Part shown: piece after piece, positions 1 through 64,000 of the stretch
How the letters are laid out: the number at the start of each line of letters is the position of its first letter
Position numbering within the stretch: position 1 is the first letter of the stretch
Origin: Acidimicrobiia bacterium
GTDB lineage: Bacteria; Actinomycetota; Acidimicrobiia; IMCC26256; PALSA-610
Length of the DNA stretch: 64,000 nucleotides
Direction: 5' to 3'
Assembly: GCA_052148155.1 (NCBI GenBank)
Contig: JBKQIY010000019.1
Location: forward strand, 21,964-85,963
Translations under genes and position numbers: made by a program
Notes under the pieces: model-generated
Told to the model about the DNA's origin: nothing
Seen by the model: the letters and a program-made list of their open reading frames with translations, nothing else
Database searches by the model: none

Positions 1-940
1 ACGTGATGTACCGTCCGCGATTGTCCCAGTCGCAGGAACCGCGATCGTCGCCGAAGGTGACGTCGTGCCAAACCCGGTGGGGATCAAGCCGGTCGACGAG
101 CGATGGCGCGACCGCGCCAACGAAGGGGACGGAGCGCTCACATCCGTCCAGCGTCTACGCCAGCGAGCAAAGAACGCGGCAAGGGTCTGGACGCGCGCTC
201 GACCGCGGCCGAGCCGAACTGGGCCCAATCCATCGGCTTGATTGAAGTCCGCGCAGGACAACTCGTCCTGCGCATCCGTGTATATAGCGAACGAACGGGT
301 GTCGACGATCGAACCGACGCTCGGTGTTCCGCGCCAACGCGCCGAGACGTCTTCTCCGGCGAACGCACGTACGGGAGTTGCGTTCGCCGGCCCGGCGGGA
401 TTTCGCGGGCGAGTCGGCCAGACCATGCTCTCACCGCGAGCTCCCGCGATCGTGGCCAGCACCCGGTCCGAATCGGAGTCTTTGTGTGACGATCTGCGCC
501 AGCTCGACAGGGCCTCCCGGCGAGCGGCCAGACCGGGTTGCGGCCGCCAGGTGTCGATCGGTCAGTTCGAAGAGCTGCTCGAGATTGCCGCCGCGCGCGT
601 CAACTCTTTGGCGTCTTCGACGACTTCTACACGATCTGCGAATGGCGTGAAGCCGCGGGCGGTCGGCGAGAACCATTGACGTTGACGGCGCGTTCCGCGC
701 TGTGTCGGCGAACGCGGCGTGAACATGCGCTGCCCGCCGGTGAGACCGTTGCACTCACCGTCCGTTGTGGCTCGCGACGCTCGCCCGCAGGTGTTGTCGA
801 GAGGTCACGACCCCCCACTGTCCGCTTCGGCGGGTCGTGACGACTACGGGCCGCGAACTCGACGTGAACTTCGAGCCTCGTTCGGTCCCGTACGTTGGTC
901 GAACCTCATCTGTACTGGCCTAGGTGCCGATCAGCTAACC

Positions 941-1117
941 GTGAACAGCGACCTACGCGCCATTGTGGAGTGCCTCCTGACTGCGCACTACTCCGACGTA
1001 GAGATCGTCGACTACCTGAAGGGCCCGCTCGGTCTCACAGAACACGAAGCAGTCTGCGCCGTACGCGATGCCGCAGGCCTCTCAGTCGCCGAAACTGACG
1101 ATCCGTCGGCCGTGTAG
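941..1117 (+). CDS. small hypothetical protein (~58 aa)
   Basis: 3' part of ORF 719..1117 from GTG 941 (VNSDLRAIVECLLTAHYSDVEIVDYLKGPLGL...) has protein-like composition; no family recognised. Confidence 0.45.
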   Translation: MNSDLRAIVECLLTAHYSDVEIVDYLKGPLGLTEHEAVCAVRDAAGLSVAETDDPSAV

Positions 1118-1397
1118 CGCACACGTGGCAATCGCGGCGTGCCGTGCTGGGCGGATCGGTTCGAGCCGGCGGCCCGCGCCCGAGGACGGCGCTGACCCGT
1201 AGAGCTTGTTCACCCGCGCGTCTCGATCCTTGGGCGTGTCGCAAAGCTCATCCGAGGCGAGGATCGCAGCCCACGATGTCCACGTCGTGTTTCACGTGTT
1301 CCGCATATTCCTCGGGCGCGGTACGTCACGCTCGTTGCGATTCGTGTCGCCGCGCAGATGAACCGAAACCTCGAACGAGTCTGCAAGTATGTTCACC

Positions 1398-1604
1398 ATG
1401 CGCTACCGGCTACGTGTCGACGCCGTGATCGAAGGTTCTACCTACGCCGACGCCGTGCGGCGCATCGCGGAGCACTTCACAGCGTGGGCGGACGACACGC
1501 CGTCGGATGATCCCGACACGTGGTCTGCGGAGTCGAGTCTCTCGGCGCCTCACTTCGAGGCTGGAGGCATGATCGAGATCATCCCCGAGGAGCCGATCGC
1601 ATAA
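1398..1604 (+). CDS. small acidic hypothetical protein
   Basis: MRYRLRVDAVIEGSTYADAVRRIAEHF..., plausible codon usage; alternative start 1389. Confidence 0.55.
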   Translation: MRYRLRVDAVIEGSTYADAVRRIAEHFTAWADDTPSDDPDTWSAESSLSAPHFEAGGMIEIIPEEPIA

Positions 1605-1751
1605 TGAACATCCCCCGGTAGGCAGAGCCGAATGCGACCGCCGCGCGTCACGACCTGCCGTCGAGGGATAGCGGTGGGGTGCGACCGCGAGGCGAACGCG
1701 CGGGCCCGCAGTCTCGAGCCTACGCAACGTACGTCGCGCGCGGTGTAGGCG

Positions 1752-2189
1752 TTACCTGAGAGTTGGCGCGACGACGAGCACGGTGCCAAGCGCAGCGCAC
1801 ACGAGACGCTCCTCGTTTTCGACATCGATACGCACAACCGCCGTGCGTTTGGTGAGCGAGATGATCTGAGCCCGAGCGTCGAGCACTCCGGTAGTGACGG
1901 CGGCGAGGTAGTTGATCTTGAACTCTGTGGTCGCGGCCCATGCGCCGCGCGAAATCACCGGGTAGAGCACTGTGCCGAGCACGTGATCGCACAACGCGGC
2001 GAGGACGCCGCCGTGCAAGTTGCTGAACGGTGTCAACAAGTCGTCGCGCACCGTGAGCTGCGCGTGCAAGGTCCCCGGGCCGATCTCGACGTGTTGGATC
2101 GCCAGGAACGCCGCGAGACCCCCAGCGGCCGCGGCTGATCCCGCCAAGCTGGCAGCGACCTTTGCGTCGTACTGTGGAAACTCAGGCAT
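1752..2189 (-). CDS. PaaI family hotdog-fold thioesterase
   Basis: NLHGGVLAALCD motif, TTEFKINYL; ATG at 2189 chosen. Confidence 0.9.
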   Translation of the reverse strand: MPEFPQYDAKVAASLAGSAAAAGGLAAFLAIQHVEIGPGTLHAQLTVRDDLLTPFSNLHGGVLAALCDHVLGTVLYPVISRGAWAATTEFKINYLAAVTTGVLDARAQIISLTKRTAVVRIDVENEERLVCAALGTVLVVAPTLR

Positions 2190-2205
2190 CGTCACCGGGC
2201 GAGTC

Positions 2206-2500
2206 TTACGCCTCGGGCGCGAGGACTGCATGCACAGGCGGCACGTCGTCTTCACCTGCCATCACGGACAGGAGGGCACCGACATCGTCGCGACCGGCGA
2301 CCCGACGCGGGAGTTCCTCGAACGGAAAGCGCCGCGCCGCCAGCAACTCGAGCGCGTGCGAATAGGCCGCGGCATCGCGTCCAACGCGCCGAGAACGCGA
2401 AGCCCCCTTGTCGACAACCTTGTCCGCATCGAACGCCGTTGTGACGCTCGCGGCTCCCCGCGTGCCCGCCGAGGCCCCGCTCAGATTGTGGTGTCTTGCC
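2206..2500 (-). pseudogene. C-terminal remnant of a zinc-binding (MDR) alcohol dehydrogenase
   Basis: AGTRG...FDADKVVDK...DAAAYSHALELLAARRFPFEELPRRVAG...PPVHAVLAP resembles an actinobacterial MDR C-terminus; N-terminal part absent; boundaries approximate. Confidence 0.55.
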
Positions 2501-2706
2501 CAGCCCGGGAGTCTGGGGACGCGGCGCCACGATTCATGCCACGGCGGCCGACGCCGGGCAAGCGCGCCGGTCGGACGAACGGGCTGTTCCCGAGGCGTCA
2601 ACCGCGAGCAACCGGTCAGAGAACCCCCAACCGCGGCGCAGCACGCGGTCCGCAAGCATCCCGGTGACATGGAGGTCCCACGTCGGGCCATGCGATGATG
2701 AGGTCG

Positions 2707-4305
2707 ATGAGCGATCGGCCTGAGCTTGATGTCGTAATCGTTGGTGCGGGGTTTGCCGGCCTGTACATGCTGCACCGGGCCCGAACGATCGGATTGTCGG
2801 CGCGTGCGATCGAGGCGGGCGGCGGCGTGGGTGGCACGTGGTACTGGAACCGCTATCCCGGCGCGCGCTGTGACGTGGAGAGCATGGAGTACTCGTACCA
2901 GTTCTCCGAGGAGCTCCAGCAGGAATGGGTGTGGACGGAGCGTTACGCGAGCCAACCCGAAATCCTCGACTACGCGAACCACGTCGCCGACCGCTTCGAT
3001 CTGCGTCGTGATATCCAGTTCGAGACGCGGGTCGTGTCCGCCATCTACGACGACGCCGCAGATCGGTGGAGGCTCCGCACCGATGACGGGGGTGAGTTGT
3101 CGACGCAGTACCTCGTGATGGCGACCGGTTGCCTGTCATCGGCACGTATCCCCGAGTTCCCGGGCCTCGACCGTTTCCACGGTGCCACTTACCACACCGG
3201 CAGGTGGCCGCACGAAGGCGTCGATTTCTCAGGCCAACACGTCGGCGTGATCGGGACGGGCTCATCCGGCATTCAGTCCATCCCGATCATCGCCCGACAA
3301 GCGAGCCGACTCACTGTGTTCCAGCGCACCGCCAGTTACTCGATCCCGGCCCGAAACGGGCCCCTCGACGAGGAGGAACAGCGCGCGGTCAAGGATGACT
3401 ACCGGGCGTTTCGGGCTCGTAACTCGCTCATGCAGACCGCGATCGGTTCACGTCTTCCGCTCAACGAGAGCTCGGCGCTTGCGGTCGCGCCCGACGAACA
3501 AGTACGGGTGTACGAGACACGTTGGCGACACGGCGGGTTGCCGTTCCTCGGCGCGTTCTTCGATCTTCTCTTCGACCGCGACGCGAACGAAACGGCGGCC
3601 GAGTTCGTGCGGTCGAAAATCCGGGAGATCGTCAAGAATCCCGATGTGGCCGACCGGCTGTCGCCGAGAACGGTTATCGGATGTAAGCGGCTCTGCGTCG
3701 ATACCGACTACTTCGAGACTTTCAACCGCGACAATGTCGAGCTCATCGACGTGAGCGAGTCGCCTATCGACGAGATCACACAACACGGTTTACGCGTCGC
3801 CGGCCGCGAGTTCGAGTTCGATTCGATCGTATTCGCGACTGGCTTTGACGCCATGACCGGCGCGTTGCTGAGTATCGACATTCGCGGCCGTGACGGTCGG
3901 TCACTCCGGGACGCGTGGGCCGAGGGACCATGCACGTATCTCGGTCTGGGCGTCGTGGGGTTCCCGAACCTTTTCACAATCTCCGGTCCGGGCAGTCCGT
4001 CGGTACTCACCAACATGATCGTCTCCATCGAACAGCACGTGAACTGGATCACCGAATGCATCGCCTACCTGCGAGACCACGGGTATCGTCACATCGAGGT
4101 GACAGCCGAAGCTCAGGAAGCATGGGTGACCTACGTGAACGCGATCGCGGACTTCACACTCTTTCCGTCGTGCAATTCGTGGTATCTCGGCGCCAACATT
4201 CCAGGCAAGCCGCGCGTGTTCATGCCGTTACTCGGTTACCCGTCCTACGTCGAGAAATGTAACGACGTCGCGGCCAAAAGCTACGAAGGATTCGTCCTTG
4301 CGTAG
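2707..4305 (+). CDS. Baeyer-Villiger monooxygenase (cyclohexanone/phenylacetone monooxygenase family)
   Basis: GAGFAG, GGTWYWNRYPGARCD, BVMO fingerprint FHGATYHTGRWP, GTGSSG, ATGFD. Confidence 0.95.
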   Translation: MSDRPELDVVIVGAGFAGLYMLHRARTIGLSARAIEAGGGVGGTWYWNRYPGARCDVESMEYSYQFSEELQQEWVWTERYASQPEILDYANHVADRFDLRRDIQFETRVVSAIYDDAADRWRLRTDDGGELSTQYLVMATGCLSSARIPEFPGLDRFHGATYHTGRWPHEGVDFSGQHVGVIGTGSSGIQSIPIIARQASRLTVFQRTASYSIPARNGPLDEEEQRAVKDDYRAFRARNSLMQTAIGSRLPLNESSALAVAPDEQVRVYETRWRHGGLPFLGAFFDLLFDRDANETAAEFVRSKIREIVKNPDVADRLSPRTVIGCKRLCVDTDYFETFNRDNVELIDVSESPIDEITQHGLRVAGREFEFDSIVFATGFDAMTGALLSIDIRGRDGRSLRDAWAEGPCTYLGLGVVGFPNLFTISGPGSPSVLTNMIVSIEQHVNWITECIAYLRDHGYRHIEVTAEAQEAWVTYVNAIADFTLFPSCNSWYLGANIPGKPRVFMPLLGYPSYVEKCNDVAAKSYEGFVLA

Positions 4306-5391
4306 TCAGATGATCTCTCGTGCGTCGCGGTCCGGCAGTTCGGGATACGGAGCGAGGGGGAGTGTCTGGTACCAGTAGGCAACCGTCGCGATGTCGTCTC
4401 GGAGTTGCAGGTATCGGCCGCCTGACCGCCATCCAAGGGCCTGCATTGTCACGGCGAGGTCGGTTCGGAATCGGATCGGGTCGGTGAGGTGCCATCGATA
4501 TAGGCCGAATCGTTGCTGCGACCGGTAGTTGCCGTCGGGTCGAAGTACCTGCGGCATGCCGGCATACGGCGTCGTGAACTCGGTGTAGTCGCCCCCGACG
4601 TCAAAGTTGTAGGAGCCGCAGAAGTAATCCTCGGTGCCGGTTCCGCAGATCGTCGGAAACGTGTTGTCGCCGTCGATGAAGAACTTCAGCTCGCCCTCGC
4701 CCCACCAGCCGGAGTTGTTGACCCCCCACGCGCAATACGTTCCGACGTATTGACCTCGACCTCTGACGCCATCGAGGATCGGAACGATGTCACCTTCTCG
4801 GACTGGATTCACGCGACGGAACTGCGCACAGAATCGTCCGGCATCGCCGGGCACATCACAAAGTGAATACGTGATCTGGTAGTAGACGAGCCGTTCGGTC
4901 TCGCTCTCGTTGGAGAGAGTGATGCGGGCCCGTCGTTGGAACGGCATCTCCCAGTAGCAGTTGAAGGCGCGACCGGGATTGACGCACACAGCGAGCGACG
5001 AAACTTGGGCGTACTCGCCCCACCCGCAGGCGAAGAAGTCGCCGACCGGAGATTCGACCGCGGCTTGCGGGTCGTCGTCCCAGTACATTCGCAGGATCTG
5101 GTTGCGCCAACTGCCGGTCGGTGTGAGCCAGATGTGTTGGATCGCACCGGGGCCCTCGATGTCGGCGAGTACGAAGGTCGTGTGCGGAGCGATCGTGACG
5201 GACGGGGAGATCTTCCATCCCTGGCCTAGCTCGCGGCCCGGTCCTGCTCCGGTGCCTTCGGTGGCCGTTCCGCCCCGGCCCTTTTCGCCGGTGAAGTTCT
5301 CGGGGCTGATCGACCGGGTCTCGGCATCGGCGAGCCGCCAGACGTTTCCGAGGCCGACTCCCAATCCGTTCCATGCTTTGTCGTCAGTCAC
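4306..5391 (-). CDS. DUF2961 / glycoside hydrolase family 172 protein
   Basis: SISPENFTGEKG, WWGEGE, GTGTEDYF, YRWHLTDPIRF motifs. Confidence 0.9.
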   Translation of the reverse strand: MTDDKAWNGLGVGLGNVWRLADAETRSISPENFTGEKGRGGTATEGTGAGPGRELGQGWKISPSVTIAPHTTFVLADIEGPGAIQHIWLTPTGSWRNQILRMYWDDDPQAAVESPVGDFFACGWGEYAQVSSLAVCVNPGRAFNCYWEMPFQRRARITLSNESETERLVYYQITYSLCDVPGDAGRFCAQFRRVNPVREGDIVPILDGVRGRGQYVGTYCAWGVNNSGWWGEGELKFFIDGDNTFPTICGTGTEDYFCGSYNFDVGGDYTEFTTPYAGMPQVLRPDGNYRSQQRFGLYRWHLTDPIRFRTDLAVTMQALGWRSGGRYLQLRDDIATVAYWYQTLPLAPYPELPDRDAREII

Positions 5392-5451
5392 GACCGATGG
5401 TCTAGCCCGATTCCGATCCCTGCTGTCGAGGAGCGCTGCTATAACGAGTCC

Positions 5452-5886
5452 ATGGCAACGCCACTCGGTACGCCCGGCTCGTCAAAGAGCCTGCCTCTGA
5501 TACTGGCGCGGGAGCTCGCGGCGAACCTCGCGACGCCGATGTTCTTGCTGGACGCGGGCGGAATGTTGGTCTTCTACAACGACGCGGCCGCGCTGCTGCT
5601 CGGAAAGCCGTTCGCGGAGCTCGGCGAGATCCCATCAGGCGAGTTCGGTGCCTCACTGAACCTCACAACTCCGGACGGCGAACCGGTTCGCCGACGCGAT
5701 AGTCCGTCCGGCATCGCCTTCTACAACCACCGTCCCGCGCACATGACCGTCATGGCGACGGCCTACAACGGCGTACGCCGCGAGTACGAAGCGACGGCAT
5801 ATCCGCTACTCGGCGCGACCGGCGAGATGAACGGAGTCGTGGCCGTGTTCTGGGAGACCGAGCCCGGCGAACGCGGGACCTCATGA
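5452..5886 (+). CDS. stand-alone PAS-domain protein
   Basis: PMFLLDAGGMLVFYNDAAALLLG ... TAYPLLGATGEMNGVVAVF PAS pattern; ATGA overlap with next gene. Confidence 0.8.
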   Translation: MATPLGTPGSSKSLPLILARELAANLATPMFLLDAGGMLVFYNDAAALLLGKPFAELGEIPSGEFGASLNLTTPDGEPVRRRDSPSGIAFYNHRPAHMTVMATAYNGVRREYEATAYPLLGATGEMNGVVAVFWETEPGERGTS

Positions 5887-6725
5887 ACGTCCGAGTCTGG
5901 GGATGTCGAGGGTCGGTCGCGGCGCCGGGCCCCGATACGGTCAAGTACGGAGGCAACACGTCGTGTGTTGAAGTGCGGCTCGAGAGCGGACACGCGCTCG
6001 TTCTTGACGCTGGAACCGGGATGCGTCCGTTGGGCGTCGCGATGCAGGACAATCTTCCGACTGAGCTCCACGTCATGCTCACGCATCTTCACCTGGATCA
6101 TCTGCAGGGCCTCGGATTTTTTCGACCCTTGTTCACGCCGGGGCTCGACATTCACATTTGGGGTCCGACGTCGCCGGTGCAGCATTTGGCCGAGCGCATC
6201 GCGATGTACTTGTCGCCTCCTCTTTTTCCCGTACGGCTCGAAGACGTCCCCGCGCATCTCACCTTCCACGACGCGCCCGAGGAGCCCGTGACAGTCGGCT
6301 CGGCGACGATCAGAGCGGCCAAGGTGACGCATCAAGGACCCACGGTCGGCTATCGAATCGAGGAACACGGCCGGGCGCTCGTGTACCTCCCCGACCACGA
6401 GCCGTCGCTCGGTGCCGATCTTGCCACGGTCCCGGCGCGGTGGATGAGCGGGCACGACATCGCCCGTGACGCAGACGTGTTGTTGCACGACGGTCAGTAC
6501 CGCGATCACGAGTACGGCGCCCACATCGGTTGGGGACACTCGAGTATCGGCGATGCGATGGAGTTTGCCGACAAGGCTGACGTTGGCAAACTGATGCTGT
6601 TCCATCACGATCCGTACCACACCGACGACGAACTCGACGCGTTGCTCGGCGAAGCCCAAAGTCACTGGCCTGGTATGGAGAACCGGGTCTGTCTCGCGTA
6701 TGAAGGCATGACGTTCGAAGTGTGA
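5883..6725 (+). CDS. MBL-fold metallohydrolase (RNase Z / cyclic-nucleotide phosphodiesterase-like)
   Basis: GCRGS, YGGNTSCV, LDAGTG, THLHLDH, GWGHSS, FHHDP. Confidence 0.9.
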   Translation: MNVRVWGCRGSVAAPGPDTVKYGGNTSCVEVRLESGHALVLDAGTGMRPLGVAMQDNLPTELHVMLTHLHLDHLQGLGFFRPLFTPGLDIHIWGPTSPVQHLAERIAMYLSPPLFPVRLEDVPAHLTFHDAPEEPVTVGSATIRAAKVTHQGPTVGYRIEEHGRALVYLPDHEPSLGADLATVPARWMSGHDIARDADVLLHDGQYRDHEYGAHIGWGHSSIGDAMEFADKADVGKLMLFHHDPYHTDDELDALLGEAQSHWPGMENRVCLAYEGMTFEV

Positions 6726-6737
6726 CGGCCTGACGCG

Positions 6738-8006
6738 TCACCGTCTCGTCAGTTTATGCCACGTCTCGAGGTCGTGTTCGCCGGCAGGTCGGCCGACCCG
6801 CGTGATCGTGTCGACGTCAGCAGCCTCGAACCGTAAGGCTCCGACGGTGCAGCGTTCGCGGGCACGAAACGCGAAGGGGTCGAAGTCGAAGTGCGACATC
6901 GCATTGCGGTGCGTGATCTTGTCGACCACTTCGCGGTCGAGCCCGGCGAACAAGACGTCAAGTCGTTCGGGTGCGTCCGGCCATGAGCTGTCCGAGTGCG
7001 GGTAGTCGGATTCCCAGCACACGTTGTCGACGTTGAAGTGGTCGAGGAGTTGGATTCCGACGCGATCCTCGATGAAGCAGCACAAGATGCGCTCACGGAA
7101 CAGTTCGCTCGGCGACAGACCCTGCGGTGGGTCGTGACGCATCCAACCATTGTGCCGATCGCGCGTGTGTTCGGCGCGTTGCAGGAAATACGGAATCCAA
7201 CCAATGTCACCCTCGGTGAGCGCAAACCGCAACGCGGGGAAACGTTGCCAGAAGTCGGCCCACAACAGGTCGCCCAGGGTGTAGATCGCCATCACCGGCG
7301 AAAGGTTCATCGGAACTGGCGCCGGAGCGTCCAGTGCTGTCGATGCTGACTTCGAGGACGAACCGACATGGCAGCACAACACGGTCCCGACATCGCAACA
7401 CGCGGCGAACAACGGATCCCATTGCCCCGAGTGGATACTCGGCATCCCGAGACCGGCGGGATTTTCGGAGAAGGTGGCGGCGTGGCAGCCTTTGGCCGCC
7501 AGCCGGCCGACCTCGGCCGCGGCCTCGTTGACGTCGAACAGTGGCAGAATTCCGCACGGGATGAATCGATCGGGATACGCCGCGCACCATTCGTCCACGT
7601 GCCAGTCGTTGTAGGCCTTGATCATCACGAGATTGACCTTGTGATCGGGCCCGAGGTTGAGGACCTGTCCGGAGAAGCCGGTCCAGTTCGGAAAGTTCAA
7701 TCCCGCGAGCTGGCCCCCGGCCGACATGTCGCGCACTCGTTCGTGGACGTCGTAACAGCCGGGCCGCATCTCTTCGTAACGCGACGGATCGACGTTGAAC
7801 ATTTCGGGCGTCTTGCCGGCCACCGCGTTGAGTCCGAGGTTCCGGCCCCGCAGCTCGCCGTAGTACCACTGGAGCGAACCGTCCGGCTCCTCGACAACGC
7901 GCGGTGCAAGGTCGTGGTAAATCTTCGGAACATGTGCGTCGAACATGTCGGCCGGCTCGCAAATGTGGTCGTCGACCGACACGAGGATCAGATCGTCAGC
8001 GTTCAT
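6738..8006 (-). CDS. amidohydrolase family protein (amidohydro_2)
   Basis: SVDDH metal motif, AYNDWHVDEWC, WESDYPHSD. Confidence 0.9.
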   Translation of the reverse strand: MNADDLILVSVDDHICEPADMFDAHVPKIYHDLAPRVVEEPDGSLQWYYGELRGRNLGLNAVAGKTPEMFNVDPSRYEEMRPGCYDVHERVRDMSAGGQLAGLNFPNWTGFSGQVLNLGPDHKVNLVMIKAYNDWHVDEWCAAYPDRFIPCGILPLFDVNEAAAEVGRLAAKGCHAATFSENPAGLGMPSIHSGQWDPLFAACCDVGTVLCCHVGSSSKSASTALDAPAPVPMNLSPVMAIYTLGDLLWADFWQRFPALRFALTEGDIGWIPYFLQRAEHTRDRHNGWMRHDPPQGLSPSELFRERILCCFIEDRVGIQLLDHFNVDNVCWESDYPHSDSSWPDAPERLDVLFAGLDREVVDKITHRNAMSHFDFDPFAFRARERCTVGALRFEAADVDTITRVGRPAGEHDLETWHKLTRR

Positions 8007-8060
8007 AGCTCTCCGTCTCGCCGGGAAACCGTGATCCGCGCAAAGTACAGTTGTCCGGCG

Positions 8061-8306
8061 ATGGGTGCCGGCAACAATTCGAAGTGGTCGCTGTGGTCTG
8101 AAGATTCGCTGCTCTGCATCGGGAGCCGCGGGTCATTTCTCTCCGTCGGTTCGATCGGCTCGGTGTTATCGATCGGATCAGTCGGCTCGGCGGTTTCGGT
8201 GCTTTCTGTCGGCTCGTTCGTGTCGGTGCTCTCTATCTTGTCCGCGGGGTCGCTCCGCTCGATCATGAGCGCGGGCCTCAACCGTGCAGTGCTTGGTCGG
8301 CATTGA
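8061..8306 (+). CDS. small Ser/Gly-rich periodic (S-x-x)n protein
   Basis: ATG 8061; IGSRGSFLSVGSIGSVLSIGSVGSAVSVLSVGSFVSVLSILS; divergent from the amidohydrolase. Confidence 0.65.
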   Translation: MGAGNNSKWSLWSEDSLLCIGSRGSFLSVGSIGSVLSIGSVGSAVSVLSVGSFVSVLSILSAGSLRSIMSAGLNRAVLGRH

Positions 8307-8322
8307 GCGTTCCTAACCGTCG

Positions 8323-9321
8323 TCACGGCGAAACCGAAGGCCGCCGCACCAACGCGAGTGCAATGCGTTGCGGCTCGGCTGCTCGTGCGACGTTGGCCAA
8401 AACCACGACGGCACGTTCGGATTGCGGGAAGATCGCGAAGAACGCCGAATAGCCGCCGGTCTGGCCGTTGTGCCAGATCATCGAACGATCACTTTCGGGT
8501 CTGCGGTCGATGACCCAGAACATGCCGGTTTCGCGGCAAGGCCGGTCGGTTTCCACGCCGGCGATAGCAACGAGGGAGCCTTTGCCCGGCGCCGAGCCTT
8601 GCAGCAGCGAGCACGCAAGATCGGCCATGTCCGCGATCGTGCTGACGACCGCGCCGGCCGGCGCGTAGCCGTCCATGATCCACGGCCGCGGTCGACGACC
8701 CGCCGATGACCAGCCGCGCGGCGCCGTGTCGTTTCGAGCTGAGACACTCGATGCGCGCAAGCCGATCGGAATGAAGATCCGGTCTCGTAGCAGCGATGGG
8801 TAGTCGCTGCCGGCGGTCGTTGCCAAGAGCTCTCCGAGCAACGCTGCCCCAAGGTTGGAGTACCGGTAACGTCCGCGCTGCGAGAGCGGCTGGCGAGCTG
8901 CCCCCTTCAACAGATCGGACCCGGTCGTGCCGCGGTACGGATCTGTGCCGAAGAGAGCGCCTTGAAGTGCTCGTGCCCGGACCCGGTGTCCTCCGCCGAC
9001 TCTCGCCAGACCCGACGTGTGGGTGCAGAGTTCCTGCATCGTTACCGACCCGAGTTCTGTACCTCTCGCGTTCGGAGAGATCGTGCCGACATCGGTTCCC
9101 AGCGACACCTCACCGCGCGTAATCGCATCGGCGAGAAGCATCCCCGTGAGCGCCTTCGTCACCGAACCGAGCTCGAATCGCGTTCGGGGACCGGCATCAA
9201 TAAACGCGCAACGGACACGTATCTCGTCACGTAGGCCGATCACGGCCGCTGCGACACTCCTCGTCGTGCGACCCGCGATCGCCGCGAGCTTCGCCGCAAG
9301 CTCGGGATCGCCGTGCGGCAT
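8323..9321 (-). CDS. serine hydrolase, beta-lactamase/class C fold
   Basis: FELGSVTK (SxxK), YRYSN (YxN), HNGQTGG; start overlaps upstream stop (TAATG). Confidence 0.88.
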   Translation of the reverse strand: MPHGDPELAAKLAAIAGRTTRSVAAAVIGLRDEIRVRCAFIDAGPRTRFELGSVTKALTGMLLADAITRGEVSLGTDVGTISPNARGTELGSVTMQELCTHTSGLARVGGGHRVRARALQGALFGTDPYRGTTGSDLLKGAARQPLSQRGRYRYSNLGAALLGELLATTAGSDYPSLLRDRIFIPIGLRASSVSARNDTAPRGWSSAGRRPRPWIMDGYAPAGAVVSTIADMADLACSLLQGSAPGKGSLVAIAGVETDRPCRETGMFWVIDRRPESDRSMIWHNGQTGGYSAFFAIFPQSERAVVVLANVARAAEPQRIALALVRRPSVSP

Positions 9322-9902
9322 TACGTGTCGGCTGCTCGCGCGGTCGCCAATGCAGACGCCCACCAGTGGAGGTCGTCGCCGAGCAGGGCGAGTTTGGGAG
9401 CGAGCGGGTCGAGGAGCGCGGGATCGAACGGCTCCGGAGCTCGGATCGCCGGCACCAGCACGTCGGGCAGGATGTGCACTGCATGGCGGAGCGGCGCCAT
9501 CTCCAGTTCGACCACGACGAGGCGAAGCTGCTCAATCGCCCGGGCACCGCCGACGTTGCCCCACCCGACGAAAGACACGGGCTTATGGCGCCACTCGACC
9601 CACGTGTGGTCGATCGCGTTCTTCAACACGGCCGAATATCCGTGGTTGTACTCAGGTGTCACGATCACGAAACCGTCGGCTCGATCCAGGACCTGACCGA
9701 GGCGCTCAACCTCGGACGACGGGTAGTCGCGCAGCGTCCGGGCCGGCGCGATCCCGTCGAAGAACGGCAGGGGATGGTCGCGCAGGTCGAGGAGCTCGAT
9801 CTCCATGTCGCCGCGGGCCGAGAGACCCTGAACGACCCATGCCCCGGCCCGCTCGCTGAATCGGTTGTCACGTGTACTGCCGAGAACTACCTGGATGAGC
9901 AT
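9321..9902 (-). CDS. NAD(P)H-dependent FMN reductase
   Basis: GSTRDNR, TPEYNHGYSAVLKNAID, GGARAIEQLR. Confidence 0.92.
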   Translation of the reverse strand: MLIQVVLGSTRDNRFSERAGAWVVQGLSARGDMEIELLDLRDHPLPFFDGIAPARTLRDYPSSEVERLGQVLDRADGFVIVTPEYNHGYSAVLKNAIDHTWVEWRHKPVSFVGWGNVGGARAIEQLRLVVVELEMAPLRHAVHILPDVLVPAIRAPEPFDPALLDPLAPKLALLGDDLHWWASALATARAADT

Positions 9903-10613
9903 CGACTGACGACGATACCGGCTCGTTTGCACGCCGTCGGTCGTGGGAAGCGCATGAACATGCCGAATGTCGTCTCCAACGACACATGCCTGCACTGCAC
10001 CGTGATGACCGACCGTCCAGAACTGTGCGGGGACGGCCGTGCGTCAATGATCCGGAGACGCCCGCATGGTGACGGCCCGACGCCCGAGACGCGCAGACAC
10101 CTCGCAGCTCCTTTGACTCGTCGATATCTCGGCATACGCACGCCGAGACGGTCTGGGGCGGAGCGCGGCACCGCGCGTCCGCGGTGAACGAACCGGGTCG
10201 TCCCTTCGCCGATCGGAAGACAACACCTGCACCGCGTGTGGTCGTCGTCGGTTCCCACCAGAAGCGAAGCTGAACCTCGCGTTCCAGAACACACCACGGA
10301 GTTCGCCGCAGGAGATCGTTTGACGGCCCGGGCCCCTCGTCTCGACCAGGTAATGCGCGCACATCGCCGCGGAGCGTCCGAACACGACCGCGCGCTCGTG
10401 GTCGCATCGAGAGGCGTCGTACTCCCGGCGCGACGAGCACCGCGTTCGAGAGTCACCCTCGACGTGCCGCCGATCCGAATATCTGCGGACGGTTCCGTGA
10501 CGCCGACTTCAGCGACGGTGCCCCGAACTCACGAAGAATGTTCTACGACGAGGTCACGTCCGCCGCCGACCTCGCCAGCTGAGCTGTCGGCACGGTCAGG
10601 TTACGCTCGCCCT

Positions 10614-12098
10614 GTGGACCTGGTCATCCGCGGTGCGACCGTTTACGACGGGACCGGCGGTCCAGCTCACGTGTGCGATGTCGGCGTCACAGGTGGACGG
10701 ATCGCGGCGGTCGGCGATCTCGGGTCGGAGCTGTCGGCACGTTCGGTCGACGCCGCAGGTCTGGCTCTCGCGCCGGGATTCATCGACGTGCATAGCCACG
10801 ACGACTTCGCGGTCTTTGTCACGCCGGAGATGGATTTCAAGGTCGCGCAAGGTGTCACAACCACCGTGGTCGGAAACTGCGGCCTCGGCGCTGCACCTTT
10901 CGGGGCGGCCCGCGCGTATTTGGCGTTCTTTGACGTCGACAAGCGCCGAGCGTCCCTCCCGATCTGGGATGACTATGCGGGATATCTCGACGCCGTCGAC
11001 GCCGACCCGCCGAGCCTCAACGTCGCGGTACTGGTCGGACACGGAACATTGCGGCTCGACGCGATGGGCAACGACCGCCGCGCGGCCACCGATTACGAAC
11101 TGGCAAGCATGGCCGACACGTTGGCCGCGGGTCTCGACGCAGGATGTGTCGGATACTCGACCGGATTGATCTACGAACCGGGAAGATATTCAAGCACCGA
11201 TGAACTCATCGCGCTCGCGCGTGTCATGGCCGGGAACGGCGGCGGCGTGTATGCGACGCATATGCGCGATGAAGGTATCGGACTGCTCGACGCGGTCGCC
11301 GAGGCGATCTCGATCGGCGAAGAAAGCGGAGTCCCGGTTCAGATCTCGCACCACAAAGCGAGCGGCCGCTCAGCGTGGGGCCTCGTGAGTCAGTCGTTAG
11401 TCCTCATCGACGCGGCCCGCGCACGCGGCGTCGACGTGACCGCCGATCAATATCCCTACACCGCGGGAAGTACGAGCTTGTTTGCCGTGGTGCAGAACGC
11501 CGATGACGGTAGCGACGGAGTCGGTGAGACCGACTGGGACACAATCGTGATCGCTTCGGCCCCGCATCATCCGGAATGGGAAGGCGAATCGATTGTGGAT
11601 CTCGCACGTCAGCTCGGCAGGTCACCAGAGCAGACCGCGAAGGCGGTAGTTGATGCCGAGGGTTACGGCGCAGTCGTGATCATCCATTCGATGAACGATG
11701 TCGACGTGCGGACCGTAATGGCGCACCCGACGACCATGATCGGCTCCGACGGGATCCCGACCGCCGCGGGCAAACCTCATCCCAGGTTGTACGGCACGTT
11801 CGCGAAGGTCCTCGGACATTACGCGCGGGACGAGCACGTGCTCTCGATCGAGCAGGCGATACACCGGGCGTCCGGCATGCCCGCCGCGAAGTTCGGTTTC
11901 GCGGACCGAGGCGTCATCATCGCGGGCGCGAGGGCGGACCTCGTGCTCTTCGACGCGCTCGCCATCAATGATGTCGCCACCTACGACGACCCTCGCCGCC
12001 ATCCAACCGGTGTGCAGACCGTGTGGGTGGGTGGAACTGCCGTCATAGAGGACGGGCGGCACACTGGCGAACGGCCCGGCCGAAGCGTGCGTCGCTGA
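10614..12098 (+). CDS. N-acyl-D-amino-acid deacylase (D-aminoacylase)
   Basis: PGFIDVHSHDD, GNCG, YATHMRDE, SHHKA, GSDG, KPHPRLYGTF; GTG 10614 chosen. Confidence 0.92.
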   Translation: MDLVIRGATVYDGTGGPAHVCDVGVTGGRIAAVGDLGSELSARSVDAAGLALAPGFIDVHSHDDFAVFVTPEMDFKVAQGVTTTVVGNCGLGAAPFGAARAYLAFFDVDKRRASLPIWDDYAGYLDAVDADPPSLNVAVLVGHGTLRLDAMGNDRRAATDYELASMADTLAAGLDAGCVGYSTGLIYEPGRYSSTDELIALARVMAGNGGGVYATHMRDEGIGLLDAVAEAISIGEESGVPVQISHHKASGRSAWGLVSQSLVLIDAARARGVDVTADQYPYTAGSTSLFAVVQNADDGSDGVGETDWDTIVIASAPHHPEWEGESIVDLARQLGRSPEQTAKAVVDAEGYGAVVIIHSMNDVDVRTVMAHPTTMIGSDGIPTAAGKPHPRLYGTFAKVLGHYARDEHVLSIEQAIHRASGMPAAKFGFADRGVIIAGARADLVLFDALAINDVATYDDPRRHPTGVQTVWVGGTAVIEDGRHTGERPGRSVRR

Positions 12099-12796
12099 CA
12101 GGATCCAAACGTACGCGTCCACGCGTTGGATCCTTGATTCGGTCGGTCGGGGCCAGCCACGTCAGCGCGACCGCACCTCAGAAGCCACGCGCGGCCTGCC
12201 GGCGAGCGACGCCGAGCGGTATCGCGAGTGCCCGGATGAACGGCGAGGTCTCTCCTCTTCTCTCCTCTCCTCGGTCCCGCGCGGTCGCGAGTGCCGAGTC
12301 GGGCCCGGTGCGGCGAGGATCACGGCGTGCAGAACGAAGTCTGCAATCGCGGAGGAGACACCGTCGTCACGGGCCACCGTCACGAGTGCGACGAAGTGGT
12401 TGTCGCGCTCCAACGCAGTGACCCAAGACGACGAGAGCGAACAGGATCGTGATCGCACCTTCGCATCAGGCACGCGCGTGGCCTGGTTCACGACTCGACC
12501 GTCGGCGGCGCGCCGCGCTGGTCCGCCCGACGCCACGATGGGGTATATCGTCCCGTCGGTATGGCGTCTCGCGCGGTCCCGTTCTCATGTTGAGCAAGGA
12601 TTTGGTGCGCGTCGGCGGGCTGGACGTCTTGTCGTCGCGGACCGCGCTGAGGCAAGACGCCGTAACCAGCGGAGACGCGCAGGACGTGGGCCACGACCTG
12701 CCCGAGCTTCGAACCGCGGTCGATATCGAAACGCGGGAATTCCCGTCTTGTATCTCGATCGACCGTCATGTCCGGGCCTGAGCACAGAGCCGCACT

Positions 12797-15169
12797 GTGC
12801 GAACCGTCGACGCTGCGCCCCTCTCAGTTGAAGAGCTGGCGCGCATCGATGCCTACTGGCGAGCCGCGAACTACCTGAGCGTCGGTCAGATCTATCTCCT
12901 CGACAACGCATTGCTGGCACGTCCGCTCGTGGCGGCCGATGTGAAGCCGAGACTGCTCGGCCACTGGGGGACGAGCCCGGGCCTGAACATGATTTACGCG
13001 CATCTCGATCGCGTGATCGCACGCGACGATCTCAACTGCATATATGTGACCGGTCCGGGACACGGGGGTCCGGCGATTCTCGCAAACACGTGGCTCGAGG
13101 GGAGCTACACCGAGACGTATCCGGCGATCGCACGAGACGCGTCAGGGATGGAACGGCTCTTCAAACAGTTCTCGTTTCCTGGTGGAGTCCCGAGCCACGT
13201 TGCGCCGGAGACCCCGGGCTCGATCCACGAAGGCGGCGAGCTCGGCTACTCGTTGAGTCACGCGTTCGGCGCCGCGTTCGACAACCCCGATCTCGTCGTG
13301 GCGTGCGTGATCGGCGATGGCGAGGCCGAAACAGGACCGCTCGCGACGAGCTGGCATTCGAACAAGTTTCTTGATCCGGTCGGCGATGGTGCGGTGCTCC
13401 CGATCCTGCACTTGAACGGTTACAAGATCGCTAACCCGACAGTGCTCGCTCGGATCTCCGAGAGCGAGCTCACCGACCTGCTCGTCGGCTGTGGATGGGA
13501 GCCGTATCTCGTCGCAGGCGACGACCCCGCACTCGTCCACCAAGAACTCGCAGCGACGCTCGACCAGGTGCTCAGTGAGATCCGAGCGCTCCAATCTCGT
13601 GCGCGCGTCGATGGGGACAGGACACGGGCACGATGGCCGATGATCGTCCTGCGAACGCCGAAGGGTTGGACCGGCCCCAAAGAGGTCGACGGCCTTCCCG
13701 TCGAGGGAACCTGGCGAGCGCATCAGGTGCCGCTCATGGAAGTGCGCGAGAAGCCGGAGCGCCTCGCGGCGCTCGAGGCGTGGATGCGTTCGTACCGCCC
13801 ACAAGAACTGTTCGACGATGCCGGCCGGCCACATGCCCACATCGTCGATTGGTTGCCGCGTGACAGTCGACGCATGGGTTCCAACCCGCACACCAACGGG
13901 GGATTGCTGCTGCGTGACCTGGTCCTCCCAAACTTCCGCGATTTCGGCGTCGATGTGCCGAGCCCGGGTGAGCCCGCAGCGGAGGCGACGCGGATACTCG
14001 GCCGATACCTGCGCGACCTTTTCCTCCTGAACGCCGACGCGCGCGACTTCCGGCTGTTCGGCCCCGACGAAACCGCGTCGAACCGTCTCGACGCGGTCTA
14101 CGAAGCGACAGCCAAGACGTGGGAGGCCGAAATCCTGCCGGTCGATGTATCGCTCGGGCGAGACGGTCGCGTGATGGAGATTCTCTCGGAAACCACGTGT
14201 CAGGGCTGGCTGGAAGGTTATTTGCTGACCGGCCGGCACGGACTGTTTTCGTGTTACGAAGCGTTCACGCACATCGTCGACTCGATGTTCAACCAGCATG
14301 CAAAGTGGTTGAAGGTCTCCCGCACCTTGGCGTGGCGGCGACCGATCGCGTCGCTGAATTATCTCCTGACATCTCACGTATGGCGGCAGGACAACAACGG
14401 ATTCACGCACCAGGATCCCGGTTTCATCGATCTTGTTGTGAACAAGAAGGCCGAGGTCGTACGCGTCTATCTTCCGCCCGATACGAACACCCTGCTCTCG
14501 ACGGTCGACCATTGCCTGCGCACGCGCAACTACGTGAACGTCATCGTCGCCGGCAAACAGCCGCAGCCGAGCTGGCTTTCCATCGAAGAGGCCGACCTGC
14601 ACTGCACCCGTGGCATCGGCATCTGGGACTGGGCGAGCAACGACGAAGGCGCCGAACCCGACGTGGTGATGGCCTGCGCCGGCGACGTACCGACACTCGA
14701 GACGATCGCCGCCGTGTCACTACTGCGCAAGCACCTACCCGAACTGAAAGTGCGAGTCGTCAACGTTGTCGACCTGATGCGCCTCGAGCCCGACACCGAG
14801 CACCCGCACGGACTGTCAGATCGGGAGTACGACGCGCTGTTTACGACTGACAAGACGGTGATCTTCGCCTATCACGGCTATCCGTCACTGATCCATCGCC
14901 TCACGTACCGGCGCCACGGTCACGACAATCTCCACGTGCGCGGCTACAAGGAAGAAGGAACGGTGACAACCCCATTCGACATGGTTGTGCTGAACGACAT
15001 GGATCGCTTCCATCTCGTGATGGACGTCATCGACCGGGTTCCAGGGCTCGGCGCCCATGCCGCGCTAGTCCGCCAGCACATGGTCGACGCACGCACCCGC
15101 CATGTCGAGTACACCCATCAGTTCGGCGAGGACATGCCCGAGGTGCGCGATTGGACCTGGCCTGCCTGA
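12797..15169 (+). CDS. xfp: xylulose-5-phosphate/fructose-6-phosphate phosphoketolase
   Basis: [29 protein letters not shown] ThDP motif, HQDPGF. Confidence 0.97.
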
Positions 15170-15185
15170 TGACGGTGCCGGCCTG

Positions 15186-16295
15186 ATGTGGGTGCTAGTG
15201 GTCAACGCCGGTTCGAGCAGTCTGAAGCTTCGGGTTCTCGGAGATGACGACGACATCGAGGCCGAACACGACATCGAACGCTGGAATGTCGAAGACGAGG
15301 CCACCGACCTCGCCGGATTGCTCGCAACGCTGCCTCCCTTCCAGGCGGTAGGTCACCGAGTCGTCCATGGCGGCCGGCAGTTTCGCGAACCAATTCGCGT
15401 CGACGCCGAGACCGAACGCGCGCTCCTCGCGTTGTCGTCGCTCGCACCCTTGCACCAGCCCCGCGCGGTCGCGGGCATCGCGCTCCTGCGTCGTCTGTAT
15501 CCCGATCTCCCGCAGGTCGCATGCTTCGACACCGCGTTTCACGCCACGATGGCGGCCGCCGCGTCGACGTACGCGCTCCCGAAAGAGTGGCGCGACCGGT
15601 GGGGGTTGGAACGATTCGGCTTCCATGGCCTCTCGCACGCCTACGCCTCCCGGCGCGCGGCGGAGCTCACCGGACGAGTCAACGAACCCGGCTTACGTGT
15701 TGTGAGCTGCCATCTTGGCGGCGGAGCGTCGTTGTGCGCGGTACGGGGCGGCTGTTCCGTTGATACCACCATGGGGTTCACGCCACTCGAAGGACTGGTG
15801 ATGGCGACCCGTTCCGGAACAGTCGATCCGGGTCTGGTCGTGTGGCTGATACAACACGCAGGTCTCGCGCCCGAAACGGTGGCGCGGGCGCTCGAGTCCG
15901 CCTCGGGCCTTGCCGGGTTGTCGAGCATCCCGGGAGGAGATATGCGCGACGTTCTCGCCGCGCGCGCGGCGGGAGACCCGCAGGCAGTGCTCGCCGTCGA
16001 TGTGTACATCCACCGCCTGCGCCGCGAGCTCGGCGGGATGGTCGCCGGCCTTGGAGGTGTCGACGTGCTCGTATTTACTGGCGGGGTAGGAGAGCACATA
16101 CACGAGGTGCGCGCGGACCTATGTCGCGGTTTCGAGTTCGCCGGCGTTCGCCTGGATGCGGCGCGCAACGCATCGTTACTTGGGGAAGGTGAGATCACGG
16201 CGGCTGACTCGTTGGTGCCCGCCCTCGTCGTCGCTGCGCGCGAAGACATCGAAATCACACACCAAGTCCGCGGCGTGCTCGGTCGATCATCGTGA
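15186..16295 (+). CDS. ackA: acetate/propionate kinase
   Basis: VNAGSSSLK, GHRVVHGG, FDTAFH, GFHGLSH, HLGGGAS, FTGGVGE. Confidence 0.95.
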   Translation: MWVLVVNAGSSSLKLRVLGDDDDIEAEHDIERWNVEDEATDLAGLLATLPPFQAVGHRVVHGGRQFREPIRVDAETERALLALSSLAPLHQPRAVAGIALLRRLYPDLPQVACFDTAFHATMAAAASTYALPKEWRDRWGLERFGFHGLSHAYASRRAAELTGRVNEPGLRVVSCHLGGGASLCAVRGGCSVDTTMGFTPLEGLVMATRSGTVDPGLVVWLIQHAGLAPETVARALESASGLAGLSSIPGGDMRDVLAARAAGDPQAVLAVDVYIHRLRRELGGMVAGLGGVDVLVFTGGVGEHIHEVRADLCRGFEFAGVRLDAARNASLLGEGEITAADSLVPALVVAAREDIEITHQVRGVLGRSS

Positions 16296-19213
16296 CGGTA
16301 CCTGACCTCGCTCGTCGCTTCGAGGGAGTGATGTTCGATTGGGATGGAACCGCGGTGGCCGATCGGAAGGCGAATGCGAACGACGTCCGCAGCGTGGTCG
16401 AGCAGTTGTGCGGGTCCGGCGTCGACGTCGCCATCGTGAGCGGTACCCACCTCGACAACGTCGACGGTCAGCTCGTTGCGCGTCCGCGGGGTCCTGGGCG
16501 ACTGTTGCTTGCGCTCAATCGAGGTTCCGAGCTGTTCGAGGTCGGCGCCGAAGGCGCACAGCTCGTCGATCGCCGTCGAGCGACGACCGAAGAGGACGCG
16601 GCACTGACACGGGCCGCGGAGGAAACCGTCTCGAGGCTCGGTGCGCGCGGACTCGAAACCCGTGTCGTCTCCCAGCGGCTGAACCGCCGCAAGATCGACC
16701 TCATCCCGACACCGGAATGGGCGGACCCGCCGAAGTCTCAGATCGATCAGCTGCTCGCGGCGGTCGAACGACGGCTGCACAACGCCGGCTTCGAGGATCT
16801 CGCGCAGGTCGCGTCACTCGCGATCAACGTCGCACGCGATGCGGGAATCGCCGATCCCCGGGTTACCAGTGACGCCAAACACGTGGAGATCGGCCTTACC
16901 GACAAGGCCGACTCCGCCCGCGCGGTGTTCGCACAACTTTGGGCCGACGGCATTGCGCCGGAACAGGTGCTGATCGGCGGCGACGAGTTCGGCACGCTTG
17001 GCGGACTTCCCGGTAGCGACTCGCTGATGCTCGTCGATGACGCCGCACCGTCGGCGGTGTTCTCCGTCGGGATCGAACCCAACGGCGTGCCTGACGGCGT
17101 TGCGCACGTCGGGGGCGGACCGGCGCGCTTTGTCGAGTTGCTGAGTGAACAACTGCGACGCCGGTCGGACCTCCCACACGTCGTGTCGCGCGACGGGTGG
17201 TCGCTCGTCGTGAAACGGCTCGATGCCGCTGCGGGAAAGTCGCACGACGCGCTGCTCACGATTGCTGACGGCCTCATCGGAACCAACGGCGCGACCCTGC
17301 TCGCGCATCCGGCGGCTCGCCCAGAACTGTTGGTCGCGGGCGTGTTCGACGGTGACGGCCCGCTCACCGATTTGCTGTGCGGACCTCACTGGGCGACGTT
17401 GTCCGGCGCGCTCGACCCGGACGACCACGTGTGCAGGGTGCTCGATCTCCGGACCGCGCTGCTCGGCGAAGAGGTCGACGGCACCACCACGGTGCGTTCT
17501 GTGCGGTTCTCTTCATTTGCCCGGCCGGGCATCGCGGTGTTGCGAGCCGACATTGACCCGCCCGACAGTTCGGACGCGCTCGTGGCCCCGGACGGAGCCG
17601 TACTGACCGACCTCGACGACGGCGCCCAATGGACGGCGGCGCGTGGCACATCCGGTTCAATCACTGCTGCGGCCTGGCAACGACGTGACGTCAGCCGAGT
17701 CGATCGGATCGCGGCTTACGTGGCTGGTCCAGCCGACGCGGAGCCCGACCGCGCCAACGCACGCCTCGCACGTGCACGCAGCGACGGATTCGACGCGTTG
17801 TTGGCCGAGCATCGCCGAACCTGGTCGCAGCGCTGGGAGCGTGCCGACATTCGAATCGATGGCGACGCGTCTCTTCAGTTGAACGTCCGCCTGGCGCTAT
17901 ATCACTTGATGGCGTCGGTCGCGGTTCACGGCGAGGCCGCGGTCGGCGCGCGGGGCATGACGGGACACGACTATCGCGGACACGTATTTTGGGACGCGGA
18001 GCTGTTCGTCTTGCCGTTTCTCGCCGCGACCGAGCCGGCGGCGGCGCGGGCCATGCTCGAGTACCGGTGCAACCGTCTTCCCGCCGCGCTTGCCGAGGCA
18101 CGGGCCGAGGGTCGTCAAGGTGCGCGCTTTCCGTGGGAATCCGCGGCCAGCGGATTCGACGTGACGCCCCGCGTCGTGCACGATCCGAGCGGCCACGTCG
18201 TACCGATCCGTACCGGTGAGGCCGAGCTGCACATTGTCGGCGACGTCGCCTGGGCAGTCTGCTGCTACGTCGACTGGACGAACGATCAGGAGTTCGCGCT
18301 GGGTGCGGGAAGGCGAATCTTGATCGAAACCGCACGCTACTGGGCCTCCCGCGTTCGTGTCGACGGTTCCGGACGAGCGCATCTGTACGGGGTGATCGGG
18401 CCCGACGAGTACCACGAGCCCGTGGACGACAACGCGTTCACGAACGTACTCGCCCGTTGGAATCTTCGCCGCGCCGCGGCCGAAGCGTTGGCGGTCGATG
18501 ACGACGCCGTCAGCCGCGACGAAGTGCTGGTCTGGCAGCGCCTCGCCGACGCGCTCGTCGACGGTTTCGACCCGGCTACTGGTGTGTACGAGGAATTCGC
18601 AGGCTTTTTCAATCTCGATCCGACGCTCGTCCGCGACCTCTTACCTCAACGCCCGGTCACCGCCGATCTCGTGCTGGGTGCCAGCCGAGTCCACGGCGCT
18701 CAGGTTGTGAAGCAGGCCGACGTGTTGATGCTTCACCACCTGCTACCCGACGAGGTCGAGTCCGGTTCGCTGGCCGCGAACCTCGATTTCTACGAGCCGC
18801 GCACTGCGCATGGCAGCTCCTTGTCGTTAGGTATCCATGCCGCGCTGTTCGCTCGGGCCGGCCGCAATGACGAAGCCCTTGAAGCGTTGCGGATCGCCGC
18901 CGATATCGACGAGAACGACGTGACGCGCACCGGTGCCGGCGGTGTGCACCTGGGCGCGATGGGAAGCGTGTGGCAGGCGCTCGCGTACGGGTTTGCCGGA
19001 CTGCGACCGCGTGGCGACGCCCTCGCGCTCGACCCGCATCTACCCGATTCGTTGACGGGTCTTGAGATCGGCGTGCAGTTTCGAGGTGTGCCTGTTCGTC
19101 TGCGCTTCGAGCGGGACTCGGTCGTCGCGCAGGCGGCGTCGCCGATCGTGCTGATCGTCGGCGGCGAACGGGTCACCTGCGAGCCGGGAGAAACACGCGT
19201 TCCGAGACGATGA
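16292..19213 (+). CDS. HAD-like domain fused to a GH65 (trehalose/maltose phosphorylase-like) domain
   Basis: N-terminal FDWDGT and GDE HAD motifs; YRGHVFWD, GPDEYHE, KQADV, HGSSLS GH65 motifs; GTGA overlap with ackA. Confidence 0.9.
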   Translation: MTVPDLARRFEGVMFDWDGTAVADRKANANDVRSVVEQLCGSGVDVAIVSGTHLDNVDGQLVARPRGPGRLLLALNRGSELFEVGAEGAQLVDRRRATTEEDAALTRAAEETVSRLGARGLETRVVSQRLNRRKIDLIPTPEWADPPKSQIDQLLAAVERRLHNAGFEDLAQVASLAINVARDAGIADPRVTSDAKHVEIGLTDKADSARAVFAQLWADGIAPEQVLIGGDEFGTLGGLPGSDSLMLVDDAAPSAVFSVGIEPNGVPDGVAHVGGGPARFVELLSEQLRRRSDLPHVVSRDGWSLVVKRLDAAAGKSHDALLTIADGLIGTNGATLLAHPAARPELLVAGVFDGDGPLTDLLCGPHWATLSGALDPDDHVCRVLDLRTALLGEEVDGTTTVRSVRFSSFARPGIAVLRADIDPPDSSDALVAPDGAVLTDLDDGAQWTAARGTSGSITAAAWQRRDVSRVDRIAAYVAGPADAEPDRANARLARARSDGFDALLAEHRRTWSQRWERADIRIDGDASLQLNVRLALYHLMASVAVHGEAAVGARGMTGHDYRGHVFWDAELFVLPFLAATEPAAARAMLEYRCNRLPAALAEARAEGRQGARFPWESAASGFDVTPRVVHDPSGHVVPIRTGEAELHIVGDVAWAVCCYVDWTNDQEFALGAGRRILIETARYWASRVRVDGSGRAHLYGVIGPDEYHEPVDDNAFTNVLARWNLRRAAAEALAVDDDAVSRDEVLVWQRLADALVDGFDPATGVYEEFAGFFNLDPTLVRDLLPQRPVTADLVLGASRVHGAQVVKQADVLMLHHLLPDEVESGSLAANLDFYEPRTAHGSSLSLGIHAALFARAGRNDEALEALRIAADIDENDVTRTGAGGVHLGAMGSVWQALAYGFAGLRPRGDALALDPHLPDSLTGLEIGVQFRGVPVRLRFERDSVVAQAASPIVLIVGGERVTCEPGETRVPRR

Positions 19214-19495
19214 ACGTCAGGGTCGCGCCGGAGACGACGAGCCGGCCGAACAGCAAGAACGCCACCACAGCGCACCCCACCGACCGAGGTTCGCAGCGGT
19301 GAAGCGCGTCACCGACGCGGCGACGGAGAACCCACCGACGAATGTGAACACGTCGATCCTGACCCGCCGGGATCGGGTCCGGCCGCCGGGTGTGCCAGAA
19401 ACGCCGACTACCTGATCGCTCCGACGTAAAAGCTCCGTGGTCATCGTTGACGGGCACGCGGACCGAGCGCCGACGCACCCTGACCTGGCCGGTGC

Positions 19496-19879
19496 TCATT
19501 CTGTGGATGCTTGCCATCTCGGCGAAGGTGTCGGACGCGAGCCGCCCGAACCGGTCTCGGGTCGGGCGAATCCTCGGACGGGGTACGTTTCGGACTGGTG
19601 GGGGAGTCTGCGCCGTTGGCGCAGGATGCGTTGACGTTCTCGCTCCGATGCTCCACCCCAGACGCCGTAGTCGAGGCGGTTGGTCAACGCGTACTCGAGG
19701 CATTCGCCGCGCACCGGACATTGCGCGCATACGCGTTGGACCGCCTCGACGCCAGACCCGTCGGAAGGAAAGAACGTCGTGGCGTTTGCTCCCCGGCAGT
19801 ACGCGGCGCTCATCCACGATTGCAACCCGAAGTCTGGTCGGTCGGTCGACTCAGGACTGTGTCCCACCCGCGCGAGCAC
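19496..19879 (-). CDS. whiB: WhiB family Fe-S transcriptional regulator
   Basis: Four Cys (AYC...VCAQCPVRGEC) and GVWGGASERER; start uncertain. Confidence 0.9.
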   Translation of the reverse strand: MLARVGHSPESTDRPDFGLQSWMSAAYCRGANATTFFPSDGSGVEAVQRVCAQCPVRGECLEYALTNRLDYGVWGGASERERQRILRQRRRLPHQSETYPVRGFARPETGSGGSRPTPSPRWQASTE

Positions 19880-19990
19880 CTTCCGCGGCTGATTGCCGCC
19901 GGAGCCGGTCTCGGTCGCCAGGGTCTGGGACGCCGATCTGCTGTCACTGGACTGATGACGACCTCAACTCTACTCCGCCGGTCGGGACGA

Positions 19991-20839
19991 TCATTTGTGC
20001 CGGGTCGGGGTCTGTGTGATTTGAACGCGAGTCTCGTTCGTGGCGGTTGAGGTCCACTGGCCGCCGGGTGTCCATTGCAGTCCGGCGAAGTGAACGGTTG
20101 TGATGCGGTACTGATCGGCATGACCGACGAGCCAGGATGCGATCGTCCAGCCGCGAGCCGACGAAACAGGCGCGCCGAGACTCAACGGTCCGAGTTCCCG
20201 CGTCAGCGCAGGGATCGGCGACGCTGGCGTCGTCGTCGACTCGGGGAGCGAGAACTCGCAGGCGAGGCCGGCAGCGGTTTCGCCTGTCGTCGCGATCGCG
20301 AGGGTTCGCGCCAGCGGTTCCCAGAGCGCGTACGCCTGGGGTGCGTTGCTGTGTTGTACGGCCTGAGCTGCGTCGGTGACTGGCATCGTCTGCCAGCCGG
20401 GCACTCGCGCGAGTGCCTTGAAGAACGCGGCGGCTGCGTAACGCGGGTTCATGACCTGCGCGGCAGTTCCCCAACCTTGAGACGGACGCTGTTGGAACAG
20501 GCCGAGCGAATCGCGGTCGCCGTAGTCGATGTTGTGAAGCTGTGATTCCTGAAGTGCGGTCGCGAGCGCGACCGTCACTGCGTGATCAGGCATGTCGAGC
20601 CGCTTGGCGACCGCGGCGATCGTGGTCGCGTTGGCGGCCTGCGCGAGATCGATGACGTACTCCGAGGAGCCGACGGTGACCCGACACAACGACACCCTGA
20701 TCGTTTTCTTCCCGAGGGCCGCCCAGATGGCAATGGCTGCGATGACGACCGCGGCACCAGCGAACATGAGCATCAGAGCGCGAATCGCGGTTCGACGGCC
20801 CGAAAGCATCACAGCGACGATACCGTCGGCGCCCGACAT
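19991..20839 (-). CDS. membrane-anchored lysozyme-like (CwlT-type) cell-wall hydrolase domain protein
   Basis: N-terminal TM helix; ALATALQES...GDRDSLGLFQQRPSQGWG...AAQAVQ. Confidence 0.75.
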   Translation of the reverse strand: MSGADGIVAVMLSGRRTAIRALMLMFAGAAVVIAAIAIWAALGKKTIRVSLCRVTVGSSEYVIDLAQAANATTIAAVAKRLDMPDHAVTVALATALQESQLHNIDYGDRDSLGLFQQRPSQGWGTAAQVMNPRYAAAAFFKALARVPGWQTMPVTDAAQAVQHSNAPQAYALWEPLARTLAIATTGETAAGLACEFSLPESTTTPASPIPALTRELGPLSLGAPVSSARGWTIASWLVGHADQYRITTVHFAGLQWTPGGQWTSTATNETRVQITQTPTRHK

Positions 20840-20872
20840 TCTCCGCGCGTCAGGTCACGATACATTCGACGC

Positions 20873-21718
20873 GTGGCGGGCGAGTGGTTCGAATGGGAGT
20901 GGGACGAGACGCTCTTCGCCGGCTCTGCGTGCCATTACGACCGCGGACGTCTTCCCTACGCTCCCGCGCTCGCCGACGCCTTCGGATCGTCGCTGGGCCT
21001 TGATGGTCGGGGTCGGCTGCTCGATGTCGGCTGCGGGCCCGGTACCGTGACACTTCGTTTCGCGCACCTCTTCGACGAAGTAGTTGGGCTGGATCCGGAC
21101 GCCGGCATGATCGATGAGGCGGAACGACTCGCGTCCGAGCGGGCCGTGAGCAATGCGAGATGGGTTCGCAGACGTGCTGAAGAGCTGCCCGCCGACCTCG
21201 GCGTTTTTCGCGTGGTCACCTTCGCGGCATCGTTGCACTGGATGAACCGGCCGCTTGTCGCCGCTCGCGTCCGAAAGATGCTCCAACCCGACGGCGTCGT
21301 AGTGCATGTCGACAACCGCCATCAAGACAGCCTCGAGCCCGGCCGCGCACTCCCGGCGCCCCCGCGAGATCGCATCGACGTCCTGCGACGCGTCTACCTC
21401 GGGGACGACCGTCGCGCCGGCCGGTCGATTCGCAACACGTCACCGGCCGACGAAGGAGACGTGTTTCGCGCAGCCGGATACATCGGCCCGGAACTCGTCG
21501 TGGTTCCCGACGGTCGTACTCTGGTCAGGTCGATCGACGACATCGTCGACGAAACCTTCTCGATGTCATCGACCGCGCCACACCTCTTCGGCGAACGTCA
21601 GCGGGAGTTCGAAGCCGATCTGCGTGCCCTGCTGGCGGACGCCTCGCATGAAGGCATGTTCTCCGTGCGCCTTCCCGACAACGAACTCAAAATATGGCGA
21701 CAAGCATACAGCCCCTGA
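20873..21718 (+). CDS. class I SAM-dependent methyltransferase
   Basis: LLDVGCGPG, GLDPD, SLHWM; GTG 20873. Confidence 0.88.
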   Translation: MAGEWFEWEWDETLFAGSACHYDRGRLPYAPALADAFGSSLGLDGRGRLLDVGCGPGTVTLRFAHLFDEVVGLDPDAGMIDEAERLASERAVSNARWVRRRAEELPADLGVFRVVTFAASLHWMNRPLVAARVRKMLQPDGVVVHVDNRHQDSLEPGRALPAPPRDRIDVLRRVYLGDDRRAGRSIRNTSPADEGDVFRAAGYIGPELVVVPDGRTLVRSIDDIVDETFSMSSTAPHLFGERQREFEADLRALLADASHEGMFSVRLPDNELKIWRQAYSP

Positions 21719-21884
21719 GCGCCTGAATGCTCGACCATCGGAGCGTCGGCACGTGCGCCGAGCCGATGTCGACATCGAGCTCCGTGCCGCTCCGGTCATC
21801 GTGCCGGTCGCGATGCTCGCCGTACGACGGAGCAGGAGGCTACGTTCCCGCCGACGTCCGCGTTGGCGAGAGGGAGGGACGGCG

Positions 21885-22913
21885 GTGGCTGCATCAGAGG
21901 TTTGGGTCGCGTCCTCACGTGACGAGCTCCTCGCGGGTGCCGAACACCGCGTCCTTGTCACGCCCGGCGACGCCCGATCGGGTTCGGTGTTCGAGTTCGT
22001 CACAATCGACGGACAGCGATACTTCGCGAAGACCCTCGGCTATCGCACGGATTGGATCATGCGCGTCACCGGCGATCGTGATCTGCGGACCTTGAAGATC
22101 TGGCAAGCCGGGATCATGAGCGGTGCTCCCGCACAAATCGACCACGCCGTCGTCGGTATGGCGGCTGACGGCGAGAACGAGGACGCGCTGCTCACGATCT
22201 TGATGCGCGATGTCGGCAACTACCTCATTCCCGAGGGAGACAGCACGATCTCGCTCGAAACCCATCTCGGTCTCATCGATGGACTCGCGGCGCTGTCAGC
22301 GCGCTACTGGGACTGGCGCGACGATCTCGGGCTCACCACCATCGAGGAACGTCTGCGGTTCTTCGCGCCCGACAACATCGCGGCTGAGGCCGCCGGAGAG
22401 GATCCGCCGGCGCCGATCACCGTTGCCACCCAAGGCTGGCCCCGGCTCTCCGAGCAGGCGCCGGCCTTGGCTGAACTTTTGGCCGCGATCCATGCTGACC
22501 CGACGCCGCTCGCTGACGCCATGCGCGGGACGCCCTCGACGTTCCTGCAAGGCGACTGGAAAATGGGCAACCTCGGGATGCATCCCGACGGACGCACGAT
22601 CCTCATCGACTGGGCATACCCGGGTTCGGGCCCAGTCTGCTGGGACCTCGCGTGGTACCTCGCGCTCAATTGTCGACGCTTGCCGGTAACGAAGGAGGCA
22701 ACCATCGCGTCGCTCCGCGCCGCACTCGAGCGCCGAGGTGTGTCCACTAGCGGTTGGTTCGAGCTTCAGCTCGATCTCTGTCTGCTTGGCATGACCGTCT
22801 GCTTCGGCTGGGAAAAGGCAATGGGCGACACCGAGGAACTCGCCTGGTGGGAGAGTCGGGCCATCGCAGGCGCGCGTCATGTTCGCGCGCACTATCCGGT
22901 GCCATCTCTTTGA
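21885..22913 (+). CDS. APH/choline-kinase-like phosphotransferase
   Basis: QGDWKMGN and LIDWA motifs; GGGAGG RBS before GTG 21885. Confidence 0.8.
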   Translation: MAASEVWVASSRDELLAGAEHRVLVTPGDARSGSVFEFVTIDGQRYFAKTLGYRTDWIMRVTGDRDLRTLKIWQAGIMSGAPAQIDHAVVGMAADGENEDALLTILMRDVGNYLIPEGDSTISLETHLGLIDGLAALSARYWDWRDDLGLTTIEERLRFFAPDNIAAEAAGEDPPAPITVATQGWPRLSEQAPALAELLAAIHADPTPLADAMRGTPSTFLQGDWKMGNLGMHPDGRTILIDWAYPGSGPVCWDLAWYLALNCRRLPVTKEATIASLRAALERRGVSTSGWFELQLDLCLLGMTVCFGWEKAMGDTEELAWWESRAIAGARHVRAHYPVPSL

Positions 22914-23336
22914 GGTTGCACCTCCAAGATCACGCGAGCGACGTGAATCACGGATCAGACCAGCGTGAATACATCGTCGCTGAGAAGGGCCTCGGTTCGC
23001 GCCACAACCGGCCTCCGCGTCGGGTGCTATTTCGCAACGAGCGTCGCGACGTTCGCTTCGTACGCCGGGCGACGCCACCGAAACCGTTCGCCGGGAAATG
23101 GCATCGAGGTCGCGTGGGTGACGGCTGCGTTCCGAGGTGCTCCCGGTCGATCGCGAGCATTTCCAACGCGAGATCGGTCGCACAGACACGCCGGCCACGC
23201 CCAGCGCGCGGCGACGCGAATTTCCGAGTTGACGTCGCACAGACATGAGCCGGCGAGCGGCGAGAGGTTTTCGAGCACTACGTTGAAACCAAGTCGAACG
23301 TCCCGTCCGGGGATAGCGCCGTCGTGAGCTGAGCCT

Positions 23337-23603
23337 TTGTACCTTTACGCCGTGTACCTCGGAGGCGACCTCGCCAACGGCCGAATGGGTGAAGACCATG
23401 AAGTCGTCTTCGTCGTCGGTACAGATCCGAAGGACGTCCGACAACGCGCAAGAGCGAAGTGGACCGGCCACGGTTCGGCCCATGTGGACGCCATCCGGCG
23501 ACTCGACGCAATAGATGGATATGCCATCGCGCTCGAAGAGGTCGGCGGCAGCGACCAAACTGAGCTCGACAACCAATACGATCCGGGCGAACCGGGAGCC
23601 TGA
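23337..23603 (+). CDS. DUF1543-like small protein
   Basis: LYAVYLGG...EDHEVVFVVG...W...HVD pattern; 5' end irregular. Confidence 0.65.
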   Translation: MYLYAVYLGGDLANGRMGEDHEVVFVVGTDPKDVRQRARAKWTGHGSAHVDAIRRLDAIDGYAIALEEVGGSDQTELDNQYDPGEPGA

Positions 23604-24335
23604 CAAGTCGACGCGGTGAGAGCGACCGCGAACGACTCCAAAGGAACGCGTTTCGGCGAATTCGTCGAGCCGCTCGAAGTTGAATCCGAGGCTCCGGAGT
23701 GCCGACGACGCACAGCGCGAAGTCGACAGACTGAGTAGCCGAGAGAACGCTCGCACATAATGTGCTGGCCGGAGGTACACGGAGCGGTCCGGACTGACGC
23801 ACGCATGCCGCTCCGCGAATCTCTCGCGCTCGTTGCGAATCCGCGACCAGTGTTCGCGCATGACGTTGCCGCTGGCGAGGCAGGCGCAGGGGACTCGGAG
23901 TGCCCAGCCGGTAACGCACCCACGGCGCTTTGAGCATCGAGCATGGCCGCCGTGACGCGACCAGGCCCACGAAGCGCGAGTGCAACGGCTAACGCGGAAC
24001 TCGCGATTCTTGGGCGCTCGCTCTCTGACGACTTTCAGTGCGCGTTGGGCGAAAGACAGCCAAGACGGCCACCTTGACCTCACCCGCGGCCACTCACACG
24101 AAACGTCACGTAATGTCGACAACCGACGCCTAGCGACGGACACTCAATCGCCGTTCGAAAATTCGTAGTAGTTGACTTCCGAGAGAAACTGTCGCTCTCT
24201 CGGGACCTTGTGGTACTCGTCGGCTTGTCGGTGCCAGTCACTCCTGACGCGGCACGAAATTTTCCACTCACCTGGAGTCCGGTCAGCGCCAGTGGCCCGC
24301 TGGTAGGTCCTGCGGCCGTGCTCGTGTCACATCCG

Positions 24336-25121
24336 TCAGGTCGGGAGCGTGAGGAGCTCCTCGTAGAATCCGCCGATCTGACGGTCCCGGTCGACCGGGT
24401 GGATCTCGAGGATCCAGTGAGCCACGCGTCCGGACGGATCGGCGCGCCGCATCGGGTTCGTGTTGTCGCCGGTGATCATTGAGTCGTTTCGGGCGCCGTC
24501 GAAGAGCTGATGCGGGAATTCGCCAATGAGGTGCCCGCAGTGGAAGTTGCCGAACCCCCAACTGCGCTCTCCGCTCAATCGGACAACCTCGCTGTAAAGC
24601 TCTTCGCTGGTGATGTCGGGATGATCGTCGAAGTATCGCTTGCCGCCGGCGAACACCTCAGCCAGGTCGCCGCGCAGACGGAGCTTCGTGGGGTCGTCGC
24701 CGAGAACCCAGGTGCGGCCGAAGTCCGCTTCCCAGTTCTCGAACACAGGACCGAACGTCGGCGAAGACGATGTCGTCCTCGGTCATGGTGCGGTCGGGCG
24801 GATTGACTTGGTATGGCTGAAGGGTGTTCGGCCCCGACCGCACGATGCGCTTATGCCAGTGACGAGACACCCCGAACCTTTCGGCGGCGAGCTGACGGAC
24901 CGCCGCGCTGGCTTCGCTGTCGCGAACGCCAGGGCGTAAGACGTCGAGAGAAGTCACCTCCGGAACAGCTGCGACGCCTGTCGGTGCGCCCCGAGGAGTC
25001 GGGCTGCCCGCTCATGCTCACTCAGGTTCTTCGCGCCGAGCGGCTGCGGCAGCGAGCTGCCGATCCTGAAGGCGTCGTCGCTCGCCGGATCGAGCGGGGC
25101 GGAGTTGGTGGGCTCGCTCAT
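24336..25121 (-). pseudogene. M24 family metallopeptidase with two frameshifts
   Basis: AAGGAGG RBS + ATG 25121; HWHKRIVRSGPNT, DIVFAD/FGPVFENWEADFGRT, GHLIGEFPH, ILEIH, GGFYEELL; missing base near 24961 and extra base near 24756. Confidence 0.85.
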
Positions 25122-25169
25122 TGCGCTCGCCTCCTTCGATCGACGGGTTGTTGTCTTTGCGGCCCGGGT

Positions 25170-25420
25170 GGTGACAGCGAAGCCGCGAACGAGGGTGTGC
25201 GTGTCGATGGGGAGTGCTTCGTCGTCCCGGTCGGTGGTTGTCGAGCGGGCAGGTTTGCGTCCCAGGAGGGGGCTGCGGACGCCGGCGAGGATGGGGGCGA
25301 TGACATGTTCGCGTACTACGAGGAGTGCGGTGACGGTGCGGGGGCTTGGACGGGGGGAAGCCGACATCGTCGAGCGGATCTCCCGGGCCGGCGACCACGT
25401 CGAACCTGGTCGCCGCCCTG
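25170..25420 (-). mobile_element. degraded C-terminal remnant of a putative transposase-like protein
   Basis: RTVTALLVVREHVIAPILAGVRSPLLGRKP...DRDDEALPID matches from memory the C-terminus of a widespread actinobacterial IS-like protein; IS family not assigned. Confidence 0.45.
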
Positions 25421-25531
25421 GACGTCCTCGTGGTGATCTCCAAACTGCCCCGCGCAACAACCCCTGCAACGGCTGGAACCTGATGCCCAGGGGCCTCACG
25501 GTGTGGGCGCTGCAATGAAGCAGCAAGGTGT

Positions 25532-25598
25532 TGCTCATCGAGCGGTAACACTCCCTGTGAAGCAATCTGCTGCTAATCAAGCGGTAACACGCCCTGTG
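25532..25598 (+). repeat. 28-bp imperfect direct repeat (two copies, period 39) upstream of the Rieske gene
   Basis: TGCTCATCGAGCGGTAACACTCCCTGTG (25532-25559) vs TGCTAATCAAGCGGTAACACGCCCTGTG (25571-25598), 25/28 identical. Confidence 0.9.
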
Positions 25599-25610
25599 TA
25601 GTGCCGAAAC

Positions 25611-26744
25611 ATGCGCAGCGGATCATTTTCACCAATGATTCCGCAGCTGGGCTCGCGTGACCGAGCATCACCCGGGCACGCCCAGGGGAACCTGCTCCCA
25701 CCCGAGGCCTACCACGACCAGGGCTGGTTCGAGCGGGAGCAGCGGCAGCTATTCAGCTGCCGCTGGGCCCTCATCGCAGACCTAGAACAGCTCGCGGAGC
25801 CGGGCGACTACGTCACGGCGACGGTCGGCCTGGCCCCCCTGGTGGCACTGCGAGGCGAGGACGGACAGCTACGGGCGTTCCACAACCTGTGCCGGCACCG
25901 GGGCATGGTCCTCCTTCACGATGCCGGCAACGTGTCCCGCCGTATCGACTGCGCCTACCACCAGTGGTGCTACGCCCTCGACGGGTCGCTGGCCTTGGTG
26001 CCCCAACGCCGGGAGCAGTTCCCCGATCTCGTCCCCCTGAGTTGGGGACTGCTTCCGGCGTCGGTCGCCGTCTGGGAGGGGATGGTCTTCGTCCACCCCG
26101 ATCCCGCGGCCGAACCGCTGGACGAGGCGTTGCGCGGCGTGTCCGAGAACCTCGGCAGCCACCGGCCCGGGCTCCTCCGGCAGGTGGCGATCGACCATAT
26201 CGACGCCCACTGCAACTGGAAGCTCTTCGTCGAGAACCACGTCGACGTCTACCACCTCTGGTACCTCCACGCCCACAGCCTCGGGGACTTCGAGCACCCC
26301 CGGTTCGAGTACCGGCAGGTCGGCGCCAACTGGACCAGCTACGAGCCGCTGCGCACCGGGGACCTGAGCGCGGCCGCCCTCACGAAGGGGACGACGACCA
26401 TCGCCCACCTGGACGAGCGTGACCGCCTCGGGCTGGGGGCGCACATGGTGTTCCCCAACCTCCTCATGGCCACCGCGGCTGAGTTCTTCGCCACCTACGT
26501 CGCCCAGCCGGTGGCGCCCGACCACACGGTGATCGAAATCCGGGTCCGAGCCGAGGCAGACGCCGACGCCGATGCCCTGCTCGATGCTCTCCGATCCTTC
26601 ATCGCCGAGGACATCGTCGCCTGCGAGGGGGTCCAGGCGGGGGTGCGCTCGCCGGCGTTCGCGGTCGGCCCGCTGGCCCGCGACCTCGAACTGCCGATCA
26701 CCAACTTCCACACCAGCCTGCTGGCCCGCCTCGGTGCGACGTGA
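25611..26744 (+). CDS. Rieske non-heme iron oxygenase alpha subunit (choline monooxygenase/N-dealkylase-like)
   Basis: CRH...CAYH Rieske ligands; ENHVDVYHLWYLH and EDIVACE mononuclear Fe motifs. Confidence 0.92.
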   Translation: MRSGSFSPMIPQLGSRDRASPGHAQGNLLPPEAYHDQGWFEREQRQLFSCRWALIADLEQLAEPGDYVTATVGLAPLVALRGEDGQLRAFHNLCRHRGMVLLHDAGNVSRRIDCAYHQWCYALDGSLALVPQRREQFPDLVPLSWGLLPASVAVWEGMVFVHPDPAAEPLDEALRGVSENLGSHRPGLLRQVAIDHIDAHCNWKLFVENHVDVYHLWYLHAHSLGDFEHPRFEYRQVGANWTSYEPLRTGDLSAAALTKGTTTIAHLDERDRLGLGAHMVFPNLLMATAAEFFATYVAQPVAPDHTVIEIRVRAEADADADALLDALRSFIAEDIVACEGVQAGVRSPAFAVGPLARDLELPITNFHTSLLARLGAT

Positions 26745-26781
26745 CCGCGGCGGCCCGCCCGAGCGGCGGGGAGCGAGCGTC

Positions 26782-27384
26782 GTGATTGTGCCCGAACTCG
26801 TCCACGGCGCCTGGGCCCGGAAGTCGGTGTCGGTCGGGGGCGGGCCGCACTTCGAGACCCAGCGGGTGGTGTGGCTGCAGAGCGGCACCCGCTACGCCGA
26901 CATCCGGCTGCCCTTCCACCCGGCCGCGGACCAACGCTGTTTCGCGGGGTCGAGTGGCTGGGACGGCGACCGGTACCGCTGGACGCACCGTCTCGACCTG
27001 GCCGAGGTCGACTCGCCGCCGGCCGACGACATCGCCGACCTGATATCGGAGAACGGGGTCCTCGTCGAACGGGGCATCTTCCCCTCCGCCTCGGGAGCGG
27101 TCGCCTACGAGGAGGTGTGGGTCAGGCTCGCCGGCGCCGAGGGAACGTGGCAGGCAGTGGACGCACGCGACGGCTGCCTCGTGCGCGTCGGTGACCACGC
27201 CATCACCGTGGTCGACCGCCGCAGGGACGGGGGGCGCTTCGCAGCCAGTTACCGGGTGCGCAGCTCGACGGGCTGGAAGGTGGAACTCGCCCTGGGTGAT
27301 GCCACCGGCCTGCCGCTGCCCGGAGGGACCGAGCCCGGCTGGCTGGTCGTGCACGCCGGTGACGTCGGCGCGGTGACGGCGTGA
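26782..27384 (+). CDS. hypothetical protein, Hri1-like beta-barrel
   Basis: YADIR, CFAG, WTHRLD, VERG, YEEVW pattern resembles fungal Hri1; stop overlaps next start (GTGA). Confidence 0.6.
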   Translation: MIVPELVHGAWARKSVSVGGGPHFETQRVVWLQSGTRYADIRLPFHPAADQRCFAGSSGWDGDRYRWTHRLDLAEVDSPPADDIADLISENGVLVERGIFPSASGAVAYEEVWVRLAGAEGTWQAVDARDGCLVRVGDHAITVVDRRRDGGRFAASYRVRSSTGWKVELALGDATGLPLPGGTEPGWLVVHAGDVGAVTA

Positions 27385-28175
27385 GGACGCGGCGTTGGAC
27401 CGAGGAGGCCTGGCCGGATCTCGCCGACTTGGGATCGGGCGGCGGCTTCGAGGTGGGGCTCGTTCCCGTCGGCGCGACCGAACAGCACGGACCTCACCTG
27501 CCGACCGGTACCGACACGATCATCGCCGTCGGGCTCTGCGAGCGGGCCTCGGCGCTCACCGGAGCGCCGGTCCTGCCTGCCATACCTGTGGCCTGCAGCT
27601 ATGGCCACGGCACCCGCCTGCCGGGAACGCTCTCCCTCACCCCGGAGCTGTTGGCCGCAGTGGTCCGCCAGTACGCCGAATGGGCGGCAACGTCGGGGCT
27701 GACGCGGCTGCTGTTCGTCAACGCCCACTTCGGCAACTCCGCCGCGCTCGGCATCGCCACCGACCATCTCCGGCTCTTCCGTCCCGACCTGCGGGTCGGT
27801 GTCCTCGACTGGTGGGCGCTCGACCCCGAAGTCGCACGCGAGACCCTTGCCGAAGGCCCGGACGTGCACGCCCATCGGGCCGAGACGTCGGTCATGCTCG
27901 TCCTCGCGCCGGAGCTGGTCCGGCTCGACCGGGCGGCAGGGGCGGACGATCCCGACCGCACCGCCGGGCTCGTCTTCCGCTACACGGTGCCCGCCCTGTC
28001 CCTCAACGGCGTGACCGGGCGGCCGTCGGAGGCCAGCCGGGACCTGGGGGAGCGGTTGGTTGACCTGACGGTCGCCGCGATCGCGGCAGCGATCGAGCGC
28101 GGACGCCAGGAGAAGCCACCGCTCGGCGCCGCCGCGGCGCCGGCTCTCGACAAGGAGCAGTCATGGACACCGTGA
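27381..28175 (+). CDS. creatininase-family amidohydrolase
   Basis: GATEQHGPHLPTGTD, NAHFGN, DVHAHRAETS metal-binding motifs. Confidence 0.92.
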   Translation: MRTRRWTEEAWPDLADLGSGGGFEVGLVPVGATEQHGPHLPTGTDTIIAVGLCERASALTGAPVLPAIPVACSYGHGTRLPGTLSLTPELLAAVVRQYAEWAATSGLTRLLFVNAHFGNSAALGIATDHLRLFRPDLRVGVLDWWALDPEVARETLAEGPDVHAHRAETSVMLVLAPELVRLDRAAGADDPDRTAGLVFRYTVPALSLNGVTGRPSEASRDLGERLVDLTVAAIAAAIERGRQEKPPLGAAAAPALDKEQSWTP

Positions 28176-29539
28176 AGCCCATCGACGAAACGCACGTGGC
28201 GCTGGCGGCCCAGTTGGCTGCTGATGGCGTCCAGTACGTGCTCGGTGGCTGGATCGACGTCAACGGTCGATCGAAGTCCAAGCTCGTCCCCATCTCCCAC
28301 CTGCCCAACCTCCTGGCGGGGTCGGAGCGCTACACGCCCCGCGGAATCGACGACCTCGGGCGCATGACGCCGAACGAGGACGAGTGCGTCGCCGTTCCTG
28401 ATCTGGCCACGTTGCGGGTCTGCCCGTGGGACCGGCGGGTGGCGTGGACGGCGGCCGACCTGTGGTTCGGTGGCGACCATCCGTTCGCGCTGTGCAGCCG
28501 GTCGGTGCTGAAGCGTCAACTGGCGCTGGCTGCCGCCGAAGGCGTCGTGTTCAACCTGGGCGTGGAGACCGAGCTGTTCGTGTTCCGGCCGGAGTCGCTC
28601 GAGCGGACCGACGGCTACCTCGAACCCCTGACGCACAGCGGCAAACTTCGGCCCACCCAGGCCTACGACGCCGAGTCGGTCATGGATGCGCTGCCGTTCC
28701 TCGATCCCATGGCGAGGTACATGACCGAGACGGGATTCGACATCTTCAGCCTCGACAGCGAGGGCGGAGACGGGCAGTACGAGTTTGACTTCGACTACGC
28801 CCCGGCCCTGCAGATGGCCGATCAGCTGACGTTCTTCCGGCTCATGGTCAAGCAGGTGGCAAAAGAGGTCGGGCTGATCGCCACCTTCATGCCCAAGCCC
28901 TACACCGACGCGTGGGGCTCGGGCCACCACTTCAACATGAGCCTGGAGGACGCCGAGACAGGCACCAACCTGTTCCGGGACAACGACGACGCCCGCCGCA
29001 GGGGGTGGAGCAAGGCCGCCTACGCCTTCATGGCCGGGATCATCCGCCACGCCCGGGCCATCGCCGCGGTCGCCAACCCCACGGTGAACTCGTACAAGCG
29101 CCTGACGCCCCGCCTCAGTGACGGCTCGGTCTCGTGGGCGCCGATCCACGCCGCCTACGGCGACAACAACCGCTCCTGCATGTTGCGGCTGCCGCGCAAC
29201 CGGCCGGCGATCGAGAACCGGGCGGTGGACGCAGCGGCGAACACCTACCTCGCCGCCGCGTTCATGCTCGCGGCGGGCCTCGAAGGCATCCATCTCGGCC
29301 TCGACCCGGGTGAGCCGGTCGAGGACCTGACCTACGACTGGGCCGATCGGGCCGACATGGTTCGGCTGCCCCGGAACCTGCTGGAGGCGGTCGACGCCTT
29401 CCGGGAGGACCCACTCGTCCACGAGGTGTTCCCCGCCGAGTTCGTCACCGCCTACGCCGACATGAAGCAAGGGGAGTGGGACGACTACCACCGCCAGGTC
29501 GGCGAGTGGGAACGGTCCAAGTACTTGCTGGCCTTCTGA
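28163..29539 (+). CDS. glutamine-synthetase-like gamma-glutamylamide ligase (GmaS/GlnT-like)
   Basis: GVETE, EGGDGQYE, TFMPKP, GSGHH, NSYKRL, NNRSCMLR, ENR; WAP instead of EAP; AAGGAG RBS. Confidence 0.88.
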   Translation: MDTVKPIDETHVALAAQLAADGVQYVLGGWIDVNGRSKSKLVPISHLPNLLAGSERYTPRGIDDLGRMTPNEDECVAVPDLATLRVCPWDRRVAWTAADLWFGGDHPFALCSRSVLKRQLALAAAEGVVFNLGVETELFVFRPESLERTDGYLEPLTHSGKLRPTQAYDAESVMDALPFLDPMARYMTETGFDIFSLDSEGGDGQYEFDFDYAPALQMADQLTFFRLMVKQVAKEVGLIATFMPKPYTDAWGSGHHFNMSLEDAETGTNLFRDNDDARRRGWSKAAYAFMAGIIRHARAIAAVANPTVNSYKRLTPRLSDGSVSWAPIHAAYGDNNRSCMLRLPRNRPAIENRAVDAAANTYLAAAFMLAAGLEGIHLGLDPGEPVEDLTYDWADRADMVRLPRNLLEAVDAFREDPLVHEVFPAEFVTAYADMKQGEWDDYHRQVGEWERSKYLLAF

Positions 29540-29572
29540 GCCGATCCGTCACCAACACCTAAGGAGTCCCCC

Positions 29573-31228
29573 GTGTCCACACCGACGGCATCCCGAGCAG
29601 CCCTCCTTCGAGGAGGTCGCCCCCGCCTGTCCTGGCGGGTCGCCGCCGTGGCTGCGACCGTGGCGCTGGCGGCGGCGGCGTGCAGCAGCTCATCGAAGTC
29701 GGGGAGCTCAGCCCCGAGCACCTCAAGCGGCGCCAAGGTCACCGCGCCGGCGGTGGTCAACATCGGGTACGTCGCCGACATGGGGGTGCCCGACCCGGAC
29801 ATCTTCTACCAGGTCGAGGGCAACTCGGTGATCACCAATGTGTACGAGGGACTCGTCCAGTACGCCAACAACAGCACCAAGATCGTCCCCAGCCTGGCGA
29901 CAAGCTGGACCGTCTCGCCCGACCAGAAGACCTACACGTTCCAACTCCGCCCCCACGTCATGTTCCACGACGGCAGTGGGCCGATGACGTCGAAGGACGT
30001 CGCCGCCAGCTTCAGGCGCCGCTCGGCGCTGGGAGCGACGTCCCCGCCCGGCTACATGCTCCAGTACGTCGCCGGCTACGACACGTCGAACCCGAACGTG
30101 CTCGTGATCCATCTCACGCAGCCGGTCGCCCCCTTCTTGGACTATCTGGCCGCGCCCTACGGACCCAAGGTGGAGGACGCGGCCGGGTTGGCGGCCCACG
30201 CCGGCACCGACCACGACCAGACCTGGTTCAAGACCCACGACCTCGGCACCGGGCCGTACACGATCACCCAGTTCGTGCCCGGCGACCACTACGTGTTGAC
30301 CTCGTTCCCGCAGTGGTGGGGTGGCGTCCCGCAGGTCACCGAGATCCACATCTCGATCCTGCCAGATGTCGCCACCCAGCAGCTCGAGCTGCAATCCGGT
30401 CAGCTGCAGATGATCCTCCACGGCCTGTCCGCCCAGGACGAGGTGACCTACGAGCACAACCCCAAATACCAGATCGTCCGCTTCCCGGCCAACCAGAAGC
30501 TGCTCCTGGCCATCAACATGCACCACGGGATCTTCCAGAGTCTGGCCTTGCGCCAGGCCCTCCGGCAGGCGATCGACAAGGCGCAGATTGTCAGTGCTGT
30601 CTACGGCCAGGACGCCACCGTCTCCAACCAGATCTATCCGACCGGCGAACTACCGCTGCCGTTGGGGGCAGATGACCCGACCTACGACCCGAGCGTCCTC
30701 GCCAACCTGGTCAAGGGCCTCAGCGACAAGCACGTCGACTTGGCCTACACCAACGACGATGCCCGCAACCAGCGGGTGGCGGAGATCATCCAGACCGAGC
30801 TGCAGTCGGCGGGGCTCGATGCCACCGTCCGGGGCATCCCACTGACCCTTGCGTACAGCTTGTCCTCGGAGCCGTCCCAGCGGCCCGACCTGCTGTTGAC
30901 GACCACGAACCCCGACGCCTCCGCGCCCGACACGTGGGTCCGCATCTACCTCCACACCGTCACCTCCACCGACGGCTCGCTCAACTACCTAGACTGCTCG
31001 GTACCGGCCGCCGATCACGCCATGGACACCGGGCTGCACCTGACCACGCCCAGCGCGGTCGCAGCGGCCTACGGCCAGGCCGGCGACGACATCTCCGCTT
31101 CGGGCTGCATCGACAACATCGCCGACGTGCAAGACGTCTTCGTGGCCGCCGCCGGCTACAGCAACTGGTACCACCAGCCTCCGGATCTGCTGACCCCGAA
31201 GTTCGGGCTCCTGAAGCTCAGCTCATGA
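29573..31228 (+). CDS. ABC transporter substrate-binding lipoprotein, family 5 (Opp/Dpp)
   Basis: Lipobox AAAC; NVYEGLV, LATSWTVSPD, FHDG, GTGPY; AAGGAG RBS. Confidence 0.92.
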   Translation: MSTPTASRAALLRGGRPRLSWRVAAVAATVALAAAACSSSSKSGSSAPSTSSGAKVTAPAVVNIGYVADMGVPDPDIFYQVEGNSVITNVYEGLVQYANNSTKIVPSLATSWTVSPDQKTYTFQLRPHVMFHDGSGPMTSKDVAASFRRRSALGATSPPGYMLQYVAGYDTSNPNVLVIHLTQPVAPFLDYLAAPYGPKVEDAAGLAAHAGTDHDQTWFKTHDLGTGPYTITQFVPGDHYVLTSFPQWWGGVPQVTEIHISILPDVATQQLELQSGQLQMILHGLSAQDEVTYEHNPKYQIVRFPANQKLLLAINMHHGIFQSLALRQALRQAIDKAQIVSAVYGQDATVSNQIYPTGELPLPLGADDPTYDPSVLANLVKGLSDKHVDLAYTNDDARNQRVAEIIQTELQSAGLDATVRGIPLTLAYSLSSEPSQRPDLLLTTTNPDASAPDTWVRIYLHTVTSTDGSLNYLDCSVPAADHAMDTGLHLTTPSAVAAAYGQAGDDISASGCIDNIADVQDVFVAAAGYSNWYHQPPDLLTPKFGLLKLSS

Positions 31229-31263
31229 CAGAAAGGCAACAGCCGCGGGGAACATAGCCGTCT

Positions 31264-31298
31264 CGCGCCGGAGATCGCGCGGTTTCACCGGCGCGTTT
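31264..31298 (+). terminator. GC-rich hairpin followed by TTT after the substrate-binding protein gene
   Basis: CGCGCCGGAGA-10 nt-TCACCGGCGCG (1 mismatch) then TTT. Confidence 0.5.
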
Positions 31299-31374
31299 CC
31301 GTCGAGGTCATCGCCTCGCATCGTCTGAACCGGCCGGGGCGGATCCGCCCCGGCCCGAGGGCGTCGCGCCGGCG

Positions 31375-33381
31375 TTGGCCGGCGTCGCGCCGGGGTCGGC
31401 GGTCGAGTCGACGTCGGGCGGTGCCGGGCCACCGTCGGTGGTCGACGTCAACCAGTTGCACGTCGAGTTCCAACGCGGCGGCCGCGCCGTGCAGGCCGTG
31501 CGCGGCGTGGACCTTCAAATCGCCCGCGGCGAAATCCTCGGCCTGGTCGGCGAGTCCGGATCGGGAAAGAGTGTGCTGGGCCTGTCGCTGCTCGGGTTGT
31601 TGCCGGTCGAGCCCCCACCCATGATCGAAGGCAGCGCCGTCGTGTGCGGGGTCGACATGGTGCGGGCATCGGCCCGCGAGCGTCGCCTGGTGCGTCGAGA
31701 TCACCTGGGGGCCGTGTTCCAGGATCCCATGACCTCGCTCAACCCGACCATGCGCGTCGGGCGTCAGGTCGCCGAGGCGGCCGGCACCGAGTCGGAGGCG
31801 ATCAGGCTGCTCGACTCCGTCGGTGTGCCGGAGCCGCGGCGACGGCTCCGGGCCTATCCCCACGAGCTGTCGGGCGGTCTCCGCCAGCGGGTGATGATCG
31901 CCATGGCGGTAGCGGGCAGCCCATCGCTTGTGATCGCCGACGAGCCCACGACCGCCCTCGACGTCACCGTGCAAGCCCAGATCCTCGAGTTGCTCCGCCA
32001 CCTGTGTGACGAGACCGGGTGCACGTTCTTGCTCATCACGCACGACCTCGGTGTCGCCGCCCAGATCGCCGACCGCATCGCCGTGCTCTACGCCGGTCGT
32101 CTGGCGGAGGTGGGTGCCGCCAGAGACGTGCTCCAACGGCCGGCACACCCTTACAGCGTCGGGTTGCTGCGATCGCGCCTGACCCTCGCGGCTCGGCGGG
32201 AGGGACCGCTGCCGACCCTGGCGGGCGAGCCACCCGACCCCCGCGCACTCCCTCCGGGCTGTCCGTTCGGGCCTCGGTGCGGGCTGCACCAAGATGCCTG
32301 CGACGCCGAGCTCCCCACGCTGGTGGCGGCTGGATCTCATCCCGGACTCGCGGCCTGCCGGCGGCTCGGCGTCACCGACGAGCGCGCGGTCGTCAACATC
32401 GAGCGGTGGCCGGCGGTGAGGCGCTCGACGACCCCGGCGGTGACCCTGACCGGCGTCGAAAAGCACTTCACGGTGCGCAACGGCTTCCGGGGCCGGGAGC
32501 GGCTCCAGGCGCTGCGAGGTGTCGACCTGGCCGTCGAGGAAGGGGAGTCCGTCGCTCTTGTCGGCGAAAGCGGATGCGGCAAGTCGACGTTGCTTCGGAC
32601 GGTCGCCGGCCTGTTGAAGCCCGACGCCGGAACCATCACGCTGGGAGCCGGGGCCCGGCCGCAGATGGTGTTCCAGGACGCCGGCGCGTCGCTCACCCCG
32701 TGGATGACCGTCGGCGAGCTGGTCGGCGAACGCCTGCGCAGCGAGGGCGTGGGCCGGGCGCAACGCGCCGTTCGGGTCCGCGACGCCCTCGCGCTCGTCG
32801 GGTTGCCAGAAGAGGTGGCCGGTGCCAAAGCGGCGCAACTGTCCGGCGGCCAGCGCCAGCGGGTGGCACTGGCCCGGGCCACGATCGTGCCCCCTGACGT
32901 GCTGCTGTGCGACGAGCCCACCAGCGCTTTGGATGTGTCGCTCGCCGCCACCGTGCTCAACCTCCTCGGCCGCATCCGCCGCGAGCTGGGGATGGCAATG
33001 CTCTTCGTCACCCACGATCTCGGAGCGGCGCGCGTGATCGCCGACCGCATCGCAGTGATGTACCTCGGGCGCATCGTCGAGATCGGCCCGTCGGAGGGGA
33101 TCGCCTCCTCGCCGCGCCACCCCTACACCCGGTCGCTGCTGGCCGCTGTTCCCGGCGTCGGCATCCTGCGGTCGCCGCTGGAGGGTGAGCCGGCGAGCCC
33201 GTTGCACCCGCCCTCGGGATGCGCCTTCCATCCGCGCTGCCCCATCGCCCTCGAGGAGTGCGCGTCCGCGGAGGTCCCCCTCACCGAGGTGGGAGGCCGG
33301 ATGGTCGCCTGCGTACGCGCCAGCGAACTGGCGGCGCGTGACGAAGCCACCGGATTGGTAGACGCCAGTGGCGATCGCTGA
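31375..33381 (+). CDS. fused double ABC ATPase (OppD/OppF-type)
   Basis: GESGSGKS and GESGCGKS Walker A; LSGG twice; DEPT twice; two oligo_HPY Cys motifs; start uncertain. Confidence 0.93.
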
Positions 33382-34249
33382 GCCCTACAGGCCCTCCAGC
33401 GTCGGAACACTGCGCGGCCGCGCCATCGTACGGGTCCGCCGCCGGCGACGGTCCCGGGCAGGTCTGCTGGACCGGCTGGCAATCGGGATGCTGCTGGTCA
33501 TCACCGTGATGGCGTTCTTCACCCCCTGGATCGCCCCGTACAAGCCCGATCTCATCGCCGGCAACGCCTTCGCCCACCCCAGCGCCCACTTCCTGCTCGG
33601 CACCGACGAGGTCGGCCGCGACATCTTCAGCCGGGTGCTGTTCGGGCTGCGGACGAGTTGGTTCTCCGCCGTGGCTGTGATCGCCTCGGGCGTGCTGATC
33701 GGAGGCTTGATCGGGCTCGTGGCCGGCACGGCTGGCGGGTGGGTCGACGACGTCCTCATGCGTCTCACCGACGTCTTCCTCGCCCTCCCCGGGCCGATCC
33801 TGGCCATCGCCGTGGTCGCCGCCCTCGGCCCCTCCCTGGACCACACCCTCCTGGCGGTCGCCATCGTGTGGTGGCCCTTCTACTCCCGGATCGTGCGCGG
33901 GGAAGTCAAAGCGCTCGCGGCCCGGCCCCATCTCGAGGCGGCCCGCCTCGCTGGCGTCGGGCGGGTCCGTCTGGCCGTCCGCCACCTCCTGCCGGGAGCG
34001 ATCCCCGCCACCATGGTCACCGCCAGCCTGGACGTAGGCAACCTCGTCCTGACCCTCGCCGCCCTGTCGTTCTTGGGCCTCGGGGCGCCGGCGCCTGCGC
34101 CCGAGTTGGGGGCCATGGCCGCCCGGGGCCTGACCTACCTGCTCACCTACTGGTGGGTGCCGGTGATGCCCGGCCTTGCCGTCCTGTTCCTCGCCCTCGT
34201 ATCCAACCTGGCCGGCGACGGCCTGCGTGACCTGTTGGGGGATCGCTGA
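33368..34249 (+). CDS. ABC permease (OppC/DppC-type)
   Basis: LGTDEVGRDIFSR, EAARLAG, LSFLGLG. Confidence 0.93.
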   Translation: MAIAEPYRPSSVGTLRGRAIVRVRRRRRSRAGLLDRLAIGMLLVITVMAFFTPWIAPYKPDLIAGNAFAHPSAHFLLGTDEVGRDIFSRVLFGLRTSWFSAVAVIASGVLIGGLIGLVAGTAGGWVDDVLMRLTDVFLALPGPILAIAVVAALGPSLDHTLLAVAIVWWPFYSRIVRGEVKALAARPHLEAARLAGVGRVRLAVRHLLPGAIPATMVTASLDVGNLVLTLAALSFLGLGAPAPAPELGAMAARGLTYLLTYWWVPVMPGLAVLFLALVSNLAGDGLRDLLGDR

Positions 34250-35244
34250 TGGTGCAGCTGATCGCCAAACGCCTGATCGCCATGGTGGGGGTACTGCTTT
34301 TCCTCGTCGCCGTGGTCTTCACCCTGCAGCGCCTGACGCCGGAGGACCCGGTCCACGCCTATCTGGGCGGCAACGCGTCGCGGGCGGCCATCAAAGCCGA
34401 GACCCACAAACTCGGCTACGACCGCCCGCTGGTAGTGCAGTACGTCCGCTACATCGACGACCTGATCCACGGCAACCTCCAGACGTCGCTGCGCACCCGG
34501 CGCCCCGTCTCCACCGACCTGGGCGACTACCTGCCCGCGACCCTCGAGCTGGCCACGTACGGACTCCTCCTGGCAGCCGTGCTCGGTGGGATCCTCGGGC
34601 TGGTGACCGCCGCGCCGTTCCGGGGGTCGGGCATGTTCCGGCTGATCATGCTGATAGGAGCGTCGACGCCGCCATTCCTGTTAGCGCTGTTCGGAATCAT
34701 CGTCTTCTACCACCATCTGAACTGGTTACCCGCGACCGGCCGCACGAGCCTGGCCAACCCACCGACGGGCCCGACCGGGTTCCTCACCGTCGACACTCTC
34801 CTCCACGGAGATTGGCACGGGTTCACCGATGCCATCGGCCACCTGGTCCTACCCAGCCTGTGTATCGCCATCCTTCCGGCCGTGTCCATCGGCCGGGTGT
34901 TCCGTTCGAGCCTGGTGTCGACCCTTCGCACCGACTACATCCGCACCGCCCGCTCGAAAGGTCTCCGGGAAATTGTGGTGCTGTGGCGTCACGCCATCCG
35001 CAACTCCGTGGGCGCGGCGCTGTCGATGGGCGGCCTGCAGGTGGGCCTCATGTTCGCGGGCGTGGTGGTGATCGAGTCGATCTTCGCCTGGCCAGGGATC
35101 GGCCTGTACACGGTCCAGTCGATCCCGGTCGCGGACTTCCCGGCCATCGCCGGGGTCACCCTGGTGCTCGGCGTCGGCTACGTGCTGGTCAACGCGGCGG
35201 TCGACATCCTCCAGGCCGTCGCCGATCCCCGCATCGTGCTGTAG
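34249..35244 (+). CDS. ABC permease (OppB/DppB-type)
   Basis: PATLEL, DYIRTARSKGL, IESIFAWPGIG, ADPRI. Confidence 0.93.
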   Translation: MVQLIAKRLIAMVGVLLFLVAVVFTLQRLTPEDPVHAYLGGNASRAAIKAETHKLGYDRPLVVQYVRYIDDLIHGNLQTSLRTRRPVSTDLGDYLPATLELATYGLLLAAVLGGILGLVTAAPFRGSGMFRLIMLIGASTPPFLLALFGIIVFYHHLNWLPATGRTSLANPPTGPTGFLTVDTLLHGDWHGFTDAIGHLVLPSLCIAILPAVSIGRVFRSSLVSTLRTDYIRTARSKGLREIVVLWRHAIRNSVGAALSMGGLQVGLMFAGVVVIESIFAWPGIGLYTVQSIPVADFPAIAGVTLVLGVGYVLVNAAVDILQAVADPRIVL

Positions 35245-35246
35245 GC

Positions 35247-35738
35247 CTAGGCGTTCCCGTTACGCGACGGCCGCAGGAACTCCGGTTGCCACTGCTTGAC
35301 CATGCGGAGGTAGGTGATGACCTCCACGTCCTTCACGCCGTCGATGGCGCGGATCTCGTCGTTGACCAGCGCCAGCAGGTCGTCGGTGTCGACGCACACC
35401 ACCTCGGCGAGGCAGTCGTAGCGGCCAGCGGTGAGGACCACGAAGTGCACCTGCTCCATGCGGCCGATGGCGTCGGCGAGCAGCCTCAGGTCACCTGTGT
35501 AGGTGACTCCGACCATGGCCGTCAGCGCGAAACCGAAGGCGAACGGGTCGGCGACGGCGGCGATCTGCAGCGCCCCGGAGTCGAGGAGACGTTGCACGCG
35601 GCTGCGCACGGAGGCCTGGGACATCCCCACCACCTCAGCCAGACGGGCGTACGAGCTTCGGCCGTCGCGTTGCAGCGCGAGCACCAACCGGCGGTCGATG
35701 TCGTCGAACCGGGGTCGAGCGATCTCCGCGCCGGCCAT
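35247..35738 (-). CDS. Lrp/AsnC family transcriptional regulator
   Basis: DDIDRRLVLALQRDGR HTH; TAGRYD; divergent from the carboxylase. Confidence 0.92.
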   Translation of the reverse strand: MAGAEIARPRFDDIDRRLVLALQRDGRSSYARLAEVVGMSQASVRSRVQRLLDSGALQIAAVADPFAFGFALTAMVGVTYTGDLRLLADAIGRMEQVHFVVLTAGRYDCLAEVVCVDTDDLLALVNDEIRAIDGVKDVEVITYLRMVKQWQPEFLRPSRNGNA

Positions 35739-35781
35739 GTATGGGGGAGCGTATCGAAGCGCCGCTCCCGGCGCGCCCGAC

Positions 35782-35797
35782 GAAACGTGGTCTTCAC
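35782..35797 (+). promoter_or_regulatory. possible GlnR-type box
   Basis: GAAAC-N6-TTCAC upstream of the carboxylase start; resembles GlnR b-site/a-site spacing. Confidence 0.35.
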
Positions 35798-35841
35798 AGC
35801 CGGGCGCCCACCGGCCGATCGAGCACGACGAGGGGACGTTC

Positions 35842-38800
35842 ATGTTCACTAAGGTCCTGGTCGCAAACCGCGGGGAGATCGCCTGTCGGATCCTTCGCAC
35901 CCTCCGTGCCATGGCGATCTCGTCCGTGGCGGTGTACACCGACGCCGATGCCGGATCTCTGCACGTTCGGATGGCCGACGAGGCGATCCGCATCGGTGAA
36001 GGTCCGGTGGCCCTCAGCTACCTCGACCAGACCCTGATCCTCGACGTCGCCACCAGCCTCGGCGCTGAGGCCCTGCACCCGGGCTACGGCTTCCTTTCCG
36101 AGAACGCGGCGTTCGCGTCGGCGTGCGGCGCGGCCGGCGTGACCTGGATCGGCCCCGACCCCGACCACATCCGCCGGTTCGGCGACAAGCACGAAGCCCG
36201 AGCGTTGGCCGCCGACCTGGGGGTCGGACTGCTGGCGGGCACGGGGCTGTTGGACTCGGTCGACTCCGCTGTCGACGCCGCCTCCCGGATCGGGTATCCG
36301 GTGATGCTCAAGGCGACCGCCGGTGGCGGAGGTATCGGGATGCAACGGTGCGACGGCCCGGCAGCCCTAGCCCAGGCTTTCGAGACCGTCACCCGGCTGG
36401 CGCGCAACCACTTCGGTGAAGGTGGCGTCTTCATCGAACGGTTCGTGGAGCGGGCACGCCATGTCGAGGTGCAGCTGTTCGGCGCCAACGGCGAAGTCGT
36501 CGCCCTCGGTGAGCGGGACTGCTCGGCGCAACGCCGTCACCAGAAGGTCATCGAGGAGGCGCCCCCCGTCGGGCTGCCGGCCGAGCTGCTCGCCTCACTC
36601 AGAGCCGACGCGCTGCGGCTCGGGCGGGCCGTGGGCTACCGGTCGGCGGGCACGGTCGAGTTCGTCGTCGACGTCGAACGCCTCGACGCAGCCTTCCTCG
36701 AGGTCAACACCCGTCTCCAAGTCGAACACGCCGTCACCGAGCTGGTGGCTGGCATCGACCTGGTGGAGTGGATGGTCCTGGAGGCCGCGGGATCGCTCGA
36801 TGATCTCGGCGAACGGGCGACGAGGCTCGTCGCCCGGGGAGCGGCGATCGAAGCGCGGGTCTACGCCGAGGACCCTGCGCACGGGAACCGCCCACAGAGC
36901 GGCGAGCTCGTCGGGCTGGCGTTCCCGGCGGGAGTGCGGGTCGACACCTGGGTCGAGGCCGGCACCGAGATCAGCTCCTGGTACGACCCGCTGGTGGCCA
37001 AGGTCGTGGTGCACGGCGAGGACCGGGGCGCCGCGGTCGAGGCCCTCGACCGGGCCCTGACCGACGTCCGCGTCGACGGCGTGGCGACCAACGTCGGGCT
37101 CCTGGCGGCGGCGGTGGCCGACGGCCGATTTGTCGACGGGGGCTACACCACCTCCTTCCTCGACGCCGTCGCCTACCGGCCGGCAACGATCGAGGTGCTC
37201 GCCGGCGGGATGCAGACGACGGTGCAAGACCATCCCGGCCGCCTCGGCTACTGGGCGATCGGCGTTCCGCCATCGGGACCCATGGACGACCTCGCCTTCC
37301 GGCTGGGTAACCAGCTCCTCGGCAACCATCCGTCAGCGGCCGGGTTGGAGGTCGTCCTGGCCGGGCCCACCCTGCGGTTCGACACGCCGGCGCTCGTGGC
37401 GATCACCGGGGCGGCAATGGACGCCACCGTCGACGGCGTGGCCGTGCCCGGCTGGACGGCGCTTGCTGTGGCCGCCGGGTCGACACTTTCGATCGGTTCG
37501 CCGACGGGGGCCGGGTGCCGGGCCTACGTATGCGTTCGGGGCGGATTGGACATCCCGATGTACCTGGGGAGCCGGTCGACGTTCCTCCTCGGCGGGTTCG
37601 GAGGGCACCGAGGGCGCGCCCTCGCACCGGGCGACGTCTTAGTCTTCGGCGCCGTCACGCCCGTCGCCGAGGCAGGTGACGTCGTCCCCGCCGCGCTCGT
37701 ACCGGTCTACGGCCGCGAGTGGCACGTCGGGGTGGTGGACGGGCCCCACGGGGCGCCGGACTTCCTGACACCGGCGGGGATCGACGCGTTCTTCGCTGCG
37801 GCCTGGCATGTCCATCACCATTCCGACCGCACGGGGGTGCGGCTGGTAGGGCCGACTCCCGAGTGGGCCAGGCCGGACGGCGGCGAGGCCGGGCTACACC
37901 CGTCCAACATCCACGACACGACCTACGCCGTCGGAGCCGTCGACTTCACAGGGGACATGCCGGTCGTGCTCGGGCCGGACGGGCCGAGCCTCGGCGGGTT
38001 CGTGTGTCCGGTCACGACCGTCAGTGCCGACCGGTGGAAGCTCGGGCAGCTGACCGCCGGAGACCTGGTCCGGTTCGTCCGCCTCGATCCGGTGGCGGCG
38101 CTGGCGCTGATGGAGGCTCAGGAGGAGGAGCTGGCGACCCTCAACGCAGCGGGGGCGTCCGTGGTGGCATCGGTGGGGGCCCCGCCGCGGGAGGTCGAGG
38201 CCGCGTGGGACGTCGAGGCGGCGGAGGTCCGCCCAGCGGGGGGCGCGGCCGCACGTGGCTTCGCCGGCGCCAACCCAGTCCTGCGGAGCCGGGTGTTGGA
38301 CCCGGACACGACGGACAGGCCGTCGGTCACATACCGACGGTCCGGCGACCGTTGCGTGCTCGTCGAGTACGGCGACAACGTGTTGGACCTGGCGTTGCGG
38401 TTCCGCATCCATGCCTTGATGGAGGCTCTGGGCGCGGCTCGTATCCGCGGCATCGAGGAACTGTCCCCTGGCATCCGGTCGTTGCAGGTGCGCCACGATC
38501 CGCGGGTGCTCCCCACCGCGCGGCTCATCGATGCGCTCGAGGCGGTCGAGGTCAAGCTCCCAGCGGCGACCGACCTGGTCGTGCCGAGCCGGATCGTCCA
38601 CCTCCCGCTCTCGTGGGACGACCCCGCGACGCGCCTGGCCATCGACCGCTACATGAAGGTCGTCCGTGACGACGCCCCCTGGTGCCCGTGGAACATCGAG
38701 TTCATCCGCCGCATCAACGGTCTGGACACCGTGGACGAGGTGCGCGAAATCGTGTTCGCGGCGAGCTACGTCGTCCTCGGCTTGGGTGACGTGTATCTCG

Positions 38801-39543
38801 GAGCGCCCGTGGCGACCCCCCTCGATCCGCGCCACCGGCTGGTCACGACGAAATACAACCCGGCGCGGACGTGGACCCCGGAGAACGCGGTGGGCATCGG
38901 TGGCGCCTACCTGTGCGTGTACGGCATGGAAGGCCCGGGCGGTTACCAGTTCGTCGGGCGCACGGTACAGATGTGGAACCGCTACCGGCGCACGCCGGAC
39001 TTTCCCGGATCACGGCGCTGGCTCCTGCGCTTCTTCGACCAGTTGCGGTTCTATCCCGTAGGCGCCGACGAGCTGCTCGACCTGCGTTGCGACTTCGCCC
39101 TCGGGCGCCACCAGCTGGAGATCACCGAGACCGAGTTGTCGCTGGCGGAGTACCGCCGGTTCCTGGCCGACGAGAGCGGAACGATCGATGCCTTCAAGCT
39201 GCGCCAGCGGGCGGCCTTCGATGCCGAGCGACAGCGCTGGGAGGCCAGCGGGGAGCTCGCCCGGATCGCCACCGTCCCCGAGGACGACGGCGACGCCGAC
39301 GCGGTCGAGGCGACGGTCCCGGACGGCGCCATCGGCGTCTCCACACCGGTCCAGGGTGTCGTCGCCCAGGTCGTCGCCGTCGGTGACGAGGTCGAGCAAG
39401 GCGCGGCGGTGGTCGTCGTGGAAGCCATGAAGATGGAGACCGCGGTCCCCTGCCCGATGTCCGGCACCGTCACCGAGGTCCGCTGCCGGCCCGGCCAGAT
39501 CGTGACCGCAGGCCAGACCCTTATCGTGTTGGCGGGCCCATGA
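35842..39543 (+). CDS. uca: urea/guanidine carboxylase (biotin-dependent), Asp-type
   Basis: VLVANRGEIA, HPGYGFLSEN, EVNTRLQVEH, HPSNIHD...VDFTGD, GGYQFVGRT, EAMKME biotin site; ATG 35842. Confidence 0.96.
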   Translation: MFTKVLVANRGEIACRILRTLRAMAISSVAVYTDADAGSLHVRMADEAIRIGEGPVALSYLDQTLILDVATSLGAEALHPGYGFLSENAAFASACGAAGVTWIGPDPDHIRRFGDKHEARALAADLGVGLLAGTGLLDSVDSAVDAASRIGYPVMLKATAGGGGIGMQRCDGPAALAQAFETVTRLARNHFGEGGVFIERFVERARHVEVQLFGANGEVVALGERDCSAQRRHQKVIEEAPPVGLPAELLASLRADALRLGRAVGYRSAGTVEFVVDVERLDAAFLEVNTRLQVEHAVTELVAGIDLVEWMVLEAAGSLDDLGERATRLVARGAAIEARVYAEDPAHGNRPQSGELVGLAFPAGVRVDTWVEAGTEISSWYDPLVAKVVVHGEDRGAAVEALDRALTDVRVDGVATNVGLLAAAVADGRFVDGGYTTSFLDAVAYRPATIEVLAGGMQTTVQDHPGRLGYWAIGVPPSGPMDDLAFRLGNQLLGNHPSAAGLEVVLAGPTLRFDTPALVAITGAAMDATVDGVAVPGWTALAVAAGSTLSIGSPTGAGCRAYVCVRGGLDIPMYLGSRSTFLLGGFGGHRGRALAPGDVLVFGAVTPVAEAGDVVPAALVPVYGREWHVGVVDGPHGAPDFLTPAGIDAFFAAAWHVHHHSDRTGVRLVGPTPEWARPDGGEAGLHPSNIHDTTYAVGAVDFTGDMPVVLGPDGPSLGGFVCPVTTVSADRWKLGQLTAGDLVRFVRLDPVAALALMEAQEEELATLNAAGASVVASVGAPPREVEAAWDVEAAEVRPAGGAAARGFAGANPVLRSRVLDPDTTDRPSVTYRRSGDRCVLVEYGDNVLDLALRFRIHALMEALGAARIRGIEELSPGIRSLQVRHDPRVLPTARLIDALEAVEVKLPAATDLVVPSRIVHLPLSWDDPATRLAIDRYMKVVRDDAPWCPWNIEFIRRINGLDTVDEVREIVFAASYVVLGLGDVYLGAPVATPLDPRHRLVTTKYNPARTWTPENAVGIGGAYLCVYGMEGPGGYQFVGRTVQMWNRYRRTPDFPGSRRWLLRFFDQLRFYPVGADELLDLRCDFALGRHQLEITETELSLAEYRRFLADESGTIDAFKLRQRAAFDAERQRWEASGELARIATVPEDDGDADAVEATVPDGAIGVSTPVQGVVAQVVAVGDEVEQGAAVVVVEAMKMETAVPCPMSGTVTEVRCRPGQIVTAGQTLIVLAGP

Positions 39544-41321
39544 CCGGGTCGTTCACGCCGCTCGGCCCCGGGCCGGCAGGGATCGCGGAGCTGCGAGCCG
39601 ATCTCGCGGCTGGTGCGACGACCCCCGCCGCGGTCGTCAAACGGGCCTACGCGGCCCTCGCCCAACTGGAGTCGGCCGTGATCAACTTCGTGCCGGAGGA
39701 GACCGCGCTGGCCCTCGCCGATCGGGACCTTGATGGCCTGCCGCTGGGAGGCGTCCCCTTCGTCATCAAGGACAACATCGACGTCGCCGGGGTGGCCACG
39801 ACCGCCGGCTGCCCGAGCTTTTCGTATCTGCCGTCCGAGTCGGCCACAGTGGTGCAGCGCCTCGTCGAGGCCGGGGCCATTCCCGTAGCCAAGACCAACC
39901 TGGATCAGTTCGCCACCGGTCTGGTGGGTACCCGCAGCCCCTACGGAATCCCGCTGAACCCCTTCGATCGCACGCGGGTGCCCGGTGGTTCGAGCTCGGG
40001 ATCGGCGGTGGCGGTCGCCTGCGGCGCCGTCCCGTTCGCGCTGGGGACGGATACGGCCGGGTCGGGGCGGGTGCCGGCGGCCTTCACGGGCACGGTCGGG
40101 CTCAAGCCCACCCGAGGGTGGCTGAGCACCAAAGGTGTCGTACCTGCGGTGCGGACACTCGACTGTGTGTCGATCTTCGCCCTGTCGGTCGAGGACGCGT
40201 GGGCGGTCGCGGTGCTCGCCGCGGCGTTCGACCCCGCCGACCCCTTCAGCCGCCGCCGACCGGCCTGGCATCCCCTCCGGTCGCCCGGCCCCCGCGTCGG
40301 TGTCGGTCGCGGGATCGACCTGGCGTCCGTCCTCGACCTGCCGTCCGCCCTCGCCCAAGCCGCGGGGAGCGCCGTCATACAGGAGATCGAGGTCGCGCCC
40401 CTGCTGGAGGCCGGGCGCCTTCTCTACGGCGGGCCGGCCGTCGCCGAGCGCTTCGCCGCCGTGGGCGACTTCCTGGCCGCTGACCCGCCCGGCGTCGATC
40501 CCACCGTCCGAGAGATCATCCTCGACGCCAACCGGTGGACCGCGTCGGATGCCGCCGTCGCCGGTTACGAGCTCGCCCACCTCCGGCGCGTCGCCGAGGC
40601 GATATGGGAGGACATCGACGTGCTCGTCTTGCCGACCGTCGCCCGTCACCCCACCCTCGCCGAAGTGGCGGCCGATCCCGTCGGCGTCAACGCCGAACTG
40701 GGGACCTACACCACATTCGCCAACCTGCTCGACCTGTGCGCGGTCGCGGTGCCGACCGGCCTTCGAAGCGGGTTGCCGCAAGGTGTGTGCGTCCTGGCGC
40801 CGGCGTGGGCAGACGCCCTTGCCGGGGCGGTCGCGTCGCAGATCCACCTGGCGACTGGGGGCCTCCGGGGAGTCGTCGGCCGTCCGGTCGCCGACACTGG
40901 CTGGGCACCGCCCAGGACCAGTGGAGGCATCGACCTGGCCGTGGTCGGTGCGCACCTGGCAGGCCAGCCGCTGCACCATCAGCTCACGGAGCTCGGCGCC
41001 GTGTTCGTCGCCGCCACCACGACAACGTCCGACTACCGCCTTTACGCCCTGCCCGACACCGTCCCCGCCAAACCTGGCCTGGTCAGAGTCGCCGCGGGCA
41101 CGGGCCGGGCCATCGAGGTCGAGGTCTACCGTCTCGACGCAGCCGGCTTTGGTCGGTTCGTGGCCGAGGTGGCGCCCCCGTTGTGCATCGGCACCGTCCG
41201 CCTCCCGTCCGGTCCGGTCGCCGGCTTCTTGTGCGAGCCGCTCGCGGTGGAGGGCGCGATCGACATCAGCGAGTACGGGGCCTGGCGCGCCTACCGCTCG
41301 GTTCGCCCCGCACACCCCTGA
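39540..41321 (+). CDS. atzF: allophanate hydrolase
   Basis: KDNID, GGSSSGS, GTDTAGSGRVPA amidase signature; C-terminal VVGAHLAGQPL domain; ATGA overlap with uca. Confidence 0.95.
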   Translation: MTGSFTPLGPGPAGIAELRADLAAGATTPAAVVKRAYAALAQLESAVINFVPEETALALADRDLDGLPLGGVPFVIKDNIDVAGVATTAGCPSFSYLPSESATVVQRLVEAGAIPVAKTNLDQFATGLVGTRSPYGIPLNPFDRTRVPGGSSSGSAVAVACGAVPFALGTDTAGSGRVPAAFTGTVGLKPTRGWLSTKGVVPAVRTLDCVSIFALSVEDAWAVAVLAAAFDPADPFSRRRPAWHPLRSPGPRVGVGRGIDLASVLDLPSALAQAAGSAVIQEIEVAPLLEAGRLLYGGPAVAERFAAVGDFLAADPPGVDPTVREIILDANRWTASDAAVAGYELAHLRRVAEAIWEDIDVLVLPTVARHPTLAEVAADPVGVNAELGTYTTFANLLDLCAVAVPTGLRSGLPQGVCVLAPAWADALAGAVASQIHLATGGLRGVVGRPVADTGWAPPRTSGGIDLAVVGAHLAGQPLHHQLTELGAVFVAATTTTSDYRLYALPDTVPAKPGLVRVAAGTGRAIEVEVYRLDAAGFGRFVAEVAPPLCIGTVRLPSGPVAGFLCEPLAVEGAIDISEYGAWRAYRSVRPAHP

Positions 41322-41349
41322 CTGCCGTCATTTCCTCGGGGGAGCGCCG

Positions 41350-41740
41350 CGAACCTCCTGGCCGTCGCCTCGACCAGATTGCGGACGTGGCGGCGCGTCG
41401 CGCATCGTCGAGTGCTGATGCTGGCGTTCCCTGCAGGAGCGGTGAGCCAACCTTGTCGGCGAGACCCGGGCAGTGTCCTTGGCGCCGAAGATACGCAGCT
41501 GTTGCGGCGCCGAGCCGATGAACGTTGGTCCGGCGGCCTCGACCTGTTCTGCGAACTCGTGGCGCTCGGCAAGGCCTCCGAAGCCCGGGTGGCTTGCGCG
41601 CCGCGCTCAAGCGCGGCGGCGATGATGGCCTGCGCGTCGAGAGAGCTCGCGGCGGCTGGGTGACCGCCGGATGCGGCCCGTTTCATCGGCGAGTCGAGCA
41701 GGCCGCGTCTCCGTGTCGGCGTCCGAGTACACCGCTGGTC
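41350..41740 (-). pseudogene. decayed N-terminal remnant of a second urea/guanidine carboxylase
   Basis: Across frameshifts: AVYSDAD...LADE..RI / SLDAQAIIAAA..GAQA / HPGFGGLAERHEFAEQVEAAGPTFIG..PQQLRIFGAKDTAR, collinear with the BC domain of 35842..39543. Confidence 0.85.
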
Positions 41741-42346
41741 TCAGGGGCCGGTGACAACGACGCCGACCGGGGTTGGGTCGAATCCGTTGCAGGGATTGTT
41801 GATTTGCGGACAGTTGCTGATGAGCACCAGCACGTCGCGCTCGGCCCGGCATACGACACGTAGGCCAGGTGCCGAGATCCCGTCAACGATTCCCATGGTG
41901 CCGTCGGCTTCGACGGGCACGTTCATAAACCAGTTGATGTTGCTCACGAGGTCGCGTTTTCCGAGGTCCCACTTCGCACCTTCGAACAGGAAGTTCTCGA
42001 CGCACGCGTGTTGATGCTTCGTGTGAAACCCGTAGCGCAGCATGTTCGATTCTTGACTGCAGGCGCCGCCGATCGTGTCGTGTCGGCCGCACGTATCGTC
42101 GACGATCTCGAGCATGGGATTTCCTTCATTCGACCGAAGCACGGATCCGGTCTTGAGGAAGATGTTTCGTTGCGCCGCCATCGTTGTCTGCGCGCAATAC
42201 CGTTCTGCGTGATTCCGCGCGTCGTAGAAAAGGCAATCGACGGCCTGGTTTCCGGCGAGATCGGTAATCGTGATCGTTCCGCCCGCGGGGACGATGCCCG
42301 ACCACGGCGCGCGTGGCGGAACGATGTCGTCGATGAGCCCGGTCAT
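41741..42346 (-). CDS. cgdB: urea carboxylase-associated DUF1989 protein (carboxyguanidine deiminase subunit)
   Basis: GNQAVD, GRHDTIGGAC, HACVENF, NINWFMNVP, SNCPQINNPCN. Confidence 0.9.
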   Translation of the reverse strand: MTGLIDDIVPPRAPWSGIVPAGGTITITDLAGNQAVDCLFYDARNHAERYCAQTTMAAQRNIFLKTGSVLRSNEGNPMLEIVDDTCGRHDTIGGACSQESNMLRYGFHTKHQHACVENFLFEGAKWDLGKRDLVSNINWFMNVPVEADGTMGIVDGISAPGLRVVCRAERDVLVLISNCPQINNPCNGFDPTPVGVVVTGP

Positions 42347-43188
42347 CTGTTCCTCATCCCCGCCGAGTCGTGTCCGAGGTTCCAGTCGTCGGTGTTCGCG
42401 TAGGCCCGCTGCGTCTCTGGTGTGGCATGGCGCAGCGGGTCATGGTGTCCCGTCGGGTCGCCGCGCCACGCGGTGAGGCGCAACGGTGTGCAGTTATATT
42501 GCTCGCGCGTGTCGAGCACGTGAGGAACGTTCGCGACCGACACGATCGCGTTGAGCTCGAATCGAACCTCAACGAATGCGCCGGCGGTGGCCGGAACCGC
42601 GTCGAGGTGAAGGTTGCCGTCTGAATCGACGCGCACGCCCTTGAAGAATGCGAGGGTCGGGGGGAGATCACGCCGACCCAAACCAAATTTTGCGAGGGCC
42701 ACGATGAGGCGATCGCGGGCGCTTGGGTATGGGCCCTCGACCCGCCCGTCGCCGTACTTGGTGTTGTGGTCCGCCTGATTCGGTGCACCGCAGATCGTGT
42801 CGTGCCGGCCAGTGCTGTCCTCGGTGACCGCGGCCAGCACGCGGCCGCGGTCGGACAGCAGAAGTGATCCTCGGCCGAGGTACATCTGCCACTGCACCTT
42901 GGTGGTGTCGGCGAGGTTCAGCCGTTCGCTCGGAAGGTCGGCGTGGTGTAGTGCGACGTGAGCGCAGGCGTCGCCGGCGAGGTCCGTGAAGCGCAGCACG
43001 CTGGCACGCGGCAGTTCGTGGATGGAGTACTTGCCGGCGTCGAGGACCTCGTCCCAGAGCACGTCGTCAGGAGCGACGCCGGTTGGGAGGTTTGGCGCGG
43101 CGGACGCGGGCAACGTCGGCATGCCGAGCACTTTGGTTTCGGCCTGCGAGCGGGCATGGTCGCGAGCGCCGTGGGTCGTTGCCGTCAT
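42343..43188 (-). CDS. cgdA: urea carboxylase-associated DUF1989 protein (carboxyguanidine deiminase subunit)
   Basis: GARDHAR, ERLNLADTTKVQW, SDRGRVL, RHDTICG, NVPHVLD; ATGA overlap with cgdB. Confidence 0.88.
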   Translation of the reverse strand: MTATTHGARDHARSQAETKVLGMPTLPASAAPNLPTGVAPDDVLWDEVLDAGKYSIHELPRASVLRFTDLAGDACAHVALHHADLPSERLNLADTTKVQWQMYLGRGSLLLSDRGRVLAAVTEDSTGRHDTICGAPNQADHNTKYGDGRVEGPYPSARDRLIVALAKFGLGRRDLPPTLAFFKGVRVDSDGNLHLDAVPATAGAFVEVRFELNAIVSVANVPHVLDTREQYNCTPLRLTAWRGDPTGHHDPLRHATPETQRAYANTDDWNLGHDSAGMRNR

Positions 43189-43231
43189 GTGGGGGATTGG
43201 GTCGGGTCGGCCGGATACCATGGTCACCATT

Positions 43232-43250
43232 ATCTATCGATCGATCGAAA
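43232..43250. promoter_or_regulatory. AmtR-like operator
   Basis: ATCTATCGATCGATCGAAA = CTATC-N4-GATcG between divergent cgdA and amtR; near the CTAT-N6-ATAG / CTGTC-N4-GACAG AmtR boxes. Confidence 0.65.
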
Positions 43251-43275
43251 AGTCCAAGTCGGGTCGGTATCCAAG

Positions 43276-43941
43276 GTGAAGGGCCGACCGGGACGGCCGC
43301 GCGCTTCGAACGGCGAGCCGCCGGTCGACACGCGCGAAGCGATACTCGATATCGCGGCGGAGCTCTTCGCCAACAACGGTTACGCGGCGACCGGCACCCG
43401 TGAGATCGCGACGATGGTCGGCCTGCGGCAGGCATCGCTGTTCCATTACTTCGCCCGGAAAGAGGACCTCTTCGCCGAGTTGCTGGATCGGACCGTGTCG
43501 CCGGCTTTGAGTGCGACGGCGTGGCTGATGCATCACCCGGGTCGCCCCGAGATTCGCCTGTACGCGCTGGCGCATCATGACGTCACGAACCTGTGCGGCA
43601 GCCGTCACAATCTTGCGGCACTGCAGCTGCTGCCCGAAGCACGGGACGTTCGCTTCGCGAAGTTTTGGGCGAAGCGTGCGCGGTTGCGGGGTCGATACCG
43701 TTCTTTGATCAGGGACGCCGATCAGGCCGGACGGGTCATCGACCGGCCTCTCGAGATGGCCACCGATCTCGTGTTCGGGGCGGTCGAGGCCACGATGACC
43801 TGGTCGGCGCGATCACGCCGCGCCTCGACTGCGCGCACAGCCGATGCGGTTGCGTCCGCTGCGGTGCGAGGTGTACTAGTCCGGCCCCCCAGCCCCGAGC
43901 GACTGCGGGCGGCGGCGAATCGCCTCAGAAACGAGGCGTGA
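43276..43941 (+). CDS. amtR: TetR family nitrogen repressor, AmtR-like
   Basis: GRPR..., REAILDIAAELF..GYAAT.TREIA..VGLRQASLFHYF..K...LL..TV.P resembles the corynebacterial AmtR N-terminus. Confidence 0.78.
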   Translation: MKGRPGRPRASNGEPPVDTREAILDIAAELFANNGYAATGTREIATMVGLRQASLFHYFARKEDLFAELLDRTVSPALSATAWLMHHPGRPEIRLYALAHHDVTNLCGSRHNLAALQLLPEARDVRFAKFWAKRARLRGRYRSLIRDADQAGRVIDRPLEMATDLVFGAVEATMTWSARSRRASTARTADAVASAAVRGVLVRPPSPERLRAAANRLRNEA

Positions 43942-43944
43942 AAT

Positions 43945-44835
43945 TCAGGCCGGCTTGTCGCCGCGCAAGGTGACCCGCTGGATGACGCGGTGTTCGCCCG
44001 CGAAGTCGCCGACGACGCTGTGCTGGGTCACGCGGTTGTCCCAGAAACCGAGGTCGCCGGTCTGCCAGTGGTAGCGAACGGTGAATTGAGGTTTCACCGA
44101 GTGGTCGTACAGAAAGCGCAAGAGCATGTCGCTCTCGGCCCGGGCCAGTCCTTTGATGTGCGATGTGAAACCTGGATTGACGAACAGGCTCTTGTGCCCC
44201 GTCTCGGGATGGGTGCGGATCACGGGGTGCTCAACGGGTTCCAGCGCCTGGTATTGCTTGCCCTCCCAGTCTCCGCCGCCGTCGTTGCGCTTCGCCAGCA
44301 CCTTGCCGAAGGCCCGACTCCCGTCATGGACCGCGATAAGGCGGTCGAGGAACTGGCGTAGCGTGTCGCTCAGCCCCTCGTATGCGGCGCGCTGATCGGA
44401 GAACATCGTGTCGCCGCCCGCGGCAGGGATCACCACCGCGTTGAGGATCGAGCCGAGGGGTGGGCTCTCGACGAAGGTGACGTCAGTGTGCCACGACAGG
44501 CCGTCGTAGCGGTCGACAACGTCGCCGTAGCTGTCTTTGACCTTCGCCGCCTTCGTATAGTCGATTTCGAAGATTTCGGGGTATCCGTCGATGCCGGGGA
44601 TGACCGGGTGCGCAGGTGTCAAGGTCCCGAAGTAGCGGGCGAACGCCACGTGCTCGGCGGGCCCCAAATGCTGGCCGGGAAAGAAGATGACCTTGTGCTG
44701 CAGCAGCGCGGCCCGGAGTTCGCCAATGACATCGTCGGAGAGCGGTCGCTTGAGATCGACCCCGCGAATCTCGGCTCCGATCGTGGCGGAAAGCCGGGTG
44801 ATCTGCAAATCGACGACGGCAGAGGTGAACGCCAT
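43945..44835 (-). CDS. TauD/TfdA Fe(II)/2-oxoglutarate dioxygenase (sulfonate/alkylsulfate type)
   Basis: HPV, WHTDVTF, GGDT, WDNRVTQH, RVIQR. Confidence 0.92.
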   Translation of the reverse strand: MAFTSAVVDLQITRLSATIGAEIRGVDLKRPLSDDVIGELRAALLQHKVIFFPGQHLGPAEHVAFARYFGTLTPAHPVIPGIDGYPEIFEIDYTKAAKVKDSYGDVVDRYDGLSWHTDVTFVESPPLGSILNAVVIPAAGGDTMFSDQRAAYEGLSDTLRQFLDRLIAVHDGSRAFGKVLAKRNDGGGDWEGKQYQALEPVEHPVIRTHPETGHKSLFVNPGFTSHIKGLARAESDMLLRFLYDHSVKPQFTVRYHWQTGDLGFWDNRVTQHSVVGDFAGEHRVIQRVTLRGDKPA

Positions 44836-44847
44836 AAGGAATCCTTA

Positions 44848-45636
44848 CTATGAATGCGACGCCGGTTCAACGCGTTCGTCATAGCCTGGCAGCGGACAGC
44901 CCGACGCCAGGCACTCCGCCACGTGCTGCGCCGTTCGCTGAACGAGTCGCGTCAACGCTGGTTCGTCGGGCCTGAGACGCGCGGCTGGCCCCTGCACTCC
45001 AATGGCTGCGACGACCCCGCGACCGAGAACGATCACGGGCGCCGCGACGCCGACGACTCCTTCGTACCGCTCCTCGCGGTTCACCGCCCAACCCTGCGCG
45101 CGGGCGACTCGCAACTCGGCGATGAGCTCCGATTGGGACGTGATCGTGCGATTCGTAAAGGCGTCGAGACGCCCGAGATCTGTCACCGCGATCTCAGGCT
45201 CCTGATCTGCGAACGCGAGCAGCGCCTTGCCCATCGCCGAGGCGTGCAACGGAAGGTGGCTGCCCACGCCATGTTCGACACGGAGCCGCTGCGGCGAGGG
45301 CGCCAACAGCAAGACGAGCGCATCGGTGCCGCACCGTACGGCGAGGCTCGAGGACTCTCCTGTCCGCGCGGTCAGCTGTTGGAGTACGGCCTCGGCGCCG
45401 TCGAGGCCCGTGGCCTGTTCCGTGCGGCGCCCGAGCACCATGACCACCCGGCCGAGTCGATACGTGCCGTCGCCGCCCCGATCGAGGAAACCTTCCTGAC
45501 ACAACGTCGCGAGAGCTTGTTCGACGTCGCCACGGTCGAGCCGAGTTTGCCTCGCGATCTCCGCGAGTCGGAGCTCGGCCGGCCCTTCCTCGAAGCACCG
45601 CAGGACAGTGAGCACATGCCGGGATTCTGTGTGCAC
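44848..45636 (-). CDS. IclR family transcriptional regulator
   Basis: HTH; PLHASAMGKALL, FTNRTI, GVAAPV. Confidence 0.9.
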   Translation of the reverse strand: MHTESRHVLTVLRCFEEGPAELRLAEIARQTRLDRGDVEQALATLCQEGFLDRGGDGTYRLGRVVMVLGRRTEQATGLDGAEAVLQQLTARTGESSSLAVRCGTDALVLLLAPSPQRLRVEHGVGSHLPLHASAMGKALLAFADQEPEIAVTDLGRLDAFTNRTITSQSELIAELRVARAQGWAVNREERYEGVVGVAAPVIVLGRGVVAAIGVQGPAARLRPDEPALTRLVQRTAQHVAECLASGCPLPGYDERVEPASHS

Positions 45637-45655
45637 GGCACCCCTTGGACCGAAA

Positions 45656-45684
45656 GTCTTAGTAGACTAAGTCGATTGATATCA
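45656..45684. promoter_or_regulatory. AT-rich palindromic operator candidates upstream of iclR-tauD
   Basis: CTTAGT-AG-ACTAAG (45658-45671) and TGATATCA (45677-45684). Confidence 0.5.
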
Positions 45685-45949
45685 TCGAGGTTAGCTCACC
45701 GCGCGGGCGAGCGGTGCCGTTCGAGCAAACCTCGCACGTACGCCGCATGCAGCAACGCGAACGTGTCCTTCTGAGTAGTCAGGCCGTGGCGGGGCGGACG
45801 CATGTACCTTGCTCCGCACGCCGCGGCAAAGCCAGTATCCGGTCACCGAGAAGCCGCGTTCGTGGCTCCGGTCGCCAACGTCATCGACGAGCCGACGCGC
45901 GCGGCTGAGTTCTCGTCGGCCTGGAACGGTGCCAGATCGAGCGGAAGGA

Positions 45950-46597
45950 TCATGTTTCGTCGCACCCGTTCCCGTCTCCTGGCCGTACTTCAACTGTTGA
46001 GCGCGGGTCCGAGTCGGTCTCAAGGATTGCGGTGCCGAAGAAAGTCTCGTGCATCTCGATCGCGAGCACCGCCCGCTGTGTGGCATTCGTTGAAGTCGCG
46101 CCGTCGGGCAACGTACAAGGGTTCTCATCGATGAACTTTGCGGCCGCTTGGACCGCGTCGCGTTGATCGCGGTCGACCTGGGTGGGAAAGTCGAATCGCC
46201 AGCGCCGCGTTCGCTCACGAATCAGGGTCTTGTCGTCGTCGTCGAGCTCGATCCCGCACGCAGCGTAAATTCGACAGTCGTACGTGCGGCACGTGCGGGG
46301 ACGATGCTCATAGATCGAGCACCGATTGTCGATCAGCATCGGGCAATGCCCGCGCTCGTCGTATCCGAGAAGCACGTGGCCAGGTGGCAGGTACGGCGCC
46401 GCGAATAACAGTTCACCGGGAATGCATGAGAGCGTGTCAGTCTCGTCGGGCGCGATGTGAATGAATTGCGATGACGTGCAGCAGGCGGTGCAGCCGTCAC
46501 ACGGCACGTCGGCGCTTCGATCACCGCGGATTGCTCCTTGTATCTCGACCATCCATGACGAGAAGTCGCCAGCGGCCAGATCGCGGTCTTCGCTCAC
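45950..46597 (-). CDS. YkgJ-family cysteine-cluster protein (CxxCxxCC)
   Basis: CDGCTACC...CPML...CSIYEHRPRTCRTYDC. Confidence 0.85.
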   Translation of the reverse strand: MSEDRDLAAGDFSSWMVEIQGAIRGDRSADVPCDGCTACCTSSQFIHIAPDETDTLSCIPGELLFAAPYLPPGHVLLGYDERGHCPMLIDNRCSIYEHRPRTCRTYDCRIYAACGIELDDDDKTLIRERTRRWRFDFPTQVDRDQRDAVQAAAKFIDENPCTLPDGATSTNATQRAVLAIEMHETFFGTAILETDSDPRSTVEVRPGDGNGCDET

Positions 46598-47604
46598 GCG
46601 GACATCGTGCCACACGACAATTCGCTGGTGTGATCGTTTCATGAGCTATCCACAGCTGGATGAAGCGCCGACCTCGCGAGGGAGCTTCAGCTCCTCGAGC
46701 TCGGGCGACGTCTCTTGCCTCGAGTATGAGGTTGTTGGACTTCGCGATCTCGACGCGAACCGTGCGGCAGACGGCGCTCGCGAGACGGCCTGGCGGCTCA
46801 ACAGTCGGCGGGCGCGGGGTGCTCGAGAACTCACGGGCGTCCATGTGGCCGATCGTTCGCACCATCGGCGCGGCGACCACGCTGTGCCTTCGAGCACGCG
46901 TGCGACGACCCTGGGCTGGATCGGCCCGGAACATCGAGTTGGTATCGCCTCCCCGGTTGCACGGCACGCCGCCGCCATCGCGCGCGGCGCGGGCAACGTC
47001 GCGTTGGGCGTCGAAGGACACCACCGAGTCTCACGAACTGCGCAGCGCGGCGGCCTCGCGTTCGCGACACCGACCGTCGTGTTTCGATCGGCGATCGCCC
47101 TACGCTACGAATCATCGCGTCGTGATCAGGAAGGTTGCTATGGCCGAGTGGGACCTCAGCTGTTACACGTGCGGACCACTCCTGACGAACGGTTCGCGAG
47201 CAATGCGTGGGGAGCCCCGGGCTGGCATCGGTCCGCTGGCGATCATCGAGGGGCTCCGCGCCGATACTTGGAACGGGCTCATCGCGCCGCGCTCGTCGGG
47301 CAGGTGCGCGGGTCGTCGAGTTCGTCGACGACACGGTTCACTCCTGAGACATCCACGCCAGCGAGAGCACCTCCCGCGCGATGCATGAGGACGCCCCAGA
47401 TTCCTTCGTGGCGATCTGTTCTATCGGGTGGCACTCCGCGGACTGCGCGAACGTCGAGGCGTGCTCGCCGTCGCCGGTTCCCATCCAGTCAGCTCCGTGC
47501 CTCCCGAGATGGTCTGCAGCAATGGCGGAACCCCACGGTGAGGCCGGCGCATCCAATCGTGACTGCAATGTCCTTCGGTCCCTGACATCCGTGACGCGGA
47601 GCTG

Positions 47605-48579
47605 ATGACTGTGGACTCGAGGTCGGACACCGCGCCGATCGAGCTCCGACCGATGCTCGCGGTATCCGGCTCGGAACTTCCGCGAGGCGACAACTGGGCG
47701 TTCGAGATGAAGTGGGACGGTGTCCGCGCGTTCGCTGCGGTCGAACAATCCAAGGTGCGACTGCTGAGCCGCAACGGCAACGACGTGACGGTTGCCTACC
47801 CCGAAGTTCATGGGCTTGCAGACCAAGTCGGCGCAATCGGCGCCATGCTTGACGGCGAGATCGTGGCCATCGACGCAGCGGGGCGGGCGAGTTTCCAGCT
47901 CCTGCAAACTCGGATGCATCTCCGCGACCGAGCAGCGATTGACCGGATCGCTCGCACGGTCCCCGTCGCGTACGTGATATTCGACATCCTTTGGCTGGAC
48001 GGGCGCCTCACAACGGACCTCGTCTATCACCAGCGCCGGAAACTCCTCGACGACCTCAAGCTCCGATCATCGGCGTGGCAGACAGCGCCGTACGGCTCGG
48101 ACGGAGACGAAGCGTTCGCGATCAGCCAAGAGCTGGGGTTCGAGGGCGTCGTCGCCAAGCGTCTCGACTCGCGCTACGAGCCCGGCCGCCGCTCGCCATC
48201 CTGGCGCAAGATCAAGCACCAACTCCGTCAGGAGTTCGTCGTCGGCGGCTGGGTCGTCGGTCAGGGAGTGCGCGATCGAAAGATTGGCGCCCTGCTCGTC
48301 GGTTACTTCGACGCCGACGACGAACTGCGGTACGCCGGAAAGGTTGGGACGGGCTTCTCCGAAGCCGAGCTCGAGCGGCTCGGTGACGTGTTGGCCGCGA
48401 TCGAAATTGCAGGCAACCCGTTCGTCGACCGCGACGTCCCTCGCGACGCGCACTTCGTTAGCCCTGTGCTCGTCGCGGAAGTTCGTTTCGCCGAGTGGAC
48501 TCAAGGCGGACGCGTCCGCCAGCCCGCGTACCTCGGACTGCGCGACGACAAGAAACCCGAGGAGATCGTTCGCGAATGA
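47605..48579 (+). CDS. ligD: ATP-dependent DNA ligase (stand-alone LigD ligase domain)
   Basis: EMKWDG, LDGEIV, FDIL, EGVVAKR, WRKIK, GKVGTGF, LRDDK. Confidence 0.92.
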   Translation: MTVDSRSDTAPIELRPMLAVSGSELPRGDNWAFEMKWDGVRAFAAVEQSKVRLLSRNGNDVTVAYPEVHGLADQVGAIGAMLDGEIVAIDAAGRASFQLLQTRMHLRDRAAIDRIARTVPVAYVIFDILWLDGRLTTDLVYHQRRKLLDDLKLRSSAWQTAPYGSDGDEAFAISQELGFEGVVAKRLDSRYEPGRRSPSWRKIKHQLRQEFVVGGWVVGQGVRDRKIGALLVGYFDADDELRYAGKVGTGFSEAELERLGDVLAAIEIAGNPFVDRDVPRDAHFVSPVLVAEVRFAEWTQGGRVRQPAYLGLRDDKKPEEIVRE

Positions 48580-48597
48580 CTCCGGCCGATTTCGTGT

Positions 48598-48849
48598 CTA
48601 CCCGATGCTCCTGCACCGAAGCCGCTCGAGTGCTGCGTCGATCTCGGCGAGCTGTCCGCGTGCTCGTTCGACGATCGAGGAGAGTTGTGCCCGGTCGAGG
48701 ACCAGCTCGGAGCAGCCAAGGTTTTGCGCGTCGTCCAGATCGGACGCGGCGGACGCGTCGACGATCGCGTCGAACACCTCCATCAATTCCGCGACCCGCT
48801 GAGCGGTCCGTTCACGAACGTCGCGGAGTGACACCGCGGGGTCGGCCAT
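48598..48849 (-). pseudogene. truncated DksA/TraR-like protein lacking the C4 zinc finger
   Basis: FDAIVDAS...DD...DRAQLSSIVERARGQLAEIDAALERL coiled coil, then stop. Confidence 0.65.
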
Positions 48850-48858
48850 GATCACGTG

Positions 48859-48885
48859 CTACCCCAGACTCTCCGCCCAGAATCC
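48859..48885 (-). promoter_or_regulatory. SigF/SigB-type promoter
   Basis: GGATT-N16-GGGTAG just upstream of ATG 48849. Confidence 0.6.
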
Positions 48886-49305
48886 GAAAGTCTCGCTCCG
48901 TCTGACGACGACGAGCCCCAAGTGTGCCATGTGCGTTACGGAGGTCGTGTCATCGGCGCGGGAGTTCCGCGGCTTCGCACGGGACACGGTTTGCGATGGA
49001 GCGCAACGATCTCGAAGCCGGTTGACCACCGTCCGTCGAACCTCGTCCCGGTACTCCGACCTCCATCGGGCTGACGAACGGGAGGCGACGCTGGAGCCAT
49101 CGAACGACGCCACGGGCACGATTCCGACCGACCGGCGACATCGCGAGGCTGACCGCGCGACATCCGTCGAGAGCCAATCGCTGCTGCCGACACACACACT
49201 GCGGTGTGTCTGGCCGGACTTGGCTCGCGAACGCCGGATTAACATCGGATGCTGCGACTGCGTTGGCCTGTGTACGGGACGACACGGGAGGAACGTTTGG
49301 GCGGC

Positions 49306-51006
49306 ATGGCGACGGCGGGTGCTCCTCCGACAACGCTGCGAGATTCGCGGTTGGGCGATCGGCCGTTGTCGACGAGCGTGGCCCGCCGCTCGATCAGGGC
49401 CGAGCCGGCATGGCGCTTCCACGTGCTTGCGACCGCGGTGCTGGTCGCGGGTTTCGCTATGACTGTCGTGCTCGCCTTGAGTGCCCGCGCCGTGAACAAC
49501 TCGAACGAGAACCGGCTGCTGCGGGAGCGCATTCAAGAGGCCGACGCTGCGATCACTGCCGCGATCCCGAGCATTGAGACACCTTTGGCATCGGCAGCGG
49601 AGGTTGCCGAAGCGACCAACGCAAGCGGTGCATCTTTCTCGCAGGTGATCGCGCCGCTCGTCGGCCCCGGTCGGGCGTTCGTGTCCGCCGCGATCTGGCC
49701 GGTCAAGAGCACAGGGCTGCCCCAACCTCTGGTGATCATCGGTGGTCGCCCCGAGCTCGAAGCGGCCGGTCCTGTGTTCGTCCGAGGGTTGCTCGCCAGA
49801 GCGGTGCGTGCTCCGCAGCTGACGGTCGTTGGGCTCTTCAACTCCTCGAACCCGCGTCTCGCGTACGCATTCGCGTCCGCACATGGCGCGGTGAGGTACG
49901 TCGCGTACGCAGAGTCGATCCTCGTGAGGAACCAGCGATCGGCTGTCATCCAGAAGAATTCTGCGTTCGCCGATCTCGGCTACGCGCTCTACCTCGGCAC
50001 GTCGGCAAAGCCACAGACATTGTTGGCCACCAACGTTCACCAGCTCCCGATTCGGGGACGACGGACAGGGGTCACTGTTCCTTTTGGCGACAATCAGCTC
50101 CGGCTCATCATGACCCCGATTGGCGAGTTGGGAGGCTCGCTGCTCGCGAGATTGCAGTGGATGTTGCTTGGTTTCGGCCTCCTTCTGTCACTTGGAGCTG
50201 CCGGACTGACCGAGCGCCTGGTGCGTCGCCGTGAGTATGCGCAGCGTCTCGCCGAGGAGCTCGGCGAGATCGCGGACGAGAACGCACGCCTGTATGCAGC
50301 ACAGCGGACGGTGGCACAGACGTTGCAGCACAGCCTGTTGCCCGAGGCCCTCCCCGACATTCCGGGACTGGCCGTCGAAGCGCGCTACATCGCCGGTGTC
50401 GCCGATATCGACATAGGCGGCGACTGGTACGACGTCATCGATTTTGACAATGGCAAGGTTTTGTTCGTCGTGGGTGACGTGTCCGGAAGGGGTCTCCCCG
50501 CGGCGACGGTGATGGCCTCGTTGCGGTACGCCACCAGGGCATACGCGGTCGAACGGAACGACCCGGCGACGATCTTGACCAAGCTGGCAGCTCTGATCAA
50601 TGTGGTCGTCGACGGTCATTTCGCGACAGTATTGTGCGGCGTTATCGACGTTGGCCGACACGAAGTCACGCTCGCGAACGCGGGACATCCCGAGCCGCTT
50701 CTCATCGCGGACGGCAACACAAGGTTCGTGTCCACTAACGTCGGCGTCCCGATAGGCGTGCGAAGTCTGAAGCCCTACGTGCCGGTCCGTATCACGGTCC
50801 CCGCGGCCGCGACGCTGCTCGCGTACACGGACGGTCTCGTTGAACGCCGTGGTGAACATCTAGAGATCGGTCTGCGACGTTTGCGCGACACTGCAGACAA
50901 GCCCCACCTGTCGGTCGACGGATTGCTCACCGATCTTGCCGAGAATCTCCGACCCGACGGACCTTCTGACGACATAGCGATCCTGGCGGTCAAATGGATG
51001 ATGTAG
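49306..51006 (+). CDS. membrane-bound PP2C/SpoIIE (RsbU-like) phosphatase
   Basis: Two TM helices flanking an extracytoplasmic domain; LQHSLLP, GGDWYD, GDVSGRG, YTDGLVE, DDIAIL; start uncertain. Confidence 0.92.
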   Translation: MATAGAPPTTLRDSRLGDRPLSTSVARRSIRAEPAWRFHVLATAVLVAGFAMTVVLALSARAVNNSNENRLLRERIQEADAAITAAIPSIETPLASAAEVAEATNASGASFSQVIAPLVGPGRAFVSAAIWPVKSTGLPQPLVIIGGRPELEAAGPVFVRGLLARAVRAPQLTVVGLFNSSNPRLAYAFASAHGAVRYVAYAESILVRNQRSAVIQKNSAFADLGYALYLGTSAKPQTLLATNVHQLPIRGRRTGVTVPFGDNQLRLIMTPIGELGGSLLARLQWMLLGFGLLLSLGAAGLTERLVRRREYAQRLAEELGEIADENARLYAAQRTVAQTLQHSLLPEALPDIPGLAVEARYIAGVADIDIGGDWYDVIDFDNGKVLFVVGDVSGRGLPAATVMASLRYATRAYAVERNDPATILTKLAALINVVVDGHFATVLCGVIDVGRHEVTLANAGHPEPLLIADGNTRFVSTNVGVPIGVRSLKPYVPVRITVPAAATLLAYTDGLVERRGEHLEIGLRRLRDTADKPHLSVDGLLTDLAENLRPDGPSDDIAILAVKWMM

Positions 51007-51323
51007 AAGGTCCGAGCATCACGATTGGTGCAGCCGACGTCACGATCGATGCCGCGGGCATCGAGGTGATCAAACTGAGTGGCGAGATCGACATGTCGAA
51101 CGTCGACTCGCTGCGAGCTGCGATCGAGCCCGTTCTGGACCGGGCGCCCTCCCGCGTCGACTTCGATCTCAGCGAGCTCGACTTCATGGACAGCAGCGGT
51201 ATTGCCCTGCTGCTGCGCGTCGCGGCCAAGAGCGAGACGGTGCATCTCCGCGGTCCATCGGCGCTGGTACGCCGTATGATCGAGGCCACAGGCCTCTCGG
51301 ACGTATTGCTCATCGAACCATGA
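50994..51323 (+). CDS. STAS anti-sigma factor antagonist (RsbV-like)
   Basis: LSGEID, LDFMDSSGI. Confidence 0.92.
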   Translation: MDDVEGPSITIGAADVTIDAAGIEVIKLSGEIDMSNVDSLRAAIEPVLDRAPSRVDFDLSELDFMDSSGIALLLRVAAKSETVHLRGPSALVRRMIEATGLSDVLLIEP

Positions 51324-51934
51324 AGCGGCAACGAGTGTTCGCAAACACCCCTTCGGCCGTAGCTCGAGCCCGACACTTTGTCGTTCGCCAGCTCGCGGAC
51401 GCGCCCGGTGACGTTGTCGACGAAGTCGCGATCATGGTGTCTGAACTCGCAACAAATTGCGTTCGGCACACCGTGACCGATTTTACGGTCAGCGTGGAAT
51501 ATTCGCGGGGCGAGATTCTGGTCGAGGTGACCGATAGTGGGGGAGGAATGCCGACGGTCCGCCGCCCGGAATCGAGTGAGCCGTCGGGGCGCGGACTGCG
51601 CATCGTGCAGGAGCTCGCCGATTCGTTCGGGGTCAGAGAGCTCAGCGGAGCCCCCGGAAAGACCGTTTGGTTCGTGGTCGCCCTCGACGAGGAGTCCGTC
51701 GAGCCGCCGGTCCGAGAGAGCGAAGTACGCAATGACCCGGCCGCGGGGCCGTCGCGGACGCAAGCCAGCGGCCCGCAACGCCTGCGAATTCACGGTTCGA
51801 ACGACATCACCACGCCGCCCGAGGCGCGCCGGCCGTCGCGGCTGCGAGCGGATTGGCGCGACAGTCCGCAGCTGGCGAGATTCCGTCCGCGGTGCGCGGT
51901 CAGCCGAACTTGCGCTCCCGGCGCACGCAGCTGA
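51320..51934 (+). CDS. anti-sigma factor/Ser kinase (RsbW-like HATPase_c)
   Basis: VSELATNCVRH, EVTDSGGG, GRGLRIV, GKTVWF; low-complexity C-terminal tail. Confidence 0.88.
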   Translation: MKRQRVFANTPSAVARARHFVVRQLADAPGDVVDEVAIMVSELATNCVRHTVTDFTVSVEYSRGEILVEVTDSGGGMPTVRRPESSEPSGRGLRIVQELADSFGVRELSGAPGKTVWFVVALDEESVEPPVRESEVRNDPAAGPSRTQASGPQRLRIHGSNDITTPPEARRPSRLRADWRDSPQLARFRPRCAVSRTCAPGARS

Positions 51935-52349
51935 CTTGTCGTAGCGCCGTTCGGGCGCTGTGAGTCCTCAGCGTGTCGACCGGGCGCCCGTCGGATCCCA
52001 CGACGTCGACCCGGACCGACCGGGCCTGCAGAAGCACGCGACGTGCAGGTTCGGTGTCGGGTACCGCCAGCGTGGTGCCGGCCGACGCGGCGAGCCGTAA
52101 CGCGATGACTGTCCCGACGGCACTGCTGGGCTGCGGCCCGAGAGGGAAACCGACGAGCTCGTTGGTTTCGTCGCGCATCTCGCCGCGTATCGAAGTGAGC
52201 GCGTCAATCGGATCGCCGACCCTGATCGCCTTCGGGTCGACGCCGGTCTGACGGGTCTTGTGGGCGGCGTGGCGCGCAACCGATTCGCGTTCGAAGACCG
52301 CGACCAACCAACCTTGTGCTTCGGGCGTCATCTCCGCTCCTGGGTACAT
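51900..52349 (-). CDS. hypothetical protein (possibly internally deleted) behind a SigF-type promoter
   Basis: GGGAG RBS + ATG 52349; WLVAVFE...IRVGDPIDALTSIRGEMRDE. Confidence 0.5.
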   Translation of the reverse strand: MYPGAEMTPEAQGWLVAVFERESVARHAAHKTRQTGVDPKAIRVGDPIDALTSIRGEMRDETNELVGFPLGPQPSSAVGTVIALRLAASAGTTLAVPDTEPARRVLLQARSVRVDVVGSDGRPVDTLRTHSARTALRQVSCVRRERKFG

Positions 52350-52363
52350 ATCTCCCGGCACTG

Positions 52364-52390
52364 ATACCCGGAGGCGAGTCTTCCGAAACC
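52364..52390 (-). promoter_or_regulatory. SigF/SigB-type promoter
   Basis: GGTTT-N16-GGGTAT. Confidence 0.75.
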
Positions 52391-52699
52391 AACGTTGACG
52401 CAAACGAGCACCTGCCGCTCGCGTTCGTCACCGAGCGTGGCAGCGTCGGGAGGTCGCGCGTGACGCATGCGACGCGCCGAAGAGGCAGACCCGGCCGCCC
52501 CGCATGCTCCCGCCGCCACCGACGGATCCGAGGTGTCGATCTCGGCTGCGCAGCGTTGGCCTCCAAGCGCAGACCGTCGCGCTCCTCAGCGTGACAACTC
52601 AGGAGATCCGGCGACGATGCCGGCGGAATCGAGGGGCCTGGGCGGAGCCCGCCAGACCAGAAACCCTCGTGGGACCGGGAGCAAGCCGAAGCGCCGACA

Positions 52700-52884
52700 A
52701 AGTTGCAGCGACTGCCCCTTGCGTGCACGAACTCACACCGTGGAAGGAAATGGTCGACGTTGTGATCGTCGACGCGCCCAGCCGTACCGGCCTCGGACGA
52801 TTGGGTCTCGGTTCGGTCATTGAACATGTGGTCAGACACGCGCCTTGTCCGGTGCTCGCGGTTCGAGATCGCGAGGACACCTGA
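52700..52884 (+). pseudogene. universal stress protein C-terminal remnant
   Basis: DVVIV...RTGLGRLGLGSVIEHVVRHAPCPVLAVR; upstream part not USP-like. Confidence 0.65.
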
Positions 52885-53213
52885 GCGACGCGGTTATCGC
52901 CGACGGTTTGGGCGAGATGAACCGCGCGGGATCAAAGCCGCCGAGCGCGGCTGGTCGTACGGCGGTTGGCGTTCCCGCACACCGAGGTCCGCCCGATCCA
53001 CCGCAGCTCGTCAGCGAACGTCACCGTCCCGGTATGCGCGCCTTGTGCGTGGGTGACTCATACATCGACGACGAAAAGTGCGGACCCGCCGAGCGGTCGC
53101 GCCGAACGCAGGCGATACTCACAAGCGCGGCAACCACGCAGTCGCCGGAATGGTGTACTCGTGCGTGATCTTGAACCAGCCGCTGTTCGACGTCGATGCC
53201 GGCATGCGTCAAG

Positions 53214-53579
53214 CTATCTGAGGTCGAACACGCGATCGAGACCGGTGATGCTGAGTACCTTCGCGCATGCCGGACTCGGGCGCAGCAACTCGAGCTGTTG
53301 GCCGTGCTCCCTGGCCCGTTCGTGGGCAGACACGAGCACGCTCAACGCAGACGAGTCCATAAAGGTGACACCTGACAGGTCGACACCGACCCGCTCGTCT
53401 CCGACGTCGAGAAGGTCGCCGAGCACACGGCCGAGCGTGACCGAAACCGCGATGTCCAGGTCGCCGCGCACTTCCAAGACGCACAGTTCGGCCCTGTCCC
53501 GCAGGATGAACCCGACCGCGGCGTCCGCGAGGGACGCATCTTCGTCGTCGTGGTCCGTGCGAACGCCATCTGTCGACAT
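53214..53579 (-). CDS. STAS anti-sigma factor antagonist
   Basis: VRGDLDI, VDLSGVTFMDSSAL, ITGLDRVF. Confidence 0.92.
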   Translation of the reverse strand: MSTDGVRTDHDDEDASLADAAVGFILRDRAELCVLEVRGDLDIAVSVTLGRVLGDLLDVGDERVGVDLSGVTFMDSSALSVLVSAHERAREHGQQLELLRPSPACAKVLSITGLDRVFDLR

Positions 53580-53631
53580 CTTGGCCCCCCGGAAGACACG
53601 CGGCTCAGGCCGCTCGTCACGTATCCCGGTG

Positions 53632-53659
53632 TTACCCAACCTGGTACCGCACGCAAACC
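53632..53659 (-). promoter_or_regulatory. SigF/SigB-type promoter
   Basis: GGTTT-N17-GGGTAA upstream of the STAS gene. Confidence 0.75.
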
Positions 53660-53728
53660 TCGCGATTTGTTGCGTGAGCAGGGGAGATCCAGGGTAACCG
53701 TACAGTTGTAGCGACGAAAGGTGGTGCG

Positions 53729-54154
53729 ATGCTTCGATCGCGCCTGGCCAGCGACAGACACAACCACGAACCGCGGAGGCTGGAGTCGAATCATCCGTTC
53801 GTCGAGCTGCGCATCCCCGCAGATCCGGCCTACGTACGCATTGCTCGCCTCGCGGCCGGAGACATGGGTGGCCGTGCCGGCTTCTCCGTCGATGAACTCG
53901 ACGATGTGCGCCTTGCAGTCGACGAGGTCTGCGCGACCCTGATCGCGGCCGGTGGACACCTTCTCGAGCTCCGCATGCAGGCTCGCGATCGAGCCCTCAT
54001 CATCGAGGGCCGAATGCCAGACGCTGTGTCGGTGACGGCACCCTCAGACCTCTCCGAGATGCTGCTTCGCGCGCTCGTCGACTCCTGCACGTTTACCAGC
54101 TGGGATGGGGGCGTCAGCTTCGAGATGCACAAGCTTGCGTGTGAGATTGCATGA
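53729..54154 (+). CDS. anti-sigma factor (RsbW/UsfX-like)
   Basis: VELRIPADPAYVRIARL...ELDDVRLAVDEVC; ATGA overlap with the sigma gene. Confidence 0.85.
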   Translation: MLRSRLASDRHNHEPRRLESNHPFVELRIPADPAYVRIARLAAGDMGGRAGFSVDELDDVRLAVDEVCATLIAAGGHLLELRMQARDRALIIEGRMPDAVSVTAPSDLSEMLLRALVDSCTFTSWDGGVSFEMHKLACEIA

Positions 54155-54927
54155 GCGACGCGGCTCCCTGCACCGACGAGGTTCGTTCCGTGGCCCCCGA
54201 CTTCGGCGAATATCGTCAGACCCACGATCGAGCGCTACGCAATCAGCTCATCGAGCGTCACCTTGGAATCGCGCATCACCTCGCGCGTCGATATCGCCAC
54301 CGAGGAGTCGCCGACGATGACCTTGTCCAGGTCGCGATGATCGGTCTGCTGAAAGCCGTCGAGCGCTTCGATCCCGAACGCGGCACGTCGTTCGCGTCGT
54401 TCGCGACGCCAACGATCCTCGGCGAATTGAGACGGTATTTCCGCGACTCCACCTGGGCAGTTCGGGTCCCGCGACAACTCCAAGAGCGTGTCCTCGCGAT
54501 CAGCGCGGCCGTCGGACCGCTCTCGCAACGGCTCGCGCGCTCGCCGAGCCCGAAAGAGATCGCGAGTGAAACCGGACTCACGGAGGAACAGGTGCTCGAG
54601 GCACTCGAGGCCGACGGCGCGTACGGCACTACCTCGCTCGAACCGGCCGCCGAATCTGGCGGCCGTCCCGACACGACGATGAGGCTCGCCGACGACCCCG
54701 AGACTCGTGCCGAACAGACGGTGGAGCGGCGCCTGCTCGCCTCCGCACTGGTCGCGACGCTCTCTGAACGGGAACGAGACATCGTCGAACTCCGATTCGT
54801 TCGCGGCCTTACCCAGTCGCAGATCGCAGAAGACATCGGCGTCAGCCAGATGCAGGTATCGCGATTGCTCACGCGCGCGCTTGCCACCATGCGGGCGCAC
54901 GCGGCGGAAGCCGCGCCCACCTCGTAA
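54151..54927 (+). CDS. RNA polymerase sigma factor, SigF/SigB family
   Basis: DDLVQVAMIGLLKAVERFDP, PTILGELRRYFRD.TWAVRVPR, TQSQIA..IGVSQMQVSRLL. Confidence 0.95.
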   Translation: MSDAAPCTDEVRSVAPDFGEYRQTHDRALRNQLIERHLGIAHHLARRYRHRGVADDDLVQVAMIGLLKAVERFDPERGTSFASFATPTILGELRRYFRDSTWAVRVPRQLQERVLAISAAVGPLSQRLARSPSPKEIASETGLTEEQVLEALEADGAYGTTSLEPAAESGGRPDTTMRLADDPETRAEQTVERRLLASALVATLSERERDIVELRFVRGLTQSQIAEDIGVSQMQVSRLLTRALATMRAHAAEAAPTS

Positions 54928-55346
54928 GACCCGCCCGACTGTACGTTCCGATTGAGCCCTCGATCGCCGAGGAACGACGGCTGAGTGGTCGTTCCCGAAC
55001 CGATGATGCACAGATCATGACGGAACCGCAAGATGCGCCGCCCGCTGTCGCGTTCGCCGATTCGCCAGACGGCCCTCGAGCGGAGTTCGTCGGAGGGAAC
55101 TCGACGTCGGATGTATCGGACGCTCGCGTGCCACGCGAGCCGTCGCGCACAACTCAAGGAATCGCGTCAGCTTGTCCGGGTGCGCATCATCGAGTCGGTG
55201 AGCATCCGGGAGCCTCTTCGCCGCCGAGGCCTCGCGCCCGGGCCGGAAAACGCTTTGACGTCACCGAGCCGACGCCGAACCTACGTCGAGTCGTCGTCGC
55301 GGCTGCAGCTGGGCTTGGCTCCACCGCCAGGTCCACCCCCGCCAAC

Positions 55347-55373
55347 GGTTTGGCGCTCGACGGCGTCGGGTAA
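55347..55373 (+). promoter_or_regulatory. SigF/SigB-type promoter
   Basis: GGTTT-N16-GGGTAA upstream of GTG 55419. Confidence 0.75.
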
Positions 55374-55418
55374 CCCCAGTACGTGGTTATCACCCCGTTG
55401 TCGGCCTAAGGTCCTTGG

Positions 55419-56396
55419 GTGACCGCGGCCGCGAGCCTGGTGCCTTGTGGGCACGATCACGTGGTCGCGGTCTACGACGTCGATGACGAGCTGGTTACCG
55501 CGGTCGCCGCGTTCCTGAGCGAGGCGCTCGCGCAAGGCGGCGCGGCCGTCGTCATCGCTACCGACGCGCACCGACGTGTGCTCGATGCCGCGCTCGAGGC
55601 CCAGGGACATCCGCTCGAGGTCTTGATCGCAACTGGTCAGTACCGTTCGCTCGACGCGAGCGCCACCCTGGCCGCGTTTATGCGCGACGATCGGCCCGAC
55701 GCCGACAAATTCGCTTCGGTGATCGGAGCGGTACTCGACGAGGTCGCGAGATCAGGCGGACCGGTCCGATTGTTCGGCGAAATGGTCGGGCTGCTGTGGG
55801 AGGACGGGAACCTCGCAGGCGCGATCGAGCTCGAAACACTCTGGAACGACGTCGCTGTCCATCACACGTTCGCGCTCTTCTGTGCGTATGCGATGTCGTC
55901 ACTGGAGACGTCGGGGGATCTTACGGCTGTCAAACGGATGTGTGACCGGCATTCCGGCGTCCTCGCGCTGCACGCCAGCAACTGGCGCGACTGCGACCGA
56001 GTCGTCGCCGCAGGCCGCGAACACTACGTCCGGCTGTTCGTTGCGACACCGACAGTCCTTCGAGAGGTGCGACACTTCGTGCGGGAGGCGCTTCACATCT
56101 GGGGCGACGGCGACCTCGGCAGCACCGCCGAAGTCGTCGCCTCCGAGCTGGCGACCAACGCAGTACAGCATGCCCGGTCGCCGTTCTGCGTCTCGATCTC
56201 GCGATCCTCCGCAGCGATCGGGATCGAAGTGCGCGACACCTCGTTTGACCCTCCCGAACACCTTCGACAAGACGCGGGCCATGCCGGCGGCCGCGGCGTC
56301 CGGCTGATCGCGGCGCTTTCACGCGCATGGGGCACACGCGACGAGGTGGACGGCAAGACCGTGTGGGCCGAAGTAGCCCGAACGTCGATCGGCTGA
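55419..56396 (+). CDS. MEDS sensor domain fused to HATPase_c anti-sigma/kinase domain
   Basis: HVVAVY, VRLFGEMV, AIELETLWN, LFCAY (MEDS); SELATNAVQH, GGRG, GKTVW. Confidence 0.88.
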   Translation: MTAAASLVPCGHDHVVAVYDVDDELVTAVAAFLSEALAQGGAAVVIATDAHRRVLDAALEAQGHPLEVLIATGQYRSLDASATLAAFMRDDRPDADKFASVIGAVLDEVARSGGPVRLFGEMVGLLWEDGNLAGAIELETLWNDVAVHHTFALFCAYAMSSLETSGDLTAVKRMCDRHSGVLALHASNWRDCDRVVAAGREHYVRLFVATPTVLREVRHFVREALHIWGDGDLGSTAEVVASELATNAVQHARSPFCVSISRSSAAIGIEVRDTSFDPPEHLRQDAGHAGGRGVRLIAALSRAWGTRDEVDGKTVWAEVARTSIG

Positions 56397-56475
56397 GACG
56401 CGACGCCAATCGACATCGTGCACGGCAGCCGTGCGCTGAGTCGTGGTGCGGGACTCCCGCACGCACCGCACCCGC

Positions 56476-56868
56476 TCAGCGGGCGTTCATGCTGACTTCG
56501 CACCAGACCGTTTTGCCACCCCGGTGAGGGTCGAGACCCCATCGCGTGGCGAGACATTCGACGATGTTCAGACCCCAGCCACCGTCTCGGGCCGTGGCAA
56601 GATCTGCCTTCGTCGGGAGCTGCTCCGACTGATCTCTCACTTCGACGCGCACCCGACCCGACCCCAAATCGATCGACACCTCGACATCGCTCGCCGCGTG
56701 CCGGACGGCATTGGTGACGAGCTCGGATATGAGAAGGGGGACATCGTTGAAGACGTCGGAGACACCCCAGTTGGTCAGTACCTTTCCGACGAAGCGGCGA
56801 GCGACCGCCGGCGCGGTCGGTGACGGCGGAAGGACACAGGACTCGCGTTTCGGGGATGTCGCGTCCAT
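56476..56868 (-). CDS. anti-sigma factor/Ser kinase (HATPase_c)
   Basis: ISELVTNAVRH, EVRD, GGWGL, GKTVW. Confidence 0.88.
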   Translation of the reverse strand: MDATSPKRESCVLPPSPTAPAVARRFVGKVLTNWGVSDVFNDVPLLISELVTNAVRHAASDVEVSIDLGSGRVRVEVRDQSEQLPTKADLATARDGGWGLNIVECLATRWGLDPHRGGKTVWCEVSMNAR

Positions 56869-57244
56869 ACTCACTCGAGGGGTCGGCCGCTGCGGGAGTG
56901 TGCCCGTCGCGTCGGCCCCGCAAACGAGATCCGGATCAGGATTCGTCCGCACGACCGAAACCGATCCGATCACCCAGTGAGATCCACTAGATGGTATCGC
57001 TGGTGAGCGTGCGTGTCTCAGTACGCGACAGCACGAATCGGTAGACGCACTCTGGCCTGAACGACGACGCGAAGACGCCCGAACAGGTCACGATAATGGG
57101 CTCGAACGCGGCCGATCGGTGCTCTACTTCGTAGATGACGTCGCGCGCTGAACGCCCCGACGCGCGGTCATGTTGAGGCGACTCGAATTCTTGGGGTTGT
57201 CGCCCGATCGACAGCCGACAACCCAGAATTGTGTTCGACTCCCG

Positions 57245-58300
57245 CTAGTTCACCAGCCGACGCTCGGCTTGCGGTGGTGTCAGAGCGGGACGCTCGCAGT
57301 GACCGTCCGGGTGGCGCGCGAAGCGCCCGACATCCGGTCGGTGCACCGGCTCGTCACTGGTCCATGGCCAGCCGCCGAATTCGGTCGCCTGATAGTCGAC
57401 AAAAGCTTGCTCGACGCCGGCTCGGTCGTTCATCACGAACGGACCGCGTTGCACGATTGGCTCCGCGATGGGTCGCCCCTGGAGCACGAGCGCTTCGGTT
57501 CCTGCCGAGCCAGCGATGATCCGAACGGTGTCACCGACACGCAGCCCAGCTCCCGTCGACTTGGCGAGATCGTGATCGCCCACGCGTGCGTCGCCCTCGA
57601 ACACGTACAACGTGCGTCTCGTTTCGGGACCATGGGAGCTTGGTAGGTCGAAGTGGGCGTTTGGCGCGAGCGCGAGATGCCAGATGGCGACGTCGGCCTC
57701 GGGACGAGCGGCCCACGAGTCGGGTGGCGGTGGAGGCGGGCGCACCCCGGCGAGCTCGCCCGCGATGATCGTGATCTGGCTTGTATGACCTTGAGGGTCA
57801 GCGACGAGCAGACGCGGAAGGTCTTCGTTCCACAACATCGTGAACGACGGCTCGACCATCTTGTCGACGGATGGAAGATTGAGCCAGATCTGGAACAATT
57901 CGCATGGGTTCGGGTGCTCGCGGTCGACGAGCGGGAACATCTCCGAGTGCACGATGCCGCGGCCCGCGGTGAGCCACTGCACGTCACCGCGCCCGAACCG
58001 TGCGGTCGCTCCGAGCGAGTCAGAGTGGTCGACTAGGCCTTGGCGCACGAAGGTGACCGTCTCGAACCCTCGATGTGGATGCTGGGGGAAGCCGGGTACC
58101 GACGTTCCGTGGTACATGCGCCATCCGTCGATACCGGCGAAGTCCGAGCCGATCGCGCGCCCGGCAAGGGATGTCGCGGGTCCCAGGTGTTCGTTCGCCG
58201 CGGGGTACACGTCGAAGTGATGTACGCAGAACAAGAACGGATCAGCTGTTGGCCACTGAAATTCGAGCGGTACCACCTGGAGCACCGGATCAGCGACCAC
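57245..58300 (-). CDS. pirin family protein
   Basis: DPFLFCVHH, FPQHPHRGFETVT, GIVHSE, QIWLNLP, GPFVMN. Confidence 0.93.
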   Translation of the reverse strand: MVADPVLQVVPLEFQWPTADPFLFCVHHFDVYPAANEHLGPATSLAGRAIGSDFAGIDGWRMYHGTSVPGFPQHPHRGFETVTFVRQGLVDHSDSLGATARFGRGDVQWLTAGRGIVHSEMFPLVDREHPNPCELFQIWLNLPSVDKMVEPSFTMLWNEDLPRLLVADPQGHTSQITIIAGELAGVRPPPPPPDSWAARPEADVAIWHLALAPNAHFDLPSSHGPETRRTLYVFEGDARVGDHDLAKSTGAGLRVGDTVRIIAGSAGTEALVLQGRPIAEPIVQRGPFVMNDRAGVEQAFVDYQATEFGGWPWTSDEPVHRPDVGRFARHPDGHCERPALTPPQAERRLVN

Positions 58301-58801
58301 TCAAACCTCTGCTCGTGTCAGTTGCGCGAGTGCGACGAGCGCCGCACCCAGGTTGGTTTCGAGTCGGCCGCCACTTTCGATAATGAACCATTCTACCTGG
58401 AGGTTCACGAGGGCGGCTTCGTTGTCGCCGGTGACGCGGTGATCGCACCGGAGTCCGACGACCGGCTTATGTTTCGCGGCCGCGTATCCGATTTCAGCTG
58501 CGGTCCCGCTGTCGACGTCGCAGCCGTCGAGTACTGCCAACACGGCGTTGCAGTCGTCGATGAGCTGAGCGTTGCGCGCGCCAAGGTTCCGGTTGACGGC
58601 GTTCAGCCGTGCCCGGCGCTCGACGCTGCCGGCCGGCAGCTCGAACACGGCGTGAACCTCAGCGTCGATGACCCACGGGTCGAGCGGTACGAACCGCGCG
58701 GCACGAACGGCCGGGACGAGCACCGTGTTGTGATAGAGCCGCCCCGCTTCAGTGAAGCCATGGGGTCCCGCCATGTATATCGACGGCTTGGTGGTATCCA
58801 T
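58301..58801 (-). CDS. nucleoside 2-deoxyribosyltransferase family protein
   Basis: IYMAGP, DVDSGTAAEIGYA, VNL. Confidence 0.88.
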   Translation of the reverse strand: MDTTKPSIYMAGPHGFTEAGRLYHNTVLVPAVRAARFVPLDPWVIDAEVHAVFELPAGSVERRARLNAVNRNLGARNAQLIDDCNAVLAVLDGCDVDSGTAAEIGYAAAKHKPVVGLRCDHRVTGDNEAALVNLQVEWFIIESGGRLETNLGAALVALAQLTRAEV

Positions 58802-58842
58802 CGCGTCAGTGTCGCGCGCGCGACGCAACGTTTCCCGACGGT

Positions 58843-59320
58843 GTGGTCATTGCGCCGACCAAGATCGACGACGCGACCGAACGCGAGATCGTGACTTGGG
58901 AGACATTTGGCCGTCGCGATCAGCGAACTCGCCGCCGAGATCCGCGAAGGACGCGATTCCGTTTCGTATTGTGCTCGCCGTCGCCCGCTGCGGTGTCGAC
59001 GTGGCCGGCGCGCTCGCGTAGGCGCCCGCGGTCAAGAACCCGCGTCGCGATAAATGTGGAGTGCGAGGCGGCTTCGATGAGCGCCTCGACGTTTCGGTTG
59101 GCCGTCCATCGAGGGTCAATCTCGTCGACATTCGCGGCGTGCTGATCGCTGACGATGTCGCCGACATCGGTCAGACGTTCAGCTCGTGCCGAAGAGATCG
59201 TCGGTCGTCGAAAGCGTGTTGCGCGGTGTTGTCCTCCAAGAACTCGCCCGATCGCAGCTGAGTACGGATCGACGTACACGAACGTTGGATCAACTGTCCG
59301 TGGTCGAGGCGGCCGCCGGT
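58843..59320 (+). pseudogene. degraded purine phosphoribosyltransferase
   Basis: Across several frameshifts and a stop: EREIVTWETFG / IVLAVARCG..AGALA* / VKN / INVE / DERLDV / VLIADDVADIGQT (PRPP loop) / WINCPWS. Confidence 0.8.
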
Positions 59321-59354
59321 CGCGGCGAGGGCCAAACACGACGCTCGAGCGTGT

Positions 59355-60482
59355 TCACTCGCCGGTCGAGGGTGGCCGTCGGCCGACGATCCGTTCGTAG
59401 GCGATCGGGTCGGTCGCACCCTCGGTGCACAAGACCAACGCGGTCTGGCCCGCCAAGTCCATCGCGTCTGATTGCGCCACGGCGCGCAACCCGGCGAGCG
59501 AAGCCGCTCCGGTCTCACCCGCGATTACGCCGATCTCGGCCAGGTCGCGCATCGCCTCCTCGGCCGCGCCGTCGCTGATCGCGGCGAACAGATCGACACC
59601 GCGAGACACGGCCGGCCACGCGACGATCGAAACGGTGCCGCAGTTGAGTCCAGCCATGATCGAGTCGTGCGGGCCGGGGACGCATATCGGATGCCCCGCC
59701 TCGACCGAGCGCAGCCCGCCCGCGGCGCTGAGTGGCTCGACCGCGATGATCTGCGCCGTCGCGGAATAATGATCGACGACCGCCGCCGCGAGCGCACCGA
59801 CGCCCATCGGGACCACGACCACCGCAGGCGAAGCCGGAAGCTGTTCGTCGACCTCCGAGAATATCGTTTCGTAACCCTCGATCACGGTGCGCGGCACCTC
59901 GGTGTAGCCATCCCACGAAGTGTCTGACACGACGAGCGCGTCGTCGGTCGCGAGCTCGGCCGACGCCCGCACTGCGTCGTCGTAGGTTCCATTGACGACT
60001 GAAACCACCGCGCCTTCGCCGGTGATGCCGTCAATACGCGCCGACGCGGTTCCGGCTGGCACCAGGATCCGAGATTCGTAGCCGAGGAGGCGGGCCATAT
60101 GTGCGACCGCACGACCGTGGTTGCCGTCGGTGGCGGCCACCAGTGTGAGAGAACCGAGGGGCGCGAACGCGGCTCGGAGCGCCGATAGGTCGCGCCATGT
60201 CGGCTCGTAGCCGAGCCGGGAGACGAGCAGCCGGTACACGGCCCAGGATGCGCCAAGGATCTTGAACGATGGCATGCCCAGCCGCTGCGACTCGTCCTTC
60301 ACCGTCAGCGCCGAGATCCCGAACGTGGCCGCGAGCTCGGGCGCGTCGACGGTCCGCGTAGGCGTGTAGCCCGGGAGCCGGCGGTGGAACGCAGTCGCTG
60401 AATTCTGTTCGCGTGACGGACGGGTACCGCCTCGGCGTTCCCGCGCAGGGTTCCGCAGCAACAGCGGCTCAGCGGAGCGCAT
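59355..60482 (-). CDS. diaminopropionate ammonia-lyase (PLP fold II)
   Basis: KDES.R.GMPSFKILG, ATDGNHGRAVA, SDTSWDGY, MAGLNCG, TEGATDP. Confidence 0.88.
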   Translation of the reverse strand: MRSAEPLLLRNPARERRGGTRPSREQNSATAFHRRLPGYTPTRTVDAPELAATFGISALTVKDESQRLGMPSFKILGASWAVYRLLVSRLGYEPTWRDLSALRAAFAPLGSLTLVAATDGNHGRAVAHMARLLGYESRILVPAGTASARIDGITGEGAVVSVVNGTYDDAVRASAELATDDALVVSDTSWDGYTEVPRTVIEGYETIFSEVDEQLPASPAVVVVPMGVGALAAAVVDHYSATAQIIAVEPLSAAGGLRSVEAGHPICVPGPHDSIMAGLNCGTVSIVAWPAVSRGVDLFAAISDGAAEEAMRDLAEIGVIAGETGAASLAGLRAVAQSDAMDLAGQTALVLCTEGATDPIAYERIVGRRPPSTGE

Positions 60483-61319
60483 GGTCTTCGAGCATGGGAG
60501 CCGATTTCATGAGAAGGGAGCATCCCGCGTCGACATCGGGTGACGGACGAGCGGACGCTACCGGAGTAGTCGACCCTCGTCCTGAACCGCTCTGAGGTAC
60601 GAACTCGAAAAGGAGCTCTTGGTGGAGTTTCGACATCCGCGCGACGGCACTCGTCATCGTGTCCGCGCTCGCGTCGGTCGGCCCTAACGATCCCGACGTT
60701 GACTGCGATGAGCCTCGCCGCGGGAGGCGCCCATCAGCGCGGCTTGTACCGCGGGGCGTTCGGGGGAGATCAGCGCGATCGTTGACCTTGAGACGCGGTG
60801 CGCGTCTCGGTGCGCTCGACGCGTTGACCGTGCGGACGCGGAGCCCGATCGCGACCCTGGCCGTGGCGCGCACGATCTCCGTGCTACCGGTGATGTCGTT
60901 CTCGCGGCCGAGAGCCTTTATGGCGGCGAACTTCATGCGACCGCATCCTGAGGTTTGTCGCGACAGCGACATGAGTGGCCGTCGTGACGTACGACGTCTC
61001 CGAAGTGCTCGCCGAGCGCGTTCCGACGCTCGTCCGTTCCTGCTTCGTTGCGGGGTCGCTCTTTCGGATCGCAGCACGTCCTGGTCGCGTTTCGGCACGC
61101 GGCGATGTGTGTCGTGGACTCGAGTAGCCGTGCTTCCCGTCTTCCCTTGAGATCCGTTGCCGCAGCCGCGTGCGCGGGGGCAACCTCACCACGTCGATCA
61201 TCTCGGATGCCTGCTGGTGGTGGCGTGTGATGAATCAGAGCGTTCGGCTTGCGAGTTTCGAGTCGGCCGCGTAGGTCGCGGGCGCGCACAAAGTCGGAGA
61301 GGATCTCTACGATGGCGGT

Positions 61320-61796
61320 ATGCCAGACTTGAAACCTCCACGGCTCGTCGCCGGCGAGCGGGCGACGTTGCATGCACTGTTGCAGTATCAGCGGGACTCA
61401 CTTGTCCGCAAAGTTCACGGCGTCGACGAAGATGCAGCCCGGCGGCAACTCGTACCGACCGGTACGACGTTGCTGTGGCTGATGAAACACATGGCCTGTG
61501 CCGAAGTGCTCTGGGTCGTGCAACGTTTTGCTGGCGACGACGTCGCGGGGATCGACGATACCGTGGAAGCTGGAGACACCCTTGCCGCCGCAATCGATGT
61601 GTACCGCGCGACGTGGGTGCGTGTCGATGCGGTGTTGGCCGCGGCTGCGAGCCTCGACGAAGTGTGTCGACGCGTCGGCGAGGAGGCGCCGGTCAACCTG
61701 CGCTGGGTCCTGATGCACCTCCTCGAGGAAACTGCGCGGCACGCCGGTCACGCCGACATTCTGCGCGAGCTTGTCGACGGCGTCACCGGCCGCTAG
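61320..61796 (+). CDS. DinB family protein (DUF664)
   Basis: LLWLMKHM..E..W; LRWVLMHLLEETARHAGHADILRE. Confidence 0.92.
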   Translation: MPDLKPPRLVAGERATLHALLQYQRDSLVRKVHGVDEDAARRQLVPTGTTLLWLMKHMACAEVLWVVQRFAGDDVAGIDDTVEAGDTLAAAIDVYRATWVRVDAVLAAAASLDEVCRRVGEEAPVNLRWVLMHLLEETARHAGHADILRELVDGVTGR

Positions 61797-61915
61797 CCCG
61801 AGATTTCAACCGCTCGGGTGCCGGGACGGCCGGTGTTAGCGGACTGAACCCTGCGGGCTGCACGAGAACGGTCGATCAGAGACCGGACGTACCGCCGCGG
61901 TTGGAGGTCATCGGG

Positions 61916-62665
61916 ATGGAACACAAGATTGTCGGAACCATAATGCCGGTGCTCGAGGTCACCTTGGCGCCCGATGAGTCGGTCGTCGCTGAGGGAGGCG
62001 AGCTGTCGTGGATGACCAGCGCGGTCGAGTTGCACACCGCAGTGGGCGGCACCGCCGGCTCGAAGGGCGTGTTCGGTGCGGTCAAGCGTGCGGTCGGGGG
62101 CGGCACGCTGTTCATGACTGAATACCGGGCCGTCGGCGACTCGGGCATGGTCGCGTTCGCGACCAAGGTGCCCGGACATATCAAAGCGATCCAACTCGAT
62201 GGGAGCCGCCAGTACATGGTGCATCGCCGCGGATACCTGTGCGGCACGCCGAGTGTGACCCTCGAGATCGGATTCCAACAGAAGCTGAGCGCGGGATTCT
62301 TCGGCGGTGAAGGCTTCATTTTGCAACGAGTGTCAGGTTCGGGTGACGCATGGATCGAGCTCGACGGCGAAGTCGTCGAATACGAGCTCGGCCCGGGCGA
62401 GGTGCTGAAGGTGCACCCCGGTCACGTCGGCCTTTTCGATGCGACGATGGCGTTCGAGATCGAGCGGGTGAAGGGCATCAAAAACATGCTCTTCGGTGCG
62501 GACGCACTGTTCCTCGCCCGGCTCACCGGACCGGGCACGGTGTTCCTGCAGACGATGCCGCTCGCGAACCTCGCGGCCGCGGTCGCGCCATACCTGCCGC
62601 GCGAAGGCGATTCCGGTTCTGGCAACAAGCTCTCGATCGGCGGCTTCAGTCTCGGAAGCTCGTAG
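61916..62665 (+). CDS. TIGR00266/AIM24 family protein
   Basis: GGAGG RBS + ATG 61916; GGTLFMTEY, FFGGEGFILQ, LTGPGTVFLQTMP. Confidence 0.9.
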   Translation: MEHKIVGTIMPVLEVTLAPDESVVAEGGELSWMTSAVELHTAVGGTAGSKGVFGAVKRAVGGGTLFMTEYRAVGDSGMVAFATKVPGHIKAIQLDGSRQYMVHRRGYLCGTPSVTLEIGFQQKLSAGFFGGEGFILQRVSGSGDAWIELDGEVVEYELGPGEVLKVHPGHVGLFDATMAFEIERVKGIKNMLFGADALFLARLTGPGTVFLQTMPLANLAAAVAPYLPREGDSGSGNKLSIGGFSLGSS

Positions 62666-62769
62666 CGACCGGCCGGGCGCGCCGCCCGAGAACAACCTGT
62701 GATTGTGGGGGTGTGTCCCGGACCCGACCCTGGGTCGTGGGCGGCCCACAGGCGGCATCGAAGAAAACT

Positions 62770-62970
62770 GTCGGCGGCCTGTGCGCGAGGGTCAGCTCCT
62801 GTCGCCGGTCGAGCGAGACGATCGCATGTGCGTGCACCGACGCCGATGAGGTCTTGATTGCAGCCTCGACCTTCCTCGGGACCAGGCGCGCGGCGTTCGA
62901 CTTCGACCGGTACCGCCGCCCCGAGAGGTACGGTCGGATCACGGCGCAGCGCGGGCGCGGTCGAGCCTGA
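62770..62970 (+). pseudogene. possible C-terminal remnant of a nitrilase/N-carbamoylase
   Basis: ETIA...DEVLIA...FDFDRYRRPERYGRI. Confidence 0.4.
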
Positions 62971-63060
62971 CTGAAGAGCCGCAGACCCGGACGTTTGGAC
63001 GCTGAAGGGGCGACGCCCGGTCCGATCGCAGGGCGGAAGTCCCAGACAAAGGAGTGCCTG

Positions 63061-63501
63061 ATGACGCGCTTCGTCGTCCAGCTGCACGACGCCACCACGC
63101 TACATTTCGACCTTCGTCTCGAGATCGGCGGCGTCCTGCGATCGTGGGCGGTGCCCAAGGGGCCGTCCCTCGACCCGGCTGTGCGTCGCCTCGCAATAGC
63201 GGTCGAAGATCACTCGCTGGCCGCAGGCGAGTACGAGGGCCGGCACGGCGGGATTCGGGGTACGGGCGCAGTGATCATCTGGGACGAAGGCACGGTCGAG
63301 GTCGTGCACGACGAGCCGAACCACCTGTCGTTCCTGCTCCACGGTTCGAAGCTCAACGGCGGGTTCGCTCTGACCAGGACCGGCGACCGGAGCTGGATCC
63401 TGACCAAGATGCGCGACGATCACGCCCTCAGGGGCAGCGACATCGTCGCTGAACAGCCCCGGAGCGTCCGCAGCGGGCGGACCTGGCAGGACCTCTCGTA
63501 A
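63061..63501 (+). CDS. LigD-type 3'-phosphoesterase (stand-alone)
   Basis: FVVQLHDATTLHFDLRLE, SWAVPKGPS, VEDH, IWDEG; AAGGAG RBS. Confidence 0.93.
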   Translation: MTRFVVQLHDATTLHFDLRLEIGGVLRSWAVPKGPSLDPAVRRLAIAVEDHSLAAGEYEGRHGGIRGTGAVIIWDEGTVEVVHDEPNHLSFLLHGSKLNGGFALTRTGDRSWILTKMRDDHALRGSDIVAEQPRSVRSGRTWQDLS

Positions 63502-63616
63502 TCGGTGTCGGCTCTCAACCCGACAGCGCCCGAGGCCGATTCACCAGGAGTGAGTCCTTGCCACATTCAGCGGTTCCCGCGATCATTCGTAGGAGTTCGG
63601 CCGCGACGGAGGCGAC

Positions 63617-64000
63617 GTGCAGAAGACATCTGAACGAGCACCCGTCTCGGTCCGGACATCTCGACCGGACGAGTCGGTCCCGTCGCGGCCCCGCAGCGGC
63701 GATACTCGTGCCGCCCCGACGTGCATTTTCTGCGACCGTCCGAGCGGTTCAGTCGAGTACGCCTGGCCCGAGTGGATCTGTCGACTTCTGATCAAGCAAC
63801 GGGGCGTCGGCCGCATCGGGGCCGACGAGGGTGCCACGGATCCGGCGATCCTCGAGCGTATGGAGCGCGAGGTCGATACCACGGTGACCCGCGTCTGCGA
63901 TACCTGCCGAGCAGGCTGGATACAGCGACTCGAAGATGACGTGATGCCGTTCCTCGAGCCGATGATCGGGGGGAAGGCCACCACCCTCGTGCCTGAACGC
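63617..64000 (+). CDS. partial HNH-like zinc-binding protein, runs off the window
   Basis: GGAGG + GTG 63617; CIFC...VEYAWPEW...VCDTCRAGWIQRLE; absent from the ORF track because there is no stop in the window. Confidence 0.6.
   Translation, partial: MQKTSERAPVSVRTSRPDESVPSRPRSGDTRAAPTCIFCDRPSGSVEYAWPEWICRLLIKQRGVGRIGADEGATDPAILERMEREVDTTVTRVCDTCRAGWIQRLEDDVMPFLEPMIGGKATTLVPER

Follow-up and report, generated by a model that had tools for sequence, protein, structure and literature searches.

The genes at 25611–43941 of the window (the whole 64,000-nucleotide stretch of DNA analysed) from this soil bacterium may form a nitrogen-scavenging cluster in which an oxidative front end acting on N-substituted guanidines feeds a guanidine carboxylase pathway, a reading to which we assign a probability of about 0.5. 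The Rieske monooxygenase would hydroxylate a carbon attached to a nitrogen of the guanidinium group; the methyl group of methylguanidine is the simplest candidate target, and another possible one is the alpha-carbon in a larger N-alkyl substituent. The HRI1-like protein would then cleave the resulting hemiaminal, which is unusually stable, to release guanidine and an aldehyde, as MgdL does, and the guanidine freed would pass through Gca, CgdAB and AtzF to yield nitrogen.

Guanidine carboxylase genes and the layout of the locus

Four proteins of the locus exceed their curated NCBIfam cut-offs: the guanidine carboxylase Gca (35842–39543, plus strand; TIGR02712, 1713.5 bits against a cut-off of 1303.85), whose annotated family is urea carboxylase; the allophanate hydrolase AtzF (39540–41321, plus strand; TIGR02713, 664.7 against 511.05, with PF01425 and PF21986); and the carboxyguanidine deiminase subunits CgdA (UAAP1; 42343–43230, minus strand; TIGR03425, 276 against 205.95 bits) and CgdB (UAAP2; 41741–42346, minus strand; TIGR03424, 322.9 against 284.7 bits). 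An alternative start for cgdA lies at 43188. In Gca, Asp replaces N1330 of the K. lactis urea carboxylase (GAVDFTGD versus GAINFTGD) and D1584 is kept; the available text of PMC11410670 and PMC12186494 gives two Asp residues at these positions as marks of guanidine carboxylases. Family membership and these signature residues show a predicted pathway in which Gca would carboxylate guanidine, CgdAB would deiminate carboxyguanidine to allophanate and AtzF would free ammonia and CO2, bearing out the guanidine-type assignment made in an earlier, sequence-only reading of this DNA. The genome holds no arginase-family gene at E≤1e-10, and so no hydrolytic route for guanidino groups is shown.

Compared with the guanidine pathway of Pseudomonas syringae and ammonia oxidisers, as set out in the available text of PMC11410670, the locus has the same four proteins and the same Asp signature, but its operon is split and rearranged, carries the relic of a second carboxylase gene, and has TetR and Lrp regulators in place of a guanidine-I or -II riboswitch. 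The search for a guanidine riboswitch found none, which counts against the oxidative front-end reading. The Lrp/AsnC-family gene (35247–35738, minus strand; PF13404, PF01037) is divergent from the carboxylase gene, and the TetR-family gene (43258–43941, plus strand, start approximate; PF00440) is divergent from cgdA. The latter had been called amtR; its best NCBIfam match reaches 38.7 bits, and it is shown only to belong to the TetR family. Its homologues at 30–60% identity (tblastn; L009–L011, L032, L033, L053, L059, L063, and L064) adjoin cgdA or precede the Rieske gene.

ORF calls, Pfam and NCBIfam recovered every named gene, so the gene run described earlier is real. All genes from the Rieske gene through the permeases lie on the plus strand, as claimed, but the minus-strand Lrp gene falls outside this co-directional set, and cgdBA and atzF converge. 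At four junctions (27381–27384, 28163–28175, 33368–33381, and 34249) start and stop codons overlap, and the run is therefore partly translationally coupled, as had been proposed. Because the same arrangement recurs in other genomes, it is more than chance. Directly upstream of the Rieske gene, a repeat search found two tandem 39-nt copies, 82% alike (25522..25599), which may act as an operator or promoter.

The block from the Rieske gene to atzF is foreign in composition, with a GC3 of 0.86–0.91 versus 0.70–0.81 in the flanks, and came from a G+C-richer donor. It sits where an older carboxylase gene decayed: directly downstream of cgdB, a minus-strand relic (41466–41735) retains biotin-carboxylase N-domain residues of about 30–120, matches TIGR02712 positions 29–119, and contains one TGA stop and one scrambled stretch. 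The relic is 39.6% identical to the intact copy and 45% identical to the carboxylase of L032 (tblastn). The locus is a mosaic of a foreign block beside native cgdAB and TetR genes. Metagenome contigs bridge the block edges without differences (X2 across 24643–25715 and X1 across 40923–42322) and give no sign of a chimeric join, and read depth is similar in block and flanks. X1 and X2 are coded soil-metagenome runs of one study, and since one of them may be the source sample, this bridging is not independent support.

Candidate oxidative front end

The first gene of the run (25611–26744, plus strand) encodes a predicted Rieske non-heme iron oxygenase alpha subunit, CntA/Stc2-like, with PF00355 and PF00848 and without a beta subunit. 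Residues C94, H96, C114, H117, H215, H220, and D334 are invariant across 22 sequences. Its AF2 model has a pLDDT of 89.5; the first 25 residues of the ORF are of low confidence and orthologues align from residue 28, so translation may in fact begin downstream of 25611. Among solved structures, Foldseek places the model closest to CntA, a quaternary-ammonium monooxygenase (TMq 0.75–0.76), and to stachydrine demethylase (Stc2), and CntA is also the best sequence match. CntA-type enzymes function without a beta subunit. The protein shares with CntA, Stc2, and GbcA the alpha-only fold and the full cluster and iron ligands, and the chemistry of those enzymes is hydroxylation of a carbon beside a cationic nitrogen followed by C–N cleavage. 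However, the structural alignment shows just 22–24% identity, the protein reaches 109 bits against the GbcA equivalog cut-off of 670, and the gene's partners are guanidine genes rather than betaine or carnitine genes. Nor does a reductase gene stand alongside, in contrast to those three systems; Pfam detected no reductase partner within the cluster, which counts against the front-end reading. The structural grouping with enzymes that cleave C–N bonds next to a cationic nitrogen supports the oxidative C–N cleavage suggested earlier, and we propose that the protein hydroxylates a carbon on a guanidinium nitrogen.

The following gene (26782–27384, plus strand; GTG start with GGGGAG 8 nt upstream) encodes an HRI1-like double beta-barrel protein of 200 aa (PF16815, 37.4 bits versus a cut-off of 27). 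Its AF2 model is all-beta (pLDDT 89.5), with yeast Hri1 as the best Foldseek match (3rby, TMq 0.73). Sixteen diverse homologues, down to 31% identity, share invariant G9, W11, R13, E25, D40, R42, F54, G56, D83, E96, G98, E111, W113, and P178, a set that includes D40-x-R42, three Glu, one further Asp, and two Trp. According to the available text of PMC12508155, MgdL of Vreelandella boliviensis acts after the 2-OG dioxygenase MgdH and is a beta-barrel with catalytic D49 and R51, in which Glu, Asp, and Trp surround the guanidinium. Judged against this published description of MgdL, both proteins are beta-barrels with a D-x-R motif, and by analogy we propose that the HRI1-like protein is a comparable hemiaminal (N-hydroxyalkyl-guanidine) lyase.

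The pathway had been put forward as undescribed, but the available text of PMC12508155 shows that a dioxygenase-plus-lyase extension was published in 2025: MgdH and MgdL demethylate methylguanidine and are encoded within a guanidine carboxylase operon. This precedent likely gives the "unknown protein" of the sequence-only reading a role unforeseen there. In both systems an oxygenase gene is followed by a small beta-barrel "hypothetical" gene, inside gca-cgdAB-atzF and with an ABC importer. In contrast to the MgdHL operon, the cluster has no riboswitch, adds a creatininase-like hydrolase and a GmaS-like ligase, and uses another transporter type; its hydroxylase is a Rieske monooxygenase rather than a 2-OG/Fe(II) dioxygenase, a difference that counts against the front-end reading.

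Recurrence in other genomes

Co-occurrence was assessed in one sample of 401 genomes of the same class. The HRI1-like gene was present in 8 of these and CgdB, above cut-off, in 10; all eight HRI1-like genomes are among the ten with CgdB, and the gene is found in 0 of the other 391. The eight span three families, with five genomes other than our own in a single family, and the HRI1-like gene adjoins cgdAB-gca-atzF wherever the contig is long enough. The remaining two CgdB genomes, G381 and G403, have plain operons with no extension, which counts against the front-end reading.

Synteny was traced by searching fetched flanking sequence with the proteins of the window (tblastn). A co-directional cgdA-cgdB-gca-atzF-Rieske-HRI1 order is seen in L018, L029, L030, L031, and L032, and partial versions are seen in L033 (cgdA-cgdB-Rieske-HRI1), L055 (likewise), L020 (atzF-Rieske-HRI1), L050 (cgdB-Rieske-Rieske-HRI1-Creat-GS, Creat and GS being the hydrolase and ligase genes), L047 (cgdB-HRI1-Creat), and L019 (cgdA-cgdB-gca-atzF-HRI1, with no Rieske gene detected by tblastn). 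Of 30 loci, 28 are informative, the other two having less than 300 nt of upstream sequence. In 22 of the 28, a Rieske gene stands immediately before the HRI1-like gene; the six without an adjacent Rieske gene (L011, L019, L046, L047, L057, and L060) count against the front-end reading. The hydrolase gene is directly 3′ of the HRI1-like gene wherever both are present, except that a reverse-strand amidase gene lies between them in the g4 loci.

Five loci (L009, L010, L011, L053, and L059) show a different order, TetR-(Rieske)-HRI1-Creat, with the Rieske gene in four of them; in L010 (with frameshifts), L053, and L059 it continues into GS and ABC genes. Their available sequence, which extends upstream from the HRI1-like gene for 8–10 kb in L009, L010, and L059 and for about 3–4 kb in L011 and L053, with little or none downstream in L009 and L011, contains no carboxylase, CgdAB, or AtzF gene, and this too counts against the front-end reading. 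The MAGs of L009–L011 (n = 3; completeness not given) lack both a full carboxylase and a CgdB that clears its cut-off. Overall, the gene-neighbourhood check suggested in the earlier reading gave a positive answer, the upstream genes recurring with the carboxylase pathway. The Rieske and HRI1-like genes are the ones tightly tied to that pathway; only some of the loci also carry the creatininase-like, GS-like, and ABC genes.

Hydrolase, ligase, importer, and competing readings

Two genes are translationally coupled to the HRI1-like end of the run. The first (27381–28175, plus strand) encodes a creatininase-family metal amidohydrolase (PF02633, 209.3 bits), and the second (28163–29539, plus strand) a GmaS-like gamma-glutamyl-amine ligase of the glutamine synthetase (GS) type (PF00120; TIGR03105, 438.8 bits, under the cut-off of 469.6). 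The best PDB matches of the ligase are glutamate–methylamine ligase 9qur (287.5 bits) and RhGmaS 7cql (261.9 bits). It keeps RhGmaS residues D177, E179, E186, R312, R317, Y147, and K30′, and has Thr at the GS Asp50′ position and Trp at the flap-Glu position. Set beside GmaS as described in the available text of PMC7948447, it shares the catalytic residues and the absence of the ammonia-binding residues of GS, but Q175 and N188 of the methylamine pocket are Ser and Asp, and N-methylglutamate pathway genes are not alongside. The residue pattern is that of a gamma-glutamyl-amine ligase rather than an ammonia-assimilating GS, in line with the earlier assignment. Downstream of the GS-like gene in L031, a related locus, come a gene of the gamma-glutamyl hydrolase type (Peptidase_C26) and an SDR gene. 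Gamma-glutamylation pathways for amines include the Puu, Ipu, and aniline systems, and the logic known from aniline and isopropylamine breakdown combines a GS-like ligase with an oxygenase and a hydrolase.

That logic, the ligase's closest relatives and kept catalytic residues, and the coupling of the HRI1-like, hydrolase, and ligase genes all favour a gamma-glutamyl-assisted alkylamine route, which we nevertheless consider unlikely. Here, the ligase would make a gamma-glutamyl alkylamide (e.g., gamma-glutamylmethylamide), the Rieske enzyme would hydroxylate the N-alkyl carbon, the HRI1-like protein would split the stable N-(hydroxyalkyl)amide into glutamine and an aldehyde, and the creatininase-like enzyme would clear leftover amide; the guanidine genes would be linked because alkylguanidines passing through Gca, CgdAB, and AtzF would yield alkylamine. 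The stand-alone TetR-controlled Rieske-HRI1-Creat-GS-ABC runs of L053 and L059 are consistent with this route, as are the frameshifted run of L010 and the run starts in L009 and L011. The altered pocket argues against it, as does a family-5 binding protein, which is unexpected for methylamine. Furthermore, in L032, L033, and L055 Rieske-HRI1 accompanies cgdAB but is not flanked by a co-directional Creat-GS pair, although the sequence of L055 stops shortly after the HRI1-like gene and L032 does have a distant GS-like gene (45%) on the other strand. In L047 the HRI1-like gene immediately follows cgdB.

The importer comprises a family-5 (peptide/nickel/opine type) solute-binding protein (29573–31228; PF00496, 229.6 bits, no equivalog reached), a fused double ABC ATPase (31375–33381; two ABC_tran and two oligo_HPY domains), and a permease pair (33368–34249 and 34249–35244; PF00528, PF12911, PF19300), all on the plus strand. 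PDB matches of the binding protein (AapF, DppA, NikA) are unspecific, and its type does not point to a small guanidine, which counts against the front-end reading. Such an importer would suit the next-ranked alternative, an improbable one in which no pathway is shared and the genes from Rieske to ABC degrade an unrelated import (peptide-like, opine-like, or a quaternary amine) while co-travelling on a mobile block. The foreign composition, the five loci without carboxylase genes, and the action of CntA, Stc2, and GbcA relatives on betaines agree with it. Yet every HRI1-like genome in the class sample belongs to the few with CgdB; in three families, as well as in metagenome contigs, the genes are embedded in the operon, with cgdB or atzF on one side and downstream genes on the other; and the transporter switches type while the enzymes stay, L018 having an NMT1-type binding protein.

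The hydrolase is a clear member of PF02633, a family that holds creatinine amidohydrolase, MftE, and IolN, and also peptidases, deformylases, and a C–C hydrolase (NCBIfam names), and among solved structures creatinine amidohydrolase is its best match (83.7 bits). Together with its place directly after the HRI1-like gene, g4 loci aside, and with the naming of creatinine, in the available text of PMC12508155, as the only known source of methylguanidine, an abiotic one, this relationship suggests a third possibility, that the hydrolase opens creatinine or a similar cyclic acylguanidine and the Rieske and HRI1-like proteins strip the carboxymethyl and methyl groups to leave guanidine. We regard this as more doubtful still: the hydrolase is under every equivalog cut-off (creatininase, 112.1 versus 235; MftE, 132.5 versus 172), its family is functionally mixed, the GS-like ligase is left without a role, and Pfam found no creatinase or sarcosine oxidase gene in the cluster. 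Least probable of all is a non-enzymatic HRI1-like protein that serves the Rieske enzyme as a structural or substrate-delivery partner, standing in for a beta subunit or a binding protein, which the frequent adjacency of the two genes and a modelled lipocalin/FABP-like barrel typical of small-ligand binders would fit, but which sits poorly with the six loci in which no Rieske gene adjoins it (in one, it directly follows cgdB), with an invariant polar set (D-x-R, Glu, Asp, Trp) resembling an active site, and with CntA-type enzymes needing no beta subunit.

For the guanidine carboxylase pathway with an oxidative front end, methylguanidine demethylation alone gives the GS-like and creatininase-like enzymes no role, which counts against it. 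Probably these two enzymes would extend the range to a guanidino compound that is cyclic or bears an amine (creatinine-like or agmatine-like), or else would capture an amine co-product as a gamma-glutamyl amide. The ABC system would import the compound, and the TetR and Lrp regulators would replace the guanidine riboswitches seen elsewhere. MgdHL hosts are halophilic Gammaproteobacteria, whereas this cluster, which may scavenge nitrogen from N-substituted guanidines, belongs to a high-G+C actinobacterial lineage.

A guanidine carboxylase core and the genes around it

ORF listing together with Pfam and NCBIfam scans of the window recovered all of the genes that the sequence-only reading had placed at 25611-43941. 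On the plus strand, a Rieske oxygenase alpha subunit (PF00355 and PF00848; 25611-26744) is followed by an HRI1-like protein (PF16815; 26782-27384, with a GTG start and GGGGAG upstream), a creatininase-family hydrolase (PF02633; 27381-28175), a GS-like ligase (28163-29539), a family-5 binding protein (29573-31228), a fused double ATPase (31375-33381), two permeases (33368-34249 and 34249-35244), a carboxylase (35842-39543) and the allophanate hydrolase AtzF (39540-41321). Several stop and start codons overlap, and the run is therefore partly translationally coupled, as had been proposed. The Lrp/AsnC regulator gene (35247-35738), previously counted as a member of this co-directional run, lies on the minus strand and outside it. 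Also on the minus strand are cgdB (41741-42346) and cgdA (42343-43230), while a regulator gene at approximately 43258-43941 occupies the plus strand; of its earlier designation as amtR, membership of the TetR family stands (TetR_N), but nothing beyond TetR_N was seen that would identify it as AmtR.

The carboxylase is a full-length urea_carbox family biotin carboxylase with BC, CT and BCCP regions and six Pfam domains, matching TIGR02712 over positions 1-1200 of 1201 with 1713.5 bits (cut-off 1303.85). The feature that sets guanidine carboxylases apart is Asp at Kluyveromyces (K.) lactis position 1330, where urea carboxylases have Asn, in addition to Asp 1584, which is conserved (Palatinszky et al. 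2024, PMC11410670); a 2025 review gives the same criterion (PMC12186494). An alignment of the window's carboxylase with structures 3va7 and 5i8i from K. lactis, both chains fixing a numbering offset of 593, showed Asp at the 1330 position (GAVDFTGD versus GAINFTGD in K. lactis) as well as at the 1584 position (GLGDVYLG). CgdA (TIGR03425, 276 bits, cut-off 205.95), CgdB (TIGR03424, 322.9 bits, cut-off 284.7) and AtzF (TIGR02713, 664.7 bits, cut-off 511.05) likewise exceed their cut-offs. The two Asp residues together with these scores identify the core, by its sequence, as the guanidine pathway, in agreement with the original assignment.

Guanidine riboswitches frequently, though not obligatorily, control this pathway. 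An Rfam scan of the window at the gathering score returned no match, to a guanidine riboswitch or otherwise, and at E≤1 over 21-46 kb the sole match was an unrelated sRNA model (E 0.39), again with no guanidine riboswitch. A promoter and terminator scan yielded no more sites than shuffled sequence. Just 5' of the Rieske start, two comparatively A+T-rich tandem 39-nt copies that are 82% alike (25522-25599) form a possible operator. A stretch of about 2.7 kb (22900-25600) is without any ORF of coding-like composition or Pfam match, and the long ORFs in it translate to Arg-rich nonsense. At the other end of the cluster, the TetR gene is abutted by minus-strand genes for a TauD/TfdA-family 2-oxoglutarate (2-OG) dioxygenase (43945-44835) and an IclR regulator, the pair spanning 43945-45636; tblastn with the window's proteins found this dioxygenase in none of the 12 genome-derived related loci.

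Recurrence of the Rieske and HRI1-like genes beside guanidine genes

HRI1-like proteins are rare: 38 matches were found in a set of 5.8 billion proteins, where profile searches returned relatives only of Acidimicrobiia/Actinomycetota type, and three loci when 185,579 species genomes were scanned. ESM Atlas matches were to unnamed clusters only, matches in a phylum sample were only half-length and confined to one genus, and the two Streptomyces paralogues that tblastn detected on plasmids were short and had unrelated gene surroundings. Among 401 genomes of the window's class, its own included, eight carry an HRI1-like gene and ten encode a CgdB above cut-off; all eight fall within these ten, and the gene occurs in none of the other 391. 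The eight genomes span three families, and the 8-in-10 association is inflated by kinship, as a single family accounts for five of the seven genomes other than the window's own, and a single genus for four. Two of the CgdB genomes (G381 and G403) have plain TetR-cgdAB-gca-atzF operons, gca being the guanidine carboxylase gene.

The sequence-only reading had turned on whether homologues of the upstream genes recur with the carboxylase. We examined flanks of about 10 kb per side where the contig allowed, placing the window's proteins by tblastn, and found Rieske-HRI1 inside or beside gca-cgdAB-atzF in many loci. Five genome-derived loci (L018, L029, L030, L031 and L032) share the co-directional order cgdA-cgdB-gca-atzF-Rieske-HRI1. 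Others are variants of it: cgdA-cgdB-gca-atzF-HRI1 in the frameshifted assembly of L019, where a Rieske gene was not detected, cgdA-cgdB-Rieske-HRI1 in L033, and atzF-Rieske-HRI1 in L020; locus L034 begins at the Rieske gene. A metagenome scan added eighteen contigs, with orders such as cgdB-Rieske-Rieske-HRI1-Creat-GS (L050), cgdA-cgdB-Rieske-HRI1 (L055) and cgdB-HRI1-Creat (L047), where Creat and GS denote the creatininase-family and GS-like genes. The closest relative, L045, carries Rieske-HRI1-Creat-GS with 84, 72, 87 and 90% identity, respectively, to their counterparts in the window. Across the 30 related loci, the Rieske gene lies directly 5' of the HRI1-like gene in 22 of the 28 that are informative. 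The proposed tie between the upstream module and the guanidine genes thus holds in part: the Rieske and HRI1-like genes are tight partners of the guanidine genes, whereas the Creat, GS and ABC genes accompany Rieske-HRI1 in only part of the lineages.

Five loci (L009, L010, L011, L053 and L059) have the arrangement TetR-(Rieske)-HRI1-Creat, L011 being without a Rieske gene, and in L010, L053 and L059 GS and ABC genes follow. Carboxylase, CgdAB and AtzF were not found in the available DNA of these loci. On the 5' side of the HRI1-like gene this DNA covers 8-10 kb for L009, L010 and L059; for L011 and L053 the figure is about 3-4 kb. L009 ends within the Creat gene, L011 ends about 0.8 kb past it, and L059 is flanked by housekeeping genes. 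The three MAGs behind L009-L011 (completeness not given) encode no CgdB above cut-off, and the carboxylase model was matched only by an acyl-CoA-carboxylase-type protein; each has one agmatinase-like gene of the arginase family, below equivalog cut-offs. The pattern is unchanged when L010, which comes from the unpublished genome G787, is set aside; L010 accounts for one of the five carboxylase-less loci and for one MAG result out of three.

Several loci show individual peculiarities. In metagenome contig L046 (8055-12548), an HRI1-like gene (63% identity) without a Rieske gene sits between S15 peptidase-like and N,N-dimethylformamidase-beta-like genes. Two Rieske paralogues occur in L050, L052 and L061, in tandem before the HRI1-like gene with the copy more similar to the window's coming first, and in L033, where they flank cgdAB. 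Locus L031, representing one genus, has an MBL-fold hydrolase between atzF and the Rieske gene (7840-8649), a reverse-strand amidase after the HRI1-like gene (10336-11877), and a Peptidase_C26 (gamma-glutamyl hydrolase type) plus an SDR after the GS-like gene (14063-15618). Transporter type also varies, L018 having an NMT1/TauT-type ABC system rather than a peptide-type one after its GS-like gene; the L018 carboxylase gene encodes carboxyltransferase domains only, in an ORF without a biotin carboxylase or carrier domain (L018 features at 5010-7085 and 12828-15526).

The composition of the window's own locus suggests a composite history. Third-position G+C is 0.86-0.91 in the genes of 25611-41321 and 0.70-0.81 in flanking genes, cgdA and cgdB included, and by this measure the block looks recently acquired. 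Directly 3' of cgdB lies a relic on the minus strand (41466-41735), a decayed carboxylase N-domain spanning biotin-carboxylase residues ~30-120, in which a single stop occurs and the middle stretch is scrambled; it is 45% identical to the L032 carboxylase. The window's TetR, cgdA and cgdB genes are also most like those of L032 (60, 57 and 77% identity by tblastn), where gca-atzF-Rieske-HRI1 follow their counterparts co-directionally. No second HRI1-like gene was found in the window's own genome (G000), and a repeat search found no flanking repeats marking the block edges. The locus is most simply read as the result of an arriving block that brought its own gca-atzF with Rieske-HRI1-Creat-GS-ABC-Lrp and took the place of the native genes downstream of cgdAB. 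Both edges of the block are bridged without differences and at similar depth by contigs of two soil-metagenome runs, which belong to one study and of which one may be the source sample.

Properties of the upstream proteins

The Rieske protein contains the CXH-X17-CXXH motif and the mononuclear iron ligand positions, and C94, H96, C114, H117, H215, H220 and D334, which we take to be the cluster and iron ligands, are invariant in an alignment of 22 sequences. Its structural model (pLDDT 89.5) is confident except for the first 25 residues. The nearest solved structures are CntA (TMq 0.72-0.76 in Foldseek), which is also the top sequence match, 3n0q and the stachydrine demethylase Stc2 (TMq 0.75-0.79). 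CntA is a quaternary-ammonium monooxygenase, and both CntA and Stc2 hydroxylate a carbon beside a cationic nitrogen, so that C-N bonds are broken. A Pfam scan found no beta-subunit gene within the cluster, consistent with an alpha-only architecture, and no reductase gene there either; the Fer2-domain proteins of G000 are encoded on other contigs only, as are four further Rieske paralogues. On contig L057, an FNR-type reductase fragment (FAD_binding_6 and NAD_binding_1; 3-515) lies about 1 kb 5' of the HRI1-like gene and could be the kind of reductase that a Rieske enzyme needs.

The HRI1-like protein matches PF16815 with 37.4 bits (gathering score 27), and its all-beta model (pLDDT 89.5) resembles yeast Hri1 (3rby; TMq 0.73, E 1.9e-06), each half resembling lipocalin and fatty-acid-binding barrels. 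Fourteen residues (G9, W11, R13, E25, D40, R42, F54, G56, D83, E96, G98, E111, W113 and P178) are invariant in 16 homologues, down to 31% identity. The earlier statement that no characterized pathway has this combination needs qualification. Our literature search found no paper in which a Rieske oxygenase, HRI1-like protein, creatininase-family protein or GS-like ligase is connected with the guanidine carboxylase pathway, but the same operon is known to be extended in Vreelandella boliviensis by two extra genes, MgdH and MgdL, of which MgdH is a 2-OG/Fe(II) dioxygenase hydroxylating methylguanidine, while MgdL, a beta-barrel lyase, splits the hydroxylated product into guanidine and an aldehyde; its catalytic residues are D49 and R51, and the guanidinium is bound by Glu, Asp and Trp (Sinn et al. 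2025, PMC12508155). The window's pair likewise sits within or adjacent to a gca-cgdAB-atzF operon, in the same position and with the same logic, although its hydroxylase is a Rieske oxygenase (PF00355, PF00848) rather than a 2-OG/Fe(II) dioxygenase. The HRI1-like family is all-beta, its D-x-R is invariant and Glu, Asp and Trp residues are conserved in it; we put the probability that it is homologous to MgdL at roughly two in three. Plasmid tblastn of CgdB gave 242 records, and among the matches listed there was no organism from any genus that the MgdHL paper mentions (PMC12508155).

The top solved relatives of the GS-like protein are two glutamate--methylamine ligases. Mapped onto RhGmaS by way of the residues that Wang et al. 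specify (PMC7948447; chain index equal to the paper's number plus 20), it retains D177, E179, E186, R312, R317, Y147 and K30', among them the catalytic D177, E186 and R312. GmaS is described as being without the Asp50' and flap Glu of true GS (PMC7948447), and the window's protein similarly has Thr and Trp at these positions. It departs from GmaS in the amine pocket, where Q175 is replaced by Ser and N188 by Asp, and has Phe at Y174 and W189; its TIGR03105 score of 438.8 bits is below the cut-off of 469.6. The retained GmaS residues and the altered pocket identify it, at the level of sequence, as a gamma-glutamyl-amine ligase whose amine is probably other than plain methylamine. The creatininase-family protein reaches the PF02633 level and falls below every equivalog cut-off, including that of creatininase itself (EC 3.5.2.10, TIGR04448; 112.1 bits versus 235). 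The binding protein is unspecific, with no distinct specificity indicated by NCBIfam or PDB matches.

A proposed route from substituted guanidines

The sequences show to which families the proteins belong, their signature residues and folds, and a conserved order of genes; the substrate, the succession of steps, the lyase role and the ligands of the regulators are inferred. The cluster would import an N-substituted guanidine, the Rieske enzyme would hydroxylate the carbon on a guanidinium nitrogen to give a hemiaminal, and the HRI1-like protein, acting as a lyase, would split this into guanidine and an aldehyde, from which guanidine Gca, CgdAB and AtzF could then free three ammonia. The simplest substrate would be methylguanidine, which would be enough for loci without Creat and GS. 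The presence of the coupled creatininase-like hydrolase and gamma-glutamyl-amine ligase suggests that the window's version takes a larger compound, for example a cyclic acylguanidine such as creatinine or an amine-bearing one such as agmatine; alternatively, Creat and GS may capture an amine co-product.

A more elaborate scheme, which we consider improbable, joins the HRI1-like proteins as hemiaminal lyases to the Rieske enzyme, the GmaS-like ligase and the creatininase-like amidase in a hitherto undescribed gamma-glutamyl-assisted route, in which an amine-bearing guanidino compound such as agmatine would have its amine protected by glutamylation and its guanidine cut off oxidatively to enter the carboxylase pathway. 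If true, this route would stand in for the ureohydrolases missing from G000, where no arginase/agmatinase-family gene was found at E≤1e-10, and would give the yeast Hri1 fold its first biochemical function.

Free and methylated guanidines have been recognized as nitrogen sources only recently, and to our knowledge few guanidine-releasing enzymes have been described. If the oxygenase-lyase route is correct, the Rieske enzyme, unrelated to the 2-OG-dependent type, would be the second kind of oxygenase to have entered this operon in the same role, and a small, poorly understood protein family with the yeast Hri1 fold would acquire a catalytic function open to testing. The ligase and hydrolase attached to the pair would point to larger natural guanidino substrates, and the TetR and Lrp proteins may be sensors of guanidine derivatives where riboswitches are absent.
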